A stretch of 64,000 nucleotides of DNA, taken from NCBI GenBank assembly GCA_902826515.1, contig CADEFD010000003.1, positions 968 through 64,967 on the forward strand. The letters run 5' to 3'. A model generated the notes under the pieces. The model saw only the letters and a list, made by a program, of their open reading frames with translations, was not told the origin of the DNA and made no database searches. Source of the stretch: an uncultured Acidobacteriota bacterium. Lineage in GTDB: Bacteria > Acidobacteriota > Vicinamibacteria > Vicinamibacterales > UBA2999. This document shows, one piece after another, positions 1 through 64,000 of the stretch. Position 1 is the stretch's first letter, and the number at the start of each line of letters is the position of its first letter. A program made the translations under genes and the position numbers.

Positions 1-1
1 G

Positions 2-202
2 ATGCTGCTCGTCGAAGTGGGCACCGCGATCATGGCGCGCGTCGCGCCGTCGCTCAACCTTCTGGCCGTGGCGCCGCCCATCCGCGTCGCCGTGGGTCTG
101 CTCGCGATGGCGGCGATGGTGCCGCTCGTGCCATCGGTCGTGCGCGCCGCCGCGTCGGGCGTCGGCGAACTGGCCCTGCGCGCCGCCGGCGCCTTCCGCT
201 GA
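2..202 (+). CDS. fliR: FliR, flagellar export-gate membrane protein (C-terminal fragment, 5' end outside window)
   Basis: Hydrophobic C-terminal segment directly upstream of flhB-flhA, the canonical fliPQR-flhBA order. Only 66 aa are visible. Confidence 0.55.
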   Translation: MLLVEVGTAIMARVAPSLNLLAVAPPIRVAVGLLAMAAMVPLVPSVVRAAASGVGELALRAAGAFR

Positions 203-209
203 GTCTGCC

Positions 210-1286
210 GTGGCCGACGATCAGAGCGGAGAGAAATCCGAAAAACCTTCAGCGAAACGGCTGAAGGACGCCCGCGAGAAGGGCAACGTCCCACGCAGCG
301 CCGACCTCGTGGCGGCGCTGTCGCTGCTGGCCGTGTCGACCGTGCTCGCGCGCACCGGCGGCGCCGGCGTGGTCCGCCTGCAGCAGCATCTCGCCGAGGG
401 GCTGCGCGGGCTCGGTGACCGCGCCCATCTCACCATCACGGCCGAATCGGTCGGTACGATCGTCACGAGCGACGCCCTGGTGCTCGGTCTCATCGTGGCG
501 CCGCTCATGGCCGTGGCGGCCTTCACCGCGCTCGCCGGGAACCTGGTGCAGTCGGGCTGGGTCTTCGCTCCGGAGCGGCTGACGCCCGACTTCACCCGTC
601 TCAGTCCGGCCAACGGCTTCTCGCGGTTCGCGCCGTCGCAGGCCGGCATCACCGTGCTCAAGGCGAGCATCGCCGTCAGCATCGTCTCGGCGCTGCTGTA
701 TTCGCTGAGCGCGCGGGCGATGGCCGAGACGCCGCGCCTCGCCTGGATGTCGCCGTCGATGGCCGCCGCCGAAGGCTGGGCGTGGATCTGGCGGCTGCTC
801 ATGCAGGGCGGGCTGTCGCTGCTGCTGCTGGCCGGCGCCGACGTGGGCTGGCAGTGGTGGAAGCACTACCAGTCGCTCAAGATGACCAAGCAGGAGCTGC
901 GCGACGAATCGAAGGGCAGCGAAGGCAACCCCGAGGTCAAAGCGCGCGTGCGCCGCATCCAGCGCGACATGACGCGCCGGCGGATGCTGGCCGCGGTGAA
1001 GACCGCCACGGTCGTCGTCACCAACCCCACCCACTTCGCCGTCGCCCTCGAATACAAGCGCGGCGCGATGAGCGCGCCGCGGGTCGTGGCCAAGGGGCAG
1101 GACCTGCTGGCCGCGCGCATCAGGGAAATCGCCCGCGAACACGGCGTGCCCATCATCGAGAACAAACCGCTCGCGCAGGCCCTCTTCAAGGGTGCCGACG
1201 TGGGCGACGTCATCCCGGGCGATCTCTTCGGCGCGGTCGCCGAATTGCTCGCCTACCTCGTCCGCATCCGTCAGCTGATGCTCTGA
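210..1286 (+). CDS. flhB: FlhB, flagellar type III export switch protein
   Basis: 358 aa. N-terminal EKSEKPSAKRLKDAREKGNVPRS, four TM segments, and the NPTH autocleavage motif (VVVTNPTHFAVALEY). GTG start. Confidence 0.95.
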   Translation: MADDQSGEKSEKPSAKRLKDAREKGNVPRSADLVAALSLLAVSTVLARTGGAGVVRLQQHLAEGLRGLGDRAHLTITAESVGTIVTSDALVLGLIVAPLMAVAAFTALAGNLVQSGWVFAPERLTPDFTRLSPANGFSRFAPSQAGITVLKASIAVSIVSALLYSLSARAMAETPRLAWMSPSMAAAEGWAWIWRLLMQGGLSLLLLAGADVGWQWWKHYQSLKMTKQELRDESKGSEGNPEVKARVRRIQRDMTRRRMLAAVKTATVVVTNPTHFAVALEYKRGAMSAPRVVAKGQDLLAARIREIAREHGVPIIENKPLAQALFKGADVGDVIPGDLFGAVAELLAYLVRIRQLML

Positions 1287-1293
1287 GATCCGC

Positions 1294-3330
1294 ATGGCCA
1301 CCACCAGTTCCCCGAGGAATCCCTCCCACCTGCTCGTGCCGATCGCGCTCCTGGCGGTCGTCATGCTGATGGTGGTGCCGATGCCGCCGCTGCTGCTCGA
1401 CCTGCTGCTGTCGATCGACATCGGCCTGTCGGTCGTGCTGCTTCTGACCGTGGTCTACGTCAAGAACCCGGTCGAGTTCTCGGTCTTCCCGTCGCTGCTC
1501 CTGCTGCTCACCCTGCTGCGCCTGGCGCTGAACGTCGCCGCCACGCGCCTCATCCTGATGCGGGGCCACGAAGGGGTGGAGGCGGCCGGCCACGTCATCA
1601 TGGCGTTCGGCCAGTTCGTCGTCGGCGGCAACTTCGTCGTGGGCATCGTGGTGTTCCTCGTGCTCATCGCGATTCAGTTCATCGTCATCAACCACGGCGC
1701 GGTGCGCATCTCGGAAGTGACGGCGCGTTTCACCCTGGACGCGATGCCCGGCCGCCAGATGGCCATCGACGCCGACCTGAACGCCGGCGCCATCGACGAG
1801 GCGGAAGCGCGCGTGCGGCGCGACCGGGTGCGGCGCGAAGCCGACTTCTACGGCTCGATGGACGGCGCCATCCGCTTCACGCAGCGCGACGCGCTCGCCG
1901 CCATCCTCATCACCGGCGTGAACATCGCGGCCGGTCTCGTCATCGGCGTGCTGCAGCACGGCGTCGATCTCGCGACGGCGGCCCAGACCTACACCATCCT
2001 GACCATCGGCGAAGGCCTCGTCACCGCCATCCCGGCGCTGCTCGTGTCGATGTCGGGCGGTCTCATCACCACCCGCGCCGCATCGGAATCGCACCTCGGC
2101 GACGACGTCGCCGACCAGTTGCTGGCGCGCTGGCGTCCGCTCGCCGCCGCGGCCGCCGCCCTGGTCGCGCTGGCGCTCATTCCCGGCCTGCCGAAGTTCG
2201 CCTTCATCACCGTGGCGCTCGTGCTCGGCGGCGCCGCCTACGCCACGAAGAACGCGGCGGCGAAGCCGGCCGCGCCGGCGGCCGCCACGCCGGCCGCGGC
2301 GCCCGATGCCCTTGACGGCGGCGTCAACATCGACCCGCTCGGCGTGGAGGTGGGCTACGCGCTCGTCTCGCTCGTCGACGAAGCCCAGGGCGGCACGCTG
2401 CTCGCGCGCATCCGCTCGGTGCGGCGCCAGATCGCGACCGAAACAGGCGTGGTCGTGCCGGCCGTGCACGTGGCCGACAACCTCCAGCTCGGGCCGCGGC
2501 ACTACACGATTCTCGTGAAGGGCGTCGAAGTGGCGCGCGGCGAGCTCTACGCCGACCGGCTGCTCGCCATCAACCCGGGCACGGCCGGCGGCGGCCTCGA
2601 GGGTGTGCAGACGCGTGAACCGGCGTTCGGCCTGCCGGCCCTCTGGATCGGCATCGAGCAGCGCGACCGCGCCTCGGCGGCCGGCTACACGGTGGTCGAT
2701 CCGACGACGGCGCTCTCGACGCACCTCTCCGAGACCATCCGCGTGTTCCTGCCGGAGCTGCTGACCCGGCAGCACACCAAGGAACTCGTGGACCGGGTGG
2801 CGCAGAACTCGCCCAAGCTCATCGAGGAGCTGGTGCCCAAGATTGCCTCGATTGGCGACATCCAGCGCGTGCTGCGCCAGCTGCTGCGCGAGCGCGTGTC
2901 GATCCGCGACCTCACGACGATTCTCGAAGCGGTGGCCGACGCGGCACCCGGCGCCAAAGACACGGACGGCGTGGCCGAGGCGGTGCGGGCGGCCATCGGG
3001 CGCTCGATCTGCCGGCCCTACCAGACCGAACGCGACGAACTGCCGGCCATCTCGCTCTCACCCGCGCTCGAGGAGCGCCTGGTGGCCTCGATCGTCAAGA
3101 CCGAACACGGCGCGGTGCTCGCCATCGACCCGACGCAGGCGCAGCGCCTGGCCTCGCGCATCGGCGAGATCTTCGCCGGGGCGGTGGCACAACCTGTGCT
3201 CTTGTGCACACCGACGTTGCGTCCACACATCTGGCGGCTTTTCGCCAGGGTGCTGCCGCATCTGGGTGTGCTGTCGCACAACGAAGTGCCGCCGCAAGTG
3301 CACGTGGCCTCGATCGCGACGCTGGATTGA
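1294..3330 (+). CDS. flhA: FlhA, flagellar type III export gate protein
   Basis: 678 aa. N-terminal polytopic region, FHIPEP-type block (ISEVTARFTLDAMPGRQMAIDADL), large C-terminal cytoplasmic domain. Follows flhB. Confidence 0.96.
   Translation: MATTSSPRNPSHLLVPIALLAVVMLMVVPMPPLLLDLLLSIDIGLSVVLLLTVVYVKNPVEFSVFPSLLLLLTLLRLALNVAATRLILMRGHEGVEAAGHVIMAFGQFVVGGNFVVGIVVFLVLIAIQFIVINHGAVRISEVTARFTLDAMPGRQMAIDADLNAGAIDEAEARVRRDRVRREADFYGSMDGAIRFTQRDALAAILITGVNIAAGLVIGVLQHGVDLATAAQTYTILTIGEGLVTAIPALLVSMSGGLITTRAASESHLGDDVADQLLARWRPLAAAAAALVALALIPGLPKFAFITVALVLGGAAYATKNAAAKPAAPAAATPAAAPDALDGGVNIDPLGVEVGYALVSLVDEAQGGTLLARIRSVRRQIATETGVVVPAVHVADNLQLGPRHYTILVKGVEVARGELYADRLLAINPGTAGGGLEGVQTREPAFGLPALWIGIEQRDRASAAGYTVVDPTTALSTHLSETIRVFLPELLTRQHTKELVDRVAQNSPKLIEELVPKIASIGDIQRVLRQLLRERVSIRDLTTILEAVADAAPGAKDTDGVAEAVRAAIGRSICRPYQTERDELPAISLSPALEERLVASIVKTEHGAVLAIDPTQAQRLASRIGEIFAGAVAQPVLLCTPTLRPHIWRLFARVLPHLGVLSHNEVPPQVHVASIATLD
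3185..3200 (+). promoter_or_regulatory. Candidate sigma-54 (-24/-12) promoter inside the flhA 3' end, upstream of flhF-fliA
   Basis: TGGCACAACCTGTGCT versus consensus TGGCAC-N5-TTGCW. GG and GC have exact spacing. It lies ~130 nt upstream of the flhF ATG and is near-identical to the element at 42314-42329. Confidence 0.4.
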
Positions 3331-3331
3331 C

Positions 3332-4345
3332 ATGCTGCAGGTCAAAGAGTTCCGCCAACCCACGGTTCGCGACGCCTTTCAGGCGATTCGCGAGGAATTC
3401 GGCCCGAGTGCGGTCGTGCTGGAGAGCGGGCTCGTCAGCGCCCGCGGCTGGCGCGGCTGGGTCGGGATGCGCGAGGTGCGCGTCACCGCCCAGGCCCCGG
3501 AAGGCTGGGAGGCCGACACCGAGCGCCGGCCGGCCGTTCCCGAGCGTCGGCAGGCCGACACCCCGGCGTCGGCGAGCAGTCTCGCGGCCCGCCTCGCCGC
3601 CGCCGGCATCGACCCGGCACTCGCCGACTCGGTGGCGGCCGGTGTGCCGGCGAAGCAGCAGCGCAACCTCACGGCCGACGGCGTCCGCCAGCACCTGGCG
3701 ACGTATCTGACGCCGCACGCCGCCGGCGCCGAGGCGTTTGCCCGCGTCGAGGTCTTCGTCGGGCCGCCGGGGGTGGGGAAGACGACCACCATCGCCAAGA
3801 TCGCGGCCCAGGAGAAGGTGCGCCGCAAGCGTGCCCTGGGCGTGGTCGCGGCCGACGCGTTCCGCGCCGGCGCGGTCGAGCAGCTGCGGACCTACGCCGC
3901 CATCATCGGCGCGCCGTTCCGCACCGCCCGCACCATCGACGACATGGACCAGGCGATTGCCGCCTCGCGGCAGACGCTCCTCGTCGACACCGCCGGCCGC
4001 TCGCCCAAGGACGACGACGTGCGCGACCTGCGCCGCATGCTCGGCCGCCGCGAGGGCGTGCGCACCCACCTCGTGATTCCGGCCGACACCTCGGTGTCGT
4101 CGGCACGGCGCATCGTGGAACGGTTCGCCGACACGCAGCCCGACCGCGTGGTCGTGTCGCGGCTCGACGAAGCGGAGTCGCCGGCGGCGCTCCTCACCTG
4201 GCTGCTCGCGAGCGGCCTGCAGATTTCCTACGTGACCACGGGACAGCGCGTGCCGGAAGACCTCGAGCGCGCCACCCCGGAGGTCCTTGCCGCCGTGCTG
4301 CTCGGCGACGAGCTCGGCGTGCCGACGGCGATGGGCCTGGCGTGA
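3332..4345 (+). CDS. flhF: FlhF, SRP-type flagellar GTPase
   Basis: MLQVKEFRQPTVRDAFQAIREEFG N-terminal B-domain. GTPase motifs VGPPGVGKTTT and LVDTAGRS. ATG lies 2 nt after the flhA stop. The ORF-track start at 2843 is an in-frame extension overlapping flhA. Confidence 0.9.
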   Translation: MLQVKEFRQPTVRDAFQAIREEFGPSAVVLESGLVSARGWRGWVGMREVRVTAQAPEGWEADTERRPAVPERRQADTPASASSLAARLAAAGIDPALADSVAAGVPAKQQRNLTADGVRQHLATYLTPHAAGAEAFARVEVFVGPPGVGKTTTIAKIAAQEKVRRKRALGVVAADAFRAGAVEQLRTYAAIIGAPFRTARTIDDMDQAIAASRQTLLVDTAGRSPKDDDVRDLRRMLGRREGVRTHLVIPADTSVSSARRIVERFADTQPDRVVVSRLDEAESPAALLTWLLASGLQISYVTTGQRVPEDLERATPEVLAAVLLGDELGVPTAMGLA

Positions 4346-4382
4346 TGGCCGGGCGGATGGACAACGACAGGGAGCCACGGCA

Positions 4383-5129
4383 ATGCGTGTAATGAGCGCG
4401 ACTACCGACCAGGACACCGCGGTCCGCGACCAGCTGGTGATGGAACACGTCGGCCTCGTGAAGGCCATGGCGAGCCGGCTCGCCAACCGGCTGCCGCCGC
4501 AGGTCGAGGTCTCCGAGCTCGTGAGCGTCGGCGTGCTGGGGCTCATCGACGCGGCCGGCCGGTTCCGGCCGTCGCTCGGCGTGCCCTTCAGCGCCTTCGC
4601 CCGCCGCCGCATCCACGGCGCGATGCTCGACTCGCTGCGCGGCCTCGACTGGGCGCCGCGCGCGGTGCGCAAGCTGCGGCGCGACGTCGATGCGGCGATT
4701 GCCAACCTGCGCTTCGAACTCGGCCGCGAACCCGAGGCGGCCGACATCGCCCGCGCGCTCGACGTCTCCGAGAGCGACTACGAGAAGATGCTCGATCGCC
4801 TGAAGGTCGCCGAGCTGGCCTCGATCCGGCAGAGCGCGACCACCGAAGACGGCCGCACCGCGCTCGACGTCGAGATCGAACCCGGCGAGGGGCCGCATGC
4901 GCGGCTCGAGCGCGAGGAGATGCGGCGGCTGCTGGCCGGCGCCATCACCGAGCTGCCCGAGCGCGAACGGCAGATCCTGGCCCTCTACTACGAGGAAGAG
5001 CTGACGCTGGCGGAAATCGGCCAGGTCATCGGCGTCGGCGAATCGCGCGTGTCGCAGCTGCGCAGCCAGGCGATTGCCCGGCTCCGCTCGGTGCTCGCCA
5101 CCCGGATGACACGAAAGGACGCGGCGTAG
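4383..5129 (+). CDS. fliA: FliA/WhiG-type flagellar sigma-28 factor
   Basis: Sigma-70 region 2 (LVSVGVLGLIDAAGRFRP), region 3, and region 4 HTH (LTLAEIGQVIGVGESRVSQLRSQAIARLR). Start taken at MRVMS, the internal ATG of ORF 4287-5129. Confidence 0.9.
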   Translation: MRVMSATTDQDTAVRDQLVMEHVGLVKAMASRLANRLPPQVEVSELVSVGVLGLIDAAGRFRPSLGVPFSAFARRRIHGAMLDSLRGLDWAPRAVRKLRRDVDAAIANLRFELGREPEAADIARALDVSESDYEKMLDRLKVAELASIRQSATTEDGRTALDVEIEPGEGPHARLEREEMRRLLAGAITELPERERQILALYYEEELTLAEIGQVIGVGESRVSQLRSQAIARLRSVLATRMTRKDAA

Positions 5130-5133
5130 CCCC

Positions 5134-6117
5134 GTGAGCAAAATCCTTTCACAGGACGAGATCGACGCGCTGCTCTCGGCGCCGATCGCCGTCGATCGCG
5201 CCGACCGGACCGACGACCAGTCGCCGGCGGCGAACTTCATCCGCTACAACTTCCGGCGTCCCGACCGCATCTCGAAGGAGCAGATTCACGCGCTGCACTT
5301 CCTGCACGAGCGCTTCGCGCGCAACGTGTCGCAGTCGCTCGCCGCCTACCTGCGCTCGATGACCGACCTGTCACTCGTCTCGGTCGAGCAGTTCGCGTAT
5401 TCCGAGTTCCTGATGTCGCTGTCGGACCCGACGGCGTTCTACGCCGTGTCGATGGCGCCCTTCGACGACCTCGGCGGCCTCGAGATCAACCCGGCCGTGG
5501 CCTTCGCGATGGTCGAGCGCATGCTCGGCGGCGAAGGCAAGGGCGCGGCGGTCGAGCGCGCGCTCACCGACATCGAGCAGAACGTCATCGACTCGGTCGT
5601 CAAGATCCTGCTCGACTCGCTCACCGACACCTGGCGTCCGGTGGTGGACCTGAGCTTCGGCATCCGCGGCCGCGAGACGCGCCCGCAGATGCTGCAGGTG
5701 GCCTCGCCGAACGACACCGTCGTGATGCTGGTGTTCGACATGCGCATCGGCGAAGCGCAGGGCATGCTGAACCTGTGTCTGCCGGCGAGCGTGGTCGAGA
5801 AGACCGACTCGCACTTCGCCGGGGCGCTCGATCGGCACCGCCGCGAACCCACCGGCAAGGAACGCCTGTGGCTCAACGAGAACCTGGCGCGGGTGCCGAT
5901 GCCGCTCAGCGCCGTGCTCGAAACACGCTGCACGACGCGCGAGATGGTGGAGCTCCGGGCCGGGGACGTGCTGTCGCTCGGCGTGCCGACGAGCCGTCCG
6001 CTCGATCTGCGCGTCGGCCGCACCCTGAAGTTCCGTGGCCAGCCGGCCGCGCACGGCGGGCGGGCGAGTGTCGTCGTCTCGCACCGCTGCGACGGCGCCG
6101 GCGTGGCGGAGGCATGA
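5134..6117 (+). CDS. fliM: FliM, flagellar motor switch protein
   Basis: N-terminal LSQDEIDALL (CheY-P binding type). Middle FliM domain and C-terminal SpoA-like segment (VLSLGVPTSRPLDLRVGRTLKFRGQP). GTG start. Confidence 0.92.
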   Translation: MSKILSQDEIDALLSAPIAVDRADRTDDQSPAANFIRYNFRRPDRISKEQIHALHFLHERFARNVSQSLAAYLRSMTDLSLVSVEQFAYSEFLMSLSDPTAFYAVSMAPFDDLGGLEINPAVAFAMVERMLGGEGKGAAVERALTDIEQNVIDSVVKILLDSLTDTWRPVVDLSFGIRGRETRPQMLQVASPNDTVVMLVFDMRIGEAQGMLNLCLPASVVEKTDSHFAGALDRHRREPTGKERLWLNENLARVPMPLSAVLETRCTTREMVELRAGDVLSLGVPTSRPLDLRVGRTLKFRGQPAAHGGRASVVVSHRCDGAGVAEA

Positions 6118-6118
6118 C

Positions 6119-6907
6119 ATGGCCGCTCAGCTGACCACCGACGCCCTCCGGCTGGCGCTTGCCGGCGAGTTCCGCGCCGCCGTCGAAGCCGTCGTCGGCA
6201 ACGTGCTCACGACCACGCCGGTCGCGGCGCCCTCCGGCGCCGGCTGGAGCACGCCGATTGCCGCCTCGGGGCTGGCCGAAGGCCAGCTCACCGTGTGGGT
6301 GGATGAGACCGGTGTCGCCGGCATCGCCCGGGCGATGATGGGCATGGACGAGGCGCCCGAGCCGGGCGTCGCCGCCGACATGCTCAAGGAGCTGTGGGCG
6401 CAGGCCGCGGCCGCGGCCGCCCTCAAGGACGGCTTCGAGGGCCTCACGCTCGTGACCGGCGCGACCGCGCCCGGCACGTTGCCCGCAAACGGCGAGGGCT
6501 TCGCCCTCACCGACGGCGCGACGACGCTGGCGACACTCGCGATGACCGGCGCGGTTGCGGCCGGGCGCGGGGCCCCGGCTGGGGCGGCCGCGTCCGCGGC
6601 TTCAGCCGGCGCCGGATCCGCCGGCAGCGGCCGCGCGGAGTATCCCGGCAATCTCGCGGCGCTCCTCGACATCGACCTGCCGCTCATCGTGCGCTTCGCG
6701 CGCACCGAGATGTCGCTGCGGGCGCTGGCGCAGCTCGGTCCCGGATCGATGGTGGACATGGGCCGCTCGCCGGATGCGCCGGTGCAGCTGCTCATCGGCA
6801 GCCAGGTCGTCGCCGAAGGCGAAGTCGTGGTGGTGGCCGGCAACTACGGCGTGCGGATCACCAGCCTCGTGAGTCCCGCCGATCGACTGAGAGCGATGGA
6901 GCTATGA
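6119..6907 (+). CDS. fliN: FliN/FliY-type motor switch protein with a long N-terminal extension
   Basis: C-terminal SpoA domain LLDIDLPLIVRFARTEMSLRALAQLGPGSMVDMG...GEVVVVAGNYGVRITSL. A ~170-aa Ala/Gly-rich N-terminal region has no obvious CheC phosphatase motif. Confidence 0.88.
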   Translation: MAAQLTTDALRLALAGEFRAAVEAVVGNVLTTTPVAAPSGAGWSTPIAASGLAEGQLTVWVDETGVAGIARAMMGMDEAPEPGVAADMLKELWAQAAAAAALKDGFEGLTLVTGATAPGTLPANGEGFALTDGATTLATLAMTGAVAAGRGAPAGAAASAASAGAGSAGSGRAEYPGNLAALLDIDLPLIVRFARTEMSLRALAQLGPGSMVDMGRSPDAPVQLLIGSQVVAEGEVVVVAGNYGVRITSLVSPADRLRAMEL

Positions 6908-7410
6908 CCTCTGTGCTGACCCCGATGGCGGCCGCGGCCGCCGGCCTGGCCGTGCTGTTCGTCGTGCAGATCGTGCTGCTGTGGAAGCTGGCGCGGTCGA
7001 CGCGCGTGACCGCCGATGCGACCGTCCGTGTCGCCCAGCTCACCGCGGCCCTCGAACTGCTGACGGATACCACTGAAGAAGGATTCGTCAATGTGGCGGC
7101 GGAACTTGAACGGCTCGGCGCCAAGCCGCTCGCCGCCGGGTCGACGCGCCGGGCCACGACGCGGCGGATTGCCGCCGCCGTGCGCAAGGGCAAGGCGATC
7201 GAAGACATCGCCAGCGCCGAGGCGCTCTCGGAGAGCGAGGTGCGCCTGCACCTCGGGCTCGAGACGGCCGCCGAGCCGGTGACCGCGCGGGAAGCCGAAG
7301 AGACCGCCGAGCCCGGGCCCGGCGTGCTCGACGATCTCGAACGCTGGATGAACTCGCTCTCGAAGTCCCGCCGTCCGCGGGGAGCCCGCCATGCCGCCCT
7401 GCGCGTCTGA
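6904..7410 (+). CDS. Hypothetical flagellar-operon protein: N-terminal TM helix plus HTH-like segment
   Basis: ATG overlaps the fliN stop. TM segment AAAAAGLAVLFVVQIVLLW. Later IAAAVRKGKAIEDIASAEALSESEVRLHLGL resembles a short HTH. From memory it resembles DUF2802-type proteins of flagellar loci; this is unverified. Confidence 0.5.
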   Translation: MTSVLTPMAAAAAGLAVLFVVQIVLLWKLARSTRVTADATVRVAQLTAALELLTDTTEEGFVNVAAELERLGAKPLAAGSTRRATTRRIAAAVRKGKAIEDIASAEALSESEVRLHLGLETAAEPVTAREAEETAEPGPGVLDDLERWMNSLSKSRRPRGARHAALRV

Positions 7411-8245
7411 CACCTGCACGCGGCCGTCGCGGTGGTGGCGCTTCGGCGTCACGCGCGGGGCCACGCTCGACGGGCAGTGGCACTGCTCGCAGGGCTGCGT
7501 CGAGGCGGTCGTCCGCGAACGCCTGCACCTCGTGCCGGCCAGCCGCGACGTGCGGCCGCGCCTGCCGGGCATCCGCCTGGGCGCGCTGCTGCGGCATCAG
7601 GGCGCGGTGCATCCCGAACAGCTGACGGCGGCGCTCGAGGCGCAGACCGAAAGCCGGCTGCGGCTCGGCGAGCAGCTCCGCTCGATGGGCGCCGTCGATC
7701 CGCAGGCGCTCCTGCGCGCGCTGGCCGAACAGGCCGGCGTCAGCTACCTCTCGACCGTGGACGTCGCGCGGGTGCACGACGCTCCCGGAGGCCTGAACCT
7801 CGATGCGATCCAGGCGCTGCGGATCGTGCCGATCGGGCCGCCCGAGTCGGGCCGCATCCGCGTGGCCTTCCCGGCGCCGGTGCCGCGCACGGCGCTCACG
7901 ATCTTCCGCCAGCAGACCGGCTGGATGCCGGAGCCGTATCTGGTCGGCGACGACGAGTGGCTGGCGCTGCTCGAACACTACGGCGCCACGTCGCGCGGCC
8001 GCGTCCCGGCCGAAACGGTCTCGATGGGCTTCGCGCGCGAGCGCGATCCGCAGGAAGCGGCGCGCCGGCTGGCGCAGGTGGTCATGGCGACCGGCGACGC
8101 GCGGATGCGCGACGCCCGCTGGGGCCACTACGTGTGGGTGCGGCTCCAGGGAGCCGGCGCGGGTTTCGATTTGTTGCTGGACCAGGCCCCCGAGGGCCGG
8201 CCGGAAGGAGCAGGACCATGGCAGGCGGCCACTACGTCGCGCTGA
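7391..8245 (+). CDS. Zn-ribbon plus T2SSE_N/MshEN-like domain protein (putative c-di-GMP receptor)
   Basis: CxxxxC...HCxxxC at the N-terminus. Residues 62-114 form two RLGxxLxxxGxVxxxxLxxxLxxQ repeats separated by 5 aa. The downstream part follows the T2SSE_N-like pattern (LRALAEQAGVSYL..IQALRIVPIG..IRVAFPAP). No ATPase domain. Confidence 0.6.
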   Translation: MPPCASDTCTRPSRWWRFGVTRGATLDGQWHCSQGCVEAVVRERLHLVPASRDVRPRLPGIRLGALLRHQGAVHPEQLTAALEAQTESRLRLGEQLRSMGAVDPQALLRALAEQAGVSYLSTVDVARVHDAPGGLNLDAIQALRIVPIGPPESGRIRVAFPAPVPRTALTIFRQQTGWMPEPYLVGDDEWLALLEHYGATSRGRVPAETVSMGFARERDPQEAARRLAQVVMATGDARMRDARWGHYVWVRLQGAGAGFDLLLDQAPEGRPEGAGPWQAATTSR

Positions 8246-8934
8246 GCGGCATGCGCACGCGGCTCGACGAGCTGGATCGGCTGGCGTCCGATCTGGCCAA
8301 CGTCGGCACCGCGGGCTACAAGGCCGAACGCACCGGGCACCGCAACGTGCCGCGGCCGGTCTTCGACGACGCGCTCGAGTCGGCGATCGACTCGTCGCTC
8401 GGCGCCCGGCGGCTCGACGCCCGCGCCGGCGCCATCGAGCCGACCGGCCGGGCCATGGACGTCGCCATCGAAGGCGCCGGGTTCCTCGCCGTCGATACGC
8501 CGGCCGGACCGCGCTACACCCGCAACGGGCACCTGAGCCGCACCATCGAGGGACAGCTCGTCACCGCCGACGGCGCCGTCGTGCGCGGCGTGGACGGTCC
8601 GATCACGGTGGGTGAGGGCTCGCTCAGCGTGGATTCCGACGGCTCGGTGCTGAGCAACGGCGCCGTCGTCGGCAAGCTGGCCATCGTGCAGTTCGGCGAT
8701 CCGGGCGCCCTCGTCCGCGAGAGCGGCGCGCTGCTCAAGACGGATGAGACGCCGACGCCGGTTGCGACGCCCACCATCCGCACCGGATCGCTCGAACAGT
8801 CGAACGTCTCGGTCGTCGATCGCGTCGCCGAACTCACCGCCGTCAACCGCAGTTTCCAGGCCCTGCAGAAGGCCGTGTCCGTGCTGATGAACGACGTCGA
8901 TGGCCGCGCCATCGACACGTTCGGCCGCCGCTAG
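8218..8934 (+). CDS. flgF: FlgF, proximal rod protein
   Basis: Flagellar axial-protein N-terminus (ALSGMRTRLDELDRLASDLANVGTAGYK) and C-terminus (GSLEQSNVSVVDRVAELTAVNRSFQALQKAV). 238 aa, precedes flgG. Confidence 0.85.
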   Translation: MAGGHYVALSGMRTRLDELDRLASDLANVGTAGYKAERTGHRNVPRPVFDDALESAIDSSLGARRLDARAGAIEPTGRAMDVAIEGAGFLAVDTPAGPRYTRNGHLSRTIEGQLVTADGAVVRGVDGPITVGEGSLSVDSDGSVLSNGAVVGKLAIVQFGDPGALVRESGALLKTDETPTPVATPTIRTGSLEQSNVSVVDRVAELTAVNRSFQALQKAVSVLMNDVDGRAIDTFGRR

Positions 8935-8952
8935 CAGTTCCGAGGAGTCGTT

Positions 8953-9738
8953 ATGATTCGCGCCCTGTATACCGCCGCGAGCGGCATGAACGCCCAGCAG
9001 ACCAGCATCGACAACGTCGCGCACAACCTGGCCAACGTCAACACGGCCGGCTACAAGAAGAGCCACGTCGAGTTCGAGGACCTCTTCTACCAGCACACCA
9101 GGGTGCCCGGCGCCGCCACCACGACCGGCGATTCGCCGACCGGCCTCGAAGTGGGGCTCGGCACGCGTGTCGTCGCCACCTCGCGCGACTTCACGACCGG
9201 CAGCTTCCGGGCCACCGGCAGCCCGCTCGACATCGCCATCCAGGGCGACGGCTTCTTCCAGATCAACATGCCCGACGGCACGACGGCCTTCACGCGCGCC
9301 GGCGCGCTGCATCGCGACGGCCAGGGCCTGGTCGTGACCGCCGACGGCTACGCCCTCGAGCCGCAGATCTCGATTCCCGAGAACGCCACCTCGATCACCA
9401 TCACCCGCGACGGCGTCGTCTCGGCGACGATTCCCGGTCAGAGCGCCGCGCAGCAGCTCGGCGTCATCGAGCTTGCGACCTTCCAGAATCCGTCGGGCCT
9501 GACGCCGATGGGCGGCAACCTCTTCCAGGTGACGAGTGCCTCGGGCGAACCGCAGACCGGCCCGGCCGGCACCGAACAGCGCGGTGGCCTGCAGCAGGGG
9601 TATCTCGAAGATTCGAACGTGAGCGTGGTCGAGGAGATGGTCAACATGATTCTCGGGCAGCGCGCGTATGAAGCCAGCTCGAAGGTCATCAAGGCCGCTG
9701 ACGAGATGCTCGCCCAGGTCAACAACATCGTTCGATGA
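8953..9738 (+). CDS. flgG: FlgG, distal rod protein
   Basis: MIRALYTAASGMNAQQTSIDNVAHNLANVNTAGYKK...GYLEDSNVSVVEEMVNMILGQRAYEASSKVIKAADEML. 261 aa. Confidence 0.96.
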   Translation: MIRALYTAASGMNAQQTSIDNVAHNLANVNTAGYKKSHVEFEDLFYQHTRVPGAATTTGDSPTGLEVGLGTRVVATSRDFTTGSFRATGSPLDIAIQGDGFFQINMPDGTTAFTRAGALHRDGQGLVVTADGYALEPQISIPENATSITITRDGVVSATIPGQSAAQQLGVIELATFQNPSGLTPMGGNLFQVTSASGEPQTGPAGTEQRGGLQQGYLEDSNVSVVEEMVNMILGQRAYEASSKVIKAADEMLAQVNNIVR

Positions 9739-10430
9739 TGCGCCTCACCCTGCTCCTCGGCGCGCTCGCGGCGGCCGCTCCGGCGACGCCCGTCGCGCTT
9801 GCTCCGGCGACCCACGCGGCCGTCGTGGCGGCGGTGCGGGCGCGCATGGGCGCCGATGCCGACGTGCAGGTGCAGGCGCTCGGCGCGCCGGTGCCGCCGG
9901 TGGCGGCGGTGACCGACGCCGTGCTCGAACCCGGCGCGGCGATGGGCGCGGTGATGCGCGTGGCGCTCAGGGCGCCGGTCGACCGCGGCGGCGCGCAGGT
10001 GCTGGCACCGGTGGCGCACGTGTCGGTCAGGGTCGAGGTCGTTGTCGACCACTGGCACACGACCCGCGCGGTGCCGCGCGGCGCCCGGCTCGGCGACGGC
10101 GACCTCATGCGGGTGCGGCATCGCCTGACGCGCGGGGCGCTGCGTCCGTGGCCCGTCGAAGACGAGGTGCGCGAAGCGCGCGCCGTCCAGGATCTCGCCG
10201 CCGATGCGTGTCTCACGACGCGTGTCGTCGCGCCGACGCCGGCGGTGACCGCCGGCGCGGACGTGACCGGCATCGTGCGCGACGGCGGCATGGAAGTCCG
10301 CGCGCAGCTCGTGGCCGTCGATTCCGGCCGCATCGGCGACCTGGTGCGCGTCATGCATCCGGAGAGCCGCAGAACGTTCCGGGCCCGCGTGACCGCGCGA
10401 GCCGAAGTGGAGATTCGTCATGACCGATAA
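9735..10430 (+). CDS. flgA: FlgA, P-ring assembly chaperone
   Basis: Signal peptide. C-terminal SAF-like region (VTAGADVTGIVRDGGMEVRAQLVAVDSGRIGDLVRVMHPESRRTFRARV). Position flgG-flgA-flgH. Confidence 0.8.
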   Translation: MMRLTLLLGALAAAAPATPVALAPATHAAVVAAVRARMGADADVQVQALGAPVPPVAAVTDAVLEPGAAMGAVMRVALRAPVDRGGAQVLAPVAHVSVRVEVVVDHWHTTRAVPRGARLGDGDLMRVRHRLTRGALRPWPVEDEVREARAVQDLAADACLTTRVVAPTPAVTAGADVTGIVRDGGMEVRAQLVAVDSGRIGDLVRVMHPESRRTFRARVTARAEVEIRHDR

Positions 10431-11181
10431 CCGCAGACTCCGCCGCCGCCTGGCGGCCGCCACGATCGCCGTCGTCGTCACGATGCCCGTGGTGGCGCTG
10501 GCGCAGGCGGGCGCCCGCCCGGCCGCGTCCGCTGCGGCTGCCCCCACGCCCGCAAAGGGGAAGAAGCCCGAGCCGCCGGTGCCGCCGCCCGACGCGCAGG
10601 ACAAGGCGCTCGCGCGGTATCTCGAGACGGCGCGGTCGATGCCGTCGGCCGATCCGAACGCGTGGATGCAGGGCCTCACGCTCGACCTGCGGGCCCGGCG
10701 GGTGAACGACATCCTCACCGTGCGTGTCGAGGAGACGATTGCCGCGACCGGCACGGCCGACACCGCCCTCGGCAAGTCCACCTCGACCGGCGTCGGCATC
10801 TCGACCCTCTTCGGGCTGCAGAGCAAGATCCCGGCAGGCATCGGCCTGGGCGACCTGGCGGGCAGCCAGAGCAACACCGACTTCAGCGGCAGCGGCACGA
10901 CGGCGCGGGCGAGCGCCCTGTCGGCCACCATCAGTGCGCGCGTGGCCGAGGTGCTGCCGAACGGCGACCTGCTCGTCGAAGGTGTGCGCGAGATCGAAAT
11001 CAACGGCGACCGCCAGGTCGTCGTGCTCACGGGCGTCGCCCGTGTCGTCGACATCGGCCCGGGCAACGTCATTCCGTCGAGCGTGCTCGGACAACTCAGC
11101 ATCCGCTACTTCGGGCGCGGCCTGACCAAGGGCAGTCTCACGCCCGGCTGGCTCGTGCGCATCCTCAACAAGGTGTTCTGA
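10420..11181 (+). CDS. flgH: FlgH, L-ring lipoprotein
   Basis: Signal sequence. DILTVRVEETIAATGTADT...NGDLLVEGVREIEINGDRQVVVLTGVARVVDI is a typical FlgH core. Confidence 0.92.
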   Translation: MTDNRRLRRRLAAATIAVVVTMPVVALAQAGARPAASAAAAPTPAKGKKPEPPVPPPDAQDKALARYLETARSMPSADPNAWMQGLTLDLRARRVNDILTVRVEETIAATGTADTALGKSTSTGVGISTLFGLQSKIPAGIGLGDLAGSQSNTDFSGSGTTARASALSATISARVAEVLPNGDLLVEGVREIEINGDRQVVVLTGVARVVDIGPGNVIPSSVLGQLSIRYFGRGLTKGSLTPGWLVRILNKVF

Positions 11182-11183
11182 CC

Positions 11184-12308
11184 ATGGCTTCCAGTCTTTC
11201 CGTCGCCCGCTTCGCCGTCGCCGCCGCGCTGCTCGTCGCGCTGGCCGCGCCCACGCTCCGCGCCGACACGACCGTGCGTCTCAAGGACGTCGTGTCGATG
11301 CAGGGCCCCGAAGCGCTGCCGCTCATGGGCTACGGCCTCATCGTCGGCCTGAACAAGACCGGCGACCGCCGCCAGACCATCTTCTCCACGCAGTCGCTGG
11401 CCAACATCCTCCAGCAGCTCGGCCTGTCGGTGCGGCCGGGCGAGGTGAAGGTCGAGAACATCGCCGCCGTGCTCGTCACCGCCAGCCTGCCGGTGTACGC
11501 GCGGCCCGGCGTGCGCCTCGACGTCACGGCCTCGTCGATTGGCGACGCCCGCAGCCTCCAGGGCGGCACGCTGCTCGCGACCGCGCTGCGCGGACCGAAC
11601 GGCCAGGTGTTCGCGCTCGCCCAGGGCCCGCTCTCGATCGGCGGCTTCGGCGGCGGCTCGGGCGGCAACTCGGTGGCCGTCAACCATCTCACCGTGGGCC
11701 GGGTGCCGAACGGCGCGCTCGTGCAGCAGGGCAGCGGGGTCGTGATGGCGGTCACCGACGTGGTGCCGCTGTCGCTGCGCGAACCCGACTTCGCGACCGC
11801 CGTGCGCGTGGCCGGCGCCATCAACGCCGACCTCGGCGAAGGCAAGGCCCGCGTGCTCGATCCGGGCACCGTGGCCGTGGCCGTGCCGACGCAGTACCGC
11901 GATTCGCTGCCGGATCTCATGGCGCGGCTCGAAGCGCTCACCGTCATCTCCGACACCCCGGCGCGCGTCGTCATCAACGAGCGCTCGGGCACCATCGTCG
12001 TCGGCGCCAACGTGCGCATCGCCGCGGCGGCCGTCGCACACGGGAATCTCTCGGTGCGCATCAGCACCAAGTTCGAGGTCTCGCAGCCGAATGCGCTCGC
12101 CCGCACCGGCGACACCGTGGTCGTGCCGAACACGAACGTGGACGTCCGCGAGGGCACGGCGCGTCTCGTGTCGCTCGAGGAAGGGACAACTCTCGATGCC
12201 GTCGTGCGCGCCCTCAACACGCTCGGCGCCACGCCGCGCGACATCATCGCCATCATGCAGGCGCTCAAGGCCGCCGGGGCGCTGCATGCGGAGATCGTGA
12301 TCATCTAA
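11184..12308 (+). CDS. flgI: FlgI, P-ring protein
   Basis: Signal peptide, then VRLKDVVSMQGPEALPLMGYGLIVGLNKTGD...LNTLGATPRDIIAIMQALKAAGALHAEIVII. ATG is an internal start of ORF 10662-12308. Confidence 0.95.
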   Translation: MASSLSVARFAVAAALLVALAAPTLRADTTVRLKDVVSMQGPEALPLMGYGLIVGLNKTGDRRQTIFSTQSLANILQQLGLSVRPGEVKVENIAAVLVTASLPVYARPGVRLDVTASSIGDARSLQGGTLLATALRGPNGQVFALAQGPLSIGGFGGGSGGNSVAVNHLTVGRVPNGALVQQGSGVVMAVTDVVPLSLREPDFATAVRVAGAINADLGEGKARVLDPGTVAVAVPTQYRDSLPDLMARLEALTVISDTPARVVINERSGTIVVGANVRIAAAAVAHGNLSVRISTKFEVSQPNALARTGDTVVVPNTNVDVREGTARLVSLEEGTTLDAVVRALNTLGATPRDIIAIMQALKAAGALHAEIVII

Positions 12309-12313
12309 GAGCA

Positions 12314-12360
12314 GGGGCTCGGGGCTCGGGGCTCGGGACTGGGAGCTCGGGGCCAGGGAC
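12314..12360 (+). repeat. (GGGGCTC)x3 tandem heptamer plus degenerate G-tracts in the flgI-flgJ spacer
   Basis: GGGGCTCGGGGCTCGGGGCTCGGGACTGGGAGCTCGGGGCCAGGGAC read directly from the sequence. There are at least 6 G3-4 runs on the sense strand. Confidence 0.8.
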
Positions 12361-12379
12361 GAGGTCTCGGGACGACACC

Positions 12380-13240
12380 ATGAAGACGACACTCGAAACG
12401 CTCGCGATTGCGCAGGCGCCGGTGCAGGCGCCGACGACGCCGGCTGAGGCCGAGCGGATGCAGGTGCTCGCGCTCGTCGAGCAGTTCGAGGGCATGCTGC
12501 TCAGCGAGATGCTGCGCGACGTGCGCGCCGGCGACGAGGAGGACGAGGAAGGCTTCGGCCTCGGCGCCTCCACGATGACCGACACGATGCAGGGCGAGTT
12601 CGGCCTGGCGCTCAGCCGCGCCGGCGGACTCGGCCTTGGCGAGACGCTGGCCAAGGCGCTGCTCCGCAAGGCGCAGACCGACGCCGCGGTCGAGGCGGCG
12701 GTGGTCCCCACGGCCATCGCCGCCCCGGCCTCCGGCGCCCCGGGTGTCCCCACCACCCAGGCGCCGGCCGACGACCACGCCGGCCACGCCCACCCCACGG
12801 GCGGCGGGCCGGCGTCGGTCGTGGCCCACGGGGCGCCGGTGTCGTCGGCCTTTGGCTGGCGGAGCGATCCGTTCACGGGCAAGGCCACCTTCCACAAGGG
12901 CGTCGATCTCGCTGCCGCGTACGGCACGCAAGTGCGCGCATTTGACGGGGGTGTCGTGAAATCGGCCGGGGAACGGTCGGGCTACGGACTCACGGTCGTG
13001 GTGGACCACGGCGACGGCCGCGAGACCCTGTACGCCCACCTGTCGTCGCTCGGCGTCTCTCCTGGCGAGCCCGTGGCCGCTGGACAGCCGATTGCATTGT
13101 CAGGGAACAGCGGACGCGCGACTGGCGCACATCTGCACTTCGAGGCACGGGAATACGGCCGGCCGGTGGATGCAGGGCGGCTCGCGGCGGTCTGGAACGG
13201 CCGGGCTTCCGACACGAGTGTCGGCGCATCGGACGAATGA
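12380..13240 (+). CDS. flgJ: FlgJ-like rod-binding domain fused to an M23 peptidase
   Basis: N-terminal rod-binding motif (LVEQFEGMLLSEMLRDV). C-terminal M23/LytM block (FHKGVDLAAAYGTQVRAFDGGVV...VVVDHGDGRETLYAHL...SGNSGRATGAHLHFE). Confidence 0.85.
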   Translation: MKTTLETLAIAQAPVQAPTTPAEAERMQVLALVEQFEGMLLSEMLRDVRAGDEEDEEGFGLGASTMTDTMQGEFGLALSRAGGLGLGETLAKALLRKAQTDAAVEAAVVPTAIAAPASGAPGVPTTQAPADDHAGHAHPTGGGPASVVAHGAPVSSAFGWRSDPFTGKATFHKGVDLAAAYGTQVRAFDGGVVKSAGERSGYGLTVVVDHGDGRETLYAHLSSLGVSPGEPVAAGQPIALSGNSGRATGAHLHFEAREYGRPVDAGRLAAVWNGRASDTSVGASDE

Positions 13241-13252
13241 CGGCCGCGGTAC

Positions 13253-13279
13253 TAATGGAGTCGCGGGCATTGCCGATTG
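13253..13279 (+). promoter_or_regulatory. Sigma-28-type promoter upstream of flgM
   Basis: TAATGGAG-N11-GCCGATTG versus consensus TAAAGTTT-N11-GCCGATAA. It lies ~50 nt upstream of the flgM ATG. Confidence 0.55.
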
Positions 13280-13330
13280 GTTGGGGGAACGACCAGCGGG
13301 CGTGGGGCCCGGCCTGGGAGGGACACGACG

Positions 13331-13633
13331 ATGAAGATTGAACAGAACCGCGCCAACCTCGAGACGATTGCCGGCAACCGGGCCGACGCGGTGCGCGACG
13401 AACGCGCCGCCGCGGCCGAGAAGGCCACCGAGGCCGACCGGTCCGCCGACCAGGTCCGGGTGTCGACCACCGGACAACTGGCTGCCGCGGCCGCCGCGAA
13501 GGCCAACGAGGCCTCCGACATCCGGCCCGACGCGGTGGAGCGCGGGCGGGCGCTGCTCGAGCGCGGCGAGCTCGGGCGTGATGCCGACCGGCTGGCCGAC
13601 AAGCTCATCGACAGCATGTTCGATCGGAGCTAG
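13331..13633 (+). CDS. flgM: FlgM, anti-sigma-28 factor
   Basis: 100 aa. C-terminal IRPDAVERGRALLERGELGRDADRLADKLIDSMF is a typical FlgM sigma-28-binding region. Start at MKIEQN. Confidence 0.8.
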   Translation: MKIEQNRANLETIAGNRADAVRDERAAAAEKATEADRSADQVRVSTTGQLAAAAAAKANEASDIRPDAVERGRALLERGELGRDADRLADKLIDSMFDRS

Positions 13634-14004
13634 TGACCGTGACGCCGACCCGACCCGCGGCGGTGCTGGACCAGGCGCGCGAGCTCCGCGAGGTGCTCGA
13701 GGTGCTGGCCGCGGCGCTCGGGCGCGGGGACGCCTCGGCGGTGCTCGCCGCCGAACCGGCCCTGCAGGCGGCGGTCGCGTCGGTGGTCGCGGGCGGCGCG
13801 GTCGCCGCGGCGGATCGCACGGCCACCGCCGAGGAACTGCACCGCGCCCGCACGGCGCTGGCGCGCTGCCGGGCGATCGGCGCGGCCACCGCGGATCTCA
13901 CCGGCGTCACCCTGGACGTGCTGGGCGGCGCCGGATCCTACAGCCGGCACGGCGCCGGCCAGCCGCGCGCCCCGCGCGGCCGTGATCTCCACGCGAGGGT
14001 GTGA
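13633..14004 (+). CDS. FlgN-like export chaperone candidate (hypothetical)
   Basis: 123-aa helical, Ala/Leu-rich protein between flgM and flgK, coupled to both by overlapping codons. The assignment is positional only. Confidence 0.35.
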   Translation: MTVTPTRPAAVLDQARELREVLEVLAAALGRGDASAVLAAEPALQAAVASVVAGGAVAAADRTATAEELHRARTALARCRAIGAATADLTGVTLDVLGGAGSYSRHGAGQPRAPRGRDLHARV

Positions 14005-15368
14005 TGGCCGGACTCTTCTCCAGTCTGTCGATGGCGGCCCGGTCGCTCGAAGCGCAACGCGCCGGGCTCGACACGGCGGGCCAGAACATCGCCAACCTGA
14101 ATACGCCCGGGTATGCGCGCCGGCGTCTCGATCTGGCCGAAGTCACCAACGGCACCGGCGGCGTCGAAGTGCTCGGCACGCGCGCCATGCGTGACGCCGT
14201 GCTCGATGCCCGCGCCCGTACCGCCATTCCCGACGAAGCCCGCGAAGGCGCCATCGTCGACACGCTCGCCCTGGTCGAGACCTCGATCGGCGCGCCCGGA
14301 CAATCGCTCGACGGGCGCCTGGCGGCGTTCTTCGACGCGGTGTCGGCGTTGTCGGTCGATCCGACCTCGGCCGTCGCGCGCGATGGCGTGGTGCTGCAGG
14401 GACGGCAGCTGGCCGCGTCGTTCGCCGATGTCGCCGGACGATTGGCCGACAGCGCCCGACTCGCCGACAACGGCGTGCGGGATGCCGCCGCCGAACTGAA
14501 CTCGCTCACTGCGCAGATCGCCGAACTGAACGACGCCATCGCCACCGGCGGCGGCGCCGACGTCGAGGCGCTGCGCGACCGCCAGCAGATCGCGCTCGAA
14601 AAACTCTCGGGGCTGACCTCGGTGGCCGTGCTCACGCGCGCCGACGGCGGCGTGGACGTCACGATTCCCTCGGGTCGCGCCCTCGTCATCGGCGGCTCGT
14701 CGTACGACGTGCAGGTGGGCACGGCGCCCTCGACCGGTTACGCCACGCTCTCGCTCAACAACATCGACGTGACGAGCGAGTTCACGAACGGCAAGATCGG
14801 CGGCCTGTCCTACGCGCGCGACACGCTGATTCCCGGCTATCAATCGCGCCTCGACGACATCGCCTACGGCGTGGCGCAGCAGGTCAACACGCTGCACCAG
14901 GCCGGCTTCGATCTCAACGGCAACGCCGGCGTGGCCTTCTTCACGCCGCCGGCGGCGGTGGCCGGCGCGGCCGCCAATCTCGCGGTGAACCCGGCGCTCA
15001 CCGCCAACCCCAGTCTGGTCGCCGCCTCGCAGACCGGCGCGCCCGGCGACAACCAGATCGCGCGGCAGATCGCCGCGCTCCGCGATTCGCAGGTGCTGCT
15101 CGGCGGCACCGCCACCTTCACCGAAGGCTGGGCGCAGCTGGCCTACCGCGTCGGCGCCGATGTGGATGCGGCGCGCGCGCAGCAGCAGAGCAAGCAGGAC
15201 GTCGCCGAGCAGGTGGCGCGGCTGCGCGATCAGGTCTCGGGCGTGTCGCTCGACGAAGAAGCGGCGTCGATGATCAAGTTCCAGCGCGCCTACGAGGCCA
15301 ACGCCAAATATTTCAGCACCGTGGACGAGATGCTGCTCACGCTCATGCGCACGGTGGGAGGCGGGTAA
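14004..15368 (+). CDS. flgK: FlgK, hook-filament junction protein 1
   Basis: MAGLFSSLSMAARSLEAQRAGLDTAGQNIANLNTPGYARRR...VSLDEEAASMIKFQRAYEANAKYFSTVDEML. A GTG at 14001 is an alternative start. Confidence 0.93.
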   Translation: MAGLFSSLSMAARSLEAQRAGLDTAGQNIANLNTPGYARRRLDLAEVTNGTGGVEVLGTRAMRDAVLDARARTAIPDEAREGAIVDTLALVETSIGAPGQSLDGRLAAFFDAVSALSVDPTSAVARDGVVLQGRQLAASFADVAGRLADSARLADNGVRDAAAELNSLTAQIAELNDAIATGGGADVEALRDRQQIALEKLSGLTSVAVLTRADGGVDVTIPSGRALVIGGSSYDVQVGTAPSTGYATLSLNNIDVTSEFTNGKIGGLSYARDTLIPGYQSRLDDIAYGVAQQVNTLHQAGFDLNGNAGVAFFTPPAAVAGAAANLAVNPALTANPSLVAASQTGAPGDNQIARQIAALRDSQVLLGGTATFTEGWAQLAYRVGADVDAARAQQQSKQDVAEQVARLRDQVSGVSLDEEAASMIKFQRAYEANAKYFSTVDEMLLTLMRTVGGG

Positions 15369-16255
15369 TGCGGGTCACCTTCCGGACCGCCTACGGCGGC
15401 AGCGAATACCTCGAGGCGTCGTCGAGCCAGATGGCGAAGGCGCGCCAGCAGGTGATGAGCGGCAAACGGGTCGAGAAGGCGAGCGACGACCCGGCGGCGA
15501 TGCAGCGGTCGGTCGAAGGCCGCGGCGAAATCGGCGCGCTCGAGACCTACTCGCGCACGGCCGATTCCGCCCTCGCGAAGCTCACCACCATGGACACGGT
15601 GCTCGGCGCCGTCGTCGACAAGCTCCAGCAGGCCAAGGTGGCCACCGTGTCGGTGCAGGGCTCGATCGCCACGACGCAGCAGCGCGAGGCCGCGGCGCTC
15701 ACCCTCGAAGGGATCCGCGACGCCCTCGCCGCCGACCTCAACACCGAAGTGCGCGGCGCGTATGTCTTCGCCGGCAGCCAGGCGACCACGCCGCCGTGGG
15801 CGAAGATCGCCGGCTCGTGGACCTATCAGGGCAACGCCGCGCCGGTCGCGGTGGACATCGGCCCCGGCCAGACGGTGGACGTGGCGCTCGACGGCCAGGC
15901 GCTCGCGCAGGGCACCGACGCCACCAACGTGCTCAACGAACTCGAGACGCTCATCGTGGCCGTGCGCGCCGGTGACAACCCCGGCATGGCCGCCGGCACG
16001 GCCGCCATCGACCGCGCCTTCGTGCGGGCCACGCGCGCGCAGAGCTCCGTCGGCGTGGACGAGCAGGGCATCGACGAACGCCAGCTCCAGATCACGTCGG
16101 CGCGCCTCTCGGTCGTGACCCGCGTGTCGAAGGACGAGGATGCCGACCTCGCGCTCGCCATCTCCGAGATGAACCGCGCGCAGACCGCCTACCAGGCGGC
16201 GCTCGGCGCCATCGGCACCGCGTCGCGCGCCTCGCTTCTGGACTACCTGCGATGA
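15368..16255 (+). CDS. flgL: FlgL, hook-filament junction protein 3
   Basis: Flagellin-like N-terminus (MRVTF..QMAKARQQVMSGKRVEKASDDPAA) and C-terminus (DADLALAISEMNRAQTAYQAALGAIG). Follows flgK. Confidence 0.9.
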   Translation: MRVTFRTAYGGSEYLEASSSQMAKARQQVMSGKRVEKASDDPAAMQRSVEGRGEIGALETYSRTADSALAKLTTMDTVLGAVVDKLQQAKVATVSVQGSIATTQQREAAALTLEGIRDALAADLNTEVRGAYVFAGSQATTPPWAKIAGSWTYQGNAAPVAVDIGPGQTVDVALDGQALAQGTDATNVLNELETLIVAVRAGDNPGMAAGTAAIDRAFVRATRAQSSVGVDEQGIDERQLQITSARLSVVTRVSKDEDADLALAISEMNRAQTAYQAALGAIGTASRASLLDYLR

Positions 16256-16695
16256 CCACCGCGCCGCCGCTCCCGCCGGCCACCGTCGAGACCCGCTTCG
16301 GCACCTTCCCGGTGGCCGCGGCCGACATCGTGCACTTCGCGCACGGTCTGCCCGGCTTCGAGTCGTGCCGCCAGTTCGTGCTCATCGCGGCGCCGGAACT
16401 GCTGCCGTTCACCTGCCTGCACGGCATCGACGCGCCGGGACCCTCGTTCCTCACGCTCGATCCGCGGCAGATCGTCGCCGGATACGCGTCGCCCCTCGGC
16501 GCCGCCGAACGCCACCGCCTCGAGGCGGCTCCCGAGGAGCCGCTGCTGTGGCTCGCGATCGTGCACGTGGACGATCTGGCCATCACCGCCAACCTGCGCG
16601 CGCCGATCGTCATCAACCCGCGCCGCATGCTCGGCCTGCAGGTGATGGGGGCCGACACCGCGTGGGCCACCGATCACCTCCTGACGGACGAGTAG
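16252..16695 (+). CDS. fliW: FliW, flagellin-binding assembly factor and CsrA antagonist
   Basis: VETRFGTFPVAAADIVHFAHGLPGFESCRQFVLI...ITANLRAPIVINP is a typical FliW. Immediately precedes csrA. Confidence 0.9.
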   Translation: MTTAPPLPPATVETRFGTFPVAAADIVHFAHGLPGFESCRQFVLIAAPELLPFTCLHGIDAPGPSFLTLDPRQIVAGYASPLGAAERHRLEAAPEEPLLWLAIVHVDDLAITANLRAPIVINPRRMLGLQVMGADTAWATDHLLTDE

Positions 16696-16699
16696 GGCG

Positions 16700-16951
16700 A
16701 TGCTGGTCTTCACACGCAGGCGCGACGAAGCCATCGTCATCGGCGACGGGATCGAGGTGCGCGTGCTGCGCACCGGCAAGGACGCCGTGCGCATCGGCGT
16801 CACCGCGCCCACGCAGGTGCTCGTGCACCGCCGCGAGGTCTACGACGCCGTGCGCGCCGCCAACCAGACCGCCGCGCAGGCGGTGCTGCCGCCGGTGGCG
16901 CACCTGGCCGGCCGGCTGCGGCTGCAGCCGCCGCTCGAGCGCGTGGAGTAA
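16700..16951 (+). CDS. csrA: CsrA, carbon storage regulator (flagellar-type with C-terminal extension)
   Basis: MLVFTRRRDEAIVIGDGIEVRVLRTGKDAVRIGVTAPTQVLVHRREVY. 83 aa, longer than the 61-aa enterobacterial type. Confidence 0.95.
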   Translation: MLVFTRRRDEAIVIGDGIEVRVLRTGKDAVRIGVTAPTQVLVHRREVYDAVRAANQTAAQAVLPPVAHLAGRLRLQPPLERVE

Positions 16952-16954
16952 GCC

Positions 16955-17893
16955 GTGCGCCGCTGTCTGCCCTGGGCGGACGCCCCGTCCGCCGCCATGT
17001 CGGCGGTCTTCGCGGCCGAAGCCGCGCGCTGGCGCGACCGGCTCGCGTGGGAGACGGCGCCGCTCTGGCCCGTCCTCGAACACGCCCGCCTGACACGCAC
17101 GCTGCCGGGTTTCGTGCTGCGCGAGGCCAGCGGCGCCGTCACCGGCTGGACCTACGCCGCCGTGCGCGACGGCGAACTGCTGTGCGGAGCGTTATCCGCG
17201 CCGGACATCGCCGGCACCGCGCAGCTCCTCGACGGCGTGCTGGCGCTGCCGGAGGCGGGCACCTCCACGCGCATCGTCTGCTTCGCCTTCACCGACGCCC
17301 CGGACCTTGCCGCCGCCCTCGCCGCGCGCGGCTTCCTGCTCGACCCGCACGAGTACCTGACCCGGCCGCTCGCCGGGGCGCCGGCGGCGCGACGCCCGGG
17401 CCGCGCCTGGGACGTCCGCGATCTCGACGCCACCGCCGAACTCTTCCGCGCCAGTTATCCGGCAGGTGATCCGGGACGGCCGTTCGCGCCCTACAGCCGG
17501 CCCGCCGAGTGGCAGCGATACGTCGCCGATCTCGTCCTCGGCCAGGGGTGCGGCCGCTTCCGTCCGTCGCTGTCGATTGCCGTGCCGGGCCCCGGCGGCA
17601 CGCTCGACGCGGCCGCCATCGTGACCGATCTCGGCGCCGGCACGGCGCACCTCGCGCAGCTCGCGGTGCGGCCGGGCCTGCGCGGCGCCGGCCTCGGCGC
17701 GGCGATGCTCGCCAGTCTCTCGGCCTCGTGTCTCGCCGCCGGGTTCACGCGGCTCTCGCTGCTCGTCGGCGCCAGCAACACGACGGCACGGCGCCTGTAC
17801 GCGCGGGCCGGCTTCACGCCGTGCGCGTGGTTCGTGTCGGCGACGCGGGCCGGACGGGCGGGCGAGACGCGACGCGAATCGACCGCCGCCTGA
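16955..17893 (+). CDS. GNAT-family N-acetyltransferase (two-lobed)
   Basis: C-terminal acetyl-CoA motif A (LAQLAVRPGLRGAGLGAAMLASL...ARRLYARAGF). GTG start 4 nt after the csrA stop. Confidence 0.65.
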   Translation: MRRCLPWADAPSAAMSAVFAAEAARWRDRLAWETAPLWPVLEHARLTRTLPGFVLREASGAVTGWTYAAVRDGELLCGALSAPDIAGTAQLLDGVLALPEAGTSTRIVCFAFTDAPDLAAALAARGFLLDPHEYLTRPLAGAPAARRPGRAWDVRDLDATAELFRASYPAGDPGRPFAPYSRPAEWQRYVADLVLGQGCGRFRPSLSIAVPGPGGTLDAAAIVTDLGAGTAHLAQLAVRPGLRGAGLGAAMLASLSASCLAAGFTRLSLLVGASNTTARRLYARAGFTPCAWFVSATRAGRAGETRRESTAA

Positions 17894-17939
17894 CCGGCGG
17901 ACACTTCGGCGGAACGGGTGTGGGGAAGGCGGCGGCTGG

Positions 17940-18413
17940 TCAGCCGCGCCGATCGACGAGGGAGGCCTGGCTGATCGACGGCGTGAGCACGCGCCGGTAG
18001 GCGGCGAGCGTCGTCTCGCCCTGTTCCAGGCTGGCGACGGCGGCCCGGCGCGCCAGTTCGGCGTCGGCGAGCGACTGCATCGACTCTTCGTCGGTGGCGA
18101 GGATGCGCGCGACGAGCCCCGACGCCTGCTGACGGAGGGCGACCACCTCGGCATATCCACCGAGCGTGGCCACCCGGTCACGGGCGGCGCTGAGCCGGGC
18201 GCGCACCGGCTGCAGGCCTTCTTCCACGGCGACGAGCGCGCGCGTCAGCCGATCGCGTTCGTCGCCTTCGATGCCCAGTTGTTCGAAATCGCGCCGTGCC
18301 GTGACGCCGCGCTGCCGCGCCGCGACCAGGGCGAGCTGCTCGAGCAGCGCGATCTCGGCGTCGAGGCCGGCGCGGTACTGCGCCAGCGCATCGACGAGGG
18401 CATGGTCGTTCAC
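17940..18413 (-). CDS. Hypothetical helical protein downstream of fliS (FliT/FlgN-like chaperone candidate)
   Basis: 157-aa, all-helical-looking. Start overlaps the fliS stop, in the position occupied by fliT in fliDST operons. No diagnostic motif. Confidence 0.3.
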   Translation of the reverse strand: MNDHALVDALAQYRAGLDAEIALLEQLALVAARQRGVTARRDFEQLGIEGDERDRLTRALVAVEEGLQPVRARLSAARDRVATLGGYAEVVALRQQASGLVARILATDEESMQSLADAELARRAAVASLEQGETTLAAYRRVLTPSISQASLVDRRG

Positions 18414-18811
18414 GCCGCGCCCCGCACCGCCGCGTCGGCGGCCGGCGTGGCGATGGTGACCCAGCTGTCGCGCAGCACGGTCAGCACGCGCGTGGCGTCG
18501 TCGATCGGGCCGACGCTGTTCTCGGCGGCGGCGGCGATGATGCGGCCATTCACGTAGATGTAGAGCTCGTCGAGGCGCTGGGCGAGTTCGCCGCCCTGCT
18601 CCATGTTGAGCGTGCTCTGCAGCTCCGAGATGATCGTGATGGCACGTGAGGAGGCATCGCGGCGGGCGGCGATGTCGCCGCGCTCGATGGCCTCGCGGGC
18701 CTGGTGCAGGAACGTGAGGGCGCCGTCGTAGAGCATCACCACGAGCTCGAGCGGCGTGCGCGACTGCACCTGGGTCTGGCGATACGTTGTCAGGCCACGC
18801 TGAAGTGACAT
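18410..18811 (-). CDS. fliS: FliS, flagellin-specific chaperone
   Basis: TPLELVVMLYDGALTFLHQAREAIERGDIAARRDASSRAITIISELQSTLNMEQGGELAQRLDELYIYV is a canonical FliS. Confidence 0.93.
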   Translation of the reverse strand: MSLQRGLTTYRQTQVQSRTPLELVVMLYDGALTFLHQAREAIERGDIAARRDASSRAITIISELQSTLNMEQGGELAQRLDELYIYVNGRIIAAAAENSVGPIDDATRVLTVLRDSWVTIATPAADAAVRGAA

Positions 18812-18831
18812 CCGTCGGATCTCCGTGAGGG

Positions 18832-20196
18832 TTAGAGCGACGCCCCGAAGTTCGCGAGTGATCCCGACTGCCCCTGCAGCTGGCTCATGGCGGCGTCGGC
18901 GGCGATGAACTCGCGCTGGAGGGCGGCACGGCGCACCGCCAGGCGGTTCTGCATGTTGGCGATCGAATCGGTCAGGCGCGTCGCCTGTTCGGTCATCTGC
19001 TTGCGCGCGCCAGGGATCATGCCGTCGGTTTGCGTGTAAGCGTCGAGCTGCGTGTCGAGCGTGGCGAACGCTCCGGGAATGCCGGTGGAGCCTGCAAACA
19101 GCTTCTCGATGTCGGCGGTGCCCGAGGCGAGCGCCGAGGTCAGCCTCGCTTCGTTCAGCTCGAGGGTGCCGGTCCGCGTGAACTCGATGCCCACCTGTGA
19201 CAGCGCCGAGAAGGCGCCGCCGGTGCCGAACTGGCCGACCAGCGTGGACCGGATCTGGTCCTTGATCTGGCGCAGCAGCGGGTCGCGGCCGATGCTGGCT
19301 GTGTTGCCGTTCTGCGCCGACGTGCCCTGCTCGGTCACGAACTTCTGGAAGTCGTTGTACGCCTTCACGAAGTCCTGGATCTTCGTCTTGACGCCGGCGG
19401 TGTCGGTGGCCACGTCGACGACGATGCTCTTCGTCGGGTCCTTCTGGAAGGCCGTGATCGTCACGCCCGGCACCGCCGAGGTGATGGTGTTGGTGGTGCT
19501 CGTGATCGGGATGTTGTTCACGAGCAGCGACGCGTCGCTCGCCTGCACGGCGTTGTCGGCGGCCGAGTCGCCCGAGATGCCGTCGCTGTCGTCGTCGCCG
19601 AAGCTGACGCCGGAGCCGCCCGTGAGGTTGTTGGTGATCGTGAAGGCGTTGGCCTGGCCGGTGTCCTTGGCCGACAGCACGAGCCGGTAGCTGGACGGCC
19701 CCGACTGCACGACGCTCGCCCGCGCCGGCGGATTGCCGGCGGCGTTGATGGCGTCGGCGAGCTGGCGCAGTGTCGTGGATCCGGCCAGGGTGACCGTCAC
19801 GCCGCCGATCGTGATGGTGCCGCCCGAGGCGACGACCGTATCGGGATCGGGCGCAGCGGTCGTGGACGCGGTGACCTGCGCCTTGGCGAGCTCGTTCACG
19901 ACCACGTCGTAGCGGCCGGGAATCGCCGCGGACGTGGCCGAGACCGAGAGAGCCGACGTGTTGCTGCTCGTGGCGGTATACCCGCTGAGCTGCGACGTAT
20001 CGGCCAGTTTGGCGGCCGCCTGCTGCACGGCCAGGGCGCGCGTCGTCAGCGTGCCGAACGTGGCCGCCTTCGACTGCAGCGCGGCCTGCCGGTTCTGCAG
20101 CGCGACCAGCGGCTGACTCTCCTGAGTCATGATGATCGACAGGATCTGGTTGAAATCGATCCCGTTGGCGCCACTGAACGTGATGGGCGAACTCAC
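18832..20196 (-). CDS. fliD: FliD, filament cap protein
   Basis: SGANGIDFNQILSIIMTQESQPLVALQNRQAALQSKAATFGTL at the N-terminus. C-terminal RRAALQREFIAADAAMSQLQGQ. GTG start with a GAAGGAGGA RBS. Confidence 0.93.
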   Translation of the reverse strand: MSSPITFSGANGIDFNQILSIIMTQESQPLVALQNRQAALQSKAATFGTLTTRALAVQQAAAKLADTSQLSGYTATSSNTSALSVSATSAAIPGRYDVVVNELAKAQVTASTTAAPDPDTVVASGGTITIGGVTVTLAGSTTLRQLADAINAAGNPPARASVVQSGPSSYRLVLSAKDTGQANAFTITNNLTGGSGVSFGDDDSDGISGDSAADNAVQASDASLLVNNIPITSTTNTITSAVPGVTITAFQKDPTKSIVVDVATDTAGVKTKIQDFVKAYNDFQKFVTEQGTSAQNGNTASIGRDPLLRQIKDQIRSTLVGQFGTGGAFSALSQVGIEFTRTGTLELNEARLTSALASGTADIEKLFAGSTGIPGAFATLDTQLDAYTQTDGMIPGARKQMTEQATRLTDSIANMQNRLAVRRAALQREFIAADAAMSQLQGQSGSLANFGASL

Positions 20197-20244
20197 ACGT
20201 CCTCCTTCACCGGCCCTGGACGCGGGCCAGTCCCCAAGAAAAGC

Positions 20245-20260
20245 TGCGAAAACCCTGCCA
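20245..20260 (-). promoter_or_regulatory. Candidate sigma-54 promoter upstream of fliD
   Basis: Minus strand reads TGGCAGGGTTTTCGCA. The GG-N10-GC spacing is exact. It lies ~50 nt upstream of the fliD GTG. Confidence 0.4.
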
Positions 20261-20269
20261 ACGTGAAAG

Positions 20270-20300
20270 GACGGGCAGGCGGTGGGGGCGCCCGCCCGTC
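20270..20300 (-). terminator. GC-rich hairpin after fliC (possible terminator or attenuator)
   Basis: GACGGGC...GCCCGTC 7-bp stem plus inner GC pairs. On the minus strand it is followed by CTTTCAC, only a short T run. Confidence 0.35.
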
Positions 20301-20344
20301 ACTTCACTGATCCGTCACCCCGGCGAACCGGGGCGCTCCGGGGT

Positions 20345-21142
20345 TTACCGGAGGAGCGACAGCACCTGCGAGCTCTGCTGGTTGGCCTGCGCGAGGGCGG
20401 CGATACCGCTCTGCGTCAGGATGTTGTAGCGCGCCAGGTTGGCCGACTCTTCGGCCACGTTGGCGTCGCGGATGCGGCTTTCGGCGGCCTTGGTGTTGAC
20501 CGCCTGATACTGCGCCAGGCCGGTCGCGTACTGGAGGCGGTTCTGCAGCGAACCGACGCTGCCGACCACGGTGCCGACCGTGCCGACGGCCGTCGTGATC
20601 GCGGTGACCGCGCTGGCGGCGCCGCCCGCGGTCGAGATGTTCAGCGCGGCGATGCCCAGCGTGGTGGTATCGGCCGCGCCGATGGTGCCGCCGACGGTGC
20701 CGGAGGCGCCGCTGCTCACGAAGACCGAGAAGCCCTGCGCGGTGCCGAGACCGGCCACCGTGACTTCACGGGCGATTTCCGAGACCACGTCGGTGAACTC
20801 GTTGTTCAGCGTGGTGCGGTTGCCGGTGAACCCGGCCGAGGCCGACTGCGACGCCAGCGTCGCGAGACGGTCGAGAAGCGTGCTCACGTTGTCGAGCGCG
20901 CCGTTCTTGATCTGCAGCGTGGAGAGTCCGTCGTTCGCGTTACGAATGCCCTGGTTGAGAACCGCCTGTTCCGACCGGTACGAGTTGGCCACCGCGAGGC
21001 CGGCCGCGTCGTCGCCCGCCTGGTTGATGCGGAAGCCGCTCGACAGCCGCGTGAGGGTGCGCTGCAGGCCGATGTTCGTCGTGTTGAGGTTCGCCTGCGC
21101 GTTCTGCGCCGACACGTTGCTGACAACTGAGAATGAAGCCAT
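20345..21142 (-). CDS. fliC: Flagellin (short, 265 aa)
   Basis: MASFSVVSNVSAQNAQANLNTTNIGLQRTLTRLSSGFRINQAGDDAAGLAVANS...IRDANVAEESANLARYNILTQSGIAALAQANQQSSQVLSLLR. GGAGGAG RBS. The ORF-track start at 21307 is an upstream extension. Confidence 0.95.
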   Translation of the reverse strand: MASFSVVSNVSAQNAQANLNTTNIGLQRTLTRLSSGFRINQAGDDAAGLAVANSYRSEQAVLNQGIRNANDGLSTLQIKNGALDNVSTLLDRLATLASQSASAGFTGNRTTLNNEFTDVVSEIAREVTVAGLGTAQGFSVFVSSGASGTVGGTIGAADTTTLGIAALNISTAGGAASAVTAITTAVGTVGTVVGSVGSLQNRLQYATGLAQYQAVNTKAAESRIRDANVAEESANLARYNILTQSGIAALAQANQQSSQVLSLLR

Positions 21143-21150
21143 CTGAAGTC

Positions 21151-21185
21151 TCCTCCGTGAGTCCGGGCCGGCGTCCCTGCCGGCC
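21151..21185 (-). promoter_or_regulatory. Putative CsrA binding sites in the fliC 5' leader
   Basis: Leader RNA has hairpin GGCCGGC-AGGGAC-GCCGGCC (21166-21185) presenting GGA in its loop. It also has CACGGAGGA overlapping the Shine-Dalgarno (21151-21159). Confidence 0.5.
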
Positions 21186-21221
21186 GTGCGCGCGGGGCAT
21201 GTGACCCACGCGTCGGGGAGG

Positions 21222-21248
21222 TAATCGGAGGTCGCCCGCGGAGCTTTA
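21222..21248 (-). promoter_or_regulatory. Sigma-28-type promoter of fliC
   Basis: Minus strand reads TAAAGCTC-N11-TCCGATTA versus TAAAGTTT-N11-GCCGATAA. It lies ~80 nt upstream of the fliC ATG. Confidence 0.65.
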
Positions 21249-21266
21249 ATGCGGGTGTCGGCGGGT

Positions 21267-21282
21267 TGGCATGGATCCGGCT
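21267..21282 (+). promoter_or_regulatory. Weak sigma-54-like element upstream of the glycosylation operon
   Basis: TGGCATGGATCCGGCT. The GG/GC spacing is correct but the -12 region is poor (CGGCT). It lies 26 nt upstream of ATG 21308. Confidence 0.2.
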
Positions 21283-21307
21283 CTGGTGGAGGCCGGAGAC
21301 ACGTCAC

Positions 21308-21916
21308 ATGGTCGACTGCCTGGTCAACGACATCCCGGAACGCTTCGATTTCCTGCCGGAAACGTGGGGAGCGCTGCTCGCCGGCCTCGATCGCCGCATC
21401 AGCGCCGGCCGCCGGGTGGTGACGGCCGTGCGATTCGATGGTGTCGACCAGCCGTCATTCCGGCACCCCGACCTGGCCGGCGTGGCCCTCGAACGGATTG
21501 CACGGATCGACGTCGAGGCCGAGGATGCCGGGGCGCTGCTCAGGGCCGCGGTGGACGCGGCGACCGACAGCCTGCCCGACCTCGTGGCCGGCGTCGGCCA
21601 GACGGCGGCCGCGCTGCGCGGCGGCGCGCCCGACGCGCAGACCCAGCTCGGCACGCTCGTCGTCGCCCTGCAGTCGCTGATGTCGCTGACGGTCGCCGCC
21701 GGCACCGCGGCTGACATCTCGTATGGCGCCGAGGACGGTGCCGACGCCGTGGTGCGCGGCGCCTGCGCCCGCATCGAAGCGGCGCTTGCCACCCTGGTCG
21801 CCCGGCAGACCGACGGCGACCCGCGCGCGGTGGCCGACGCCCTCGACGAACACCTCGCGCCGGCCGTCGCCGGCTGGTCCGATGTCCTGACTCCTATTCG
21901 CATGAGGGCCGCATGA
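21308..21916 (+). CDS. Hypothetical protein, first gene of the glycosylation operon
   Basis: Strong GC3 coding pattern. The stop overlaps the next start. No recognisable motif. A TTG start at 21266 is possible. Confidence 0.5.
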   Translation: MVDCLVNDIPERFDFLPETWGALLAGLDRRISAGRRVVTAVRFDGVDQPSFRHPDLAGVALERIARIDVEAEDAGALLRAAVDAATDSLPDLVAGVGQTAAALRGGAPDAQTQLGTLVVALQSLMSLTVAAGTAADISYGAEDGADAVVRGACARIEAALATLVARQTDGDPRAVADALDEHLAPAVAGWSDVLTPIRMRAA

Positions 21917-22422
21917 GCGTCTCCTACGGACACCCCGCCCCGGGGATGAGCACGATCTTCTTCGCTTCCACCGGACTGCACCTCCGCTACCGCTGCGATC
22001 CGCTCGGCCACCAGATCGTGGTGACCGACGACGCCGGCGAAGTCGTGCGCGTCTTCGGCGGCTTCGGCCGCAAGGCCGGCGCGCTCGACACGCCGCTCGA
22101 CGTCGTGTTCGTGCGGCCCGAGTTCGCCGGCGAACGCCTGCCGGTCGATTCGGCCGACGCCGTGTGGGTGGCGGTGGCCGACTACGGCAACCGCCGCGTG
22201 CAGGTCTTCGAGCTCGACGGCAGCACGGTGGGCGAGTTCTCGCTCGACGCGTCCGACGGCACCCCGTGGTCGCCGACCGGTCTCGTGTGGCGCTCGCCGG
22301 TGCTCGAGGTCGAAGGCCTCGACGGCGCGCGGACGGCGGTGCATCTGAGCGCGGCGCTCCTTGCCGGCGCCGGCCGCACCACCTTCAGCCGGACCCTGCA
22401 GGGCGGCGAGGCGCGGCACTGA
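21913..22422 (+). CDS. NHL-repeat-like beta-propeller fragment protein
   Basis: LDTPLDVVFV...VAVADYGNRRVQVFELDG resembles an NHL repeat (P.GvavD..g.iyVaD..N.RvqvF). Confidence 0.4.
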   Translation: MSVSYGHPAPGMSTIFFASTGLHLRYRCDPLGHQIVVTDDAGEVVRVFGGFGRKAGALDTPLDVVFVRPEFAGERLPVDSADAVWVAVADYGNRRVQVFELDGSTVGEFSLDASDGTPWSPTGLVWRSPVLEVEGLDGARTAVHLSAALLAGAGRTTFSRTLQGGEARH

Positions 22423-23588
22423 TGGCGCCCGTCACCACCACCGCCGTGCGATTTGCGCCGCCGGTCATCGGCCGCGGCGAAATCGACGAAGTGGTTGCCG
22501 CGCTCGAGTCGGGCTGGCTCTCGACCGGCCCGCGCGTGCGCCAGTTCGAGACGGCCTTTGCCGCCTACACCGGCGCGCCGCACGCGCTGGCGCTCAACTC
22601 GTGCACGGCGGCGCTGCATCTGGCGCTGCTCGCCTACGAGGTCGGGCCGGGCGACGAGGTGGTGACGACGCCGCTCACGTTCTGCGCGACGGCGAACGTC
22701 GCCATCCACACCGGCGCCACGCCGCGATTCGCCGACATCGATCCGCACACGTGGAATCTGTCGCCGGCCGCCGCCGAGGCCGCGGTGACCACGAAAACGC
22801 GCGCCGTCGTGCCGGTGCACTTCGCCGGCCGCCCGGTGGACGTGGCCGCGTTCCGCGCGCTGGCCACGCGGCATCGCCTGGCGCTCATCGAAGACGCGGC
22901 GCACGCTGTCGAAGCGGTGTCGGCGGGCCGGAAGATCGGTGCCACGGCCGACGTCACGTGTTTCAGCTTCTACGCCACGAAGAATCTGACGACGGGTGAG
23001 GGCGGCATGCTCACGACGGCCTCCGACGAGGTGGCGCGTTTTGCCCGCACGGCCTCCCAGCACGGCATCAGCCGCGACGGCTGGGCCCGCTACAAGGAAC
23101 TCGGCAGCCCGCACTACGACGTGCTGTTCCCGGGTTTCAAATACAACATGATGGACCTGCAGGCCGCCATCGGCCTGCACCAGCTGGCCGGGCTCGCCGC
23201 GCGCACGGCGCGCCGCGAGTCGGTGTGGGGGATCTACGACGAGGGGCTCGCCGACCTGCCGCTCGGGCGGCCGGCGCCGGTGCCTTCGGGCGACGTGCAC
23301 GCGCGGCACCTGTATTCGGTGCTCGTCGGACCGGAGTCGGGCTGGACGCGCGACGACCTCATCGCCCACCTCGCCACGCGCGGCATCGCGACCAGCGTGC
23401 ACTTCCGCGCACTGCACCTCCACCCGTACTACCGCGAGCGCTACCGCCTCACGCGCGGCATGTTCCCCGAAGCGGAACGGGTCTCGGACCAGATCGTGTC
23501 GCTGCCGTTCGGCGGCGGCATGACCGACGACGAGGCCTGGACGGTCGTGGATGTGCTGCGGCGGGCAATTCCGGGACGGACGCGCTGA
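22422..23588 (+). CDS. pseC: DegT/DnrJ/EryC1-family PLP aminotransferase (PseC-like)
   Basis: GRGEIDEVVAALESGWLSTGPRVRQFETAFAAYTG..ALALNSCTAALHLAL...FSFYATKNLTTGEGGML (catalytic Lys context). Confidence 0.8.
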   Translation: MAPVTTTAVRFAPPVIGRGEIDEVVAALESGWLSTGPRVRQFETAFAAYTGAPHALALNSCTAALHLALLAYEVGPGDEVVTTPLTFCATANVAIHTGATPRFADIDPHTWNLSPAAAEAAVTTKTRAVVPVHFAGRPVDVAAFRALATRHRLALIEDAAHAVEAVSAGRKIGATADVTCFSFYATKNLTTGEGGMLTTASDEVARFARTASQHGISRDGWARYKELGSPHYDVLFPGFKYNMMDLQAAIGLHQLAGLAARTARRESVWGIYDEGLADLPLGRPAPVPSGDVHARHLYSVLVGPESGWTRDDLIAHLATRGIATSVHFRALHLHPYYRERYRLTRGMFPEAERVSDQIVSLPFGGGMTDDEAWTVVDVLRRAIPGRTR

Positions 23589-24568
23589 TGCCGATTATCC
23601 GACACGTGGCGGTCGTCTTTCGCATCGCGGCCGGCCCCCGCCTGGGTTTCGGCCACCTGATCCGGTGCCGCGCCATCGCGCGCGCCCTCGGCGTCATGCC
23701 GCGCGTCTCGATCCGCGGCACCGCGGCGACGCGTCGCGCCGGCGCCGCGCTCGGGCTGCGTGTGATTGACGGCGGTCCGGGCCTGCTCGACCGCGAAATG
23801 CCGCAGATCCTCGTGGTGGACGACCCGTCCGCCCCGGCGGCGCGCCCCTGGGTGTCGGCGGCCCGACGCCGCGGCATTCCGGTCGCGACCATTCACGACG
23901 CGGGCCTGGCCCGCGTGGACGCCGACCTCGTCATCGACGGCAGCGTGCGCACGGCGCCGCAGGCCGATGCCACCCGGCTCTTCGGGCCGCGTTACGCCGT
24001 CATCGACCCCCGCGTCGCGGCGCTCGGCGCCGGACGCCGGCCCACGAAGGGGAGCGTGCTCGTGGCGGTGGGCGGCGGCGCTCATGTCTTCGCCCTCGTG
24101 CCGGCCGTCGTGGCCGCTCTGGCCCGGCGCGTGCCCGGCCTCGACATCCAGGTGGCGGCCGGGTTCACGCCGCGGCATCGGCGTCCGGCGCTGCCGGCGG
24201 GCCGCTGGCTCGCGCCCGGGAAGCTCGGCCGCGCGCTCGCCTCGGCGCAGGTCGCGATCGTGGCCGGCGGCCTCACCGCCTACGAAGCCTGCGCGCTCGG
24301 CGTGCCGGTCGTAGCCGTGTCGGTCGTGCCGGCGCAGCAGCCCACGGTGCGGGCGCTGGCCCGGCGCGGCGCGGCAGTGGACGGCGGTCCGCTCGGGACG
24401 GCCGGCGCGGCGCGCCGCGTCGCCGAGCACTCGACCCGCCTGCTGGCGGCGCCGGCCGCACGGCGGCGGCTCGCAGCCAACGGCCGCCGGCTCGTCGATG
24501 GCCGCGGCGCGGCTCGCGTCGCCGTGGCGCTGCGCGCGCTGGCGCGGCAGGGAGGGACCCGTGGCTGA
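23588..24568 (+). CDS. pseG: PseG-like UDP-sugar hydrolase (GT28 C-terminal-like)
   Basis: N-terminal FRIAAGPRLGFGHLIRCRAIARAL matches the PseG FRxD..xIGxGHxxRC signature. C-terminal AIVAGGLTAYEACALGVPVV. Confidence 0.65.
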   Translation: MPIIRHVAVVFRIAAGPRLGFGHLIRCRAIARALGVMPRVSIRGTAATRRAGAALGLRVIDGGPGLLDREMPQILVVDDPSAPAARPWVSAARRRGIPVATIHDAGLARVDADLVIDGSVRTAPQADATRLFGPRYAVIDPRVAALGAGRRPTKGSVLVAVGGGAHVFALVPAVVAALARRVPGLDIQVAAGFTPRHRRPALPAGRWLAPGKLGRALASAQVAIVAGGLTAYEACALGVPVVAVSVVPAQQPTVRALARRGAAVDGGPLGTAGAARRVAEHSTRLLAAPAARRRLAANGRRLVDGRGAARVAVALRALARQGGTRG

Positions 24569-25259
24569 GCGTCGCGCCATCCTGTTCGATCTCGACGACA
24601 CGCTCTATCCGCTCGAGCGGTTCGTGATGAGCGGCTTCCGCGCCGTCGCGGCCGCCGTCGACGCCCGCTGGCGGGTGCCGCGGGCCGCCGCGCTCGAAAC
24701 GCTCGTGAGCGCCGTCGCGGCCTCGCGGGGGCGTGAACTGCAGGTGCTCGCCGAACGGCACGGCCTCGCCGCCGATGTCGTGCCGGAACTCGTGGACGTC
24801 ATCCGCCGGCATGTGCCCGAACTGCGCCTGCCCGAACTCAGCCTGTCGGTGCTCGGCGCGCTGCGCCGCGACTGGCGTCTCGGCATCGTCACGAACGGCC
24901 GGCCCGACATCCAGGCCCGCAAGGTGCGCGCGCTCGGCGTGCACCGCCTCGTGGACGTCATCGTCTACGCGCACGGCGTCGGCACCGGCGCCGGCAAACC
25001 GGACGCGGCGCCGTTCCTCGATGCCTGCCGGCAGCTCGGTGTCGCCCCGGCGGCGACCGTGTTCGTCGGCGATGACCCCGACTGCGACATCGCCGGCGCG
25101 CATGCCGTCGGCATGAAGACGATCTGGCTGCCCGCCCGTGTCGCCCCGCAGACGGCGCGCCCGGCGGAGCTGGCCGATGTGATCGTGGCCTCGCTGGCCG
25201 ATGTGCCGGCGGCTGCCACCCGACTCCTTGCGCCCGAATGGAGGGCCCATGTTGCCTGA
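24561..25259 (+). CDS. HAD-superfamily hydrolase
   Basis: ILFDLDDTLY (DxDxT motif I), TNG (motif II), VFVGDDPDCDIAGA (motif IV). GTG start overlaps the pseG end. Confidence 0.75.
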   Translation: MAERRAILFDLDDTLYPLERFVMSGFRAVAAAVDARWRVPRAAALETLVSAVAASRGRELQVLAERHGLAADVVPELVDVIRRHVPELRLPELSLSVLGALRRDWRLGIVTNGRPDIQARKVRALGVHRLVDVIVYAHGVGTGAGKPDAAPFLDACRQLGVAPAATVFVGDDPDCDIAGAHAVGMKTIWLPARVAPQTARPAELADVIVASLADVPAAATRLLAPEWRAHVA

Positions 25260-26325
25260 CGCCACTCAACTGCGTATCGGCGGCCGTGTGGCCGGCGACG
25301 GCGCGCCGCTCTTCGTCATCGCCGAGATCGGCCTCAATCACGACGGCTCGCTCGATCGGGCGCTCGCGCTCGTGGACGCGGCGGCTGCGGCCGGCGCCTC
25401 GGCCGTGAAGGTCCAGGCGCTCATCGCCGAGGAACTCGTGGCGCCGGGCGCGCCGGCGCCGATGCACGTCGAGGCGGCCTCGCTCGTGGACTTCTTCCGC
25501 CGCTTCGAACTCGACGAAGACAGCTACGCGCGCATCGCCGCCCGCGCCCGCGAACGCGGCCTGGCCTTCATCGCCACGCCGTTCTCCGAGGCCGCCGTGG
25601 ACATGCTGGAGCGGGTCGGTGTGGACGCCTGGAAGATCGCGAGCGGCGATGTGACGTGGGAACGCCTCATCGCCCGCTGCGGCGCCACCGGGAAGCCACT
25701 CATCATCTCGACCGGCATGTCGTCGCTCCAGGAAGCGCAGCGCGCGCTCTACTGGGCGATGCGGGCCGGCGCCTCCGGTGTGGCGCTGCTGCACTGCGTC
25801 TCGGCCTATCCGGTGCCGAAGGGCAGCGAGAACCTGCGCGCCATCGCCACACTCGGCATGGCCTGCCGCGCGCTGGTCGGTTTCTCGGACCACGGCGGCG
25901 ACGGCTTCTCGGTGCCGCTCGCCGTCGCCATGGGCGCAGCCCTCTACGAACGCCATCTCGTGCTCCAGGCCGACGACGACAGCATCGATGCCGAGGTCTC
26001 GAGCACTCCGGGAGAACTGGCCGGCATCGTGCGCGCCGCGGCGCGGACCCAGGCGGCCCTCGGGACCGGCGTGAAAGTGTGCCTGCCGGCGGAGAAGGGC
26101 AATGTCGAACCGAGCCGCCGCGCCCTGTACGCGCGCCGGCGGCTGCCGGCCGGACACGTCGTGTCGGCCGCCGATCTCATCGCGCTCCGGCCGGCGCACG
26201 GCCTCGGCGCCGACCGCCAGCGCGAGCTGGTGGGCCAGCGGCTCAGCCGCGACGTGGACGCCGGCGCGCCCTTCCAGCTCGCCGACCTGCACGCCCTCGA
26301 CAAGGGAACCGAACATGTCGCTTAA
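25249..26325 (+). CDS. pseI: NeuB-family nonulosonic acid synthase (PseI-like)
   Basis: PLFVIAEIGLNHDGSLDRALALVDAAAAAGASAVKVQ, FIATPFSEAAVDML, KIASGD. C-terminal SAF domain (RRALYARRRLPAGHVVSAADL). Confidence 0.85.
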   Translation: MLPDATQLRIGGRVAGDGAPLFVIAEIGLNHDGSLDRALALVDAAAAAGASAVKVQALIAEELVAPGAPAPMHVEAASLVDFFRRFELDEDSYARIAARARERGLAFIATPFSEAAVDMLERVGVDAWKIASGDVTWERLIARCGATGKPLIISTGMSSLQEAQRALYWAMRAGASGVALLHCVSAYPVPKGSENLRAIATLGMACRALVGFSDHGGDGFSVPLAVAMGAALYERHLVLQADDDSIDAEVSSTPGELAGIVRAAARTQAALGTGVKVCLPAEKGNVEPSRRALYARRRLPAGHVVSAADLIALRPAHGLGADRQRELVGQRLSRDVDAGAPFQLADLHALDKGTEHVA

Positions 26326-27319
26326 CGTCCTCATCACCGCCGGGTCGCGGCGGGTGCCGCTCGTGCGCGCCTTCCAGCGCGCCGTGGCGCATCACCGCGG
26401 CGGCAACGTCATCGTCACCGACGTGAATCCGCTGTCGCCGGCCGTGCACGCCGCCAACCGCGCCTACCGCGTGCCGCTCTCGGCCGCGCCGGGCTACATC
26501 GACGCCATTCTCGACATCTGCCTCGGCGAGCGGGTCTCGCTCGTCGTGCCGACCATCGACGACGAACTCGTGCTCTTCGGCGGCGCCGTCGCCCGCTTCC
26601 GCGAACACGGCATCCGCGTGGCGGTGTCACCCACGCCCACCTCGGCGCTCTGCGAAGACAAGTACGCGACCTGCCGCTACCTGCACGAACGCGGCATTCC
26701 GGCGGCGGCCTCGTGGCTGCCGTCCGACCTGCCGGCGGCGCCCGCGTTCCCGCTGTTCATCAAGCCGCGCCGCGGCCGCGGCAGCGTCGGCGCGCACGCG
26801 GTGCGCACACCGAAGGAGCTCGACTTCTTCTCCGGCTACGTGGCCGATGCCGTCATTCAGGCGTATCTCGACGGACCGGAGTTCACGATCGACATGCTCT
26901 GCGACTTCAGCGGCCAGCCGCTCAGCATCGTGCCGCGCCGCCGCGACGTGATCCGCGCCGGCGTCTCCGACCGCGGCCGCACGGTGAACGACCCGGCGCT
27001 CATCCAGGTGGCGCGCACCTGCGCGGCCACGCTGCCGTTTGCCGGCGCCGTCAACATCCAGTGCCGCCTCGTGGACGGCCAGCCGGTCATCTTCGAGATC
27101 AACCCGCGCTTCTCGGGCGGCATTCCGCTCACGATTCACGCCGGGGCCGATTTCCCGCGGATGCTGGTCGATCTCACGGCCGGCGTGCGCGTGGCGCCGG
27201 CCATCGGCAAGTTCCGCGACAACCTGTGGATGGCGAGCTACGAGACGTCGGTATTCCTCGACGGCAGCCGCGTCAGTCTTCCCGAATATCACCCGACCCG
27301 TGTTGAGGACGTAGCATGA
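26315..27319 (+). CDS. ATP-grasp domain enzyme
   Basis: MSLNVLITAGSRRVPLVRAF...LFIKPRRGRGSVGA...GPEFTIDML...GAVNIQCRLVDGQPVIFEINPRFSGG is the ATP-grasp fold pattern. Confidence 0.7.
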   Translation: MSLNVLITAGSRRVPLVRAFQRAVAHHRGGNVIVTDVNPLSPAVHAANRAYRVPLSAAPGYIDAILDICLGERVSLVVPTIDDELVLFGGAVARFREHGIRVAVSPTPTSALCEDKYATCRYLHERGIPAAASWLPSDLPAAPAFPLFIKPRRGRGSVGAHAVRTPKELDFFSGYVADAVIQAYLDGPEFTIDMLCDFSGQPLSIVPRRRDVIRAGVSDRGRTVNDPALIQVARTCAATLPFAGAVNIQCRLVDGQPVIFEINPRFSGGIPLTIHAGADFPRMLVDLTAGVRVAPAIGKFRDNLWMASYETSVFLDGSRVSLPEYHPTRVEDVA

Positions 27320-28035
27320 GTGCCCGCGCTGCCATCGTCGTTCAGGCCCGTATGGGCTCGTCCCGCCTGCCCGGCAAGTCGCTGGCGCCGATTGCCGGCC
27401 GGTCGCTGCTGGCGCACGTCGTCGAGCGGCTGGCCGATCAGCGGGAGCTCCCGGTCGTGCTCGCCACGACGACGCTCCTCGAAGACGACCTGCTCTGCGA
27501 CGAAGCCGACCGCCTCGGCATCGCCGTGCTGCGCGGCTCGGCCGACGACGTGCTCGGGCGCTATGCGTTCGCGGCGTCGCTGCTCGGCGTGCCGGCGATC
27601 ATCCGCGCCACCGCCGACAACCCGGCCGTGGACCTCGCCGCGGCCGTGCGCACGCTCGACATCCTGCAGCGGTCCGGCGCCGACTACGTCGTGGACTACG
27701 GCCTGCCCACCGGCGCGACCGTCGAGGCGATGAGCGTGCCGGCGCTCGTGCGCGCGGCGGCGCTCGCGACCGACGCCTACGACCGCGAACACGTGACGCC
27801 GTTCATCCGGCGCGACGGCCGCTCGCGGGCCGTGGACGCGCTGGCGCCCACAGAGCTGCGGCGGCCCGACCTCCGCTTCACCGTCGATACGCCCGAAGAC
27901 CTCGACTACATGCGCCGGGTCTACCTCGAGGCCGGGCCGGCCGAACGGCCGTGGCCGCTCGCCGCGCTCATCGCCGCGGCCGACCGCGTGCGCGAACGCG
28001 CCGAACTCGAACAGACGGGAGCAGATGCGCGGTGA
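27316..28035 (+). CDS. pseF: Cytidylyltransferase (PseF/SpsF-like CMP-nonulosonate synthetase candidate)
   Basis: AIVVQARMGSSRLPGKSLAPIAGRSLLAHVVERL...LRGSADDVLGRY is an acylneuraminate cytidylyltransferase-family N-terminus. Confidence 0.6.
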   Translation: MSARAAIVVQARMGSSRLPGKSLAPIAGRSLLAHVVERLADQRELPVVLATTTLLEDDLLCDEADRLGIAVLRGSADDVLGRYAFAASLLGVPAIIRATADNPAVDLAAAVRTLDILQRSGADYVVDYGLPTGATVEAMSVPALVRAAALATDAYDREHVTPFIRRDGRSRAVDALAPTELRRPDLRFTVDTPEDLDYMRRVYLEAGPAERPWPLAALIAAADRVRERAELEQTGADAR

Positions 28036-28862
28036 CGACGCCCCGACGTTTCTCCGACGCCGCGTTCCTGTTCAGCGTGCCGCTGACGGTGGCGCTCGTC
28101 GTCGGCGCGCAGTCGCTCGACGGCGGCCGGCTGGCGACGCTGCTGCAGCCGGCGGCGGCCCTCATCGTCTTCGGCGGCACGTTCGTGGCGGTGGTGTTCA
28201 GCTTCCCGCTGCAGCTCCTCGCCCGCACCGGCCGGGCGCTGGCGGCGGCGTTCGGACGGCGGCCCGAGTCGGACACGGCGCTGCTGGCGCGGATGGGGGA
28301 GTATGCGACGCGCGCCCGCACGCGCGGCAAGCTGTCGCTCGAGAACGAACTGGGGAAACACGACGATCCGTTCCTGCTGCGCGCGCTGTCGCTCCTCGTG
28401 GACGGCGTGCCGGCGGCCGACGTGCGCCACACCCTCAAGACCTTCAGCCAGGTGCGCGAAGAAGCCGATGCCGAATGTGCGCTCGTGCTCGAAGCCGCCG
28501 GCGGCTACGCCCCCACCCTCGGCATCCTCGGCGCGGTGCTCGGCCTCATCCAGGCCATGGATCACCTGACGACGCCGGCCAGCGTCGGCCCCGGCATCGC
28601 CGTGGCGTTCGTGGCCACGGTCTACGGCGTCGGCGCCGCCAACCTCGTGTTCCTGCCGCTGGCGACGCGGCTGCGCAGCCTCGGCCGCCAGGCCGCGCTC
28701 AGCCGTGAAGTCGTGATCGAAGGCGCCGTCGCCATCCAGCAGGGCATCCATCCCACGCTCGTCGACGGACATCTGCGCAGCCTGCTCATGGCCTGGCACG
28801 GCGCCCCGCACTACGCGGTGCCGACCGAGGCCACGACGCGGGCCCGTCTGGTGAAGTCATGA
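28032..28862 (+). CDS. motA: MotA/PomA-family stator protein (set 1, PomA/MotP-like)
   Basis: GGYAPTLGILGAVLGLIQAM...GPGIAVAFVATVYGVGAANLVFLPLATRL (MotA/TolQ/ExbB channel helices). GTG start in a GTGA overlap with the upstream stop. Confidence 0.85.
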   Translation: MTTPRRFSDAAFLFSVPLTVALVVGAQSLDGGRLATLLQPAAALIVFGGTFVAVVFSFPLQLLARTGRALAAAFGRRPESDTALLARMGEYATRARTRGKLSLENELGKHDDPFLLRALSLLVDGVPAADVRHTLKTFSQVREEADAECALVLEAAGGYAPTLGILGAVLGLIQAMDHLTTPASVGPGIAVAFVATVYGVGAANLVFLPLATRLRSLGRQAALSREVVIEGAVAIQQGIHPTLVDGHLRSLLMAWHGAPHYAVPTEATTRARLVKS

Positions 28863-29548
28863 ACATCCGGCTCTCCGCCACCCAGGTCTCGCGCGACCGC
28901 TGGCTCATCTCGTACGCGGACTTCATGACGCTGCTCTGCGCGTTTTTCATGACCGTCTACGCGGCCACCCTCGCCGAGACGCCGGCGGCCACGGCCGCCG
29001 CGCCCGTCGCCGCGGCCGCGCCGGCCGTCGAGACGGCGCCCGAGCCGCCGCCGGTCGATCCGTCAGTCGCGCTTCGCGAACAGGTGGAGCGGGCGCTGGC
29101 GCCGGAACTTGCCGCGGGATACCTGCAGCTCGTCGAGGATCCGCGCGGCCTCGTCATCGAAGTGCCCGAAGCCGGCGCGTTCGATGTGGGGCAGGCGGCG
29201 CTCGCGCCCGAGGCGCAGGCGATGCTCTCGCGCATCGCGACCATGCTCACGACGCTGCCGAACGCGGTGCGCATCGAAGGCCACTCCGACACGACGCCGA
29301 TCCGCACGCCGCAGTACGCGTCGAACTGGGATCTCTCGACCGCGCGCGCGACCAGCGTCGTCGAGTTCCTCGTGACCACGGCGGGCCTCGTGCCGTCGCG
29401 GCTGTCGGCCGCGGGCTACGCGGAGTTCAAGCCGCGCGCCTCGAACGACACGCCGGAGGGCCGGGCCCGCAACCGTCGCGTGGACCTCGTGCTGCTGAAC
29501 GACGCGACGGCACGCGCCGAGGAACCGGCAGGGAGCCTGCGGCCATGA
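28859..29548 (+). CDS. motB: MotB/PomB-family stator protein (set 1) with OmpA-like domain
   Basis: RWLISYADFMTLLCAFFM (conserved Asp in the TM helix). C-terminal OmpA motif (IEGHSDTTPIRT..NWDLSTARATSV...NRRVDLVLL). Confidence 0.9.
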   Translation: MNIRLSATQVSRDRWLISYADFMTLLCAFFMTVYAATLAETPAATAAAPVAAAAPAVETAPEPPPVDPSVALREQVERALAPELAAGYLQLVEDPRGLVIEVPEAGAFDVGQAALAPEAQAMLSRIATMLTTLPNAVRIEGHSDTTPIRTPQYASNWDLSTARATSVVEFLVTTAGLVPSRLSAAGYAEFKPRASNDTPEGRARNRRVDLVLLNDATARAEEPAGSLRP

Positions 29549-30693
29549 GGTGCCCGTTCACCAACGCGGAACTCGAGCGCCTGCTCGACCGGCCGGTGCG
29601 GCACCTGCTCGGCGCCGCGGATCGAAAGCGCTACTCGGGGCGGCGGCTGCTCATCACCGGCGCCGGCGGCTCGGTGGGCTCGGAACTCTCGCGCCAGCTC
29701 GCCGACTGCCGGCCCGAGGTGCTCACGCTCGTCGATCACTCCGAACTGCATCTCTTCGAGATCAGCAAGGAGCTGTCCGAACGTGTCCCCGGCCTGGCCA
29801 TCGAGCCGGTGCTCGCCGACATCTGCCAGGCGCCGCTCATGCGCCGCACGATCCTGCAGGCGTCGCCCGACGTGGTCTTCCACGCTGCCGCCTACAAACA
29901 TGTGTCGATGATGGAGCGCGATGTCTGCGCGGCCGTGGGCGCCAACGTCCTCGGCACGGCCAACGTGGTCGAGGCGAGCCGCGAGGCGGGCGCCCGCTTC
30001 GTGCTCATCTCGTCCGACAAGGCGGCCGCGCCGCGCAGCGTGATGGGGGCGACCAAGCGGCTGGCCGAACTCGTGGCGCTCGCCGCCACGCCCGGCGGCG
30101 CGCGGCCGATCGTGGTGCGTTTCGGCAACATCCTCGGCAGCAGCGGCAGTCTCCTCGCGATCTTCCGCGACCGCATCCGCCAGGGCCTGCCGCTCGCCCT
30201 GACCGACCCCTCGGCGACGCGCTACGTGATGACGGCCGGGGAAGCGGTGGCGCTCGTGATGAAGGCCGATCTGCTGGCCCGGCGTCCCGAGACCTACTGG
30301 CTCGACATGGGCGAGCCGATCGAGATCGGCGGCCTGACGGAGCGGCTGCTGGCGCTCGAGGCCGAGGCGGGATTCGCCCGCGTGCCGATTGAGATCGTGG
30401 GCCTCGGGCCCGGCGAGAAGCGGTGTGAGGAACTGACCACCCAGGGCCTGCGGATGTGCCCGACGGCGCACCGCCGCATCTGGGTGGCGCGCCAGAAGAC
30501 GAGCGACGGCGAGGCGGTCACGCGGGTGATCGCGCGGCTGCGGCGGATCGTGGAACAGGGCGACGCCGAGGCGGCGCTCGACCTGCTGGCCGGCGCGGTG
30601 CCCGATTTCGAAGCGAGCGATGAGGCGTGGGCGTGGGCCCGGCGCCGGAGCGCCCCGGTGGTCCGCCGCAGCGGACTGTCGCGGAGCGCATAA
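29545..30693 (+). CDS. pseB: CapD/Polysacc_synt_2-family UDP-GlcNAc 4,6-dehydratase (PseB/FlaA1-like)
   Basis: LLITGAGGSVGSELSRQL...FHAAAYKHVSMME...FVLISSDKAAAPRSVMGATKRLAE. ATGA overlap with the motB stop. Confidence 0.7.
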   Translation: MRCPFTNAELERLLDRPVRHLLGAADRKRYSGRRLLITGAGGSVGSELSRQLADCRPEVLTLVDHSELHLFEISKELSERVPGLAIEPVLADICQAPLMRRTILQASPDVVFHAAAYKHVSMMERDVCAAVGANVLGTANVVEASREAGARFVLISSDKAAAPRSVMGATKRLAELVALAATPGGARPIVVRFGNILGSSGSLLAIFRDRIRQGLPLALTDPSATRYVMTAGEAVALVMKADLLARRPETYWLDMGEPIEIGGLTERLLALEAEAGFARVPIEIVGLGPGEKRCEELTTQGLRMCPTAHRRIWVARQKTSDGEAVTRVIARLRRIVEQGDAEAALDLLAGAVPDFEASDEAWAWARRRSAPVVRRSGLSRSA

Positions 30694-30704
30694 CGGAGAC
30701 TGTT

Positions 30705-31829
30705 GTGCGGATTCTTCATCTCATGGCGTTCGTCAGCGGCGCGGCCGGCAAGGCCGTGGCCGAACTGGCGGTGGGGCAGAAGCGCGCCGGTCACCACGTG
30801 ACGGTCGTGACGTCGAAGACGCCGGCCGGCGGGGTGATGAACCAGCCGGTGCTCATGCGGAAGCTGAGCGACGGCGGCGTGTTCGTACACGCGGTCGATT
30901 CGCTGGCCTCGCGGCAGACCGCCCCCAATGCCGACGTGGTGCAGTTCATCCACGACCACCTCGGCACGGCGGCGGCCTTCGACGTGCTGCACACCCACGG
31001 CACGGTGCCGAGTGTCATCGCCATCGCCGCGGCGCGCCGGGTCACGGCCCGCGTGCCCATTCTGCAGACCTCGCACGAGTGGACGGTGTCGCGTCCGGGC
31101 GGCGGCCGCCAGGCCTACGACCTCGAGGTGATGAACCTCGTGGATCGCGCGGTCGTGCCCACGTGGTCGGTCGCCGAACACTTCGTGTCGCGCGGCGTCG
31201 TGCGGCGGCAGCTCGCCGTCGTGCCCTACGGCGTGCTGCCCGATCCGCCGCCCTCGTCGGGCGACATGCTCGAGCGCGAGATGCATGCGTGGCGCGCGGC
31301 CGGCGGCCTCGTGCTCTGCTATGTCAGCGCGACGACCACCTCGCACGACCAGCGCCTGCTGCTGAACGCGCTGCCGTTCGTGGACGCGCGCCTCAAGATC
31401 CTCTGCGTCTTCTTCGGTGGGCAGGAATCGCGGGCGACCGCGCCGTGGCCCACCGACGGCCCGGTCACCGTGCGCGTGGCGCCGCAGGAGGCCGCCGTGC
31501 GCCAGTACTCGCACGAAGCGGACTTCCTGGTGCTGCCGTCGGGCGACGGCGAACAGCCGCTCGCCGTGCTCGAAGCCTTCTGCGACCAGGTGCCGGTCGT
31601 AGCCAGCCGCGTGCCGGAACTCTCCGAGTTCATCGATGACGGGCAGACCGGCTGGCTCTTCGATCCGACCGACACGCGGGCGCTCGCCGAAACGCTGACG
31701 CTGGCGCGATCGACGGCGCCGCACGCGCTGCGCGCGCTCTGCCAGCGGGCCCGCGTGCGGTACCAGCAGGAGTTCACCATCGATCGGATGGTGACCGGCT
31801 ACATGCGCGAATACGCCCGGCTCGGGTGA
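30705..31829 (+). CDS. GT4-family glycosyltransferase
   Basis: VRILHLMAFVSGAAGKAVAELAVGQKRAGHHVTVV. C-terminal DFLVLPSGDGEQPLAVLEAFCDQVPVVASRVPELSEFIDDGQTGWL (E-x7-E). GTG start with a GGAG RBS. Confidence 0.8.
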   Translation: MRILHLMAFVSGAAGKAVAELAVGQKRAGHHVTVVTSKTPAGGVMNQPVLMRKLSDGGVFVHAVDSLASRQTAPNADVVQFIHDHLGTAAAFDVLHTHGTVPSVIAIAAARRVTARVPILQTSHEWTVSRPGGGRQAYDLEVMNLVDRAVVPTWSVAEHFVSRGVVRRQLAVVPYGVLPDPPPSSGDMLEREMHAWRAAGGLVLCYVSATTTSHDQRLLLNALPFVDARLKILCVFFGGQESRATAPWPTDGPVTVRVAPQEAAVRQYSHEADFLVLPSGDGEQPLAVLEAFCDQVPVVASRVPELSEFIDDGQTGWLFDPTDTRALAETLTLARSTAPHALRALCQRARVRYQQEFTIDRMVTGYMREYARLG

Positions 31830-31942
31830 GCACGCCGCGATGTCGGCGCGGCGACGGGCGCCGCGCGGCCAAGGGTCGGCGGACCGACATCCACAGGGTG
31901 CGAATTGCACAGGATTGTCGCCCGTGACCACCGCTACCTGAA

Positions 31943-31958
31943 CGGCACACTCGTTGCT
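31943..31958 (+). promoter_or_regulatory. Candidate sigma-54 promoter upstream of the pyruvyltransferase-MTase gene
   Basis: CGGCACACTCGTTGCT versus TGGCAC-N5-TTGCW, with exact spacing. It sits in a ~220-nt gap after the GT4 gene. Confidence 0.45.
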
Positions 31959-32051
31959 CAGTTGACGGGCATGGTTCTCCCAACCGTCCGTCACGAAGTT
32001 CCGCCGACCGGCGCCGACGCCGGACACCAGCGGCGCACCGGCCCGGCCACG

Positions 32052-33629
32052 ATGCCGCTGGCCGTCGGTCTCTTCAACGACAGCGGCGATGACGCGCAGG
32101 TCGTGAGCCTCGCCGTCTCGCAGGCCCACCGCCGCATGCTCCAGCGGGCCGGCGCCCACGTGCGCCACGCCTACTACCGCAGCGACTGGCAGGAACTCGG
32201 CACCGGCACCCTCGACGAGGCCGTCGCCGCCGCCCTGGCCTCGGCGGAACTGCGCCGCGTGTTCGCCGATGTCGATGTCATCGTCGTCGCCGGTGACACC
32301 TTCGCGAGCCGCGGCCACCGCCACCTCCTCGCGATCCTCGGCGCCGCCCAGCACCTCGACCTCCCGACCTACCTCGTGAATGCGACCATCGGGCCGCTCA
32401 CCGAAGGCCGCGAGATCCTGCAGGGCCTGGCCGACTGCACGGTGCGCGACCTGGCGACGAGCCGGGTGCTCAAGGCGCTCGGGATCGGCCATCGCCGTGT
32501 GCCCGACGCCGTCTTCGGCGCGCCCTTCGCGGCCACCGCCCGCCGCGACTTCTCCGATCACCTCGTCGTGACCGACTGCCACCCGTCGCGCCGTATCGAG
32601 TTCACGGCCGACCTGGCCGTCGTGCGCGGCGCCTGGCCGGGCATGGTGGCGGACTACCCGCTCGATGCGCCCGGCAGCACGCACGACTGGGCCTCCGCGG
32701 TGGCCGATCTCGGCACCGCCTCGGCCATCCTCACGGGCGGCCGCGACGGCGCGGCGCTGGCGCTGCGCGCCGGGGTGCCGTTTGTCGCACTCGGCCTGGC
32801 CGGCGAGGCCAACGACTTCATCGAGACGCTCGACGGCTATCCGGCGGCCGCGGCCGACCCGACGCGGTCGCTCGACGCCCGCCTGGCGTCGGCGATCGAC
32901 GCGCGGACCTGGTTTGTCGAGGCGGCGGCGCGCTGCCAGACGCGCGGTCCCGCCGATGCGTTCTCGCGGCTGCGCCCGAGCATGGCGCTCACCGGCCGCG
33001 ACGACACGTGGAGTGGCGCCATCGACGGCGCCGTGGACGTGGTGCGCGGGCTGACGCCCGCCGGCGGCAGTGTGCTGCACGCCGGCGCCGGCCAGGGGCA
33101 GCTCGTCGAAGCGCTGGCCCGCATCGGCCTGCGCTCGTGGGGCACCGATGTGGCCCGCCGGCTCGACCGGCCCGACCGCAATCGCTACTCGAAGGCAACG
33201 CCGATGGCGCTGCCGTTTGCCGACCACGTCTTCTCGACGGTGGTGGTGTCGGCCGACTGGCTCGAACATCTCGAAGCCGCCGACCTCGATGCCGCCGTCG
33301 CCGAACTGGCGCGCGTCGGCCGCGACACCCTTGTCGTCGAAGTCTCGGGCCGCCCGGTGCGCGCCGAACGCGCCTTCGCCGAGCGCCTGAGCGACGAGTG
33401 GTGGCGCCGCCGCCTCGGCACGCTGGGGCTCACGCCGCACGAAGCCTCCGATACGCTCGTCACGCACGGCGCCGGGCCCACCGGCGGCACGCTGCTCGTC
33501 ATGTCGGCGCACGCCCAGCTCTGCCCGAGCTGCCGGCGCGTGCATGCGCCGGTCGATCACGTGGAGCCGGTGCACGCCGGCGTGCTCATGGCCGCCGCCG
33601 AGGCGCGGGTCCTGTCGCTTCGCCGCTGA
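32052..33629 (+). CDS. Polysaccharide pyruvyl-transferase-like domain fused to a class I SAM methyltransferase
   Basis: N-terminal VDVIVVAGDTFASRG..AQHLDLPTYLVNATIGPL...CTVRDLATSRVLKALGI...VPDAVF (PS_pyruv_trans pattern). C-terminal GGSVLHAGAGQGQLVEAL...LPFADHVFSTVVVSADWLEHL (MTase motifs I-III). Starts at 31905 or 31971 are alternatives. Confidence 0.55.
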   Translation: MPLAVGLFNDSGDDAQVVSLAVSQAHRRMLQRAGAHVRHAYYRSDWQELGTGTLDEAVAAALASAELRRVFADVDVIVVAGDTFASRGHRHLLAILGAAQHLDLPTYLVNATIGPLTEGREILQGLADCTVRDLATSRVLKALGIGHRRVPDAVFGAPFAATARRDFSDHLVVTDCHPSRRIEFTADLAVVRGAWPGMVADYPLDAPGSTHDWASAVADLGTASAILTGGRDGAALALRAGVPFVALGLAGEANDFIETLDGYPAAAADPTRSLDARLASAIDARTWFVEAAARCQTRGPADAFSRLRPSMALTGRDDTWSGAIDGAVDVVRGLTPAGGSVLHAGAGQGQLVEALARIGLRSWGTDVARRLDRPDRNRYSKATPMALPFADHVFSTVVVSADWLEHLEAADLDAAVAELARVGRDTLVVEVSGRPVRAERAFAERLSDEWWRRRLGTLGLTPHEASDTLVTHGAGPTGGTLLVMSAHAQLCPSCRRVHAPVDHVEPVHAGVLMAAAEARVLSLRR

Positions 33630-33637
33630 GGTCCGCC

Positions 33638-35551
33638 ATGTCCACCCCCGACCAGCTCTTCGACCTGCCGCGCCTGCGGCCGCGCGTCGGCGCGGCGCGC
33701 GACTCGCTCCGCCTCCTGCATGTGATCGTCGGCCGCGACCTGCATCCGGGGCCGCTCGCCGACGAGATCCACGCCGCCAGCCGCGGCGCCATCCGCGTCG
33801 AGTGTGTGGCCGGGCTCGGCCGCGCCCTCGATCACCTGCGGGCGCATCCGGCCGCGCTCGTGCTGCTGCAGGCCGACGATCTCGACGTCGGCCGCGTGGC
33901 CCTCGCGGAGCTGAAACTCGCGCAGCCGGCCCTGCCGGTGGTGCTGCTGACCGAAGCCGAAGACGACGAGGCCGCCGTGGCCGCCGTGCGGGCCGGCGCC
34001 GAAGACTGCCTGTGGCGCGGGGCCGCCAGCGGCGCCCGCATCGTGCGCGTCATGCTCTGCGCCCTCGAGCGCACGAGTCACGCCGCCACGCTGCGCACGC
34101 AGGCCGTGACCGACCCGCTCACCGGCCTCCCGAACCGCCACGCCCTCCAGAAGGCCATCGACCACGCGATCGCGATGGCCCGCCGGAAGGGTCGTGCCCT
34201 CGCCGTGCTCTTCGTGGACCTCGACGGCTTCAAGGACGTCAACGACGCGTGCGGCCACGAGACCGGCGATCGCGTCCTCCAGGAGATCGCGCGCCGCTTT
34301 GCCGGCCGCACCCGCGACATGGACACCGTGGCCCGCATCGGCGGCGACGAGTTCGTCGTCGTGATGGAGGACCTCGACGACGGCCGCTTCGCCGCGACCC
34401 TCGCCGCCAAGCTGCTCGGCGCCGCCGCCGAACCGCTGGTCGTGCAGGGGCGCGCGACCGCACTCACGGCGAGCGTCGGCATCAGCGTGTTCCCGGGCGA
34501 CGGCGATGACGCCGCGGCACTCATCCGCCACGCCGACACCGCGATGTATGCGGCCAAGGCGGCGGGGAAGAACCAGTACCGCTACTACCGCGCCCGCATG
34601 AACGAACACTCGCGGGCCCGCACCGCGCTCGACGCGGCGCTCGAGCGTGCCTTCGAGCAGGAGGAATTCGACCTGCACTACCAGCCGGTCTGGCAGGCCT
34701 CGACGAAGCGGATCTCGTCGTGCGAAGCGCTGCTGCGCTGGCGCCGGCCCGGCCACGGCGTGCTGCTGCCGGCGGCGTTCCTCGACACCGCGGACGAGGC
34801 CGGCCTGGCCGGACGGCTCGCCCAGTGGGTGCTGACGCGGGCCGCCGCGACCGCGCGGCGGATGCGCGAGGCCGGCTTCGACGTGCCGGTCTCGGTGAAC
34901 CTGTCACGTCGTCAGCTCCTCGACGGCGACATCGCGGCGTGCGTGCAGCGTCTGTTCGCCGACGGGCTCGACGACGCCGCACTCCAGATCGAGATCGCCG
35001 AATCGGTACTCGTGTCGGACGAGCCGCGGCTCCAGCAGGTGCTCGCGGAACTGGCGGCACTCGGCCTCGGCCTGGTCGTGGACGACTTCGGCAGCGGCGT
35101 CTCGTCGCTGCGCGCGCTGCGACGCGTGCGCCCCGCCAGCATCAAGATCGACGGCGCGCTCGCCCGCGAACTGCCCGAAGGGCAGGATACGGCGGCCCTC
35201 GTGAGCGCGGTCGTGGCGCTCGGCCGCACGCTCGGGGTGCACGTGGTCGCCGAAGGTGTCGAAACGGAGGCGCAGTCGCGCCAGCTGCTCGCGCTCGGCT
35301 GCGACGACCTGCAGGGCTTCTACTACGGGCACGCGCTGCCCGACGGCGAATGGATCGGCTATCTGCGCTGGGCGTGCACGGCGGTCGTCGGCACCGATGG
35401 CCGCACCCCGGCCGTGCCCGTCCTGCCCGGCGCGCGCCGCCGCCGTGGCGGCGTGACCCGTTTTCCCGGGAGCGCGGGTCTGCCGGGGATTCCCGGCGCT
35501 CCGCGCGTGTCGAAAGCCGGGCACGTGGTGTTCGGCCGCTTCAGGAGTTGA
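33638..35551 (+). CDS. Degenerate-receiver / GGDEF / EAL protein
   Basis: GGDEF intact (RDMD-TVARI-GGDEF, with an RxxD I-site). EAL motifs present: EALLRW, NLS, EIAE, DDFGSG, KID, EGVE, QG. The N-terminal REC-like fold lacks the DD pair and Lys (HVIVGRD, LVLLQADD). Confidence 0.9.
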   Translation: MSTPDQLFDLPRLRPRVGAARDSLRLLHVIVGRDLHPGPLADEIHAASRGAIRVECVAGLGRALDHLRAHPAALVLLQADDLDVGRVALAELKLAQPALPVVLLTEAEDDEAAVAAVRAGAEDCLWRGAASGARIVRVMLCALERTSHAATLRTQAVTDPLTGLPNRHALQKAIDHAIAMARRKGRALAVLFVDLDGFKDVNDACGHETGDRVLQEIARRFAGRTRDMDTVARIGGDEFVVVMEDLDDGRFAATLAAKLLGAAAEPLVVQGRATALTASVGISVFPGDGDDAAALIRHADTAMYAAKAAGKNQYRYYRARMNEHSRARTALDAALERAFEQEEFDLHYQPVWQASTKRISSCEALLRWRRPGHGVLLPAAFLDTADEAGLAGRLAQWVLTRAAATARRMREAGFDVPVSVNLSRRQLLDGDIAACVQRLFADGLDDAALQIEIAESVLVSDEPRLQQVLAELAALGLGLVVDDFGSGVSSLRALRRVRPASIKIDGALARELPEGQDTAALVSAVVALGRTLGVHVVAEGVETEAQSRQLLALGCDDLQGFYYGHALPDGEWIGYLRWACTAVVGTDGRTPAVPVLPGARRRRGGVTRFPGSAGLPGIPGAPRVSKAGHVVFGRFRS

Positions 35552-35578
35552 GCCGCCGTCGCCGCTGCGGCCCCGTCC

Positions 35579-36715
35579 ATGCGGATCCTGCATCTCACGA
35601 CGTTCCTCCAGGGCGGCGCCGGCCGCATCATCGCCGCGCTGGCCGTGGCGCAGCGTCGCTCGGGCCATGACGTGACCGTCGTCGCCGACGATGGCGGCGA
35701 GGACGGGTACGGGTCCTACCCGGAGTATCTGGCGGCCCTCGCGACGGCCGGCGTCGGCTACGCGACGGTGCGGTCGACCTTCAAGCGGGAGCTGCCCCTC
35801 GCGATGCAGGCGGCGCAGCAGCTGCGCGCGATCGCCGGTCCGTCTCCGCCCGACATCGTCCACACGCACGCATCCATCCCCACGCTCGTGGCGCGGGTCG
35901 CGTTCGGGCCGGCGCGGGTCCGGCTCGTCCAGACGATGCACGGGTGGGGTGTTCGTAAGACGCCCGACCAGGTGACCACCGACCTGTCCCTGCTGGCCGC
36001 GGCCGATGCGGTCGTGACGCCGTCGGACGCGGCGCGACGGTTCCTGCACGCCCTCGGTCTCGTCCATCCGGCCATGCATGTCATTCCCTACGGGCTGGAT
36101 CCCGCCGCGTCAACGGCGCCGGTCGATGCGGCCGACGTCGCGCGGCTGCGCCAGGTGCGCGCCGGCGGCGCCCGGGTGGCCGTGTGCCTCGGCACGATCG
36201 GCGCGCGCAAGAATCAGGCGCTCCTCGTGGCGGCGCTGACGTCGCTGCCGGAATTCGCGGCGGTCTTCATCGGCGATGGCGAGGGTGACGCACTCGAGGC
36301 GATGGCGGCGGCCCAGGGGGTCGGGGCGCGGGTGCACGTGCTGGGCTATCGCAGTGATGCCAGCCGCTACCTGCCGTACGCCGATGTGCTCGTGCTGCCG
36401 TCCCGCAACGAAGGTCTGCCCATCGCGGTGCTCGAGGCGCTGCGCGCCGGGGTGCCGGTGGTGGCGAGCGCAATTCCCGAGATTGCCGAAGCGATCGAGG
36501 ACGGGCGCACGGGCTATCTCTGCACGCCCGACGATCCCCTGGCGCTGGCCGCGGCGCTGCGCCGCAGTGTGGTGCCCGAGGTGCGCGCCTCCATGGCGGC
36601 CGCGGCGCGTGCGACCTTTGCCGCCCGCTACGAGCTGACGTCGATGACCCGGGCCTACGATCGTGTCTACCGCGGTGAGTTCGGCCCCGAGCAGGAGCGC
36701 GTCGCCGCGCGATAG
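35579..36715 (+). CDS. GT4-family glycosyltransferase
   Basis: MRILHLTTFLQGGAGRIIAALAVAQRRSGHDVTVV. LVLPSRNEGLPIAVLEALRAGVPVVASAIPEIAEAIEDGRTGYL. Confidence 0.85.
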   Translation: MRILHLTTFLQGGAGRIIAALAVAQRRSGHDVTVVADDGGEDGYGSYPEYLAALATAGVGYATVRSTFKRELPLAMQAAQQLRAIAGPSPPDIVHTHASIPTLVARVAFGPARVRLVQTMHGWGVRKTPDQVTTDLSLLAAADAVVTPSDAARRFLHALGLVHPAMHVIPYGLDPAASTAPVDAADVARLRQVRAGGARVAVCLGTIGARKNQALLVAALTSLPEFAAVFIGDGEGDALEAMAAAQGVGARVHVLGYRSDASRYLPYADVLVLPSRNEGLPIAVLEALRAGVPVVASAIPEIAEAIEDGRTGYLCTPDDPLALAAALRRSVVPEVRASMAAAARATFAARYELTSMTRAYDRVYRGEFGPEQERVAAR

Positions 36716-37539
36716 GCGGGCTCGTCGGCCAGGCACCACTCGAAGGGCGTGCCGCGCAGCGCGGCTTGCAGCTGCGCGAAGTTGGCGATCGTCTGGTCGA
36801 GCGGCAGCGACGACTGCCTGGTGAGCGTCGCCCGGTTGGTGAAGGTGTCGCCCACGCCGAACCACGCCGCGAGCTGCTGCAGCGCGCCCGGCGCCATGGC
36901 GCCCGAGCCGTCTGGAAAGAGATCCGTGTACTCCACTCGCAGAAAGCGGGCCCAGTCGAGAAACGCGCCCGCCACGCCGTTGTCCTCGAACGCCCAGTGC
37001 TCCATCGTGGCGAGCGCCTCGGCCGGCGGCACGGTCACCTGCAGGTCGGGCGGCGCCACGCCGTCACGCACGTAGTAGCGCCCGGTCGCGCGGCCCTTCA
37101 GCGTGGACAGCAGGCAGCGCAGATGGTTGTGGCGGGTGAGCTGGATGACGCCGAGGCCCCGGGCCTTGATGAGCTCGAACAGCGTCGGCGATCCGATCGA
37201 GCGCCAGACGCCGCCGATGTGGTGCGTGCTGTTGTACTTGACGTCCACGACGATGTGCCGCTTCGGCGTCAGGCCGCGCAGATACGTCAGGTAGTCGTCG
37301 AAGAGCTGGTCGTGACGGTCCGGGAACGCCCGGGTGACGTCGCCCGCGCAGTACGCTTCGAGGAACGTGAAGTAGTTGCTCGCGCGGACCCGGGGGTCGG
37401 ATGAACGCCGGTCCTCGAACTTGAACACCTCATCGAAACAGCAGATGTCGGGGTGGGTGTCGAGGACCGACCGCAGCGCGTTGGTGCCGCTGCGCTGGCG
37501 CGCCAGCAGCACGGTCACATCCGGAAAGGTCATCGCCAT
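36667..37539 (-). CDS. NodH/Stf0-like sulfotransferase-family protein
   Basis: VTVLLARQRSGTNALRSVLDTHPDI (5'-PSB-like loop) and GVIQLTRHNHLRCLLSTLKGRATGRY (3'-PB-like region). The pattern was recalled from NodH-type enzymes. Confidence 0.55.
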   Translation of the reverse strand: MAMTFPDVTVLLARQRSGTNALRSVLDTHPDICCFDEVFKFEDRRSSDPRVRASNYFTFLEAYCAGDVTRAFPDRHDQLFDDYLTYLRGLTPKRHIVVDVKYNSTHHIGGVWRSIGSPTLFELIKARGLGVIQLTRHNHLRCLLSTLKGRATGRYYVRDGVAPPDLQVTVPPAEALATMEHWAFEDNGVAGAFLDWARFLRVEYTDLFPDGSGAMAPGALQQLAAWFGVGDTFTNRATLTRQSSLPLDQTIANFAQLQAALRGTPFEWCLADEPAYRAATRSCSGPNSPR

Positions 37540-38316
37540 TTACCGGACCGCCGCGGCATCGATCTGCGCGTCGAGGGTGGCGTGCAGCGCGCTGAACGGC
37601 GCCGGCAGCGCGACGTGCCACCGGGTTGGCGCATGTTCCCATGGCCGGGCCAGCAGCGTCCGGGCCAGCGGCACGAGGGCGGTCAGGTCAGCGGGGAGAC
37701 GCACCGCGCCGATGTTCTGCTGCGGGCCGCCGGCCAGCTTTTCGAACGGCCACTCGTCGAACAGCCACTTGGCGCCCCACGCGGCATACTGCGGCGCCAG
37801 GCGCGGCAGGTCGATGTCGTGGAGGATGACCCACGACTGGCGTCGAGCCAGCACGCTCACGTGCAGCAGGTCGAGCAGCGGCCAGGGGTGATAGTGGTTG
37901 GCGTCGATGAACGTGAGGTCCACGCTCCCGGCGGGCAGCGCCTGCGAGAGCCGGCGGGCGTCGGTGTCGGTATCGAGTACCCACGTCGTGCACGGCTGCG
38001 GATACATCGTGCGCACGGCCTCGCCGGTGGCTCGCGCCGCGTCGAAATAGCAGGTCGGTGTGATATCGCACGAGCGAAGCCGCCGCGGCCGCGCACCGGC
38101 GGGCAGTGCGTCGAGGGCGTGCAGCAGGTACGCCGACGAGACCCCCGAGGCGACGCCGAGTTCGAGCATGTCCGCCGGTGCGTGGGCGGTCACCATCGCC
38201 TGCAGAAACTCAGCGTCGCCGGGCGGTATCGCACCGCGCACCCACGACGGCGCGGGCTGCACCTCGGGCCGCGGACGGCCGACGTCGTCGGCGCGGCAGG
38301 AGGCCGCGACGGTCAT
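37540..38316 (-). CDS. Class I SAM methyltransferase (Methyltransf_24/CmcI-like), stand-alone copy
   Basis: MLELGVASGVSSAYLLHAL (motif I) and VDLTFIDANHYHPWPLLDL. ATGA overlap with the upstream 1029-aa gene. The ORF-track N-terminus (to 39027) is an out-of-gene extension. Confidence 0.7.
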   Translation of the reverse strand: MTVAASCRADDVGRPRPEVQPAPSWVRGAIPPGDAEFLQAMVTAHAPADMLELGVASGVSSAYLLHALDALPAGARPRRLRSCDITPTCYFDAARATGEAVRTMYPQPCTTWVLDTDTDARRLSQALPAGSVDLTFIDANHYHPWPLLDLLHVSVLARRQSWVILHDIDLPRLAPQYAAWGAKWLFDEWPFEKLAGGPQQNIGAVRLPADLTALVPLARTLLARPWEHAPTRWHVALPAPFSALHATLDAQIDAAAVR

Positions 38317-39030
38317 GCCGTCACCAGCTCCGGCCGGGCGGTGAGCCGGGCGGAGAGCGCGTTGCGCACCGCCGCGAACGCCGCCGGCAGTTGCGTGTGT
38401 TCGATCGAAGGCGCCTGCTCCCACGGGCGCTCGAGCAGCGCCAGGGCGACCGGTATGAGGCGCGAGGGATCGGTGGGGAGCTGCACCGCGCCGATCGACG
38501 TCCAGCGGCCCACACCTTTCACCTTGTTGAACGGCCACGCCTGGAACAGCCAGCGCGGCCCGAACACCTGATGGTCCGGATGTTGTACCGGCAGGTCGAT
38601 GTCGTGCAGGATGACCCACGAGCCCGGCCTGGCGAACGCGGTGACGTGCAGCAGGTCGAGCAGCGGCCAGGGGTGTGAGTGATTGGCGTCGATGAAGGTG
38701 AGATCCGCGCCGCCCGGCGGGAGCGCTGCCGCGAGCGTACGGGCGTCGGCGGCGAAGGCCCGGTGCCACGCGGCCCGCGGCGCGGGATACATCTCGCGGC
38801 ACGCCTGTCCGGTCTCGTAAGCCTCGTTGAAGTAGCAGGTCGCGCGGACGTCGCACGAGTAGAGCGCGCGGGCCGGGCCGGCTGGCAACTGGTCGAGCGC
38901 ATACAGCAGGGCCGCTGACGAGGCCCCGGACGCCACGCCCAGTTCGACGACCGTCGAGGGCTGCAGCGCCGACACCATGTGCAGCAGGAACGCCGCGTCT
39001 TCGCCGCTGACGTACCCGGTGGCCCACGCC
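37540..39030 (-). repeat. Tandem duplication of a ~750-bp methyltransferase module
   Basis: The stand-alone MTase and the C-terminal domain of the 1029-aa protein align over ~235 aa. Shared blocks: ELGVASG.SSA.LL.ALD.LPAG, DLTFIDANH.HPWPLLDLLHV, SWVILHDIDLP, WLF..WPF, IGAVQLP/VRLP, LLERPWE/LLARPWE. DNA blocks such as GTGCAGCAGGTCGAGCAGCGGCCAGGGGTG also recur. Confidence 0.8.
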
Positions 39031-41402
39031 GGCGGCTGATACATGTCCTGCAGACCGGCGAGGTTCACGGGCACGGCACCGAAACGGTTCGTGAGGCGTG
39101 TGGCCGTGGACGGCTCAGGGCGGGGGGGAGGGTCCCGGTAGAGCAGCACGTGTTCGACTGGGACGTGCTGCAGGCGCGCGTACATCTCGTGCTCGAATTC
39201 CCGCGACGAGTAGACGACGACGTCTGCGAGGTCACGGCGGAACTCGTCGGGCGTCACACACGGCAGGCCGAGGAACGGCGCCGACGCCTGGCGGTCGATG
39301 AAGCCGCCGAGGAAGCGGCCGAGCTCCGGGCAGATCGCCAGCAGCCGGCGCGTATGTGTGCCGGTGCCATAGACGAAGACCCGAGGCTCGCTGACGTGCC
39401 AGCGTGTCACGAGCGCGTGCAGCCGCTGACGGACCGCCATGAGGTCGCGCACGTAGGGATCGCGGCCCGTGGGCGGCACCAGCCCGGCATACACGGCCAG
39501 CAGGTCATCGGGCATCGAAAAGAACTGCGCCAGCGTCGCCAGATCCGCCTGCGTCCCGGTCGACGAACCACCGGCGCGGGCCGACTTCAGCGTCCAGCCC
39601 AGGTCGAGCCCCGCGGGCCGTCGCGCATGGTACTGCCGGATCACTCCTTCGACGTCGGCATAGCCGCTTTCGAATGCGGCGGCCGGCACGGTGTAGAGCA
39701 CGGCGGGCACGACGGCCTGCGACAGGCCGCTGCAGGCGGTGGCCGCGTATGCCGGCCAGAAGGGCAGCGTGCCGTGGGTCGCCGCCGAGGCGATGGCGGC
39801 AAAGGCGCGTGGGTGGGCGGCAAAGCAGGGCCCGCCGAACGTGTTGTCACGCCAGCCGGTTTCGAGACTGGCGCCGAGCGGCGTCACACATTCGTCCGTC
39901 CCCGCCGGCGTCTCTCGCACGAAGTACGACGTCGCGATCGAGACGCCCGGCTGGGCGACGGCCGCCAAGAGACGCGCCAGCCCGCCGGGCTCCGGCTGCA
40001 CGCGCCCGTCGAGCACGATGGCCGGGGTGCTCGCGGCCGCGCCCGTCCAGTCCTCGAAGCGCAACCAGCGTCCCGCCTGCGCGGCGGCGTCGTGTCGCAC
40101 CACGCGGTCCCTGATCTCCTGGAGCCCGGCGTCGTCGCCGGCGTTCGTGACGACGACATCGAAGGCGGCGCCGGCCGCGATGCGCTGCGGCGCCGGCCGG
40201 GCCAGCAGGTCGCGCACGAAGTCGACGTGTGCCGAGTTGGCGGTCTGCACGTCGTAGCCGGACCGGTAGTCGATGGCGACGCGGCCCTCACGGCAGATGC
40301 GCCCGACGGTGGTGGCGAGCGCCAGGGCCGTCGGTTCGGCCAACAGGTGGCGGTTGGCCGCGCCGACGATCTCGGGGATGCCGCCGATGGCCGTCGACAC
40401 GAAGGGAATGCGGCGGGTGTAGAGCTCGATGACCGCGTATGGCAGGTTGTCGACCAGACTCGGGGCCACGACCAGCACGTGCGGCTGGGCCGCCAGCCAG
40501 GTCTGCGCTTCGAAGGAGCCGGCGTCGCCGATGATGGTCCAGGCGATCTCGGGAAGTGTCGCCATGTGAGCGGCGATGTAGGTGTCGCTCGGCTGGCCCT
40601 CGACGCTCGACGGCTTGCCGAGGAACGTCACGCGATCGATCTGCCCGCGCAGGGCGGGCGCGGCCAGCGCCTGGCAGAACAGGTGCAGGCCCTTGCGCGT
40701 CTCGAGCCGTCCGAAGAACACCAGGTGACGGAACGGCCCGGAATGTTCGATCGCGGTTGGCGCCTGCGCCAGCGTGGTGTCGAAACAGTACGGGATCACG
40801 GCACCCGGCTGCGCCAGCCGCCAGCGCGAGGCCGCCCAGTCAGCCATGTGCTGTGACGGAAAGATGGCGGCATCGGCCAGTCGGGCGGATTCCTTCTCGA
40901 GGAAGTCGACCGCCGCATCGGCCGGCGAGGCCGGCAGGCGTTTCATGCCCTCGTAGACCCATTGCCGCGACGAGTGCAGGGTCGTCGCCATGCGGACGCC
41001 GTCGAATGCCGCCGCCGCGTGGCGCGCCTGCAGTGCTCTGGCCCCGTGACCCAGGAACTCCTGGAAGAGCACGAGATCGAACCGGCGCGTCTGCAGCCAG
41101 GCCAGCACGGCGTCGGCCGTCTCGCTTTCGGTGCAGGCATAGCCGTCGCGCGGCGGGTGCACCACCGCGTGATCCTCGGCCCATCGCCCGAGGTCCACGT
41201 AGCGAAACGGCGCGGTGGCGGCAAAGTGTGTTTCCCAGTGGGCGGGTGTCTCGCGCTCGGTCCGTCCGGTATAGAGCACGGTGACGTCGTGCCCGGCGGT
41301 GCCCAGCGTGTGGGCCTCCCAATAGCAGGCGGTGCCGACGCCGCCGTTGGGAAACGGGCCGATGAACTCCGGCGAGACGATGCAGATGCGTGCGCGTGAC
41401 AT
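38313..41402 (-). CDS. 1029-aa multidomain enzyme: GT4 glycosyltransferase, unknown or GT-A-like middle, Rossmann-like segment, C-terminal Methyltransf_24-like domain
   Basis: N-terminal ARICIVSPEFIGPFPNGGVGTACYWEAHTLGTAGHDVTVLY plus VVAPSLVDNLPYAVIELYTRRIPFVSTAIGGIPEIV (GT4). C-terminal VVELGVASGASSAALLYAL...FIDANHSHPWPLLDL (MTase). Confidence 0.75.
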   Translation of the reverse strand: MSRARICIVSPEFIGPFPNGGVGTACYWEAHTLGTAGHDVTVLYTGRTERETPAHWETHFAATAPFRYVDLGRWAEDHAVVHPPRDGYACTESETADAVLAWLQTRRFDLVLFQEFLGHGARALQARHAAAAFDGVRMATTLHSSRQWVYEGMKRLPASPADAAVDFLEKESARLADAAIFPSQHMADWAASRWRLAQPGAVIPYCFDTTLAQAPTAIEHSGPFRHLVFFGRLETRKGLHLFCQALAAPALRGQIDRVTFLGKPSSVEGQPSDTYIAAHMATLPEIAWTIIGDAGSFEAQTWLAAQPHVLVVAPSLVDNLPYAVIELYTRRIPFVSTAIGGIPEIVGAANRHLLAEPTALALATTVGRICREGRVAIDYRSGYDVQTANSAHVDFVRDLLARPAPQRIAAGAAFDVVVTNAGDDAGLQEIRDRVVRHDAAAQAGRWLRFEDWTGAAASTPAIVLDGRVQPEPGGLARLLAAVAQPGVSIATSYFVRETPAGTDECVTPLGASLETGWRDNTFGGPCFAAHPRAFAAIASAATHGTLPFWPAYAATACSGLSQAVVPAVLYTVPAAAFESGYADVEGVIRQYHARRPAGLDLGWTLKSARAGGSSTGTQADLATLAQFFSMPDDLLAVYAGLVPPTGRDPYVRDLMAVRQRLHALVTRWHVSEPRVFVYGTGTHTRRLLAICPELGRFLGGFIDRQASAPFLGLPCVTPDEFRRDLADVVVYSSREFEHEMYARLQHVPVEHVLLYRDPPPRPEPSTATRLTNRFGAVPVNLAGLQDMYQPPAWATGYVSGEDAAFLLHMVSALQPSTVVELGVASGASSAALLYALDQLPAGPARALYSCDVRATCYFNEAYETGQACREMYPAPRAAWHRAFAADARTLAAALPPGGADLTFIDANHSHPWPLLDLLHVTAFARPGSWVILHDIDLPVQHPDHQVFGPRWLFQAWPFNKVKGVGRWTSIGAVQLPTDPSRLIPVALALLERPWEQAPSIEHTQLPAAFAAVRNALSARLTARPELVTA

Positions 41403-41408
41403 GGGGCC

Positions 41409-42275
41409 TCAGGCGCGTGCGGGCAGAGCCGGCGCGTATTTGAAGTAGTCGACCCATGCCGGGGCCGCGCTCACGGTGGCGTCGAAGATGGCCACCGCGT
41501 CGTCGACCTGCCCGAGCGACAGGCAGAGCGAGACGAGGTTGCACTGCTGGGCGGTCCATTCGCGGCCGCCGGGCTCGAATCGCTGCGCGCGCGCCGCCAG
41601 CGCGCGCAGCCGATCGGCGCCGAGATCGCGCAGGCGCGCCGGCAGTTCGCCGGGGGCCAGAGGCCGTTCCCACCGGTAGTAGGCCGTGGCCCACGGCATC
41701 GATCCCATGTAGGTGACGTGGTCGGCCAGCAGCTCCATCGTGATCGAGATCCAGGGCGTGTGCGGCCAGTGGTAGTCCTGCTGGATCACCGTGGAGACGC
41801 CCGGGATGAGGCGCGGGAAGAACTGCGCGACGAGGAAGTCGTTGGTCTCCCAGCTCTTGGCCACGTCGATGAAGAGGATCTCGATCGGCGTCGGCTCGGG
41901 CCATGGGAACGTGGCGATGTCGCCTTCGTGGACGGTCACGAACGAGGCGACGTCCGCGATCGTGCGGTCGTAGACGGGCCGCGTCGAGGCGCCTTCCGGC
42001 ACGCCATCGACGAACTGGCGCGCGAAGTGATCGGCCACGAAGATGTCGTAGGAATGGACGCGACCCGCGCGTTCGGCGACGCGCGGGTTGTCGCGCAGGC
42101 CGGTGGCCAGGGCCAGCGTCGACCCGCCCAGGAACGCGCCGCCGTCGATGATCTCGCCGCGGCCCGTGTACGAGTCGCGGGCGAGCGTGTAGAGCAGCTC
42201 GAGTTCCTGCGCGCTCAGCATCGTCCGCGCCTGGCGGACTTCGGGGGGGAGGAGTGTGGATTCGGCGGGTCTCAT
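41409..42275 (-). CDS. Methyltransferase-like (class I fold) hypothetical protein
   Basis: EIIDGGAFLGGSTLALATGL...IEILFIDVAKSWETNDFLV has the same overall layout as the Methyltransf_24-like genes downstream. Start taken at MRPAEST with a GGAG RBS. Confidence 0.4.
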   Translation of the reverse strand: MRPAESTLLPPEVRQARTMLSAQELELLYTLARDSYTGRGEIIDGGAFLGGSTLALATGLRDNPRVAERAGRVHSYDIFVADHFARQFVDGVPEGASTRPVYDRTIADVASFVTVHEGDIATFPWPEPTPIEILFIDVAKSWETNDFLVAQFFPRLIPGVSTVIQQDYHWPHTPWISITMELLADHVTYMGSMPWATAYYRWERPLAPGELPARLRDLGADRLRALAARAQRFEPGGREWTAQQCNLVSLCLSLGQVDDAVAIFDATVSAAPAWVDYFKYAPALPARA

Positions 42276-42313
42276 GGGCGCTCCGGGTGTGTGTGGATCT
42301 CGTCTGGAGCGAC

Positions 42314-42329
42314 AGCAACGGTTGTGCCA
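42314..42329 (-). promoter_or_regulatory. Candidate sigma-54 promoter for the MTase / GT-MTase / MTase / sulfotransferase operon
   Basis: Minus strand reads TGGCACAACCGTTGCT (15/16 to TGGCACG-N4-TTGCW). It lies ~40 nt upstream of ATG 42275, in the 163-nt gap after maf. Confidence 0.55.
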
Positions 42330-42438
42330 GCACTGCCGGATCGCCGACCCCGCAAGACGACGGTGTGAAACGTGCGGTGACGGCGGGCGCGGCATGTCGG
42401 CGTGCCGGCCGCGTCCGGAACACCGACACCAGGAGGTG

Positions 42439-44049
42439 TCAGGCCGGCTGGCCGGACGACAGCACCCGGCGGATCTCGTCCGCCGTCACGGCGCCGGCGG
42501 AGAAGTCCATCCACTGCGCCAGGGTCTCGCGGGCGCCGGGAGAGGTGGGCTGCGCGAGGAGCTCGCGACGCCGGGACGTAAGGCCGTCGTGGGGCCGCGC
42601 CTGCGCGCGGGCCGACCGCAGGATGTCGCGGACGTGGCCGCCGAGGGGCGCGTGCGGCCCGAGGACGTCGTGGAGCGTGGCGTGTTCGAGGTTCGCGCCG
42701 TGCAGGATGCCGGCGCCGGTGGTGTTCACGTACCGCCGTGAGCTGTCGGCACTGACCTGCTGGCACAGCCAGTCGCGAAAGGAGATGAGGTGCGGTGAGG
42801 TGAGGACCGGCCGGCCGTGCAGGTCCGGCACGCGCAGATCGGCGAGGCGTCCGAAGTAGTCGTCGACCAGCTGCTCCCACGTGCAGCCGTAGGTCGCCAT
42901 CGCCTCCCGCCACGTCGCGTCGTAGATGGTGTTGGCGCAGTACGGGCGTCGCACCGGATACGACAGGTCGAGGCCGGCGAACACGATCGGCGCGCAGCCG
43001 AGACGCACCGCAAGATCGAAGGCCGTCGTGACCACCGACCCCCACGCGCGCAGCGTGCCGCGGTCGAGCCCGGCGGCGCGCAGCCACGGCCAGGGCTCGT
43101 GGTCGCTGACCTTGAACACGAAGGTGCGGCCGGCGAAGCCGGTGAACGCCGAGGGGTGCAGGCTGCCTTCGGCGGCCAGGAAGATACCGTCCAGATCGTC
43201 GACGCCGGCGAGATGGCGCGCGTTCAGCTCGGCCGGATCGACACCGGCGACGAGGTGGGGCCGTACGCCACCGGCCAGCAGTGGCCGCAGCGTCGTGTCG
43301 GCGCCGATGACGACGGCACGATCCTGGAGCGCCGCCAGCGCCGGCAGCTGGTCGTCGAGCGAGGGTCCGGCACCGACGATGACCGCCGGGTGACCCGCCA
43401 GCAGCCCGTCCAGTGCGGCCGCATCCCCTTCGCGCGCGATGACCGGAAGATTGGCCAGCGTCTGCAGGAGGTACCGTCCAGCGAAGCGCCGGCGCGCGTC
43501 CGCATTCGCCCGGGCCTCGGCGACCAGGCGGCCGGCCACGGCCTCGGCGGCCTTCGCGTCCGCGGCGCGACAGGCGGCCAGGGCGCCGTTCACGATCAGG
43601 GTCGGCGGCGCGCTCACATCGACGAGGCGTCCGCAGTTCATCGCTCCGCCGTAGTCGGGACCCGTGAGCAGACACAGGCGGCCGTTCGTGATCCACGACG
43701 TCAGGTCGCGTCGCGCGAGCAGCAGCGCCGCGATGCCGGGGTCCGGTTCGAGCAGCACGAGGCGCGTGGACGCGCCCGATCGTTCGAGGTCGTCGATGAA
43801 CTCGCCGAGGGCCGGCCCGATGACGAAGAGCTGGCGGGGCCAGGTGGCGATGCGGGGGGCGTTGAGCGACTGCCACTCTCCCGTGGGGTGCCGCAGTTCC
43901 AGGCGCACCCCGTCCGCGCCATCTGCCACGGCCCGGGTGTGCGCCTCGTCGAGGCGTGCCAGCCCGGGGCGTTGTCCCTGCGCGCGTTCGAGCGCGGCAA
44001 GATTGGCGGCAAGGGTCGTCTCACTGAACACGCCAGATCCGGACTGCAC
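42439..44049 (-). CDS. maf: Maf-family (DUF115/MptE-like) motility accessory factor, putative flagellin nonulosonic-acid transferase
   Basis: AVIVGAGPSLDDQLPAL..AVVIGADTTLRPLL...GSVVTTAFDLAVRLGCAPIVFAGLDLSY is a typical DUF115 core. It is the C-terminal third of the artefactual 1523-aa ORF 42439-47010. The start is uncertain (GTG 44049 or 44031). Confidence 0.65.
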   Translation of the reverse strand: MQSGSGVFSETTLAANLAALERAQGQRPGLARLDEAHTRAVADGADGVRLELRHPTGEWQSLNAPRIATWPRQLFVIGPALGEFIDDLERSGASTRLVLLEPDPGIAALLLARRDLTSWITNGRLCLLTGPDYGGAMNCGRLVDVSAPPTLIVNGALAACRAADAKAAEAVAGRLVAEARANADARRRFAGRYLLQTLANLPVIAREGDAAALDGLLAGHPAVIVGAGPSLDDQLPALAALQDRAVVIGADTTLRPLLAGGVRPHLVAGVDPAELNARHLAGVDDLDGIFLAAEGSLHPSAFTGFAGRTFVFKVSDHEPWPWLRAAGLDRGTLRAWGSVVTTAFDLAVRLGCAPIVFAGLDLSYPVRRPYCANTIYDATWREAMATYGCTWEQLVDDYFGRLADLRVPDLHGRPVLTSPHLISFRDWLCQQVSADSSRRYVNTTGAGILHGANLEHATLHDVLGPHAPLGGHVRDILRSARAQARPHDGLTSRRRELLAQPTSPGARETLAQWMDFSAGAVTADEIRRVLSSGQPA

Positions 44050-44171
44050 GTTCCGTACCGGTGCGACGGCGCGGCGGACGCGTGGTGGCGACCCGACGTG
44101 GCACCGGCGCCGGCGTCGGCGCATCGACACCTGTGGACCCGCCCGGCCTGCAAAGTGCGGCGCGCCGGGGA

Positions 44172-44187
44172 GGGCACGGCATTTGCG
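44172..44187 (+). promoter_or_regulatory. Candidate sigma-54 promoter upstream of motA (set 2)
   Basis: GGGCACGGCATTTGCG. GGCACG-N4-TTGC matches the consensus core with exact spacing. It lies ~90 nt upstream of the ATG. Confidence 0.4.
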
Positions 44188-44207
44188 ACAGGCCCCGGGG
44201 AAGCGGG

Positions 44208-44234
44208 TCAAGGAATCCGGCAGCGCGCCGATTG
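44208..44234 (+). promoter_or_regulatory. Sigma-28-type promoter upstream of motA (set 2)
   Basis: TCAAGGAA-N11-GCCGATTG. The -10 is identical to the flgM and HK promoters. It lies 44 nt upstream of the ATG. Confidence 0.45.
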
Positions 44235-44277
44235 CCCCAATGGTTCCGGACCGTCGTCCTGGCCAACACAACACGAC

Positions 44278-45150
44278 ATGTTCGTCATTATCGGCACGCT
44301 CATCGTCATCGGCTCGGTGCTTGGCGGCTACGTCATGCACCACGGCAAGATCGCGCTGCTCAACCAGCCGAACGAGTTCCTCATCATCTTCGGCGCCGCC
44401 GTCGGCCAGCTCCTCATCGGCACGCCGCTGCCGACGGTGATGAAGCTGCTCAAGCAGATGGGCGAGGTGATGAAGCCCGGGCTGGCCAAGAGCGACTACG
44501 CGGACCTGCTGGCGATGCTCTACCAGCTCTTCCGCCTGTCGCAGCAGACCGGCATCATGGCGCTCGAAGGCCACTTCGAGAACCCGAAGGACAGCTCGAT
44601 TCTCTCGAGGTATCCGAAGTTCCTGTCGCGCCACGAGTCGCTCGACTTCCTCTCCGATTCCATCAAGGTGATCATCGTCGGCGGCATGGCGCCGCACGAC
44701 CTCGACGCGCTGATGGATGAAGACCTCTACGTCCATCACCACGAGGCGAAGGCGCCGGCCGGCGCGCTGGCCAAGACCGCCGACGCGTTCCCCGGCCTCG
44801 GCATCGTCGCCGCCGTGCTCGGCGTCGTCATCACGATGCAGTCGATCGACGGCCCGCCGTCGGAAATCGGCGAGAAGGTCGGCGCCGCGCTCGTCGGCAC
44901 GTTCCTCGGCATTCTGCTCTCCTACGGCATCTTCGGGCCGCTCGCGACCATCATCGAGACCCGCGTGGACGACGAGGGCAACTACGAGAAGTGCATCAAG
45001 GCGGGCGTGCTCGCGACCTTCAAGGGGCTGCCGCCGGCGATTGCCATCGAGTTCGCGCGGCGCGTGCTGCCGCATCAGGTGCGGCCGAGCTTCGAAGAGA
45101 CGGAAAAGTTCTGCAAGGCCGCGGGCAAGCCCGAAGCGGCAGCGGCCTAA
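44278..45150 (+). CDS. motA: MotA stator protein (set 2, enterobacterial MotA-like)
   Basis: MFVIIGTLIVIGSVLGGYVMHHG...AFPGLGIVAAVLGVVITMQSI...ALVGTFLGILLSYGIFGPLATII. Internal ATG of ORF 42817-45150. Confidence 0.93.
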   Translation: MFVIIGTLIVIGSVLGGYVMHHGKIALLNQPNEFLIIFGAAVGQLLIGTPLPTVMKLLKQMGEVMKPGLAKSDYADLLAMLYQLFRLSQQTGIMALEGHFENPKDSSILSRYPKFLSRHESLDFLSDSIKVIIVGGMAPHDLDALMDEDLYVHHHEAKAPAGALAKTADAFPGLGIVAAVLGVVITMQSIDGPPSEIGEKVGAALVGTFLGILLSYGIFGPLATIIETRVDDEGNYEKCIKAGVLATFKGLPPAIAIEFARRVLPHQVRPSFEETEKFCKAAGKPEAAAA

Positions 45151-45153
45151 GTC

Positions 45154-46047
45154 ATGAAACCCACGCAGCCGGTCATCATCATCAAGAAGAACCGCGGCGG
45201 CCACGGCGGCCACCACGGCGGCGCCTGGAAGGTGGCCTACGCCGACTTCGTGACCGCCATGATGGCGTTCTTCCTCGTCATGTGGCTCGTCGGCGCCAGT
45301 CCCGACGTGAAGAAGTCGGTGGCCGGGTACTTCCGCGACCCGGGCGTGTTCGACTTCGAGAAATCCACCGGCATGATGGCCGGCGGCATGACCGGCATCG
45401 ACGAAGGCCGCGCGCCCGAGACGGTGCAGCAGCCCGATGCCGCGGCGCTCACCGTCGAACGCCAGAAGCTCGAAGAGTCGGCCTCGCGCATCAAGGACAG
45501 CCTGGCCGACGCCGGCGGCCTCGAGGAACTGCGCGACCAGATCGAGTTCTCGGTGACCGAGGAAGGTCTGCGCATCGAACTGCTCGAGAAGGACGCCTCG
45601 AGTTTCTTCGGCAGCGGCAGCGCCGCGCTGCGCGGCGAGAGCGTGCGCATCCTCGGCATCATCGGCCGCGAGCTGGGCCAGATGACCAACGACATCGTCG
45701 TCGAAGGGCACACCGACAGCCGGCCCTTCGGTGCCGGCCAGACCTACTCCAACTGGGAACTCTCGGCCGATCGCGCCAATGCCGCCCGGCGGGTGATGGA
45801 GGCCGTCGGCCTCAATCCCGGCCAGGTGCAGGGGGTGCGAGGGTTCGCCGCCACGCAGCTCCGCCTCGCCGAGGCGCCGATGGACCCGCGCAACCGGCGC
45901 GTGTCGATCGTGGTGCGCAGCCAGTCGCGCGCCCGCCTGGAAGACTCGCTGCGTCGCGGCACGGCGCCGGCCGCCGCCCCGCCGCCGCCCGAAACCACCA
46001 CGCCATCCGGGGTGTCCCCGGCGACCGCGCCGCCGCCGGCGCATTAA
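45154..46047 (+). CDS. motB: MotB stator protein (set 2) with OmpA-like domain
   Basis: GGAWKVAYADFVTAMMAFFLVMWLV (conserved Asp). VEGHTDSRPF...SNWELSADRANAARR...NRRVSIVV. Confidence 0.93.
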   Translation: MKPTQPVIIIKKNRGGHGGHHGGAWKVAYADFVTAMMAFFLVMWLVGASPDVKKSVAGYFRDPGVFDFEKSTGMMAGGMTGIDEGRAPETVQQPDAAALTVERQKLEESASRIKDSLADAGGLEELRDQIEFSVTEEGLRIELLEKDASSFFGSGSAALRGESVRILGIIGRELGQMTNDIVVEGHTDSRPFGAGQTYSNWELSADRANAARRVMEAVGLNPGQVQGVRGFAATQLRLAEAPMDPRNRRVSIVVRSQSRARLEDSLRRGTAPAAAPPPPETTTPSGVSPATAPPPAH

Positions 46048-46071
46048 AGCTTTGCCCCCGGAGGCCGATTG
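46045..46071 (+). promoter_or_regulatory. Sigma-28-type promoter overlapping the motB stop, upstream of the HK-DGC-PDE genes
   Basis: TAAAGCTT-N11-GCCGATTG versus TAAAGTTT-N11-GCCGATAA; this is the best match in the window. The TAA of motB forms part of the -35. It lies 80 nt upstream of ATG 46151. Confidence 0.6.
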
Positions 46072-46150
46072 GCCCACCGGGGAACAACCGCCGGCCATAC
46101 GGCCGGCAACGGCGGGCCTGCCCGCCGGTGCACGTTTCCGCGAGGTGCCG

Positions 46151-47716
46151 ATGTCAGCCGCGCAATCCGCCGCTCCCGTACCGTCCACGTCCGCTGCGCC
46201 GGGCGCGCCGTTCGCGGAGCCGGTGGCCGAACTGGTCGTGTCGCCGGATGGGCGCATTCTCGAATGTGGCGCCGCCGCCGCGCGCGTGCTCGGGCTGACC
46301 GACCCGCGCGAGGCGATGGGCGTCCACCTGAGCCTGTTCTGCCGCGATGCCGATCGCCTCGCCGAAGCCCTCGGCGCCGCCGCCGTGACCGGCCGACTCG
46401 AGCGCTGGGACGCGGATCTGGTGCGGCTCGACGGCAAGGCGCTCCCGGCCGTCGTCGATCTGGTGGCGTCCTTCGATGCGCCGCGCACGCTCACGTCGCT
46501 GCGGGTGGCGATCAAGCCCGTGACGGCCTGGCCCACGCCTGCGCCCGGCCCGGTGGCCGTGCCGGCGAAGCGTGACGAAGCGAGCCAGCTCTCGCACGAG
46601 CTGAACAACCTGCTGGCCATCATCAGCGGCCACGCCGAGTGCCTGATCACGCCCGGCGCCAGCGCGGCCGACGCCGGCGCCGTCGAGGCCATCCGGCGCG
46701 CCGTCGCCTCGGCCGCCCAGGTCTCGGCGCGCGTGCGCGGCCTCAGCCAGCGCCGCGCACAGGAAGCGCGGGCGGTCGACATCGACGCGCTGCTCGCCGC
46801 CGTGCAGGACGACCTGCGCCGCACCTTCGGACACCGTCTCGCCGTGGCCGTGCAGCCGGCGCCGCATCCGTGGACGGTGTCGATCGACCGCGCGGTCGTG
46901 CACCACGCGCTGGCGGCCCTTGCCGCCGAAGCCCTCGAGTCGATGCCGCACGGCGGCACCCTGACCTTCCGCACGATGAACGTCGAAGTAGGCACGCGCC
47001 GTCCGCACACCCCGGTCGGCGCCCGTCCCGGCCGCTACGTGCGCGTCGAAGTCAGCTACCTCACGAGCGACATGCCGGCGCCGCCCAACCAGCAGCGCCG
47101 CGATACCGACGACGCCGGCGTGGCGGCCATCGACGCCCTGCGTCGGGCCGGCGGCCGCGTGATGGTCGACACCGACGGTCACCGCGTGGCCAGTGTCGTG
47201 CTGCTGTTGCCGTCGGACGGGGTGACCGTGCTGCGTCCGCGCAGTGCCGAGACGCCGCGCCACTCGGGCCAGACCGTGGTGCTCGTCGAAGGCGACCCCA
47301 CCCATCGCCGGCTGCTGCAGGCGGTGCTGCGCGGGCAGGGCCACGACGTCGAAACCGTGAACACCGCCGAGGAGGCCGACCGCCTCGCGTCGCATCAGCC
47401 GGGCCTCGTGCTCGTGACCGACCGCCTGCCCGGCGCCTCGGCGACCGAGGCGGCTGCCTGGGTGGCGGCGCGCCCGTCGCTGCGCCTGCTCGGCACCTCC
47501 GATGACGTCGCGCGGGCGCTGGCGCTCGTGACCGACCCGCGCCAGGCGCTGGCGATCTCGCGGCCGCTCGCGGCCGGCCAGATCACCGACGCCGTGAAGG
47601 CCCTCTTCGACGGCGACGTCGCGCTCGACGCTGCCGATGCCGGCGCCGACGTGCTCGCACCGCTGTGGTTCAAGCGCGACGGCACGCAGCCGATTCACCC
47701 GCTGGAGGCGTCCTGA
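46151..47716 (+). CDS. PAS / HisKA / degenerate HATPase / receiver-like hybrid sensor kinase
   Basis: PAS (VVSPDGRILECGAAAARVLGL). H-box ASQLSHELNNLLAIISGHAECL. In the N-box position LAALAAEALESM lacks the usual Asn residues. C-terminal REC-like (VVLVEGD..LVLVTDRLPG..LLGTSD..ISRPL). Confidence 0.75.
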   Translation: MSAAQSAAPVPSTSAAPGAPFAEPVAELVVSPDGRILECGAAAARVLGLTDPREAMGVHLSLFCRDADRLAEALGAAAVTGRLERWDADLVRLDGKALPAVVDLVASFDAPRTLTSLRVAIKPVTAWPTPAPGPVAVPAKRDEASQLSHELNNLLAIISGHAECLITPGASAADAGAVEAIRRAVASAAQVSARVRGLSQRRAQEARAVDIDALLAAVQDDLRRTFGHRLAVAVQPAPHPWTVSIDRAVVHHALAALAAEALESMPHGGTLTFRTMNVEVGTRRPHTPVGARPGRYVRVEVSYLTSDMPAPPNQQRRDTDDAGVAAIDALRRAGGRVMVDTDGHRVASVVLLLPSDGVTVLRPRSAETPRHSGQTVVLVEGDPTHRRLLQAVLRGQGHDVETVNTAEEADRLASHQPGLVLVTDRLPGASATEAAAWVAARPSLRLLGTSDDVARALALVTDPRQALAISRPLAAGQITDAVKALFDGDVALDAADAGADVLAPLWFKRDGTQPIHPLEAS

Positions 47717-47752
47717 TACGACTGGCCCCGGCGGGCAGCGTGCGAAGGGTTC

Positions 47753-48829
47753 ATGGCGAATAACGCGGTCATCTCGCTCGACCTCAGGCGTCGCGGGCAC
47801 GAGAGCGACCATGCCATGGTCCTGCGCCTGCTCGACGAAGTGCTGGCCTGGGCCCGCGACTTCCTCGCCGCCGACGAAGAAGCCGGCTGGCAGCCGCTCG
47901 CGCAGCGCTTCGAGGCGTGCCGCACGGCCGTGGCCGCCGGCGCGCCGTCCACCGAAGTGGAAGCGCTCGCCAGCGCCTGTCTGGCCGAAGGACGCGAGCT
48001 CATCGCCCAGCTCCAGCAGCTGCGCACGCAGCGTGTCGAAGAGTCGTTCGCGGTGGTCGAGGCGCTGCGCGACGTGATGGCGACGATGGGTGCCGAGATG
48101 AGCACCATGCACACCAGCCTCACGCAGTCCACTGAACGGTTCGAGGCGATCGGCCAGTTGAACGACGCACGCCAGATGAAGGCGCGCCTGATGGCCGAAG
48201 TGCTCACGCTGAAGCAGGTCGCCGCCAAGCGGCGCAAGGCGTGGGAGGAAACCGCGCGCTCGCTCACGCAGAAGGTCGCCGCCCTCGAGAAGGACCTGTC
48301 GGCCGTGAAGGGCGAAGCTTCCACCGACTCGCTGACCGGCGTGGCCAACCGCCGCGGCTTCGACGAGACCCTCGAGCGCTGGCTCGGGCCGTCGCACCCG
48401 GGCTTCGTGCTCGCCGTGCTCGACATCGACGACTTCAAGGGCATCAACGACGCGCACGGCCACGCCGTGGGCGACGACGTGCTCCGCTACGTGGCGAAGT
48501 GCCTGATGCAGTCGTTCCGCAGCGACGACCTGGTGGCGCGCGTGGGCGGCGACGAGTTCGCCGTGCTGGCCGCCGGCCTCACCTCGCGCCAGGCGGAACA
48601 CCGGCTGCACGGCGTGCTCGCCCGCATCGCCAACGGCAAACCCGGCGAGGAGGGGCGTCCGCCCTGCGTGCCCACGATCAGCGTCGGCCTGTCCGAATGT
48701 GCCGCCGGCGACACCGCCGCCAGTCTCTACGAACGCGCGGACGACGCGCAGTACACCGCAAAACGGCAAGGAAAGAATCGTGTGATCGCCAAGGACGCCC
48801 GGCTCCTGCGCGACCTCGCGAGGCATTGA
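47753..48829 (+). CDS. GGDEF diguanylate cyclase with N-terminal coiled-coil sensor region
   Basis: DSLTGVANRRGF...AVLDIDDFKGINDAHGHAVGDDVL...RSDD-LVARV-GGDEF (I-site plus active site). Confidence 0.9.
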   Translation: MANNAVISLDLRRRGHESDHAMVLRLLDEVLAWARDFLAADEEAGWQPLAQRFEACRTAVAAGAPSTEVEALASACLAEGRELIAQLQQLRTQRVEESFAVVEALRDVMATMGAEMSTMHTSLTQSTERFEAIGQLNDARQMKARLMAEVLTLKQVAAKRRKAWEETARSLTQKVAALEKDLSAVKGEASTDSLTGVANRRGFDETLERWLGPSHPGFVLAVLDIDDFKGINDAHGHAVGDDVLRYVAKCLMQSFRSDDLVARVGGDEFAVLAAGLTSRQAEHRLHGVLARIANGKPGEEGRPPCVPTISVGLSECAAGDTAASLYERADDAQYTAKRQGKNRVIAKDARLLRDLARH

Positions 48830-48837
48830 GGCACGAC

Positions 48838-49875
48838 ATGCGCGATACCGGGGCTCGCCGCGTTCTCATCGTCGACGATTCGCCCGCGTTCACTGACGCA
48901 CTGAAGCGACTGCTGACAGCCGAAGGCTTCGTGGCCGACGTGCTGCACGACAGCGAGGGCGTGATCGGCGCCGTGGCGCAGTTTGCGCCCGACGTCGTGC
49001 TGCTCGACGTCGATCTGCCGGGCGCGAGCGGCTTCGAAGTGTGCCGCCGCCTGAAACGCTTCGAAGCGACGCGGCTCATTCCGGTGGTGCTGCTCACCGG
49101 CCTCGTCGGCCGCGAACATCGCCTGGCCGGCATCGAAGCGGGCGCCGACGACTTCCTGACCAAACCCTTCGATTCTTCGGAGCTCACCGCGCGCGTGCGG
49201 TCGCTCTCGCGCCTCAAGCGGTACACCGACGAACTCGAATCCGCCGAGTCGGTCATCGTCAGCCTGGCGCTCACCGTGGAGGCGCGCGACGCCTACACGG
49301 AAGGCCACTGCGACCGCCTGTCGACCTATGCCGTGGCCCTCGGCCGCGCCATCGGCCTTTCGGCCGACGACCTGTGGGCGCTGCGCAAGGGCGGCCTGCT
49401 GCACGACGTGGGCAAGGTGGGCATCCCCGACGCCATCCTGCTGAAGCAGGGCCGGCTCACGGCCGAGGAATACGAGATCGTGAAGTCGCACACCGTGATC
49501 GGCGAGCGGCTCTGTTCCGGCCTGCGCTCGCTGGCCTCGGTGCGGCCGATCATCCGTCAGCACCACGAGCGCCTGAACGGCACCGGTTACCCGGACGGAC
49601 TGAAGGGCAGCGAGGTGTCGCTGCTGGCGCAGATCATCGGCGTGGTGGACGCCTTCGACGCGATGACGACCGACCGCCCGTACCGCAAGTCGCTCGGCAT
49701 CGAGCGCGCCTTCGAGGAACTGCGCGGCGACGTGGCGAAGGGGGCGATGGACGCGACGCTCGTCGAGCGCTTCATCGAACTCGCGCCCGGCATCTTCGCG
49801 TCCACGCCGCCGAGCGCGGGCTGGGATGCGGCCCGCGTCGAGCGCGCCGCTGAACTCTCGCCGGCGACGGCCTAG
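48838..49875 (+). CDS. Response regulator with HD-GYP c-di-GMP phosphodiesterase domain (RpfG-like)
   Basis: REC: VLIVDDSP, VVLLDVDLPG, VVLLTG, LTKPF. HD-GYP: EGHCDRLS, LLHDVGKVGIPD, RQHHERLNGTGYPDGL. Confidence 0.92.
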   Translation: MRDTGARRVLIVDDSPAFTDALKRLLTAEGFVADVLHDSEGVIGAVAQFAPDVVLLDVDLPGASGFEVCRRLKRFEATRLIPVVLLTGLVGREHRLAGIEAGADDFLTKPFDSSELTARVRSLSRLKRYTDELESAESVIVSLALTVEARDAYTEGHCDRLSTYAVALGRAIGLSADDLWALRKGGLLHDVGKVGIPDAILLKQGRLTAEEYEIVKSHTVIGERLCSGLRSLASVRPIIRQHHERLNGTGYPDGLKGSEVSLLAQIIGVVDAFDAMTTDRPYRKSLGIERAFEELRGDVAKGAMDATLVERFIELAPGIFASTPPSAGWDAARVERAAELSPATA

Positions 49876-51116
49876 CGGCCGCCGGGACCGCGCGGCACGG
49901 CCGTGCGATCGCCGCCGCCGCCCGAGAAGCCGCCCGAGTAGCCGGAGCCGCTCACGCCGCTGCTGCCCGAGGACGTGCCCGACGACGTGTTGCCGGTGCT
50001 CGTGGTGCCGTTGCTGCCGCCGTCGCCGGGCATCGAGAAGGTGGTCTCGATCGGCCGCACCTGCGTGTAGCCGCGGCCGTTGACGACCCGGCCTTCCGGC
50101 TGCGGCTGCGGGGGCGTGACGCCGCCGCCGACGCCGGGCTGCGTCACCACCCAGTCGGGTCCGAACGCGCCCCAGTAGCCGTAGTAGTAGCCCGGGAACA
50201 TCGCATACATGCGCGGGTCGTAGCCGGAGCAGTTGCCCCAGTAGCTCGAGGCCGCCCAGCCGTAGGCCGCATAACAGTTGAAGAGCGCCGCCGGGCCGAC
50301 GATCGGCGTGAAGAACGGATCGGCCATCATGTTGATACCGGCGCCGCTGCCGGCCCAGCCGCCGCCGCCAACGGCGCGTTCCACCTGGAACTTCGCCGGG
50401 TAGGTGACGCCCACCATGAGGTCGATCACGCGGTCGCCCACGCCGGCATCCGCCATCGCCGCGAGGTTCTTCGCGTTCAGCCGGAACGGCGTGGGCGCTT
50501 CGGCGAGCGCCGCCTGCACGCCGTCGGCGGGGAGCGCCGTGCTCAGGTCGATCACGTCGTCCACCGTGAACTTCGCCGTCGCCTCGGCCGACGGAGCACG
50601 CGCGCCGGCGGGGCGGGCAAGCGTGCCGTCGGGCAGCGTCTGGTTCGCGGCGCGCACGAGACGGCTCACACGCACGCTGGTTTCGCCGTCGTGTTCGACC
50701 GTTTCCACGTCCACCCAGGCCGGACCGGCGACGAAGAACGAGGCGGTCGAAAGCGTGCGCGGCGCGCCGCCGTTGCAGGCGATCGTGGCCTTGCGGTACA
50801 GACGCAGGCCGCTCGCCGACCAGCGCGCGGTTTCGGTGCCGCGGCAGCCGTCGGCATCGACCGCGCGCGCGGTGCCGTCGGGGACGCGGGATTCGAGGCC
50901 GACGCGCTGACCGCCGACGATGGTGGTGACGGTGGCGCCGTCTGTCGCCGGCGTCACGCAGACACGCGCGCCGGTGCCGGCCGGGTCGTCCGCGGCGCGC
51001 CAGCAGCCGAGGAAGGCCGACCAGCGGGCGTCGGCGGGCGGAGCCGCGGGCTGGGCGAACGCGGACGTGGAGGTGGCGAGGGCAACGAGCGAGACGCCGA
51101 GGATTGTGCGGGTCAT
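49872..51116 (-). CDS. Secreted hypothetical protein with Gly/Tyr/Trp-rich and Ser/Gly-rich C-terminus
   Basis: Signal peptide MTRTILGVSLVALATSTSAFAQP. C-terminal YYGYWGAFGPDW and SSGTSSGSSGVSGSGYSGGFSGGGG low-complexity tail. GGGAG RBS. Confidence 0.6.
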   Translation of the reverse strand: MTRTILGVSLVALATSTSAFAQPAAPPADARWSAFLGCWRAADDPAGTGARVCVTPATDGATVTTIVGGQRVGLESRVPDGTARAVDADGCRGTETARWSASGLRLYRKATIACNGGAPRTLSTASFFVAGPAWVDVETVEHDGETSVRVSRLVRAANQTLPDGTLARPAGARAPSAEATAKFTVDDVIDLSTALPADGVQAALAEAPTPFRLNAKNLAAMADAGVGDRVIDLMVGVTYPAKFQVERAVGGGGWAGSGAGINMMADPFFTPIVGPAALFNCYAAYGWAASSYWGNCSGYDPRMYAMFPGYYYGYWGAFGPDWVVTQPGVGGGVTPPQPQPEGRVVNGRGYTQVRPIETTFSMPGDGGSNGTTSTGNTSSGTSSGSSGVSGSGYSGGFSGGGGDRTAVPRGPGGR

Positions 51117-51133
51117 GGTGATGGCTCCCGGAC

Positions 51134-51925
51134 CTAGAACACCAGCTTCAGACTGGCGCCCAGACGCGCGCCGGCCAGATCGAGCGGCTCGAAATCCACG
51201 AAGTCGGCGCTCAGTTTCGCCGAACTCCAGGTGTAGCGGGCTTCCCCGGTGAGATAGAGCCTGCGATAGACGCGCAGGTCGGCGCCGGCCAGCGCATGCA
51301 CGGCGGGCGCCCAGCCTTCGGAATTGAACGTGTCGTTGAAGACGCGCAGCGTCTGGAAGTCCACGAAGCTGCCGTACTGCTCGAAGCGGTATTTGATGGC
51401 GCCGGCACCGGCGCCCACGAACGGCGTGAACGTGCGCGGGATCCACGCGAAGCGGCTGATGCGGCGGCCCGAGGGCAGCAGCGACCAGCGAACGGTGGCG
51501 GCAATCTGGTGATCCTGGCGCCGTGTGGTCTGCGTGATCGGCAGGCCGGCGTTGTCGATGAAGTCGCGGTATTCGGAGGCCGTCTGCGACTTGGCGTTCT
51601 CGTAGAGCACGCCCACTTCGAGCCGCGGCGACAGTGACACCCCGACGCGCCCGCCGATGACCGGCGTGTTGAAGTTCTTCTTCTCGACCGTGAGCTGGTC
51701 GGTGATGAACTCGTAGAGGTCGCTGCCGGCGCTGGCAAAGAGGAAACCGCCGTCCACGGAGATGAACCCCTTCGGACGGCCGAGCATGAAGTCTGACGGC
51801 GGGGGAGGCGAGACCACCGGGGAGCGCGGCGACGACTGCGCCGAAGCGCCGGGCGCGGTCGCGGCCAGAGCCGCGAGTGCGATGACGACCGCGCGAAGGA
51901 CGAGGACTGACCGCTGATGGATCAT
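51134..51925 (-). CDS. Outer-membrane beta-barrel protein (OmpW/OprF-N-like small barrel)
   Basis: Signal peptide ending APGASAQ. Alternating hydrophobic beta-strand pattern. C-terminal LGASLKLVF ends in a terminal Phe. Confidence 0.55.
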   Translation of the reverse strand: MIHQRSVLVLRAVVIALAALAATAPGASAQSSPRSPVVSPPPPSDFMLGRPKGFISVDGGFLFASAGSDLYEFITDQLTVEKKNFNTPVIGGRVGVSLSPRLEVGVLYENAKSQTASEYRDFIDNAGLPITQTTRRQDHQIAATVRWSLLPSGRRISRFAWIPRTFTPFVGAGAGAIKYRFEQYGSFVDFQTLRVFNDTFNSEGWAPAVHALAGADLRVYRRLYLTGEARYTWSSAKLSADFVDFEPLDLAGARLGASLKLVF

Positions 51926-52193
51926 GTGCGCCTCCCGACAGGACACGGCTATCGCGTCTACCAAGCTAGCACGGCGATGTTGGAGGGACACCGGGAAATC
52001 ATAGTGTGCCACAGCTTGCCCCTGAGCTGGCGGGGGGACGCCTCGGGACGGCGCGGCGCCGCCCTCGAGCTGCCGCGGCAGCTCCCGTCGCCTCGCGCTC
52101 GGCGGGCGCCCGCCCAACGCGAGGCCGGTGGCCGGTTGGGGCAGAAACGGCGGGCTGGCCATCAATCTCGGCGCCGGAAGCCGCCGCGACAGC

Positions 52194-53441
52194 TCAAGGG
52201 CGGCTGTGGTCGGCTGATGCCGCTTCGTGTGGGGCTACAGCGGCCTGGTCTGTCGAAAGGGACACAGTGTCGTCGATCCATTTGCTGAGTCTGGAGCGAA
52301 CTTCCGGCAGTTCGTGCACGAAATGGTACATGTCAAGGCGCGCACCGCGATACCGGTCGATTCGGACATTTAGTAGCGGGCCCTCCCAACCAGATGGAGT
52401 TGAATCGACGTGGACGTCGTTCATGAAGAACACAAGTGGCGAGGCGGAGCCGAAGGCCAATGTTTGCAGAATCGCGCTCGGGAACAATGTGAGGCTCGCT
52501 CCAAAGAGGGACATCGCTATGCCCGCGGTCACGACGGTCGGTAGCCACAGCGCCGGGTGGAGAGCCGGGAAGTCCGGAGCGCCGAAGCGGGGCGCAAGAG
52601 GCGCTAACAGTCCCAGGCAGTAGGTTGCCAATAGGAGCCTTGGCGGCAGCCGTTCCATGGGCAGGAATAGAGTCCGGTGGGCTAGGCCCAGGGCCGTCGC
52701 GCTGGCACGTGCGGCCAGCTGAGCCACTGACAGGACTAGGGTCGCCTCATCCCCGGTCGCTCTGACCACGAACAACCGCGAACCGACAGGGGCAAAGTGG
52801 GAGGGGAGCCGCCATCGGCGTAAGCGTCTGTCGATCGACCGAATGCGTGTATGCAAGGTCAGAATCCACAAGCCTGCAGCGAGGGAACCCACGCCGATTC
52901 CCCAACTGAGCACTTGAAGCAGCGGGAAGCCCGGGTTGAACCAGGCGACGAGTGCGGCCCCGGCTGTTGTCGTGGGCCAGAAGATCACCGGGTACAACCG
53001 GACGGCTCGTTGAAGGGCGCTACCGGAGGCTCCGCGGAATAGCAGAAACGGTGTAGCTAGCGCTGCGATCCCGGCGACCGCGGTGCGATCGTCGGGCGGC
53101 ATTGTTGCGAGAGCACGGAGAACGACGTTTCCGCCATGACTATGGGCAATGACTAGATGCACGCCGTGCGGATTCCGTTGTCGCTCACGAGCAAAGTGAC
53201 CTCTGAACTCAACGGCTGCGTGTTCTCGCGCCTGGATGCTATTCGAGCCGCTCCACGGAAACTGCACAAACCGAATTTGAGCTCCGGACGACGCAAGGAT
53301 CGCTTCTCTGAACTTGCTGCCCTTCTCGAACCACTGTGGTGCCGTACCACGCCGGCGCCGAACGCGACCCAGTATGCCGCCTGGCCACGTGCCGTGCACC
53401 AGGTGAATCGTTGTGAGTAGCCCGCTGTTCGGCATTGTCAC
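52194..53441 (-). CDS. Alpha/beta-hydrolase-like domain fused to a polytopic membrane domain
   Basis: TIHLVHGTW...FPWSGSNS...HLVIAHSHGGNVVLRAL (GxSxG-type nucleophile elbow AHSHG). At least 4 predicted TM helices in the C-terminal half. Confidence 0.55.
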   Translation of the reverse strand: MTMPNSGLLTTIHLVHGTWPGGILGRVRRRRGTAPQWFEKGSKFREAILASSGAQIRFVQFPWSGSNSIQAREHAAVEFRGHFARERQRNPHGVHLVIAHSHGGNVVLRALATMPPDDRTAVAGIAALATPFLLFRGASGSALQRAVRLYPVIFWPTTTAGAALVAWFNPGFPLLQVLSWGIGVGSLAAGLWILTLHTRIRSIDRRLRRWRLPSHFAPVGSRLFVVRATGDEATLVLSVAQLAARASATALGLAHRTLFLPMERLPPRLLLATYCLGLLAPLAPRFGAPDFPALHPALWLPTVVTAGIAMSLFGASLTLFPSAILQTLAFGSASPLVFFMNDVHVDSTPSGWEGPLLNVRIDRYRGARLDMYHFVHELPEVRSRLSKWIDDTVSLSTDQAAVAPHEAASADHSRP

Positions 53442-53442
53442 C

Positions 53443-54132
53443 CTACTGTGTCGGCTTTGAAATCCGGAGGACCTGCTGCAATTCGCCCACCCACTCGGCG
53501 AAGCGAAGCAGCATCGAATCTGGAACGTCGCTCGCGGATTGAAGAGCCGCGCGTGGGGAGCAACTCCCGGCGGCGTAGGAAAGTACGTGCAGGTACTCGC
53601 GGGCTGCGTTTAAGTACATGAGACTCGGCAGCATCACGTCCGATTCGAACGGCTCTAAGTACGATCGATGGGTCTTGTCGACGAGCGCAAGCATTCGCAT
53701 TTCGTACCCAGCCAGTGAGCGCCTGTTTGACTCGATCTCGACCCTCTCAGTCTCGAGCTGTCGGCCGAGGGCTTCAATTTCGGCTCGTCGGGCTTCGAGC
53801 GAGGGTCGTTCACGTTCCAGAGTCCGACGGTAGCCCTCTGCGGAACGGAGCAAGGCCGCTACGGACGTGTCGGGGCTCTTGCATGATGAAACCGCCCGAA
53901 GTGCGTTTGGAAGGTCTCGTAATTCAATCTGCTGGCGCTCCGCGACTATGGGCGCCCAGTTCCGCTGAACACGGTCTCGGCCGCGCTGCAGTGCCGCCCA
54001 CTCGTCCGAGAGGGAGCGCTGCTGAGAGGTCGCCGATACCTGGCAGAGCAGCAGAAGGGGCGCGACCGACCAGCGGAACCGGCGAAGACGGTTGGCAGTG
54101 GCGATGCTGCGCCCAGAAGGGGGAGTGCGCAT
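53443..54132 (-). CDS. Hypothetical signal/TM-anchored coiled-coil protein
   Basis: N-terminal hydrophobic WSVAPLLLLCQVSA. Central heptad-like RRTLERERPSLEARRAEIEALGRQLETERVEIESNRR. The stop is 1 nt before the next gene's start. Confidence 0.45.
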   Translation of the reverse strand: MRTPPSGRSIATANRLRRFRWSVAPLLLLCQVSATSQQRSLSDEWAALQRGRDRVQRNWAPIVAERQQIELRDLPNALRAVSSCKSPDTSVAALLRSAEGYRRTLERERPSLEARRAEIEALGRQLETERVEIESNRRSLAGYEMRMLALVDKTHRSYLEPFESDVMLPSLMYLNAAREYLHVLSYAAGSCSPRAALQSASDVPDSMLLRFAEWVGELQQVLRISKPTQ

Positions 54133-54619
54133 CGAGTAACCTCGCTGCCGCTGCCGGAAGGGGGCGGAGCGGCGTGGCGAAGACCTTAGCTCTAGTGAGT
54201 CCCGCCGTCAAACTCGACACATAAGCGATCGGCGCGATGGGCTCCCTTGAGGATGCGCGTTGCCGAGCCGTTGCTCGCGGCAGCTTGAGCCCTCGGCCCT
54301 ACGAGCCCCGCTCAAGGCGTGCCAACGTCACCTGTCCCAATCCGCGTCGTACGGCCGTCGATTGAAGCGGTCCCAGTCGAGAGGTGGTCCAGGTCTCGCG
54401 CGGGGCCGGACCAGAGCACCTCGAGCGCTACGTGGGCCGGCGGAACGGTTTCGCAACCGGGCCACCACCGCCGGGACGATGCAGTCGGTACAACCTCGCC
54501 TGATCGCCGTGTTCGTGCGCCAGGGCTGCCTGTGCACGTCCCGGGCGGCCCCGGACGGGAATCCCTATTCGATGCTGCTGTCCAGGCGCTCACGTGGCGC
54601 AACTGACGTGCAGCGCTGG

Positions 54620-55030
54620 CCTGCCGGGAGTTGGTATCTCTGCAATAAAGGCCACCGACAGCGGCAGCAGCGCCAGCGCATGAAGGCGGGGAAGGACTGG
54701 CGGGAGGGCGGCTTCGTGTTCACGGTGACGCGCCGCGCCGTCGGCCGCCAGCTGGCTACGCCGCTCCACCCGCGAAACGTCCTGAGGACGCTCCACGAGC
54801 TACTGAGGGCCGCGGACCTGCCGCGAGTCCGGTTCCACGACCTGCGCCACAGCGCGGCATCGCACCGCTGCTGGCGTCGGGCGTGCAGCTCGCCGAGGTC
54901 TCAAAGTTGCTGGGACACGCTGAGCTGCGTCTCACGTCAGACGTTTACGGCCACCTGCAACGCGAGACCGCAGCCCGGGCGGCCGAGCGGATGGACGTGA
55001 TGCTCGGATCAAGGGCTACGCAGGCGATCG
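54620..55030 (+). pseudogene. Tyrosine recombinase (phage integrase family) remnant, 5'-truncated and frameshifted
   Basis: One frame reads HRQRQQRQRMKAGKDWREGGFVFT...LPRVRFHDLRHSAAS. It continues in another frame as LLASGVQLAEVSKLLGHAELRLTSDVYGHL (HxxR ... LGH ... Y catalytic box split near 54868). Confidence 0.7.
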
Positions 55031-55039
55031 GGCGGCCAG

Positions 55040-55873
55040 TTGCTGCTACGCTTGCGCAGACCCCTACTGGCGGAGGCTCGAATGTCGTTTGCTTTTGGCG
55101 TACCTGTGCGGGACCGTTGGCGCGCCCGGTCGATGACGCTGGTGCAGTGGCTTACGCGGCCGGGCATGCGGCTTGGTGATCCCGTGTGTGAGTTGGATGT
55201 AGATGGAGTCCGGCAAACGCTCTCGATGCCGTCACGGCTCATGCTCCCGGGCGATCTCGCGGATCCGCTCTGGCATTACGTTGCAGAAGGCGGCGAGGTC
55301 GGTCCTTGGGGGACGCTCCTAGAGGCCACGTCGTCGTATTCCTCGCCCGGTCCGCGTAGATTCCACGCTTCGACTCGGAGGCCTCTCCAACGCCGCGCCA
55401 GGTATCCCAGGATCTTCATCAACTACCGCCGGTCCGACAGTGAGGTGTGGGCCGGACGAATACACCAGGCCTTGGCCGCGGCATTCGGTGACGACGAAGT
55501 GTTCTTAGCTGAGTTCAGCATCGTGCCAGGCGAGGACTTCGCATAGACAATTCAGCAGGCGGTCGCCCACGCTCACGTGGTTGTAGGGGTGGTGGGACCT
55601 GCTTGGACGCAGGTCAGGGACGAGAAGGAGCAAAGGCGCATTGACAAGTGGAATGACTTCGTCGCGTTGGAGTTGACGGCTGCGTGGGATCTGGGCAAGC
55701 AGATCATCCCGATCCTAGTTCCAAACACTCCGCAGGACGTATTCTCGAGCGACTTGCGTGAACCGCTGGGCCAACTAGCCGAGCTTCAGTGGCTTGAGGT
55801 GTCGGGACGTTACTGGAGTCAGTCAATCGAAGCCCTCCTCGCCGCTGTTCGATCGGGGCTTGAGCGCGGCTGA
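55040..55873 (+). pseudogene. TIR-domain protein interrupted by a single in-frame TAG (55544-55546)
   Basis: YPRIFINYRRSDSEVWAGRIHQALAAAFGDDEVFLAEFSIVPGEDFA*TIQQAVAHAHVVVGVVGPAW...GKQIIPILV fits the bacterial TIR_2 pattern. ORFs 55040-55546 and 55577-55873 share one frame. The true start is uncertain. Confidence 0.6.
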
Positions 55874-55891
55874 ACGAACCGGCACCGGACT

Positions 55892-56665
55892 TCAAGGCTC
55901 AGGCTTCGGGTTGAGGATCGTCAAGCCCGGTGTGGGCGAGCGCGGCCAACTGTGGCCTGTGCTTTCCATGGATCCGGGTCCCATCTCCAGCAATTCACGC
56001 GTCGTGATTTGCTGCTCCAACTCGACGACCTGAACGACCTCGTTGTCTGCCTGCTTAAGCGTGGCGTCGCCAAGCGGCACGAAGTGCGTGTACATTGTCG
56101 AGCGGTCGTCGAGCGCCTTCACGATGACCCACATGAGCACCCGGCGTTCCGTCGTAGATGCCGGCTCGCCGAGGGCAACTCGCCAAGCCTTCTTCATGTC
56201 GAAGTCGATCGTTAGTTCAATTGGTGCTGCGCGGCCACCCGCCACCACGATCGGGCCGGTGGCAGGGCCGCGCCCTGGCTCCGCTGGCAGGAACTGCTTC
56301 GGGTATTGCCCGCTGTCCGGGGATACGAAGATGAGCTCAGGCGCCAGAACAATGACGTCTCGATTTCCAAGGTTTTGTGCGACCATCCGCACCGTGAGTC
56401 CCGCTTCGGTGGGCCGCAGTTCGGCCATCGTGATCGTGGCCCTACGCGAAATAGACAGGTACTCGCTGTAGTAGGTGACGCTAGAGACGATCAGGGCCGA
56501 CCACGCCACTGCGGTCGTCCACGGCAGTTCTCTGAGTCTTAGCAACCACTTGCGTAGACCTGTCGCCTCGCGGCCTATCGCTACTGCCGCCGACGTGGCG
56601 TCCTCAGGCTGCACCGCTTCGGATTCGGGTGGACTCGGACGGCGGTCTCGCTGTCGTCTTCTCAT
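55892..56665 (-). CDS. Hypothetical single-pass membrane protein
   Basis: 257-aa ORF with TM segment WTTAVAWSALIVSSVTYY followed by a beta-rich region. No recognised motif. Confidence 0.4.
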   Translation of the reverse strand: MRRRQRDRRPSPPESEAVQPEDATSAAVAIGREATGLRKWLLRLRELPWTTAVAWSALIVSSVTYYSEYLSISRRATITMAELRPTEAGLTVRMVAQNLGNRDVIVLAPELIFVSPDSGQYPKQFLPAEPGRGPATGPIVVAGGRAAPIELTIDFDMKKAWRVALGEPASTTERRVLMWVIVKALDDRSTMYTHFVPLGDATLKQADNEVVQVVELEQQITTRELLEMGPGSMESTGHSWPRSPTPGLTILNPKPEP

Positions 56666-56744
56666 CCCCTGAGGGTGTCAGATTGGGTGTAGAAAAACCG
56701 CTGGAGGGTGCGGAGCGCCGCCAAAACTCAAAAAGCCTGAAATC

Positions 56745-56820
56745 TGGAGCCGGCGATAGGACTTGAACCTACGACCTGCTGATTACGAATCAGCTGCTCT
56801 ACCAACTGAGCTACGCCGGC
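56745..56820 (-). tRNA. tRNA-Thr (anticodon CGU), CCA encoded
   Basis: Minus strand reads GCCGGCGTAGCTCAGTTGGTAGAGCAGCTGATTCGTAATCAGCAGGTCGTAGGTTCAAGTCCTATCGCCGGCTCCA. It folds by hand into a cloverleaf with a 7-bp acceptor stem, anticodon loop TTCGTAA and T-loop TTCAAGT. Confidence 0.93.
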
Positions 56821-56920
56821 TCGGCGTGGGGCCTTAGCGGATCGGGAACCCGATGGCCAAGACTCCGGATTCTATCACCGCCGGGCACGGGCGGGGAAGC
56901 TGGAAACGCGTCGGGCGAGC

Positions 56921-58747
56921 TCAGGAGGCCTGGACGGCCGTGTCTGACCCGCGGCGGCGCCGTGCGGAGCCCGGGGCGTTGCCGGCCCACCAGTCGGTGC
57001 CGGCCGTGGCGTCCAGTTCGAGCAGGCGCAGCAGGTCGTCGGCCGGGACGGCGCGGGAGAACAGGAAGCCCTGGCCCAGCGGGCAGCGGAGCTTCTTGAG
57101 CGCCTGCAGTTCGGACGGCGTCTCGATGCCCTCGGCCACGACCTCGATGCCGAGGATGGCCGCCAGTTCGATGGCGTACTGCACGATGGCGGCGCTGCCG
57201 CCGTGCTGCGGGTTGCCGCCGAGGTAGCTGCGGTCGATCTTCAGCGTGTGCACGCCGAGCGCGCGGATGTGTTCGGTGGCGGCGAGCCCCAGGCCGAAGT
57301 CGTCGAGCGCCACCTTGAACTCGGCGTCGCGCAGGGCCTGCGACACCTGCACGGCGCGGTCGAAGTTGGCCATTGCGTCCAGTTCGGCGATCTCGAGTTC
57401 CAGATCCCCCGGCTCCACCCCCGCGTCGCGCACGGCGGCCGTGAGGCGGCCCACGAGGTCTGGCGCGAGCAGCTGCGAGCTCGACAGGTTCACCGAGATG
57501 CGCATCGCCTGTGCCGGCGGATGCCCGCTACGCCACTGCGCCAGCGACCGGCACGCGTTGGTGATCGTCTGCCAGCCGAAGGGCACGAGGCGGCCGGCCT
57601 GCTCGAGCAGCGGCACGAAGATGTTCGGGCGCAGCAGGCCGCGTATCGGGTGACGCCAGCGCAGCAGCGCCTCGGCCCGCACGATCGATCCGTCGCCGAG
57701 GTGTACGGTGGGCTGGAACCACATCTCGAACTGGCCGTCGCGCATGGCCGCTTCGAGGTCGGAGGCGAACTCCATGAACTCCGACGGCGCGGCGCGGGCC
57801 GAGTCGTCGAAGAGCTGCGTTTCGGCCGGGCCGCGGGCCTTGGCGCGCACGAGCGCGGAGTAGGCGTCGCGCAGCAGGTCGTCCACCGAATCGTGACCGG
57901 CGCTGTTCATCGCGATGCCGACGCAGGCCGACGCGAACAGGCGATGTCCGGCGATCGGGAATGCGGCGGCGAGCGCGTCGTGCAGGCGCGCGGCCACGCG
58001 CAGCGCGTCGCGGGCGTCGATGAGATTCGAGATGACGAGCGCGCACTCGTCGCCGCCGAGCGGCGGCAGCGCCACGTCGCCGGCCATGGCCTGCGTGTCG
58101 TGCACGCCGATGCGGGCCACGAGATCCCCTTCGCGCAGACAGCGCGCCAGCCGGCGCAGCGCCTCGCGCAGCAGCACGTCGCCGCCGTCGTGGCCGAGCA
58201 GCTCGTTGAGCGCGCCGAAGCGATCGAGGTCCACGAGCAGCAGCGCGAAGCGCGAGGCCGGTGTGTCGCGCGCCGCTGCCACCAGGCGGTCGACGTGAGC
58301 ACGCAGGGCGAAGAGGCCCGGCAGGCCGGCGAGCGTATCGGTGCGGTTGCGCTCCTGCACGTCGGCGAGGGTGCCGGCCAGACGCACGGCGCGGCCGCTG
58401 GCGTCGCGGTCGGCCACCCCTTCGGCCACCACCCATCGGAAGGCGCCGCCGTGCGCGCGCAGGCGATGTTCGCAGCGGAAGGCCGGCGCCGCCCCGCTCA
58501 GGTGGCGGTCGAGCGCGTGCATGACCGACGCGACATCGTCGGGGTGCACGCGGCCGAGCCAGGCGTGGAGGGATTCGGTGGTGTTGCCCTTGGCGTCGCC
58601 GAGCAGGGCATGCCACGCCGCGGAGTAGGCGACGCGGTCGGACGTGACCGTCCATTCCCACGTCGCGCTCGTCGGCGCGTCAGGCATCCCGGAAGGGAAA
58701 GGTGTGCCAGCCACAGGGTGGAGCGATGGTAGCCCCGCGGCGCTCAC
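56921..58747 (-). CDS. PAS / degenerate GGDEF / EAL protein
   Basis: PAS (HPDDVASVMHALDRHLSG..FRCEHRLRAHGGAFRWV). The GGDEF region is split: REGD-LVARI-G[VHDTQAMAGDVALPPLG]GDEC. EAL motifs EALLRW, NLS, EIAE, DDFGLG, KID, EGIE, QG are present. Confidence 0.88.
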   Translation of the reverse strand: MSAAGLPSLHPVAGTPFPSGMPDAPTSATWEWTVTSDRVAYSAAWHALLGDAKGNTTESLHAWLGRVHPDDVASVMHALDRHLSGAAPAFRCEHRLRAHGGAFRWVVAEGVADRDASGRAVRLAGTLADVQERNRTDTLAGLPGLFALRAHVDRLVAAARDTPASRFALLLVDLDRFGALNELLGHDGGDVLLREALRRLARCLREGDLVARIGVHDTQAMAGDVALPPLGGDECALVISNLIDARDALRVAARLHDALAAAFPIAGHRLFASACVGIAMNSAGHDSVDDLLRDAYSALVRAKARGPAETQLFDDSARAAPSEFMEFASDLEAAMRDGQFEMWFQPTVHLGDGSIVRAEALLRWRHPIRGLLRPNIFVPLLEQAGRLVPFGWQTITNACRSLAQWRSGHPPAQAMRISVNLSSSQLLAPDLVGRLTAAVRDAGVEPGDLELEIAELDAMANFDRAVQVSQALRDAEFKVALDDFGLGLAATEHIRALGVHTLKIDRSYLGGNPQHGGSAAIVQYAIELAAILGIEVVAEGIETPSELQALKKLRCPLGQGFLFSRAVPADDLLRLLELDATAGTDWWAGNAPGSARRRRGSDTAVQAS

Positions 58748-58774
58748 AGGCCAAGAGGGAAGCTGCGCGGATTC

Positions 58775-59167
58775 TTACGAGGGGAGCAGCTTTTCGACGC
58801 TTTCGACCAGGTGCTCGACATCCACCGGCTTGGCTTCGAAGGCATCGCAGCCCACGCGCATGGCCAGGTTGCGCGAGTCGGTCTGCGTATTCTCGGAGAG
58901 CGCCACCACGAGGATGTGACGTGTCACCGGGTCGGCCTTGAGCCGCCGCGCGGACTCCCAGCCCTCGAGGGCGGGGGGATCCATGTCCATCAGAATGACG
59001 TCCGGCTTGTCGGTCCGGACACTTTCGAGCGCCTCGCGCCCGGAACGCGCCGTGCGCGCCCGGAACCCCCGGGCGAGCAGCGTCCGCACCATGGCCTGGC
59101 GCAGCGCGTCCTGATCGTTGACGACGAGGACGCTCCGTCCGGCGGTCGTTGATGCCATTGGATTCAT
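58775..59167 (-). CDS. Single-domain response regulator receiver (CheY-like)
   Basis: VLVVNDQD, VILMDMDPP, VVALSE, EAKPV. An ATG at 59158 is an alternative start. Confidence 0.85.
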   Translation of the reverse strand: MNPMASTTAGRSVLVVNDQDALRQAMVRTLLARGFRARTARSGREALESVRTDKPDVILMDMDPPALEGWESARRLKADPVTRHILVVALSENTQTDSRNLAMRVGCDAFEAKPVDVEHLVESVEKLLPS

Positions 59168-59393
59168 CCCAGTGCGAACACCGGGTATCAGGATTCGTGC
59201 CAGCGGGCCGCGCGACGCCGTTCCGTGCATCGTTGTGCTGTTGAAGGGCCGAAATTATGGCTGCGGGTCAAAATTCGGGGCGTCCCGACAGGAATTGTTG
59301 TCGGCGGGCCGGACGGTCGAGCTGCATTTCCGGCGGCGTGCACGCCGCTGCCCACGCGGCGCTGGCGTTGCGCTACCATCTAGGGTTCCCGCC

Positions 59394-62294
59394 ATGTCAT
59401 CCGCCCGGACCCCAGCCCCCCTCGTCGTGAAGGGGGCGCGCACCCACAATCTCAAGAACATCGACGTGACCCTGCCGGCCAACAAGCTGGTGGTGCTCAC
59501 CGGGGTCAGCGGGTCGGGCAAGTCGTCGCTCGCCTTCGACACCATCTACGCGGAAGGGCAGCGCCGTTACGTCGAGTCGCTCTCGGCCTACGCCCGGCAG
59601 TTCCTCGAGCGGATGGAGAAGCCCGACGTCGATCGCATCGAAGGCATCGCGCCGGCCATCGCCATCCGCCAGAAGAACAGCGTGCGCAATCCGCGCTCCA
59701 CCGTGGGCACGGTGACCGAGGTGCACGACTACATGCGCCTGCTGTTTGCGCGCGTCGGGCGCACCTTCTGCACGACCTGTGGCGTCGAGGTGGTGCGGGA
59801 AACCGCGGAGGTGGTGGCCGACCGGCTGCTGGCGCTTCCGGCCGGCACGCGGCTGCTCATCGGCTTCGACATGCCGGTGTTCACGGAGGCACCGCCGCCG
59901 CACACGAAAGCCGACGACGACGGCGACGACGCGGCGGAGGGCGATGATCGCCCGGCCGAGGTGCCCGCCCCGTCAGGTCCGGCCTCGCCCGGGCGCGCCG
60001 CCGTCGAGTCGCTCCGCCGCAAGGGCTTCGGCCGCCTGCTCGTGGATGGCCGCGCCGTCGCCTTCGAAGACCTGACGCCCGCCGACATCGAGAAGAAGAC
60101 CACGCTCGCCGTGGTCGTGGACCGCCTGCGCACGAGCCCGGACGAACGCTCGCGCCTGACCGACTCGGTGGAAGTGGCGTATCAGCAGGGCGGCGGCGCC
60201 GCCTGGGCGATCCAGCTCGGCGAGGACGGCGCGGCCGACACGCGCCACGTCTTCAGCGAACGCTTCGAATGCCGCGCCTGCGGGCTGCCGTACGAAACGC
60301 CGCAGCCGCGCCTCTTCTCGTTCAACAACCCCTTCGGCGCCTGCCCGTCGTGCCACGGCTTCGGCAACATCATCGAACTCGACGTCGACCTGGTGGTGCC
60401 CGATCAGGCCAAGTCGATCGCGCAGGGCGCCATCGAGCCGTGGACCAAGCCGCATTACCGCTCGCACGTCGCCGATCTGAAGAAGGTGGCGAAGAGCCTC
60501 GACGTGCCGCTCGACGTGCCGTGGCGTGACCTCACCGACGCGCAGCGCACGGTGGTCATCGACGGCGACGGCGGCGACTGGACGGGCGTGCGCGGCTTCT
60601 TCGCCTGGCTCGAGCGCAAGAAATACAAGGTGCACGTCCGCGTGTTCCTGAGCCGCTACCGCGGCTACCAGACGTGTCCGGAATGCGCCGGCACGCGGCT
60701 GCGCCGCGAGGCGCGCGCGGTGCGCGTCGGCGATCGCACGATCGATCAGGTGTCGGCGCTCACGACGCGCGAAGCGCAGACCTTCTTCGACGGCCTGGCG
60801 CTCGGCGCGCAGGAGGCCGCCATTGCGGAGAAGGTGCTGGTCGAAATCCGGCGGCGCCTCGGCTTCCTGGCCGACGTCGGCCTCGACTACCTCACGCTCG
60901 ATCGCCTGTCGGCCACGCTCTCCGGCGGGGAAGCGCAGCGCATCAGCCTGGCGACGTCGCTCGGCGCCTCGCTCGTCGGCACCCTCTACGTGCTCGACGA
61001 GCCGTCGATCGGGCTGCATCCGCGCGACAACCAGCGGCTCATCACCATCCTGCGCAAGCTGCGCGATCAGGGCAACTCGGTGCTCGTGGTCGAACACGAC
61101 GCCGACATGATCGCCGTGGCCGACCACGTCGTGGACATGGGGCTCGGCGCCGGCGAACACGGCGGCCGCGTCATCTTCAACGGGCCGCTCGCGGACCTGG
61201 CCGCCGAGCCGCGGTCGCTCACGGCGAAGTACATGCGCGGCGAACTGCAGATTTCGGTGCCGGCCCACCGCCGCAAGGGCTCGCCGCAGAAGATCCGCCT
61301 CATCGGCGCCCGCGAGCACAACCTGCAGAACGTGGACATCGAGTTCCCGCTGAACACGCTCACCTGCGTGACTGGTGTGAGCGGCTCGGGCAAGTCCACG
61401 CTCGTGCACGACGTGCTCTATGCCGGACTCAAGCGCGCCAAGGGCGACTGGGATCGCAAGGTGGGCTTCCACCGCCGCCTCGAAGGCGCGGAACTGCTGA
61501 GCGACGTGGTGCTCGTGGACCAGGCGCCGATCGGCCGCACGCCGCGCAGCAATCCGGTCACGTATCTGAAGGCGTTCGATCCGATCCGCGAACTGCTGGC
61601 CGCGACGAAAGACGCCCGCAGCCGCGGGCTCACGGCCAGCGCCTTCTCGTTCAACGTGCCGGGTGGCCGCTGCGAGGCCTGCCAGGGCGAGGGCGAGGTG
61701 AAGGTGGAGATGCAGTTCCTCGCCGACGTCTCGGTGCCCTGCGAGCAGTGCGACGGAAGACGCTTCAAGCAGACCGTGCTCGACGTGAAGTACAAGGGCC
61801 GCAACGTCACGCAGATCCTCGACCTCACCGTGCGCGAGGCGCTGCAGTTCTTCAGCGGCTCGCTCAAGGTGCTGCGCCGCCTGCAGGTGCTCGACGAAAT
61901 CGGGCTCGGCTACATCCGCCTCGGCCAGCCGGCCACGACGCTCTCGGGCGGCGAAGCGCAGCGCGTGAAGATCGCCTCGCATCTGGCGTCGGCCGGCGGC
62001 GAGCGCCTGCTCTACATCCTCGACGAACCCACGACCGGACTGCATTTCGACGACATCGCCAAGCTGCTCGCGGCCTTCCGGAAGCTGCTCGAAGCCGGCA
62101 GCACGCTCGTGGTCATCGAACACAACCTCGACGTCATCAAGACGGCCGACTGGGTCATCGACCTCGGCCCCGAGGGCGGGGCCGCCGGCGGGCAGGTGAT
62201 GGCGATGGGCACGCCCGAGCAGGTGGCGCGGGTCAGTGCCTCGCACACCGGCCGGTATCTGGCGCCGCTCCTCGTCGCCCGGGACGACCAGTGA
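59394..62294 (+). CDS. uvrA: UvrA, excinuclease ABC subunit A
   Basis: [61 protein letters not shown]. Two ABC modules, zinc-finger Cys pairs and LSGGEAQR signatures. Start at the internal ATG of ORF 59118-62294. Confidence 0.98.
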
Positions 62295-62404
62295 CTTCCC
62301 GCCGCTTCGCCGTGTCTCATGGGCAGGTCTTCCAGAATGCTGCCCGTGGTCTGTCCGCGCCCGCGTCGGTTCCGGCCGGTAGAATGGTCCGGACGAGCTA
62401 GCCC

Positions 62405-62989
62405 GTGGCCGACGCTCCGCTGTCTCCCGACGATCCCGATGCCGACCTCGTGGCGCGCGCCCGCCGCGCGCCCGGCGGCGACACCCGCGCCTTCGACGAG
62501 CTCATGGCCCGGCATCGCAGCCGGGTGGTCGCCAACTGCCGCTACCTCACGTCGGGCAACGACGCCGAAGACCTCGCGCAGGAGGTGCTCGTGAAGGCCT
62601 ACTTCGCGCTGAAGAAGTACGAACACCGCGCGAAGTTCTCGACCTGGCTCTACCGCATCAAGGTCAATCACTGCCTGAACCACCGCCGGGCCGGGAAACG
62701 GCACGACGGGGATGTGGCCATCGACGACGCCGCGCCCGACAGCGCCGCGCTGACCGTGCCGGCCGATGCTGACGTGGCGCTCGACCGCGCGGCCGACGTG
62801 ACCCGCGTGCGGGCCGCCGTCGCCAGCCTGTCGGAGACGCTGCGGCAGCCGCTCGTCATGCGCGAGCTCGACGAGATGAGCTACGAGGAAATTGCCGCCG
62901 CGCTGGGCCTCTCGCTCTCGGCCGTGAAGATGCGCATTCTGCGCGCCCGCCAGGAACTCCGCGTGGCGCTCGGAGTCGCGCATGGCTGA
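62405..62989 (+). CDS. ECF (RpoE-like) sigma-70 family factor
   Basis: Region 2 (AEDLAQEVLVKAYFAL..FSTWLYRIKVNHCLNHRR). Region 4 (LVMRELDEMSYEEIAAALGLSLSAVKMRILRARQELR). GTG start. Confidence 0.85.
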   Translation: MADAPLSPDDPDADLVARARRAPGGDTRAFDELMARHRSRVVANCRYLTSGNDAEDLAQEVLVKAYFALKKYEHRAKFSTWLYRIKVNHCLNHRRAGKRHDGDVAIDDAAPDSAALTVPADADVALDRAADVTRVRAAVASLSETLRQPLVMRELDEMSYEEIAAALGLSLSAVKMRILRARQELRVALGVAHG

Positions 62990-63224
62990 GCCGCCGCTGC
63001 CCGAGGAGCCGCGCGACGAACCGCTCGGGCTCGCCGGCTTCCTGGAGGAAGACGTCGAGTGGCAGCGCCTCATGACGCGGGTGCACCAGTCGATCGCGCG
63101 GCGCGAGCTGTCGGGGCAGGCCGTGGAACTGGGCGCGCAGGGGTTCACCGGCGTCGTGCTGGAATACCTCAAGGCAATCTTCGAACTGTTTGGCGGAACC
63201 GGAGGCGGACGGCGTGCTGACTGA
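62982..63224 (+). CDS. Small hypothetical protein downstream of the ECF sigma (possible anti-sigma or partner)
   Basis: 80 aa. Overlaps the sigma stop by 8 nt. No TM segment or zinc motif visible. Confidence 0.3.
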   Translation: MAEPPLPEEPRDEPLGLAGFLEEDVEWQRLMTRVHQSIARRELSGQAVELGAQGFTGVVLEYLKAIFELFGGTGGGRRAD

Positions 63225-64000
63225 GCATCTTCTGACGGCGTGGAATGATCTCGTGGCCACGGTCACCGGCGTGCTGCCGCGCATCGTGATGGGCATCACC
63301 GTTGCGATCGTGCTCGTGCTGACGGCGAAGTTCATCCGCCGCATGACGGCGATGGCCTGCCGGCGCGCCCAGGTGGACAAGCTGAGCGACGCGCTCGGGC
63401 TCGCCGCCCTCGTCGGCCGCCTCGGTGTGCGCCAGCCGGCGAGTGAGTGGATTCCGGCCGTGGTCTATGCCGGCACGCTGCTGCTCTTCGCGCAGACGGG
63501 CGCCACGATGCTTGGGCTGGCGCCGATCGCCGATTCGATCCGCGCCTTCTTCTCGTACCTGCCGAACGTCATCGCCGCGATCGGCGTGCTGCTGGCCGGC
63601 AGCGCGGCCGCGGATTTCGCCGGCAACGCCGTGCGGCGCGCCGCCGAGGATTCCGGCATCGATCTCGCGCCCACGCTCGGCAGCGTGTCGTCGGCGCTCA
63701 TCCTGTTCGTCACCGGGATCATGGCGCTCTCGCAGTTGCGGATCGACACCGAGATGATCCGCATCGTGACGATCTGCGCGCTCGGCGGCATCGCGCTCGC
63801 GTTCGGGTTGTCGCTCGGGCTCGGCAGCCGCGAAGTCACCCGCAACATGATCGCCGGCTTCTACGCGCGCAAGGTGCTGCGCCCCGGCGACACCGTCACG
63901 GTGGGGGAGCGCACGGGCACGCTCGTCATGATCACGCCCACGCAGACCGTGATTGCGCTTCCGACCCGCGAGGAACTGGCGGTGTCGAACGGCGTGTACC
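63214..64000 (+). CDS. MscS-like / TM-helix-repeat mechanosensitive channel family protein (3' end outside window)
   Basis: Not in the ORF track because it is open-ended. Manual translation from GTG 63214 (GGAGG RBS) is stop-free to the window end. Multiple TM helices, then NMIAGFYARKVLRPGDTVTVGERTGTLVMITPTQTVI (MscS beta-domain-like). Confidence 0.5.
   Translation, partial: MLTEHLLTAWNDLVATVTGVLPRIVMGITVAIVLVLTAKFIRRMTAMACRRAQVDKLSDALGLAALVGRLGVRQPASEWIPAVVYAGTLLLFAQTGATMLGLAPIADSIRAFFSYLPNVIAAIGVLLAGSAAADFAGNAVRRAAEDSGIDLAPTLGSVSSALILFVTGIMALSQLRIDTEMIRIVTICALGGIALAFGLSLGLGSREVTRNMIAGFYARKVLRPGDTVTVGERTGTLVMITPTQTVIALPTREELAVSNGVY

Follow-up and report, generated by a model that had tools for sequence, protein, structure and literature searches.

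Promoters of the NtrC/DctD/ZraR type carry an inverted-repeat UAS about 80-150 bp 5' of the -24/-12 element, and FlgR of Helicobacter pylori is not known to need an enhancer. It has been reported that the sigma-54/FleQ promoters of Pseudomonas putida include PfliD and PflhF, the latter internal to flhA (bioRxiv 10.1101/2021.08.29.457346). The maf-family gene jhp0106 of H. pylori is RpoN-controlled (PMC5368276). RpoN was present in 3/3 surveyed Acidobacteria genomes (PMC3372290), and sigma-54 is near-universal among LPS diderms (PMC3162934). Our literature searches for sigma-54 or for flagellar or motility regulation in Acidobacteria and Vicinamibacteria returned nothing relevant. In this study, we analysed a flagellar and flagellin-sugar cluster in a stretch of 64,000 nt (the window) from an uncultured soil acidobacterium (Acidobacteriota, order Vicinamibacterales). 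The G+C content of the window is 72%, and 4.8% of it is intergenic DNA. Pfam assignments gave the gene context that a sequence-only reading of the same DNA had stated, and the relevant genes are as follows.

1294-3330: FlhA
3332-4345: FlhF-type GTPase
4392-5129: FliA
18832-20196, minus strand: FliD
20345-21142, minus strand: flagellin
41409-42275, minus strand: MTase
42439-44031, minus strand: Maf (MptE-like), between the MTase operon and motA
44278-45150: MotA

MotB was also present, as were pyruvyltransferase/MTase, GGDEF-EAL, GT4, sulfotransferase, MTase and GT4-MTase fusion genes. The Maf gene is an addition to the earlier gene context. A minus-strand ORF at 43876-42272, which would enclose the best promoter site, was rejected as a wrong-frame, arginine-rich artefact; the GC3 phase picks the Maf frame ending at 42439. 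The window also encodes an ECF sigma/anti-sigma pair at 62405-63224. Relatives for comparison were loci L097-L100 for the fliD/sugar region and L102-L106, L011 and L012 for the glycan island. Since orthologous loci share phylogeny, the conservation counts given below are not independent events.

The sequence-only reading had proposed six -24/-12 elements. All six 16-mers were found where it had placed them, on the same strands. We scored the window with a 16-nt sigma-54 PWM (maximum score 24.9), an approximate reconstruction after the compilation by Barrios et al. (1999). These sites ranked 1, 2, 3, 4, 6 and 7 among 127,970 positions. A seventh site, P_maf, had been missed and is an additional strong candidate. 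The candidate elements are as follows.

3185..3200, plus strand: P_flhF, sigma-54 -24/-12 element TGGCACAACCTGTGCT (PWM 17.4, rank 2)
20245..20260, minus strand: P_fliD, sigma-54 element TGGCAGGGTTTTCGCA (PWM 15.3, rank 3)
21267..21282, plus strand: P_sugar, weaker sigma-54-like element TGGCATGGATCCGGCT (PWM 11.8)
31943..31958, plus strand: P_pyr, sigma-54 element CGGCACACTCGTTGCT (PWM 13.8, rank 4)
42314..42329, minus strand: P_MTase, perfect-consensus sigma-54 element TGGCACAACCGTTGCT (PWM 18.6, rank 1)
44045..44060, minus strand: P_maf, sigma-54-like element CGGTACGGAACGTGCA (PWM 10.7), 13 nt 5' of the maf GTG (44031)
44172..44187, plus strand: P_motA(54), weak sigma-54-like element GGGCACGGCATTTGCG (PWM 12.6)

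All seven sites have GG at -25/-24 and GC at -13/-12, 10 nt apart, as in the consensus TGGCAC-N5-TTGCW. The 42314 site matches this consensus perfectly, and the others deviate at 1-3 positions, mostly at -15/-14 or -26. Imperfect -12 elements were GTGC at flhF, where the Val codon forces the sequence, TCGC at fliD and CGGC at the sugar operon.

Strings of this kind might be chance matches in 72% G+C DNA, from which the best-looking ones were picked. The GG-N10-GC spacing alone occurred 1,720 times in the window and is uninformative at this G+C content. NGGCA-N7-NGCN occurred 115 times without enrichment, its non-coding share (7/115) equalling the non-coding fraction, and TGGCAC-N5-TTGCW with at most two mismatches was observed 13 times against 19.75 expected. 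By the motif frequency, which the sequence-only reading had set against chance, neither the spacing alone nor the loose consensus is enriched, but high-scoring PWM matches exceed chance. Scores of at least 15 were observed three times against 0.49 expected (0/100 shuffles). In intergenic DNA, five matches of at least 11.5 were found against 0.236 expected (0/1000 shuffles), a roughly 20-fold concentration. All of these were co-oriented with the downstream start at a distance of 26-91 nt, and the best anti-oriented intergenic match scored only 3.2. Spurious high scorers do exist; the match at 40672 (12.9), antisense within a gene, is clearly one. TGGCAC at 59187-59202 and 58694-58709 lacks the -12 GC; these two were not taken as sigma-54 promoters, and chance may well explain them. 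Chance is possible for 44172 and 21267, and it is ruled out by conservation for 3185, 20245, 42314 and 31943. Across 3-35 diverged genomes the cores are kept and the spacers vary, and a rare codon is frozen in flhA. We consider chance a most improbable explanation of the set. The string TGGCACAACC, which two sites share, had been pointed out as a common feature. It has no significance as a functional extended motif, since MTase-promoter orthologues have different spacers, and the sharing is coincidental. Comparative evidence, namely cross-species conservation, decided the promoter reading, and by it the proposed elements are, very likely, genuine sigma-54 promoters.

The 3185 element lies inside the flhA coding sequence, as had been noted, within the last 45 codons at the 3' end and 132 nt 5' of the flhF ATG (3332). 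Its predicted transcription start is ~3211. The element was kept 129-132 nt 5' of flhF in 35/35 unique relatives, in which FlhF identity ranges from 86% to 43%. The synonymous sites at -25, -22 and -13 and the first base of the Leu codon (-12) were invariant, and the spacer sites varied. The Ala codon was GCA in 35/35 relatives, against a background of 4.3%. The residue before it was V, M or L, yet its codon was always xTG. Val was GTG in all 35, Leu was always CTN, and the spacer codons varied (CAG in 23 and CAA in 12; CCT in 27 and CCC in 8). Other invariant four-fold sites, taken for comparison, showed only 46% pairwise identity.

Frozen synonymous positions at this site could also reflect a constraint on RNA or translation, such as mRNA structure, a ribosome pause ahead of the C-terminus of FlhA or coupling to flhF. 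The element is in coding sequence, of which 121 nt would be flhF leader, and the rare codons GCA, CCT and CAA are clustered there. However, the frozen bases match the sigma-54-critical positions one-for-one, and the third bases of the nearby rare-codon Gln and Pro vary. Keeping TG while the residue changes among V, M and L is the signature of a DNA motif, and an internal sigma-54 PflhF has precedent. An RNA-level or translational origin is thus very unlikely, and the reading of P_flhF as a -24/-12 promoter is supported by these comparisons.

P_fliD lies 48 nt 5' of the fliD GTG (20196), next to the following features of the flagellin gene.

20263..20307, minus strand: flagellin terminator-like hairpin, directly abutting the fliD -24 element
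21222..21248, minus strand: sigma-28-type flagellin promoter TAAAG-N15-CCGATTA, a contrast class

The hairpin has a 12-bp GC stem (84-nt region, dG -52.6 kcal/mol, z -4.96), and both the hairpin and the flagellin promoter are conserved in L097-L100. In the same loci, TGGCA[G/A]-N4-TTTCGCA stands 46-49 nt 5' of fliD with a variable spacer. The weak site of the sequence-only reading, P_sugar, was found 26 nt 5' of 21308, the first gene of a predicted 11-gene nonulosonic-acid/stator operon. Its form TGGCA[C/T]G-N4-CGGCT is kept in L097-L100 with scores of 11.8-14.2 and is a top-three match in each 21-kb locus; with 83% conservation across the whole region, the persistence of the motif is less discriminating here and proves little. 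The reading of the fliD and sugar-operon elements as -24/-12 promoters is supported.

As in Pseudomonas, sigma-54-type elements lie in flhA 5' of flhF and between flagellin and fliD, flagellin and motAB have FliA/sigma-28-type promoters, and fliA is 3' of flhF. The layout matches that of FleQ/FlrA Class II promoters: fliD has a sigma-54-type promoter of its own, and so does flhF, internal to flhA. Unlike Pseudomonas, the organism belongs to the Acidobacteriota, and no fleQ/fleSR was found in or near the cluster (window and related loci). The window also differs in having a FliW-CsrA module and no flhG/fleN between flhF and fliA.

In the glycan island, P_MTase lies in the 163-nt gap between maf and the MTase gene, 38 nt 5' of ATG 42275. 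It was conserved in four further distinct genomes at 38-45 nt (17.7 in L102 and L103, 15.6 in L104, 13.9 in L105/L012) with differing spacers. The invariant blocks of this region were CTGGCA, TTGC, a palindrome described below and the SD/ATG, against a mean identity of 63%. PWM comparison of related loci showed no such element in L106 and only a weak one in L011, and the promoter is therefore not universal in the clade. P_pyr stands before the pyruvyltransferase/MTase - GGDEF-EAL - GT4 operon, in which the GGDEF-EAL gene is included by synteny in three genomes. The element is intergenic with the gene start reassigned to ATG 31971 or 32052. It was found in three genomes, reading CGGCAC-N5-GTTGCT in L102 and L103 (PWM 13.6) with an in-frame ATG 12-13 nt on; the predicted start is ~31969, at the conserved ATG 31971. 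P_maf is a conserved block in the alignment of the maf/motA region and is present in 5-6 genomes (12.5 in L102, 11.2 in L104, 14.5 in L105, 15.2 in L106). A Shine-Dalgarno sequence is present downstream of the promoters with predicted leaders of 28-120 nt (fliD, MTase), and maf and pyr, with a predicted start at the start codon, have none; this pattern is indirectly consistent with the predicted starts. At flhF, fliD, sugar, MTase and pyr, the sigma-54-critical bases and flanking consensus are kept, and the 5-nt spacer and surrounding DNA diverge. The last four of these elements were each conserved in 3-5 genomes of the Vicinamibacterales. No sigma-70-type match was found close to the candidate promoters. 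These results support the reading of the elements before the MTase and pyruvyltransferase/GGDEF-EAL/GT4 operons as -24/-12 promoters.

Tandem sigma-54 and sigma-28 promoters had been proposed for motA. The second of these is the following.

44208..44234, plus strand: sigma-28-type motA promoter TCAAG-N15-CCGATTG

This promoter is strongly conserved in L102 and L103; the sigma-54 element is weaker but conserved, and the tandem arrangement is plausible. P_motA(54) lies 91 nt 5' of the motA ATG (44278). GGG[C/T]AC-N5-TTGCGA is kept in both relatives, whereas its spacer and its distance from the sigma-28 promoter vary. It has G at -26, has T at -23 in the relatives, scores below 10.5 in L103 and adjoins a good sigma-28 promoter; it is the weakest of the sigma-54 candidates. 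T[A/C]AAG-N15-CCGATT was found before flagellin, motA and two signalling genes. A sigma-28 (FliA) class, with a motif like TAAA-N15-GCCGATAA before late flagellar genes and fliA present, is thus found in the window.

The glycan-island promoters share an upstream palindrome, GTCGG-N4-CCGAC.

31875..31888: palindrome GTCGGCGGACCGAC (exact), candidate UAS for P_pyr, centre 61 nt 5' of the -24 element
42396..42409: palindrome GCCGGCACGCCGAC (minus-strand letters, one mismatch), candidate UAS for P_MTase, centre 73 nt 5' of the -24 element
44115..44128: palindrome GTCGGCGCATCGAC (one mismatch), between the divergent P_maf and P_motA

Exact copies were found at 80-81 nt from P_pyr in L102 and L103 and at 71-73 nt from P_MTase in L102-L105. 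The maf/motA copy lies in the block GTGTCG[G/A/C]T[G/C]CGCCGACGCCGG, conserved in the window, L102 and L103, and is exact in L103. The palindrome was located 50-100 nt 5' of glycan-island promoters only, and no recognisable upstream palindrome was found at the flagellar promoters P_flhF, P_fliD and P_sugar. Of the 13 exact copies, 0.22 would be expected to lie 40-110 nt 5' of a sigma-54-like site, and nine do so (0/2000). We rejected the palindrome as a maf terminator. It has no T-run, and the unremarkable RNA fold (z 0.05), with no stable hairpin, argues against a terminator. Moreover, copies in divergent regions, namely in L011 and between maf and motA, have no gene ending 5' of them. To our knowledge, no known activator site matches it. 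These results suggest that the palindrome is a candidate enhancer for a dedicated enhancer-binding protein, separate from the activator of the flagellar promoters.

As in the NtrC/DctD/ZraR type, the inverted repeat lies at roughly -75 to -125 from the predicted start, and palindrome and promoter stay together across genomes and at several promoters, as in classical enhancer-dependent sigma-54 promoters. Unlike that type, there is one evident copy per promoter. The cluster resembles the RpoN-FlgR system of H. pylori and Campylobacter in having Maf-family and flagellin-glycan genes behind sigma-54-type promoters and CsrA in the flagellar circuit. However, the H. pylori maf gene is on the flaB promoter, whereas in the window maf, like each of two tailoring operons, has a separate promoter and palindrome, and the flagellin promoter is sigma-28-type. 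The P_maf element and the rare palindrome limited to glycan-island promoters are new here.

Neither the window nor 107 related sequences (901 kb) yielded an RpoN or EBP signature (RpoN-box, GAFTGA, Walker-A), which agrees with the earlier statement that the window has no EBP gene. We therefore infer the presence of these genes in the genome from phylum-level literature only. The elements might be real and yet be read by another factor or an ECF-type sigma, with the palindrome an ordinary repressor or activator operator. GGAAC is a typical ECF -35 core and is contained in P_maf; the window has its own ECF sigma/anti-sigma pair, and the -12 regions depart from TTGC at three sites. However, the invariant bases are precisely the sigma-54 determinants, namely GG (-25/-24), A (-22) and G and C (-13/-12). 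Their 10-nt spacing is fixed, and the intervening bases vary. The elements are asymmetric and always directed at the downstream gene, PflhF within flhA and PfliD are sigma-54-dependent in Pseudomonas, and with an ECF -10 for P_maf, transcription would begin within the conserved N-terminal part of maf. Reading by a factor other than sigma-54 is unlikely, and we infer RpoN dependence of the promoters.

The promoter assignments suggest that the cluster is quite probably transcribed via at least two promoter types, sigma-28 for late genes and sigma-54 for units of two classes. The late genes (flagellin, motAB and downstream signalling genes) would use sigma-28-type promoters. Six to seven other units would use sigma-54 (RpoN) promoters and need an ATP-dependent enhancer-binding protein encoded elsewhere. 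The flagellar class F would comprise P_flhF driving flhF-fliA-fliM..., P_fliD just behind the flagellin terminator, and probably P_sugar, which would serve the nonulosonic-acid operon. The glycan-tailoring class G would comprise P_maf, P_MTase, P_pyr and perhaps the weak motA element. P_MTase would drive the predicted MTase / GT4-MTase / MTase / sulfotransferase operon, and P_pyr the predicted pyruvyltransferase-MTase / GGDEF-EAL / GT4 operon. The class G palindrome, centred 50-100 nt 5' of -24, would have the geometry expected for a dedicated activator's enhancer.

The sequence-only reading had placed glycan tailoring and a c-di-GMP enzyme under -24/-12 promoters like those of middle-class flagellar genes. 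Conservation supports the promoters. The likeness to middle-class genes probably does not hold, because the glycan promoters carry a palindrome absent from the flagellar promoters, which implies a different activator. It is possible, though we put it forward only tentatively, that Vicinamibacterales have a second sigma-54 circuit, in which a putative EBP at GTCGG-N4-CCGAC switches on glycan tailoring independently of the flagellar-structural activator. Its targets would be maf, methyl-, sulfo-, pyruvyl- and glycosyltransferases, the GGDEF-EAL enzyme and possibly a second stator, partly on near-leaderless transcripts.

In other phyla, flagella and the cell exterior are well known to be under sigma-54 control, and no principle is overturned. 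This is a familiar type of regulation, here in a phylum for which the searched literature holds no prior description. Acidobacteria are a dominant, mostly uncultured soil phylum, and their motility regulation was absent from that literature. The flhA element is a clean case of a promoter kept in coding sequence by synonymous-site selection over deep divergence. For the order, the analysis predicts a three-part promoter logic of sigma-54 flagellar promoters, sigma-54 glycan promoters with their own candidate enhancer, and sigma-28 late promoters. GTCGG-N4-CCGAC would offer a cis-element handle on an activator linking flagellin glycan tailoring and c-di-GMP turnover. If the second circuit is true, the cell could re-decorate its flagellum, or re-power it, upon a separate signal.

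Six sigma-54-type -24/-12 elements with exact GG-N10-GC spacing had been proposed upstream of flagellar and glycan-tailoring genes by the sequence-only reading. All six were found, with lowest coordinates 3185 (P_flhF), 20245 (P_fliD), 21267 (P_sugar), 31943 (P_pyr), 42314 (P_MTase) and 44172 (P_motA). The gene names given with them held in a GC3-based gene map combined with Pfam.

Gene map of the window (GC3 map and Pfam)
+ strand: flhB, flhA, FlhF-type GTPase, fliA, fliM/N, rod/ring genes, flgM, flgK/L, fliW, csrA
Minus strand: fliS, fliD, flagellin
+ strand: sugar (nonulosonic-acid) operon of 11 genes, with DegT aminotransferase, NeuB-type synthase, CMP-sugar transferase, embedded MotA/MotB pair, PseB-like dehydratase, GT4
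+ strand: pyruvyltransferase/MTase, GGDEF-EAL, GT4
Minus strand: sulfotransferase, MTase, GT4-MTase fusion, MTase
42439-44031, - strand: Maf (MptE-like) gene, absent from the sequence-only reading
motA, motB, then signalling genes

The second MotA/MotB-type stator pair (28032-29548, +) lay between the CMP-sugar transferase and PseB-like dehydratase genes, an arrangement kept in the related loci L097-L100, L102 and L106. The flhF-fliA gap (4346-4391) was only 46 nt, without a flhG/fleN (MinD-type ATPase) gene, and two nearby ORFs (6913-7410 and 7391-8245) had no Pfam match. The segment at 51965-56820, with a G+C of 63-65% vs 72% and five ORFs without Pfam match, adjoins a tRNA gene (56748-56820, -) and looks like an integrated island. 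FliD relatives are labelled Acidobacteria bacterium (89% identity) and Vicinamibacterales bacterium (55-67%). The best genome locus was a Vicinamibacterales MAG, and identical proteins were found on short metagenome contigs only.

We compared the motif with chance expectation. Bare spacing and loose consensus were at chance level: GG-N10-GC occurred 1,720 times in the window, so spacing by itself is uninformative; NGGCA-N7-NGCN occurred 115 times, 7 of them non-coding, which is the chance share; and TGGCAC-N5-TTGCW with at most 2 mismatches gave 13 matches vs 19.75 ± 4.1 expected. High scores with a 16-nt position weight matrix (PWM), however, exceeded shuffles. The PWM was rebuilt for this analysis along the lines of the compilation by Barrios et al. 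(1999), with approximate frequencies and a background of 72% G+C. The six elements took ranks 1, 2, 3, 4, 6 and 7 of 127,970 scored positions, and three positions scored at least 15 vs 0.49 expected (0/100 shuffles). Intergenic DNA (4.8% of the window) held five matches of at least 11.5, vs 0.236 expected when these stretches themselves were shuffled (0/1000). The PWM maxima on the 29 region-strands facing a gene start were 18.6, 15.3, 12.6, 11.8, 11.6 and 9.2, with the rest at most 3.3; the top score in the 25 not facing a gene start was 3.2. TGGCAC without the -12 GC was present at 59187-59202 (-) and 58694-58709 (-); the gene that follows encodes a REC-only response regulator at the first site and a GGDEF-EAL protein at the second. 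The first site has TGGCACGAATCC in common with the sugar-operon promoter in the related loci L098 and L099.

P_flhF lies inside flhA. An FlhF-based metagenome scan gave 80 loci, among them 35 unique high-G+C relatives (FlhF identity 86% to 43%). TGGCACA[A/G]CC[T/C]GTGCT was located 129-132 nt upstream of flhF in all 35. We then compared the flhA tails by codon, anchored on AQPVLLC. The residue preceding Ala was V (28), M (4) or L (3), with an xTG codon every time. Ala was GCA in 35/35, a codon used for 4.3% of Ala residues in the rest of the tails, and Val was GTG in 35/35. Pro was CCT in 27, CCC in 8 and never CCG (68% elsewhere), Leu was always CTN and never TTG, and Gln varied (CAG 23, CAA 12). 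The remaining invariant four-fold sites were just 46% pairwise identical. The degenerate positions read by sigma-54 (-26 T, -25 G, -22 A, -13 G and -12 C) were frozen while spacer positions drifted, showing that selection acts on the DNA rather than on the protein. The element was missing in more distant lineages among the scanned loci, though QPV[V/L]LC was retained. In L062, L076 and L085, loci of a lower-G+C lineage (FlhF ~30% identical), TGGAAC-N5-[T/C]TGCC lay 72-128 nt upstream of flhF, suggesting that a sigma-54-type promoter before flhF may be widespread outside this clade.

P_fliD and P_sugar were compared in four syntenic relatives (L097-L100). TGGCA[G/A]-N4-TTTCGCA was present 46-49 nt upstream of fliD in all four, directly 3' of a strong hairpin (dG -52.6 kcal/mol, z -4.96) that resembles a terminator for flagellin, and TGGCA[C/T]G-N4-CGGCT preceded the sugar operon. 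Both elements were within the top three PWM matches of each 21-kb locus. The case for P_sugar is weaker because the flagellin/sugar-operon spacer has an overall identity of 83%. A more distant relative, L101, carried TGGCTTGGCATTTGCA just 11 nt upstream of fliD. In the predicted fliD leader (20197-20234, -; also L097-L100), the Shine-Dalgarno sequence is immediately preceded by a hairpin whose stem, judged by eye, varies in a compensatory manner from genome to genome; its fold z-score in the window, however, was just -1.07.

For the glycan island, five loci were anchored on the GT4-MTase fusion; L105 and L012 were identical in sequence. P_MTase was located 38-45 nt before ATG, with PWM scores of 18.6 in the window, 17.7 in L102 and L103, 15.6 in L104 and 13.9 in L105. 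Its spacers differed (AACCG, GTCGG, ACGGG, GTCGC), and the alignment (mean identity 63%) held the invariant blocks CTGGCA, TTGC, CGG..CCGACA and GGAG..ATGAG. Among the loci compared by PWM, P_MTase was missing in L106 and weak in L011. L011 (CAZZGM010000048.1) is labelled 'uncultured Bifidobacteriaceae', but its orthologues of the acidobacterial glycan-island genes are 73% identical, with a G+C of 67%; it is probably mis-binned. The window shares P_pyr with L102 and L103 as CGGCAC-N5-GTTGCT, with an in-frame ATG 12-13 nt later in each, so the predicted transcription start (about 31969) coincides with the start codon at 31971. The motA element, GGG[C/T]AC-N5-TTGCGA in three genomes, varied in its spacer and in its distance to a well-conserved sigma-28 promoter. 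One further element had not been proposed before:

44045-44060, - strand: P_maf, sigma-54-like, CGGTACGGAACGTGCA, 13 nt before the maf GTG

Across genomes P_maf took the form CGG[T/C]ACGGAACGTGCA, separated by 13-15 nt from GTG TTC AG, the conserved start of maf, and it was kept with higher scores than in the window in L102, L104, L105 and L106.

The palindrome GTCGG-N4-CCGAC was rare (0-3 exact copies per locus). Nine of the 13 exact copies in seven loci lay 40-110 nt upstream of a site scoring at least 10.5, compared to 0.22 expected (0/2000 permutations).

Palindromes in the window: 31875-31888, 42396-42409, 44115-44128
Distances, palindrome centre to first base of the 16-mer
P_MTase, five genomes: 71-73 nt
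P_pyr: 61 nt (window), 80 and 81 nt (L102, L103)
Third promoter in L105: 81 nt
L011: 100 nt
Divergent P_motA / P_maf, one-mismatch copy: 50 / 61 nt

The distances clustered near 50, 61, 72, 81 and 100 nt, in steps that roughly match helical turns. The only promoters with a palindrome 50-100 nt upstream were sigma-54-like ones of the glycan island (window, L102-L105 and L011), and no copy was found upstream of the flagellar ones. The palindrome region gave no stable RNA fold (z 0.05). We propose the palindrome as a candidate enhancer, which would bind an activator specific to glycan-tailoring promoters.

The statement that the window has no enhancer-binding protein (EBP) gene agreed with our search: the RpoN box, GAFTGA and the EBP Walker-A signature were found neither in the window nor in 901 kb of related loci. 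RpoN was reported in 3/3 Acidobacteria genomes (PMC3372290), and nearly all LPS-bearing diderms have sigma-54 (PMC3162934).

Other promoter types were also scanned. The sigma-28-type motif T[A/C]AAG-N15-CCGATT occurred four times in the window, each time in a plausible place: upstream of flagellin, of motA and of a GGDEF gene, and once after motB. The sigma-28-type promoters downstream of motB, at 46045-46071 (+) and 47670-47696 (+), precede a HisKA/REC gene and the GGDEF gene, which suggests that signalling genes are part of the late flagellar class. No sigma-70-type match was found in the three key regions scanned. In the flagellin 5' leader (21151-21185, -) the hairpin GGCCGGC-AGGGAC-GCCGGCC is conserved; it has GGA in its loop and is followed by a GGAGGA Shine-Dalgarno sequence. 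Two sites arranged in this way are typical of genes repressed by CsrA, and fliW-csrA is encoded at 16252-16951.

Taken in silico, the results support reading the elements as sigma-54-type promoters. Their predicted transcription starts fall near 3211 (+), 20234 (-), 21293 (+), 31969 (+), 42303 (-), 44034 (-, maf) and 44198 (+), and sigma-28 starts would lie downstream of 21222 (-) and 44234 (+). At least the elements at 3185, 20245, 42314 and 31943 are quite probably functional; 21267 is less likely to be so, and 44172 is the least likely. In P. putida, sigma-54/FleQ promoters lie within flhA (for flhF) and upstream of fliD (bioRxiv 10.1101/2021.08.29.457346), and in H. pylori a Maf-family gene is transcribed from the RpoN-dependent flaB promoter (PMC5368276). 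The promoters predicted here would be of the same kind in a new phylum. The clade of the window would go beyond these systems in two ways: a class of glycan promoters linked to the palindrome, and sigma-54 transcripts predicted to be nearly leaderless.

Follow-up and report, generated by a model that had tools for sequence, protein, structure and literature searches.

A flagellar-type stator gene pair interleaved with nonulosonic-acid enzymes in a predicted Acidobacteriota operon

The locus analysed here lies in a 64-kb stretch of DNA (the window) from a soil Acidobacteriota of the Vicinamibacterales, in which one of two flagellar stator pairs is embedded in a flagellin-sugar operon. Among described systems, the dual stators of Pseudomonas aeruginosa, MotAB and MotCD, are a close counterpart; in Pseudomonas, motCD lies among chemotaxis genes and is sigma-28 dependent. 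The window likewise encodes two stator pairs, one canonical and the other with MotC and MotD as its best models, and the two are only 25-28% identical (25% between MotA1 and MotA2, 28% between MotB1 and MotB2). As a further resemblance, several c-di-GMP turnover genes lie nearby. Unlike in Pseudomonas, the MotC/MotD-type pair is located inside a sugar-biosynthesis operon behind a sigma-54-type motif, and its MotC and MotD scores are below the cut-offs. A second counterpart is the flbD-motA-motB module of Spirochaetes, Firmicutes, delta-proteobacteria and others, whose motA is orthologous to motA1, whereas the window lineage lacks flbD and its motA is fused to a cytidylyltransferase gene.

The flagellin glycosylation islands near fliC in Campylobacter, Helicobacter, Aeromonas, Pseudomonas and Clostridium also cluster nonulosonic-acid genes, and share with the window a Maf-like transferase and glycosyltransferases beside fliC, fliD and fliS. 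However, the window has stator genes between the pathway enzymes, unlike the described islands found in the literature, and we know of no flagellin glycosylation island with stator genes interleaved in this way. An earlier note on this DNA did not recognise the arrangement from described flagellar loci, and full-text searches of the literature likewise yielded no description of stator genes within a flagellin-glycosylation operon. In the sigma-54/sigma-28 flagellar hierarchies known to us, such as those of Vibrio, Pseudomonas and Campylobacter, stators belong to the sigma-28 tier. The window resembles these hierarchies in its sigma-54-type motifs before fliD and the glycosylation operon, its putative sigma-28-type motifs before fliC and motA2, and its FliA gene; it differs in that one stator is behind a predicted sigma-54 motif and that neither rpoN nor a sigma-54 activator gene is present within the 64 kb. 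Because the layout recurs in relatives, we take it for a genuine operon fusion of modest weight, specific to this lineage, and not for a new kind of system. Its practical weight is small, because it is a gene-order variant in uncultured soil Acidobacteriota without a new protein or mechanism.

Layout of the predicted operon and its genes

The embedded genes motA1 and motB1 are flanked by a cytidylyltransferase gene and a 4,6-dehydratase gene (Table 1), and the domain content of the four products agrees with the gene order given in the earlier note. Read from the DNA, the three stator junctions are GTGA at 28032-28035, ATGA at 28859-28862 and ATGA at 29545-29548. The wider claim that every junction from 21913 to 29548 overlaps also holds: from hypA to the dehydratase gene, 10 of 10 junctions overlap by 1 to 11 nt, including 4-nt ATGA overlaps at 21913 and 27316, 1-nt TGATG overlaps at 22422 and 23588, and overlaps of 8 to 11 nt at 24561, 25249 and 26315. 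Outside the operon, about 4 of the 9 same-strand junctions in the window overlap when only confidently placed ends are counted. The operon block is tighter than its surroundings, yet overlaps are ordinary in this genome of 72% GC.

The proposed 11-gene unit stands as an overlapping block, but it does not end at 30693. A GT4 glycosyltransferase gene starts 11 nt further on with GTG at 30705, which brings the unit to at least 12 genes; in relative L003, the GT4 gene overlaps the dehydratase gene by 4 nt, and it is probably a continuation of the operon. For each of the three genes downstream of the cytidylyltransferase gene, a separate Shine-Dalgarno-like sequence (GGGAG or GGTGA) is found a few bases 5' of the start, and solved stator structures are A5B2 complexes rather than 1:1. 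The 4-nt overlaps thus do not imply the "stoichiometric" co-expression that had been read from them, and this term is overstated.

Table 1 Features of the embedded stator operon and related flagellar genes in the window.
Feature	Coordinates	Strand	Evidence
Sigma-54-type motif TGGCAGGGTTTTCGCA before fliD	20245..20260	-	In 14 of 18 distinct relatives' fliD upstream regions
fliC, flagellin, divergent from operon	20345..21142	-	Flagellin_N and Flagellin_C
Putative sigma-28-type promoter of fliC, TAAAG-N15-CCGATT	21223..21248	-	Pattern match; conserved
Sigma-54-type motif TTGGCATGGATCCGGCT, GG-N10-GC	21266..21282	+	25 nt before the operon's first start codon (ATG)
hypA, conserved, first operon gene	21308..21916	+	No Pfam match; family of 109 members
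hypB, conserved (earlier "NHL")	21913..22422	+	Relatives at 33-89% identity
DegT-family aminotransferase, PseC-like	22422..23588	+	PF01041 6.3e-125; TIGR03588 (PseC) 339 bits, cut-off 423.5
PseG-like UDP-sugar hydrolase, weak match	23588..24568	+	TIGR03590 63.6 bits, cut-off 153.55
HAD-family hydrolase	24561..25259	+	PF00702 1.9e-23
NeuB-family nonulosonic acid synthase	25249..26325	+	PF03102 1.4e-62
ATP-grasp enzyme	26315..27319	+	PF15632, PF21360, PF02655; NF009405 281 bits
CMP-sugar cytidylyltransferase, PseF/NeuA-like	27316..28035	+	PF02348 (CTP_transf_3) 3.3e-24
motA1, stator A subunit, MotC / short MotA type	28032..28862	+	MotA_ExbB and MotA_N; GTG start on cytidylyltransferase stop (GTGA)
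motB1, stator B subunit, MotD-like	28859..29548	+	MotB_plug and OmpA; ATGA overlap at both ends
Soluble 4,6-dehydratase, Polysacc_synt_2, closer to PglF	29545..30693	+	PF02719 2.6e-78
GT4 glycosyltransferase	30705..31829	+	PF13692, PF13439; 11 nt past dehydratase stop
Maf-like (MptE-like) putative flagellin glycosyltransferase	42439..44200, upstream end approximate	-	PF01973 7.3e-32, at residues 1183-1352 of an over-long ORF
Sigma-28-type motif before second stator operon	44208..44233	+	Pattern match
motA2, canonical MotA	44278..45150	+	TIGR03818 350.9 bits, above cut-off 303.8
motB2, canonical MotB	45154..46047	+	MotB_plug 7.2e-17 and OmpA; NF006548 231.9 bits

The sugar genes are those of a nonulosonic-acid pathway; set against the six steps of pseudaminic acid synthesis (PseB, C, H, G, I, F), their PseC, PseG and PseI matches are below the equivalog cut-offs. 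The synthase scores higher against NeuB_NnaB (265 bits) than against PseI (223 bits, cut-off 340.25), both values being under the models' own cut-offs. Two gene labels had to be given up. The name "NHL" for hypB rests on a sub-threshold repeat match (E 0.065, 13.8 bits against a cut-off of 20), and the "pseB-like" dehydratase reaches 104.7 bits with TIGR03589, whose cut-off is 407.75, and is closer to PglF than to PseB (PDB matches of 193 bits to PglF/WlaL, 5BJU, versus 79 bits to FlaA1/PseB, 2GN4). A GNAT gene at 16955-17893 is a candidate PseH. The start of hypA is most likely ATG at 21308, giving 202 residues; this is preferred over TTG at 21266 because nearly all homologues have 202-203 residues and because the TTG start would swallow the promoter motif. 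The AF2 model of HypA (pLDDT 91) gave no significant fold match in the PDB.

The embedded pair is not the sole stator, since the canonical motA2-motB2 pair lies about 15 kb downstream (44278-46047) behind its own sigma-28 motif. The overall picture of a flagellar-type stator interleaved with nonulosonic-acid enzymes is thus retained, but without the stoichiometry and some of the gene labels.

Promoter motifs and the arrangement in relatives

The sigma-28 pattern has 4 matches in the window versus 0.12 expected, and each lies just 5' of a gene (fliC, motA2, one encoding a kinase and one encoding a GGDEF protein). The reverse complement of the fliC motif, GGTAATCGG...CTTTAAT, is kept upstream of fliC in most relatives. 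The motif before motA2 recurs in the L002/L010 genome (106 nt 5' of motA2 in L002) and was not found in L012, L015, L019 and L027. For sigma-54, we looked for TGGCAC-N5-TTGCW with GG and GC 10 nt apart, conserved at a short fixed distance 5' of the gene. The motif at 21266-21282 agrees with this in sequence, position and conservation, and relatives have such a motif before hypA in 18 of the 22 distinct regions between fliC and hypA, versus 5.6% of random 230-nt segments. Since the number of sigma-54 matches in the window alone is at chance (2 versus 2.8 expected), this motif is supported by where it lies and by its conservation.

No sigma-28, sigma-54 or sigma-70 motif was found in the stretch that separates the operon head from motA. 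No terminator site rose above chance level inside the block, and none was convincing from the operon head to motA. The sigma-70 consensus scan gave no match anywhere in 20300-37000, in a phylum whose sigma-70-type promoters are poorly defined. The lack of an internal promoter motif or terminator fits co-transcription, and the hypA block, including motA1 and motB1, is likely co-transcribed, as far as sequence can indicate.

Adjacency without shared expression would require that most transcription of motA1 and motB1 begin within the cytidylyltransferase gene, at a promoter that has escaped recognition, the overlaps being a matter of genome compaction. The frequency of overlapping junctions elsewhere in the window is compatible with this explanation, and promoters embedded in coding sequence seem to exist in the family, since pseF of L019 and L025 contains a sigma-28-like motif about 360 nt 5' of flbD, and pseF of L028 has one in its 3' end, about 86 nt 5' of flbD, which there overlaps the pseF stop. 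However, even a loosened search of the 700 nt 5' of motA1 found no sigma-28 motif, either in the window or in any of the tight-form loci, and a sigma-54 motif inside pseF is present in 1 and absent from 14 of the 15 tight-form sequences, the window being among the 14. Moreover, the 4-nt overlap of pseF and motA, as GTGA or ATGA, is kept in 20 relatives' loci over a range of 46-95% MotA identity. We therefore consider transcription from such an internal promoter unlikely.

The sugar operon is linked to (flbD-)motAB in about 22 Acidobacteriota genomes counted at species level, over a range of MotA identity that extends from 95% to 39%. None of about 55 loci from other phyla has this linkage; the MAGs L014 and L040, which show it under non-Acidobacteriota titles, look mislabelled. 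The earlier note had proposed that absence of the arrangement from relatives would speak against it, and the pseF-motA-motB order proved to be conserved. The motA-motB and motB-dehydratase junctions of relatives are mostly overlaps of 4 or 1 nt, and independent gene calls give the same layout in L002 to L005. The constant core consists of the HAD, synthase, ATP-grasp, cytidylyltransferase, motA and motB genes, while the aminotransferase, dehydratase and flbD genes come and go; in L007, the catalytic part of the dehydratase is deleted.

The history of flbD appears informative on how the fusion arose. In 31 loci drawn from several phyla, Vicinamibacteraceae among them, the orthologous motA is directly preceded by an FlbD gene (PF06289, 2.7e-21), which is absent from the 64-kb window. 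Deeper relatives have a small flbD before motA, sometimes with its own sigma-28-like promoter: in L027, L043 and L058, a spacer with a sigma-28-like motif precedes flbD, whereas flbD overlaps the pseF stop in L019, L025, L029 and L038 and starts 1 nt after it in L067. The relatives seem to record the stepwise absorption of a transcription unit, from a spacer with a promoter, through an overlapping flbD, to the loss of flbD. The window lineage lost both flbD and the spacer, so that the stator genes became fused to the sugar genes.

Taken as a whole, we regard a lineage-specific operon fusion, with one sigma-54 mRNA and two stators in two tiers, as probable. An ancestor would have carried an ordinary flbD-motA-motB module directly downstream of the nonulosonic acid (flagellin-glycosylation) operon. 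In the window's Vicinamibacterales branch, flbD would have disappeared from this module together with the spacer and the sigma-28 promoter that belonged to it. The motA start now lies on the cytidylyltransferase stop, and the dehydratase gene adjoins motB in like manner. A single mRNA, started from the sigma-54-type promoter at 21266-21282, would carry the genes from hypA to at least GT4, while sigma-28 would drive the flagellin gene in the opposite direction. Two stator sets would serve one flagellum: MotA1/MotB1, which the sigma-54 tier would supply ahead of flagellin and along with the glycosylation enzymes, and the canonical MotA2/MotB2, which would appear together with flagellin as part of the sigma-28 tier. 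We infer that the promoter motifs are in use and that the two stators differ in timing according to tier. If this model holds, the clade assigns its two types of stator to separate tiers of flagellar gene expression, and may provide a simple natural system for how two-stator bacteria choose which stator to install.

The conserved linkage could also reflect a dependence of the stator on the glycan, in which a motor part, for example the Ala/Pro/Thr-rich periplasmic linker of MotB1, is glycosylated, or the stator needs a glycosylated filament. Selection would then hold the stator in the sugar operon, and torque and glycosylation would be one functional module. Both the linker and the place of motA-motB within the constant core, amid variable aminotransferase, dehydratase and flbD genes, are consistent with this idea. 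On the other hand, flagellins are the main known targets of O-glycosylation with nonulosonic acids, flbD-motA1-motB1 of L027 stands beside fliC without any sugar genes, and the linkage occurs in no other phylum among the loci compared. The precedent of Burkholderia cenocepacia cuts both ways, since glycosylation of MotB is documented there but was dispensable for motility (PMC11237607). Such a dependence thus seems improbable to us.

Stator type and the remaining alternatives

The embedded pair lies among sugar-nucleotide enzymes, and its MotA_ExbB domain (PF01618, 7.6e-24, 84.3 bits against a cut-off of 22.9) is common to non-flagellar motors. It might therefore energise a process such as glycan export, like the Tol/Exb/Agl-type motors. 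This is very improbable in light of its other features. MotA1 also carries the MotA N-terminal domain (PF20560, 31.2 bits against a cut-off of 27.3). MotB1 has the features of the MotB/PomB family, namely a single transmembrane helix with an Asp, a plug region (PF13677, MotB_plug, 33.4 bits, with a match confined to positions 15-38 of the 58 in the profile) and, at the C-terminus, an OmpA-like domain that binds peptidoglycan (PF00691, 71.2 bits, 9.9e-20). The ion-binding Asp of MotB1 in WLISYAD21F aligns with WLATFSD of Clostridium MotB. In MotA and PomA, a loop Arg and Glu contact FliG, and two conserved prolines are located in the channel. R96, E104, P161 and P209 of MotA1 align with R88, E96, P151 and P199 of PomA, and G99, L103, E104, P161 and P209 are invariant across 16 homologues. 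All PDB matches to MotA1 at E<1e-20 are flagellar stators, with Firmicute MotA and PomA as the best solved relatives. FlbD is linked to the pair in relatives, and a complete flagellar cluster surrounds it in the window. By these signatures, the embedded pair is a flagellar-type stator, and MotA1 and MotB1 would power the flagellum.

The comparative data refute a recent accidental insertion of motAB, or its horizontal transfer, into the sugar operon, a reading for which nothing speaks beyond the unusual position. GC3 (0.92 in motA, 0.91 in motB) is the same as in neighbouring genes, the order is kept across the species-level genomes, and among relatives the identity of MotA rises and falls with that of the adjacent enzymes.

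The designation "PomA-like" for MotA1 is loosely right, but the best curated models are of the MotC/MotD type: the MotC-type NF006583 for MotA1 (223.9 bits against a cut-off of 237) and the MotD model NF006541 for MotB1 (179.4 bits against 283). Because both scores fall under the curated cut-offs, equivalence to MotC/MotD is not established. Thr158 and Thr186 of PomA mark the sodium-driven type. A sodium-driven PomA/PomB assignment is not supported, with NF006527 at 137 bits against a cut-off of 341 and Thr158 replaced by Ala168 in MotA1; Thr186 corresponds to Thr196.

Layout of the sugar and stator block

The embedded stator genes motA1 and motB1 lie in a sequence of 72% GC whose best MotA matches carry the names Vicinamibacterales or Acidobacteriota. 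A Gram-negative-type flagellar cluster occupies positions 1-21142, and the sugar/stator block is located on the + strand, divergent from fliC. The embedded layout is real and conserved, and is not described in the literature searched: full-text searches returned no description of stator genes within a flagellin-glycosylation operon, and none of Vicinamibacterales flagellar loci. Read directly from the sequence, the three stator junctions overlap as the earlier note had claimed (GTGA at 28032, ATGA at 28859 and ATGA at 29545), and the overlapping run that it described holds at 10/10 junctions from hypA to the dehydratase gene, by 1, 4, 8 or 11 nt. Outside the block, ~4/9 confident same-strand junctions overlap. 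The hypA-dehydratase block is unusually tight, but any one of its overlaps is nothing out of the ordinary in a genome of this kind. GC3-based gene calling was discarded: at 72% GC, it wrongly assigned several genes to the antisense strand. A 463-aa protein from a Logan contig (P0044) bears both CTP_transf_3 and MotA_ExbB domains; it reads straight across the overlap of cytidylyltransferase and motA, most likely owing to an assembly indel.

Coordinates of genes and promoter-like motifs in the window
Feature	Position	Strand	Remark
flhB, flhA, SRP54-type flhF, fliA, fliM, fliN, flgG, flgA, flgH, flgI, M23 peptidase, flgK, flgL, GNAT gene	within 1-21142	+	
fliS, fliD, fliC	within 1-21142	-	
Sigma-54-type element	20245-20260	-	before fliD
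Sigma-28 motif	21248-21223	-	before fliC
hypA	21308-21916	+	conserved unknown
hypB	21913-22422	+	conserved unknown
DegT aminotransferase, weak PseG-like gene, HAD hydrolase, NeuB-family synthase, ATP-grasp enzyme		+	in that order after hypB
CTP_transf_3 cytidylyltransferase	27316-28035	+	
motA1 (MotA)	28032-28862	+	
motB1 (MotB)	28859-29548	+	
Polysacc_synt_2 dehydratase	29545-30693	+	
GT4 transferase	30705-31829	+	11 nt past dehydratase
c-di-GMP turnover genes	33638-35551, 47753-48829, 48241-49875, 56921-58747 (-)		
Sigma-54-type element	42329-42314	-	before - strand glycosyltransferase and methyltransferase genes
Maf-like gene	42439-~44200	-	back-to-back with second stator operon
Sigma-28 motif	44208-44233		before motA2
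motA2	44278-45150		
motB2	45154-46047		directly after motA2
Sigma-28 motif	47670-47695		before GGDEF gene

The sugar-pathway genes all score under the NCBIfam equivalog cut-offs. The dehydratase after motB1, previously labelled PseB-like, scores 193 bits against Campylobacter PglF but 79 bits against FlaA1/PseB, which places it much nearer to PglF. The safe label is a nonulosonic-acid pathway, with the sugar type left general. At six loci of relatives (L002, L010, L011, L012, L013 and L040), the DegT aminotransferase gene is gone from the operon and the remaining order is kept; in Vicinamibacteraceae, there is no dehydratase gene downstream of motB. In L007, a locus with 95% MotA identity, the dehydratase has lost its catalytic part cleanly and in frame (L007:11514-11690 versus window 29549-30534), and the remnant is a 56-aa ORF still overlapping motB by ATGA. 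The enzyme may be dispensable, or a second copy may exist elsewhere. What stays constant among relatives is a core of HAD, synthase, ATP-grasp, cytidylyltransferase, motA and motB.

The operon's first gene, hypA, has its probable start at ATG 21308, giving 202 aa; nearly every homologue is 202-203 aa long. The homologue search returned 109 proteins, all "hypothetical", and a Pfam scan of hypA gave no match; PF26154, precomputed for three distant members, was not matched when those three were rescanned against Pfam. AF2 predicts with confidence (pLDDT 91.4) a small N-terminal beta domain and a helical bundle, for which a Foldseek search against the PDB gave no significant hit (best E-value 0.17, generic helical bundles). 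This ~203-aa family is clade-restricted, and hypA still adjoins fliC in L027, a locus without sugar genes. The former name of hypB, "NHL", was not upheld, since the sole Pfam match at E-values up to 1 covers 14 residues and is sub-threshold.

The embedded and the second stator

MotA1 contains MotA_N and MotA_ExbB domains (Pfam), and MotB1 contains a plug/TM region and an OmpA-type peptidoglycan-binding domain, with the channel Asp kept as YAD21F. R96 and E104 of MotA1 align with R88 and E96 of Vibrio PomA, the rotor-contact charges, and P161 and P209 align with P151 and P199. By all sequence tests available, the embedded MotA1/MotB1 pair is a predicted flagellar-type stator. The best curated models are MotC-type NF006583 for MotA1 (223.9 bits, below the cut-off of 237) and MotD NF006541 for MotB1 (179 bits, below the cut-off of 283). 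The PomA curated model scores 137 against a cut-off of 341, far under the MotC-type score, and the position of PomA Thr158 is Ala in MotA1. The description "PomA-like" can therefore be kept loosely, in the sense of a short MotA type, but not strictly. It is conceivable that the stator itself is a glycosylation substrate, as O-glycosylated MotB is reported from Burkholderia cenocepacia (PMC11237607), but this explanation is weak, since that glycosylation is described there as dispensable for motility.

MotA2 scores above the TIGR03818 curated MotA cut-off (350.9 versus 303.8), and the two stator pairs share 25% and 28% identity. With motA2/motB2 present, the locus thus has two stator sets, of which the embedded pair is one; Pseudomonas likewise has two (MotAB and MotCD). 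The gene divergent from the second stator operon is Maf-like (MptE-like, PF01973), the usual candidate for a flagellin nonulosonic-acid transferase.

Tight and flbD-containing forms in relatives

A one-genome-per-species scan yielded 80 loci, in which the window proteins were mapped by tblastn and the junctions were measured. On conservation, which the earlier note had left to a comparison of relatives, the answer is positive: the sugar operon is linked to (flbD-)motAB in ~22 species-level Acidobacteriota genomes, and independent gene calls give identical order and 4-nt overlaps at loci with 86%, 72% and 60% MotA identity. The tight form, with its 4-nt overlap between the end of the cytidylyltransferase gene and the start of motA, belongs to the window's branch (L001-L008, L010, L012-L015, L018, L040 and L041). 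The same gene order is found in L017, where the nearest motA start is 2 nt past the cytidylyltransferase stop, and in L011, where motA aligns from residue 77 onward.

A spaced form occurs in Vicinamibacteraceae/Luteitalea (L019, L025, L029, L038 and L067) and in less closely related Acidobacteriota (L028, L043 and L058). The 230-350 nt "gap" here turns out to be a short gene scoring as FlbD (PF06289, 2.7e-21 and 6.7e-26). At 31 loci, including those of delta-proteobacteria, Myxococcota and Planctomycetota, flbD lies immediately 5' of the orthologous motA, and flbD-motA-motB is a standard module. L019, L025, L029 and L038 have flbD starting in overlap with the stop of the cytidylyltransferase gene, and in L067 flbD starts 1 nt past that stop. 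L043 and L058 have a 150-nt AT-rich spacer with a sigma-28-like TAAGG-N16-ACGATATA, and L028 has a good sigma-28 motif within the 3' end of the cytidylyltransferase gene. The L027 locus lacks any sugar gene; it comprises fliC, hypA and flbD-motA-motB, plus a sigma-28-like motif before flbD. A tblastn search for flbD across the window gave no match below E 0.3, and the gene may be located elsewhere in the organism's genome.

Sugar genes stand beside the orthologous motA at 0 of ~55 loci labelled as other phyla, barring L014 and L040. Both are MAG contigs that bear the Acidobacteriota-type locus under the titles "Ilumatobacteraceae" and "Bifidobacterium sp.", and both are probably mis-binned or mislabelled.

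In the simplest history, an early Acidobacteriota ancestor would have had the stator module immediately 3' of the glycosylation operon, the intervening spacer would have collapsed in Vicinamibacterales, and flbD would then have been lost in the window's branch. A recent motAB insertion or HGT is ruled out by synteny in ~22 species and by GC3, which in motA1 (0.92) and motB1 (0.91) equals the values of neighbouring genes. The layout seems best explained as an flbD-motAB unit absorbed into the neighbouring operon, in a dual-stator flagellar locus organised by sigma-54 and sigma-28.

Promoter motifs and probable co-transcription

The sigma-28 pattern TMAR-N16-CCGATW matches four times in the window versus 0.12 expected, each time just 5' of a gene (fliC, motA2, a histidine-kinase gene and a GGDEF gene). 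When loosened, the pattern still had no match within 700 nt 5' of motA1, either in the window or at the tight-form loci; at many other loci it matches before (flbD-)motA. Besides the window, the L002/L010 genome has the motA2 motif; as a general feature before motA2 it was rejected, since it is absent within 250 nt of motA2 in L012, L015, L019 and L027.

A sigma-54-type GG-N10-GC element, TTGGCATGGATCCGGCT, lies at 21266-21282, 25 nt 5' of the hypA start, and the element recurs at a similar start-codon distance in 18/22 distinct intergenic regions of relatives versus 5.6% of random segments. A like element precedes fliD, also in 14/18 relatives. The sigma-54 motif count in the window is by itself at chance level, and the case is made by motif position and conservation. 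The fliD and 42314-42329 motifs together suggest a sigma-54 flagellar tier in the clade. No sigma-54 motif was found inside the cytidylyltransferase gene in 14/15 tight-form sequences (window included). Across 20300-37000, a consensus sigma-70 scan gave 0 sites and a terminator scan gave 3 versus 3.4 expected, with no excess; a terminator-like site at 30687-30709 was not counted, as the GT4 start codon lies inside the site and its T tract is poor.

From these motifs, the embedded stator would probably be transcribed together with the glycosylation genes, starting at a sigma-54-type promoter, and motA2/motB2 and flagellin appear to lie behind sigma-28 motifs. The stoichiometric co-expression proposed by the earlier note is not implied, since each gene has its own Shine-Dalgarno-like element and the stator complex is A5B2; there is no reason to expect equimolar enzymes and structural subunits.

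Over 52000-56000 of the window, GC content falls from ~72% to 63-65%, and the ORFs of 51134-56665 have no Pfam matches; the low-GC region may be an island of foreign origin. The flagellar locus contains or adjoins four genes for c-di-GMP turnover, which in the order of their coordinates are REC-GGDEF-EAL, GGDEF, REC-HD-GYP and PAS-GGDEF-EAL.

Follow-up and report, generated by a model that had tools for sequence, protein, structure and literature searches.

A 637-residue protein (plus stop), encoded at 33638..35551 on the plus strand of the window, by which we mean the whole stretch of 64,000 nucleotides analysed here, combines a pseudo-receiver, a GGDEF domain with an RxxD I-site, an EAL domain and a family-specific C-terminal tail, in that order. 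With moderate confidence, we read this protein as a soluble, phosphorylation-independent c-di-GMP turnover enzyme of a Vicinamibacterales (Acidobacteriota) bacterium, produced within the sigma-54-type branch of its regulon for flagella and glycan tailoring. Its GGDEF half is much more evolutionarily constrained than its EAL half, and its gene directly follows a gene for a pyruvyltransferase-like/methyltransferase protein (PyrMT) in all 17 related loci where the order could be checked.

Domain architecture of the GGDEF-EAL protein

The reading frame opens at ATG 33638, closes with the stop codon at 35549-35551 and has a GC3 of 0.92; the overlapping minus-strand ORFs are high-GC shadows. Because the only hydrophobic peak (aa 519-538) falls inside the EAL barrel, we take the protein to be soluble, and a transmembrane segment was ruled out on the same ground. 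Named NCBIfam equivalogs (DibA, DosP, PleD, DgcR, PvrR and others) all score far below their cut-offs, the best being DibA with 372 bits against a cut-off of 980. All sequences used here come from uncultured MAGs or metagenomes.

The N-terminal domain (aa 24-131; 33707..34030, plus strand) matches Pfam Response_reg (PF00072) over aa 53-125 only, at 24.3 bits and thus under the 30.2 cut-off. AlphaFold2 nevertheless models this region with pLDDT values of 84-97 within the receiver domain (86.5 for the domain model), and the predicted beta1-to-alpha5 topology across aa 24-157 is the (beta-alpha)5 fold of CheY. A Foldseek search of the PDB with this domain returned 212 matches at E<=0.001, of which the best 50 were all receiver or CheY-like; the matches include DgcR, WspR, CheY and, as the best, the CheY-like domain of TadZ, an atypical receiver with a localisation role. 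Alignment with CheY places Gln78 at the phospho-acceptor Asp57, Arg127 at Lys109 and Cys124 at Tyr106, within the motifs LVLLQADD (74-81) and EDCLWRG (122-128), while the positions of the acidic pair, in HVIVGRD (28-34), are taken by Gly32 and Arg33. Thr105, the counterpart of CheY Thr87, is present. Gln78 is kept in 48 of 49 orthologues, and the Lys109-equivalent position varies between Leu, Arg and Ala across the family. Since the acceptor Asp, the acidic pair and the Lys are all missing, we class the domain as a pseudo-receiver rather than a phosphorylatable receiver; a real receiver fold that is predicted to be non-phosphorylatable is supported by these comparisons. The initial annotation had described a degenerate receiver without the acidic pair and the conserved Lys and had called it probably phosphorylation-independent. 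The residue alignment agrees on both counts and adds a point absent from that annotation, namely that the acceptor site itself is a Gln.

A long alpha5 helix (aa 132-157; 34031..34108, plus strand) joins the pseudo-receiver to the GGDEF domain, and conservation within the protein peaks in the C-terminal half of this helix (aa 141-155), at 92% mean identity. The alpha4-beta5-alpha5 face of the pseudo-receiver is also strongly conserved. Similarity to PleD and DgcR starts at aa 91-98 and extends through the GGDEF domain.

The diguanylate-cyclase domain (aa 156-313; 34103..34576, plus strand; Pfam E=1e-46) scores well above the cut-offs of both PF00990 (159 bits versus 23.8) and TIGR00254 (151 bits versus 37.4). 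Its I-site, RDMD (226-229), lies five residues ahead of the GGDEF motif (235-239), and a DLDGFKDVND motif occupies 194-203. Taking as reference the cyclase residues D327, N335, D344, K442 and R446 of PleD (PMC12943098), we located D194, N202, D211, K307 and K311 together with the GGDEF motif itself. GGDEF proteins with intact motifs are sometimes inactive (PMC12943098).

The EAL phosphodiesterase domain (aa 333-565; 34634..35332, plus strand; PF00563 E=6e-63) reaches 212.8 bits against a cut-off of 31.3. Its motifs are EALLR (363-367), N421, EIAE (452-455) and DDFGSGVSS (482-490), followed by KID (503-505), EGVE (539-542) and QG (559-560). With RocR as reference (E175, R179, N233, E265, E268, D295, D296, K316, E352 and Q372), no canonical metal or catalytic residue is missing, the set here being E363, R367, N421, E452, E455, D482, D483, K503, E539 and Q559. 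EIAE deviates slightly from the ExTE consensus. Compared with the DFG(T/A)GYSS consensus of EAL domains (PMC12943098), loop 6 (DFGSGVSS, 483-490) has a Ser in place of Thr/Ala and a Val in place of Tyr. Every motif that the initial annotation had listed for the receiver, GGDEF and EAL domains was thus found at exact residues, and its description of both catalytic sites as intact holds. Because its EAL half is intact, the window protein may also hydrolyse c-di-GMP.

The C-terminal tail (aa 566-637; 35333..35548, plus strand) runs from the helix EW(L/I)xYLRWACTAVVGTDG through an Arg/Pro-rich linker to a terminal GRFRS; the helix and GRFRS are conserved, and the linker varies. AlphaFold2 models a helix at 569-582 and gives low confidence to the remainder. 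We considered the tail as a shared targeting motif and rejected this, as its profile, searched against 1.84 billion protein representatives, yielded only four matches, all of them in the GGDEF-EAL family.

Unequal conservation of the two catalytic halves

Outside the linker, mean identity falls from 82% in the GGDEF domain and 81% in the tail helix to 67% in the EAL domain and 62% in the receiver, and the same ranking of the two catalytic halves is seen at individual residues. The family shows no variation in the GGDEF motif, D194, N202, D211 or K307, position 311 has Lys in 45 of 50 sequences and Arg in three, and both I-site residues, R226 and D229, are invariant (49/49 orthologues). The EAL half erodes: Asp483 is replaced by Asn in 10/50 orthologues, Glu539 is lost in 4/50, and catalytic residues are lost in 14/50 overall. 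A sister lineage at the same island position lacks the receiver, and its EAL domain carries Asn421->Arg, Asp482->Ala, Lys503->Arg and Glu539->Asp, while the GGDEF catalytic and I-site residues are kept in all three of these receiver-less relatives. Because the GGDEF and I-site residues are invariant while the EAL domain erodes and is lost in the receiver-less lineage, we conclude from sequence conservation that the activity kept in evolution is that of the diguanylate-cyclase half and that the EAL half is dispensable in relatives. The term "bifunctional" in the initial annotation is a reading that goes beyond the sequence. The family forms a natural series in which the EAL domain is intact, eroding or dead and the GGDEF domain always invariant, and it lends itself to asking which half of such a hybrid matters.

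This pattern also bears on whether the protein might be mainly a phosphodiesterase that, like PdeH (YhjH) of E. coli, is produced along with the flagellar genes, lowers c-di-GMP in swimming cells and uses its GGDEF domain as a GTP or c-di-GMP sensor. GGDEF-EAL hybrids often act as phosphodiesterases. The window protein has the full EAL set, from ExLxR through the residues listed above, together with YQP; its closest named NCBIfam models are DibA, PRK10060 and DosP, albeit all far under their cut-offs, and its position and promoter type point to membership in the flagellar regulon. However, such a role would predict the reverse of what is seen, since it is the EAL domain that is less conserved, that has lost catalytic residues in more than a quarter of the orthologues and that is degenerate in the receiver-less relatives, where the GGDEF domain and I-site do not vary. 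We therefore regard a mainly phosphodiesterase role as unlikely.

Transcription unit and island context

The GGDEF-EAL gene lies in the flagellar cluster of a soil bacterium of the Vicinamibacterales, together with a nonulosonic-acid/Maf flagellin glycosylation island. Immediately upstream is the gene for PyrMT (31971..33629, plus strand; 552 aa), a protein with a pyruvyltransferase-like N-terminal part and a C-terminal SAM-methyltransferase. Pfam detects Methyltransf_11/25 in PyrMT, and PS_pyruv_trans at 23.5 bits is below its 25.3 cut-off. We place its start at ATG 31971, on the basis of orthologue N-termini (MVLPT...), rather than at the longest-ORF start, 31905. The PyrMT family comprises about 59 clusters, and those with a named source come from Vicinamibacterales or Acidobacteriota. 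The PyrMT stop codon (33627-33629) is followed by a gap of 8 nt, which contains a GAGG Shine-Dalgarno-like motif, and translational coupling of PyrMT and the GGDEF-EAL gene across this gap is probable. On the other side, 27 nt separate the GGDEF-EAL stop codon from the ATG (35579) of the GT4 glycosyltransferase gene GT4b (35579..36715, plus strand; Pfam Glyco_trans_1_4 9e-31, Glyco_transf_4 4e-22), whose final 49 nt overlap a convergent gene. Both spacings are exactly those reported in the initial annotation.

A sigma-54-type -24/-12 element, GGCACACTCGTTGC (31944..31957, plus strand), lies in the intergenic region ahead of PyrMT, 27 nt before its start codon; the surrounding cGGCACACTCGTTGCt at 31943-31958 fits TGGCAC-N5-TTGCW with canonical spacing and is oriented to ATG 31971. 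Exact GGCAC-N5-TTGC matches occur three times in the 64 kb, against 0.81 expected, and all three are intergenic and correctly oriented. An exact -24/-12 match also precedes PyrMT in 14 related loci, and the five loci with an annotated PyrMT start share a promoter-to-start spacing of 26-28 nt. The 27-nt spacing implies a leaderless or near-leaderless mRNA, which we counted against the promoter model. Farther upstream, 56-102 nt before the -24 element, are two GTCGGC-NN-GCCGAC-like palindromes (31842-31855 and 31875-31888, plus strand), whose sequence is conserved in eight related loci and whose core is without covariation. A terminator hairpin between GT4a and PyrMT was considered here and rejected, as the inverted repeat folds no better than shuffled sequences (z = -0.64). 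Because of this fold score, and because the repeat is conserved as sequence and not through covariation, we read it as a protein-binding palindrome, and the pair looks like a candidate upstream activator site. Similar palindromes precede the other two sigma-54-like promoters in the window. The receiver-less GGDEF-EAL genes have their own copy of the -24/-12 element, and the two whose upstream sequence was read (those of L091 and L093) have the palindrome as well.

We found no sigma-70-like promoter or intrinsic terminator at either junction of the GGDEF-EAL gene and no sigma-28-like promoter for it; the two sigma-28-like matches in the window precede fliC and the kinase–GGDEF2–HD-GYP genes. 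Three further c-di-GMP genes are present in the window. Many bacteria have their flagellar genes under the control of sigma-54 (PMC3930126). The 64-kb window contains no rpoN gene and no gene for an enhancer-binding protein. From the gene packing and the promoter-like elements, PyrMT, GGDEF-EAL and GT4b probably constitute a three-gene sigma-54-type operon, with PyrMT as its first and GT4b as its last gene, that has its own conserved promoter and is probably not simply part of the long operon upstream. Read-through from that 10-kb operon may provide a further route of transcription.

The upstream operon is one of nonulosonic-acid biosynthesis, and it includes the motA/motB stator pair (28032..29548, plus strand; identified by Pfam), encoded 4 kb upstream of the GGDEF-EAL gene. 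The motAB position is conserved in 16/16 related islands with covering DNA, including those without the GGDEF-EAL gene. A Maf-type (PF01973) putative flagellin nonulosonic-acid transferase (42439..44211, minus strand; Pfam MptE-like E=1.7e-32) is located 7 kb away on the opposite strand; its coordinates are those of the longest ORF, the true start probably lies further in, and it has a weak NCBIfam PseD match. The flagellin gene fliC is at 20345-21142 (minus strand). PseC, PseG, PseI/NeuB, PseB and a CMP-transferase are represented by family-level matches, each under the equivalog cut-offs. Pse/Leg-type genes, a Maf gene and a flagellin gene are thus found together, as expected by sequence for a flagellin nonulosonic-acid glycosylation island. 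The placement of the GGDEF-EAL gene in a glycosylation operon, proposed in the initial annotation, stands as far as same-strand packing and signal-free junctions go, but the gene appears to have its own three-gene sigma-54-type unit, and because the larger island includes stator genes it is not only a glycosylation operon. Likewise, the neighbours do look like glycan-tailoring genes, but calling them flagellin glycosyltransferases draws on context only, with the Maf-type transferase 7 kb away.

PyrMT is followed by the GGDEF-EAL gene in 10/10 loci reached through the enzyme, in 4/4 reached independently through PyrMT and in 3/3 of the deeper lineage. The gap between the two genes is 2-8 nt in the window and in four receiver-bearing loci with called gene coordinates; in the receiver-less lineage it is 125-240 nt and the GGDEF-EAL gene has a separate promoter. 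PyrMT has diverged to 45% identity across lineages, yet the position of the GGDEF-EAL gene is retained while the genes downstream are replaced: GT4b is kept at its position in one relative (L005), and Maf or other genes occur there in others. The GGDEF-EAL gene sits where the conserved part of the island gives way to the variable part. Both genes are missing from more distant, otherwise collinear Vicinamibacterales islands, for which reason we regard the pair as a lineage-specific insertion. The initial annotation had made its proposal depend on presence in orthologous islands; the gene is there in all the related loci and absent in the more distant Vicinamibacterales islands only.

The constancy of this pairing raises the question of whether the enzyme, PyrMT and the neighbouring transferases form a dedicated module in which locally produced c-di-GMP allosterically gates pyruvylation, methylation or sugar addition on the flagellin glycan. 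The adjacency persists while downstream genes reshuffle, the two genes are jointly absent from more distant islands, and c-di-GMP directly activates several glycosyltransferases elsewhere (BcsA, HfsJ). On the other hand, no known c-di-GMP-binding domain, whether PilZ, I-site-like or another, was detected in PyrMT, in the GT4 proteins, in Maf or among the remaining proteins of the window; about 70 of the window's proteins were scanned with Pfam without a PilZ match, and an Rfam scan of the whole window gave a tRNA only and no c-di-GMP riboswitch. Tight coupling to PyrMT is also not required, because the receiver-less gene has its own promoter and the wider gap, and the constant adjacency may reflect a single acquisition rather than selection. 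We consider such gating quite unlikely, and the coupling of filament modification to second-messenger signalling suggested in the initial annotation is unsupported, amounting to guilt by association. A literature search found no precedent for an island of flagellin glycosylation genes that includes a GGDEF gene. A broader version, in which PyrMT and the GGDEF-EAL gene are a co-inherited module through which c-di-GMP controls glycan tailoring or closes a feedback loop on the sigma-54 activator behind the tailoring operons, we hold to be improbable to the same degree. If c-di-GMP-controlled tailoring were true, c-di-GMP would be the first second messenger known to set the flagellin glycoform, and this would be new biology.

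Proposed function and relation to known systems

For the turnover enzyme that we favour, transcription with PyrMT and GT4b would proceed from the conserved -24/-12 element, with the palindrome as activator site. The alpha4-beta5-alpha5 face of the pseudo-receiver, together with the alpha5 helix, would bring two GGDEF domains together in the manner of PleD, WspR and DgcR. With synthesis as the presumed net direction, cyclase output would depend mainly on the amount of protein, and product inhibition through the invariant RxxD I-site would give it an upper limit. The resulting signal would report or limit late flagellar, stator or glycan-tailoring expression, and its putative target may be a FleQ/FlrA-type enhancer-binding protein, through feedback, or the motor; direct control of glycosylation chemistry seems improbable. 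A precedent for the first route is that c-di-GMP acts on FleQ, a sigma-54 activator (PMC10723142).

PleD, WspR and DgcR resemble the window protein in that a receiver is joined by a long alpha5 or coiled-coil linker to a GGDEF domain with RxxD, and the match runs from alpha4 onward. They differ in that phosphorylation of a canonical Asp switches them on and in that they lack an EAL domain, whereas here the acceptor is Gln and an intact EAL domain follows; the NCBIfam scores of the window protein are 141 against a cut-off of 474 for PleD and 101 against 500 for DgcR. The best solved GGDEF-EAL relative is MorA of Pseudomonas (PDB 4RNH/4RNF; 4RNH E=7e-99 over aa 156-574), which is reported to be bifunctional in vitro and linked to flagellar development, and both of whose signature motifs are intact, as in the window protein. 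MorA, however, is a large membrane protein that carries PAS sensor domains but neither a pseudo-receiver nor the C-terminal tail, it reads ELTE and DFGTGYSS where the window protein reads EIAE and DFGSGVSS, and its gene does not lie in a flagellar or glycosylation island.

In its general logic, a c-di-GMP enzyme within the flagellar hierarchy, our proposal follows PdeH (YhjH) of E. coli and Salmonella, which is transcribed within the flagellar gene hierarchy. PdeH differs in being EAL-only, sigma-28-dependent and outside any glycosylation island, whereas here the cyclase is conserved and the promoter is sigma-54-type. A functional parallel is found in Caulobacter crescentus, where flmA is a flagellin-modification gene. 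The diguanylate cyclase DgcB of this bacterium is tied functionally to the MotAB stator and flagellar motor, and late flagellar mutants, among them a flmA mutant with disrupted flagellin secretion, require it for signalling (PMC7885107). DgcB has another domain architecture, that study reports no genomic linkage, and the stator link in the window is one of gene proximity only.

Atypical receivers in TadZ, CpaE and FimX serve localisation or assembly, and these non-phosphorylatable CheY-like domains are a close parallel to the pseudo-receiver; FimX, moreover, has a receiver followed by, among others, GGDEF and EAL domains. We therefore weighed whether the window protein is a non-catalytic scaffold or c-di-GMP receptor, comparable to FimX or LapD, that its pseudo-receiver or its tail directs to the pole or motor of the flagellum. 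The best fold match of the pseudo-receiver, to TadZ, fits such a role, as do the conserved, family-specific tail with no apparent enzymatic role and the invariant I-site, which could serve binding. The catalytic motifs of FimX and LapD are degenerate, however, and FimX acts as a receptor, whereas both catalytic domains here look intact; because the GGDEF active-site residues are invariant across the family, catalysis is favoured and a scaffold role appears very unlikely. Least of all do we expect a passenger of the numerous GGDEF-EAL kind that happened to insert at the island's variable end and has no functional tie to flagella: its absence from more distant collinear islands, its location at the conserved/variable border and the three other c-di-GMP genes in the window would suit this idea, but the position is retained despite PyrMT at 45% identity and replaced downstream genes, and both lineages share the promoter-plus-palindrome module.

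GGDEF-EAL proteins and c-di-GMP enzymes of flagellar regulons are already well known, so the window protein itself is unsurprising. Its context, slightly unusual and specific to the lineage, is mildly useful: a c-di-GMP gene is here tied strictly to a single gene of glycan tailoring, within an island that includes stator genes. For the poorly studied and largely uncultured order Vicinamibacterales, the clearly readable module of sigma-54-type promoter and palindrome makes this gene a concrete, testable case and an entry point to flagellar and c-di-GMP regulation in Acidobacteria.

Domain architecture and the pseudo-receiver

G+C content is 68–75% over most of the window (63–67% at 52–58 kb), and genes were therefore called by third-position GC. 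The GGDEF-EAL open reading frame runs on the plus strand from ATG 33638 to a stop codon at 35549–35551, has a GC3 of 0.92 and encodes 637 residues. GAGG lies immediately 5' of the ATG, which follows the stop codon (33627–33629) of PyrMT, a pyruvyltransferase-like/methyltransferase gene, by 8 nt, while the next gene begins 27 nt downstream at 35579. Pfam identifies a GGDEF domain (residues 156–313, 1e-46) and an EAL domain (residues 333–565, 6e-63), with a sub-threshold receiver match at residues 53–125 (24.3 bits versus 30.2). The gene is real and was correctly described in the initial annotation, whose quoted motifs are all located at expected positions: RDMD (226–229), five residues N-terminal to GGDEF (235–239), and, in the EAL domain, EALLR (363–367), EIAE (452–455), DDFGSG (482–487), KID (503–505), EGVE (539–542) and QG (559–560), together with Asn421. 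EAL loop 6 reads DFGSGVSS, compared to the motif DFG(T/A)GYSS (PMC12943098). The nearest solved structure is MorA (7e-99), and the enzyme reached no NCBIfam equivalog cut-off.

AlphaFold2 models of the full-length protein and of its first 160 residues, each built with orthologue alignments, both give a receiver fold, in which residues 24–131 form a (beta-alpha)5 domain (pLDDT of the N-terminal domain model, 86.5) followed by a long alpha5 helix (132–157) that enters the GGDEF domain. A Foldseek search of the PDB with the N-terminal domain returned 212 matches at E≤0.001, and the best 50, among them TadZ (an atypical receiver), NtrX, RssB, DgcR, WspR and CheY, are all receiver or CheY-like domains. 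Aligned to CheY, Asp57 corresponds to Gln78, Thr87 to Thr105, Tyr106 to Cys124 and Lys109 to Arg127. In a census of 50 orthologues, Gly32 at the acidic-pair position is invariant, Gln78 is kept in 48 of 49, and the conserved-Lys position holds Leu, Arg or Ala. The N-terminal domain is a true pseudo-receiver. The initial annotation, citing the lost acidic pair and Lys, rightly called it degenerate but overlooked that the phospho-acceptor Asp is itself replaced by Gln78.

Island synteny, distribution and conservation of the cyclase half

The window represents a large cluster of flagellar genes. flhB, flhA, flhF, fliA, fliM, fliN, rod genes, flgA/H/I, flgM, flgK/L, fliW and csrA occupy 1–17 kb, and fliS, fliD and fliC lie at 18.4–21.1 kb on the minus strand. 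The putative flagellin nonulosonic-acid glycosylation island follows on the plus strand with PseC-, PseG-, HAD-, NeuB/PseI-, ATP-grasp-, CMP-transferase-, MotA-, MotB-, PseB- and GT4-like (GT4a) genes, then PyrMT, GGDEF-EAL and a second GT4 gene (GT4b). Facing it on the minus strand is a convergent operon with methyltransferase, GT4 and sulfotransferase-like genes, together with a Maf-type PF01973 gene. Within the island, the motA/motB pair (28032–29548, plus strand) sits inside the operon for nonulosonic-acid biosynthesis, flanked by the CMP-sugar transferase and PseB-like genes, an unusual placement kept in 16 of 16 Vicinamibacterales islands with DNA sampled there, including L094–L096, the more distant ones.

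The protein search recovered about 50 full-length clusters at 57–100% identity, followed by an abrupt fall to generic matches at ~40%. Among 185,579 genomes, just six species representatives have an orthologue, and all orthologues with a source-given name are Vicinamibacterales or Acidobacteriota MAGs. The block HAD–NeuB–ATP-grasp–CMP-transferase–MotA–MotB–(PseB)–GT4a–PyrMT–GGDEF-EAL is conserved in ten enzyme-derived loci as far as the sampled DNA extends; the 3' neighbours vary, with Maf following immediately in some loci and GT4b, the window's arrangement, in others. Of the orthologous islands, only the more distant ones lack the gene, an absence that the initial annotation had named as evidence against its reading. 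Loci found independently through PyrMT carry the enzyme downstream in four of four with downstream DNA, and a deeper sister lineage (L091–L093; PyrMT identity 45–48%) shares this island, again with a GGDEF-EAL gene 3' of PyrMT. L094–L096, found through the ATP-grasp gene (67–69% identity), keep the fliC–Pse–MotAB–PseB order and contain neither PyrMT nor GGDEF-EAL. Because the pair is present in related islands and both genes are missing from these three, it is a lineage-specific insertion at the island's variable end, retained once gained. The enzyme represents a new family among receiver–GGDEF–EAL proteins, and its genomic setting is lineage-specific.

In the sister lineage the protein, whose best matches are the main family, comprises only 451–474 residues and has neither receiver nor tail. 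Its GGDEF and RxxD motifs are intact, and key EAL residues are lost (N421R, D482A, K503R, E539D; EAL to EAR, EAQ or DAC). Across the main family, all scored GGDEF active-site and I-site residues are invariant except K311 (Lys in 45/50). In the EAL domain, 10/50 orthologues have Asn for Asp483, 4/50 have lost Glu539, and the Thr of ExTE becomes Ala, Gly or Ser. Mean identity is 92% in the alpha5 linker, 82% in GGDEF, 81% in the post-EAL helix, 67% in EAL and 62% in the pseudo-receiver. This pattern, together with the EAL-dead sister lineage, indicates that the cyclase half is the conserved function. Since all EAL residues are present in the window enzyme, the bifunctionality suggested by the initial annotation can be graded as possible.

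The C-terminal tail (residues 566–637; 35333–35548) contains a helix that hardly varies, YLRWACTAVVGTDG, and ends in GRFRS. The receiver-less relatives lack this tail, and a search of 1.84 billion representatives found it in no other family of proteins.

Promoter-like elements and a probable transcription unit

The longest PyrMT reading frame begins at TTG 31905, and orthologue N-termini (MVLPT...) place the true start at ATG 31971, which lengthens the spacer between GT4a and PyrMT from 75 to 141 nt. This spacer carries a sigma-54-type -24/-12 element, GGCACACTCGTTGC, at 31944–31957 (plus strand). Only three exact GGCAC-N5-TTGC matches occur in the window (0.81 expected), all intergenic and correctly oriented; the other two precede the minus-strand tailoring operon (42315–42328, minus strand) and motA2 (44173–44186, plus strand). 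All three are kept in the related locus L005, and an exact match precedes PyrMT in 14 related loci. The distance from element to PyrMT start codon is 27 nt in the window and 26–28 nt in five loci with an annotated start, a spacing that would imply an mRNA with little or no leader. GGDEF-EAL genes of the receiver-less lineage are preceded by a -24/-12 element of their own.

A GTCGGC-NN-GCCGAC palindrome located 56–102 nt upstream of the PyrMT element (31842–31888) is conserved as sequence. The palindrome recurs at 42396–42409 and 44115–44128, so that each sigma-54-like promoter has one ~45–100 nt upstream, and it is likewise found before the GGDEF-EAL gene's own promoter in L091 (11660–11680) and L093 (about 11680–11700), whose upstream sequence was read. 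The palindrome is a candidate site for an enhancer-binding protein, with moderate support because the relaxed pattern is common in this GC-rich DNA. No sigma-70-like or terminator-like signals were found flanking the GGDEF-EAL gene. The most economical reading of these elements is a sigma-54-type unit PyrMT–GGDEF-EAL–GT4b, ending where GT4b overlaps the convergent gene.

The window has only two sigma-28-like promoters, one ahead of fliC (TAAAGCTCCGCGGGCGACCTCCGAT, 21224–21248, minus strand) and one ahead of the kinase–GGDEF2–HD-GYP genes (TAAAG-N15-CCGAT, 46045–46069, plus strand). Given the flagellin promoter and the presence of fliA, flgM and the fliW–csrA pair, late flagellar control circuitry looks conventional.

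c-di-GMP signalling and its proposed link to filament modification

Other c-di-GMP genes are present in the window. A second motAB pair (44278–46047) is followed by the sigma-28-like promoter, a PAS-HisKA kinase (46145–47716), a coiled-coil GGDEF protein whose RSDD and GGDEF motifs are intact (47753–48829) and a receiver–HD-GYP phosphodiesterase (48826–49875), all on the plus strand; the kinase–GGDEF–HD-GYP genes of this stretch (44278–49875) form a complete c-di-GMP module, apparently in the late flagellar regulon. The fourth c-di-GMP gene encodes a PAS–GGDEF–EAL protein (56921–58747, minus strand) with a degenerate GGDEF motif (GGDEC, insertion) and a seemingly intact EAL domain that, like that of the 637-residue enzyme, reads EIAE, downstream of a stand-alone receiver (58775–59167, minus strand). 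In L095, which lacks GGDEF-EAL, an HD-GYP-type (HD_5) gene (19188–19871) lies immediately 5' of the second motAB; different c-di-GMP enzymes therefore seem to have been recruited beside stator genes in different Vicinamibacterales lineages. Separately, the stretch 52000–56820 is lower in G+C (63–67% versus about 72%), adjoins a tRNA gene (56748–56820, minus strand) and holds weak integrase-like (54260–55000) and TIR-like (55040–55546) matches among unannotatable reading frames. This stretch may be a small integrated element.

The initial annotation suggested that the gene couples c-di-GMP to filament modification, a reading drawn from adjacency only. The strict linkage to PyrMT lends it some support; however, the sister lineage's GGDEF-EAL gene has a separate promoter, and no c-di-GMP-binding domain was found in the tailoring enzymes. 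The search for a c-di-GMP receiver in the window found no PilZ domain and no riboswitch. Possible targets of the signal have precedents elsewhere. The gene flmA is a flagellin-modification gene. In Caulobacter, late flagellar mutants, flmA among them, signal by way of the stator-associated cyclase DgcB (PMC7885107). c-di-GMP also acts on the sigma-54 activator FleQ (PMC10723142), and in many bacteria flagellar genes are under sigma-54 control (PMC3930126).

The domains and their residues, the receiver fold, the gene order and the promoter-like elements are observed. Building on these, we propose that the pseudo-receiver, through its conserved alpha4-beta5-alpha5 face and linker, may pair the GGDEF domains without phosphorylation, much as activated receivers do in PleD, WspR and DgcR. 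The level of expression would then determine c-di-GMP output, with the I-site imposing an upper limit, and the signal would be tied to the expression of late flagellar and glycan-tailoring genes.
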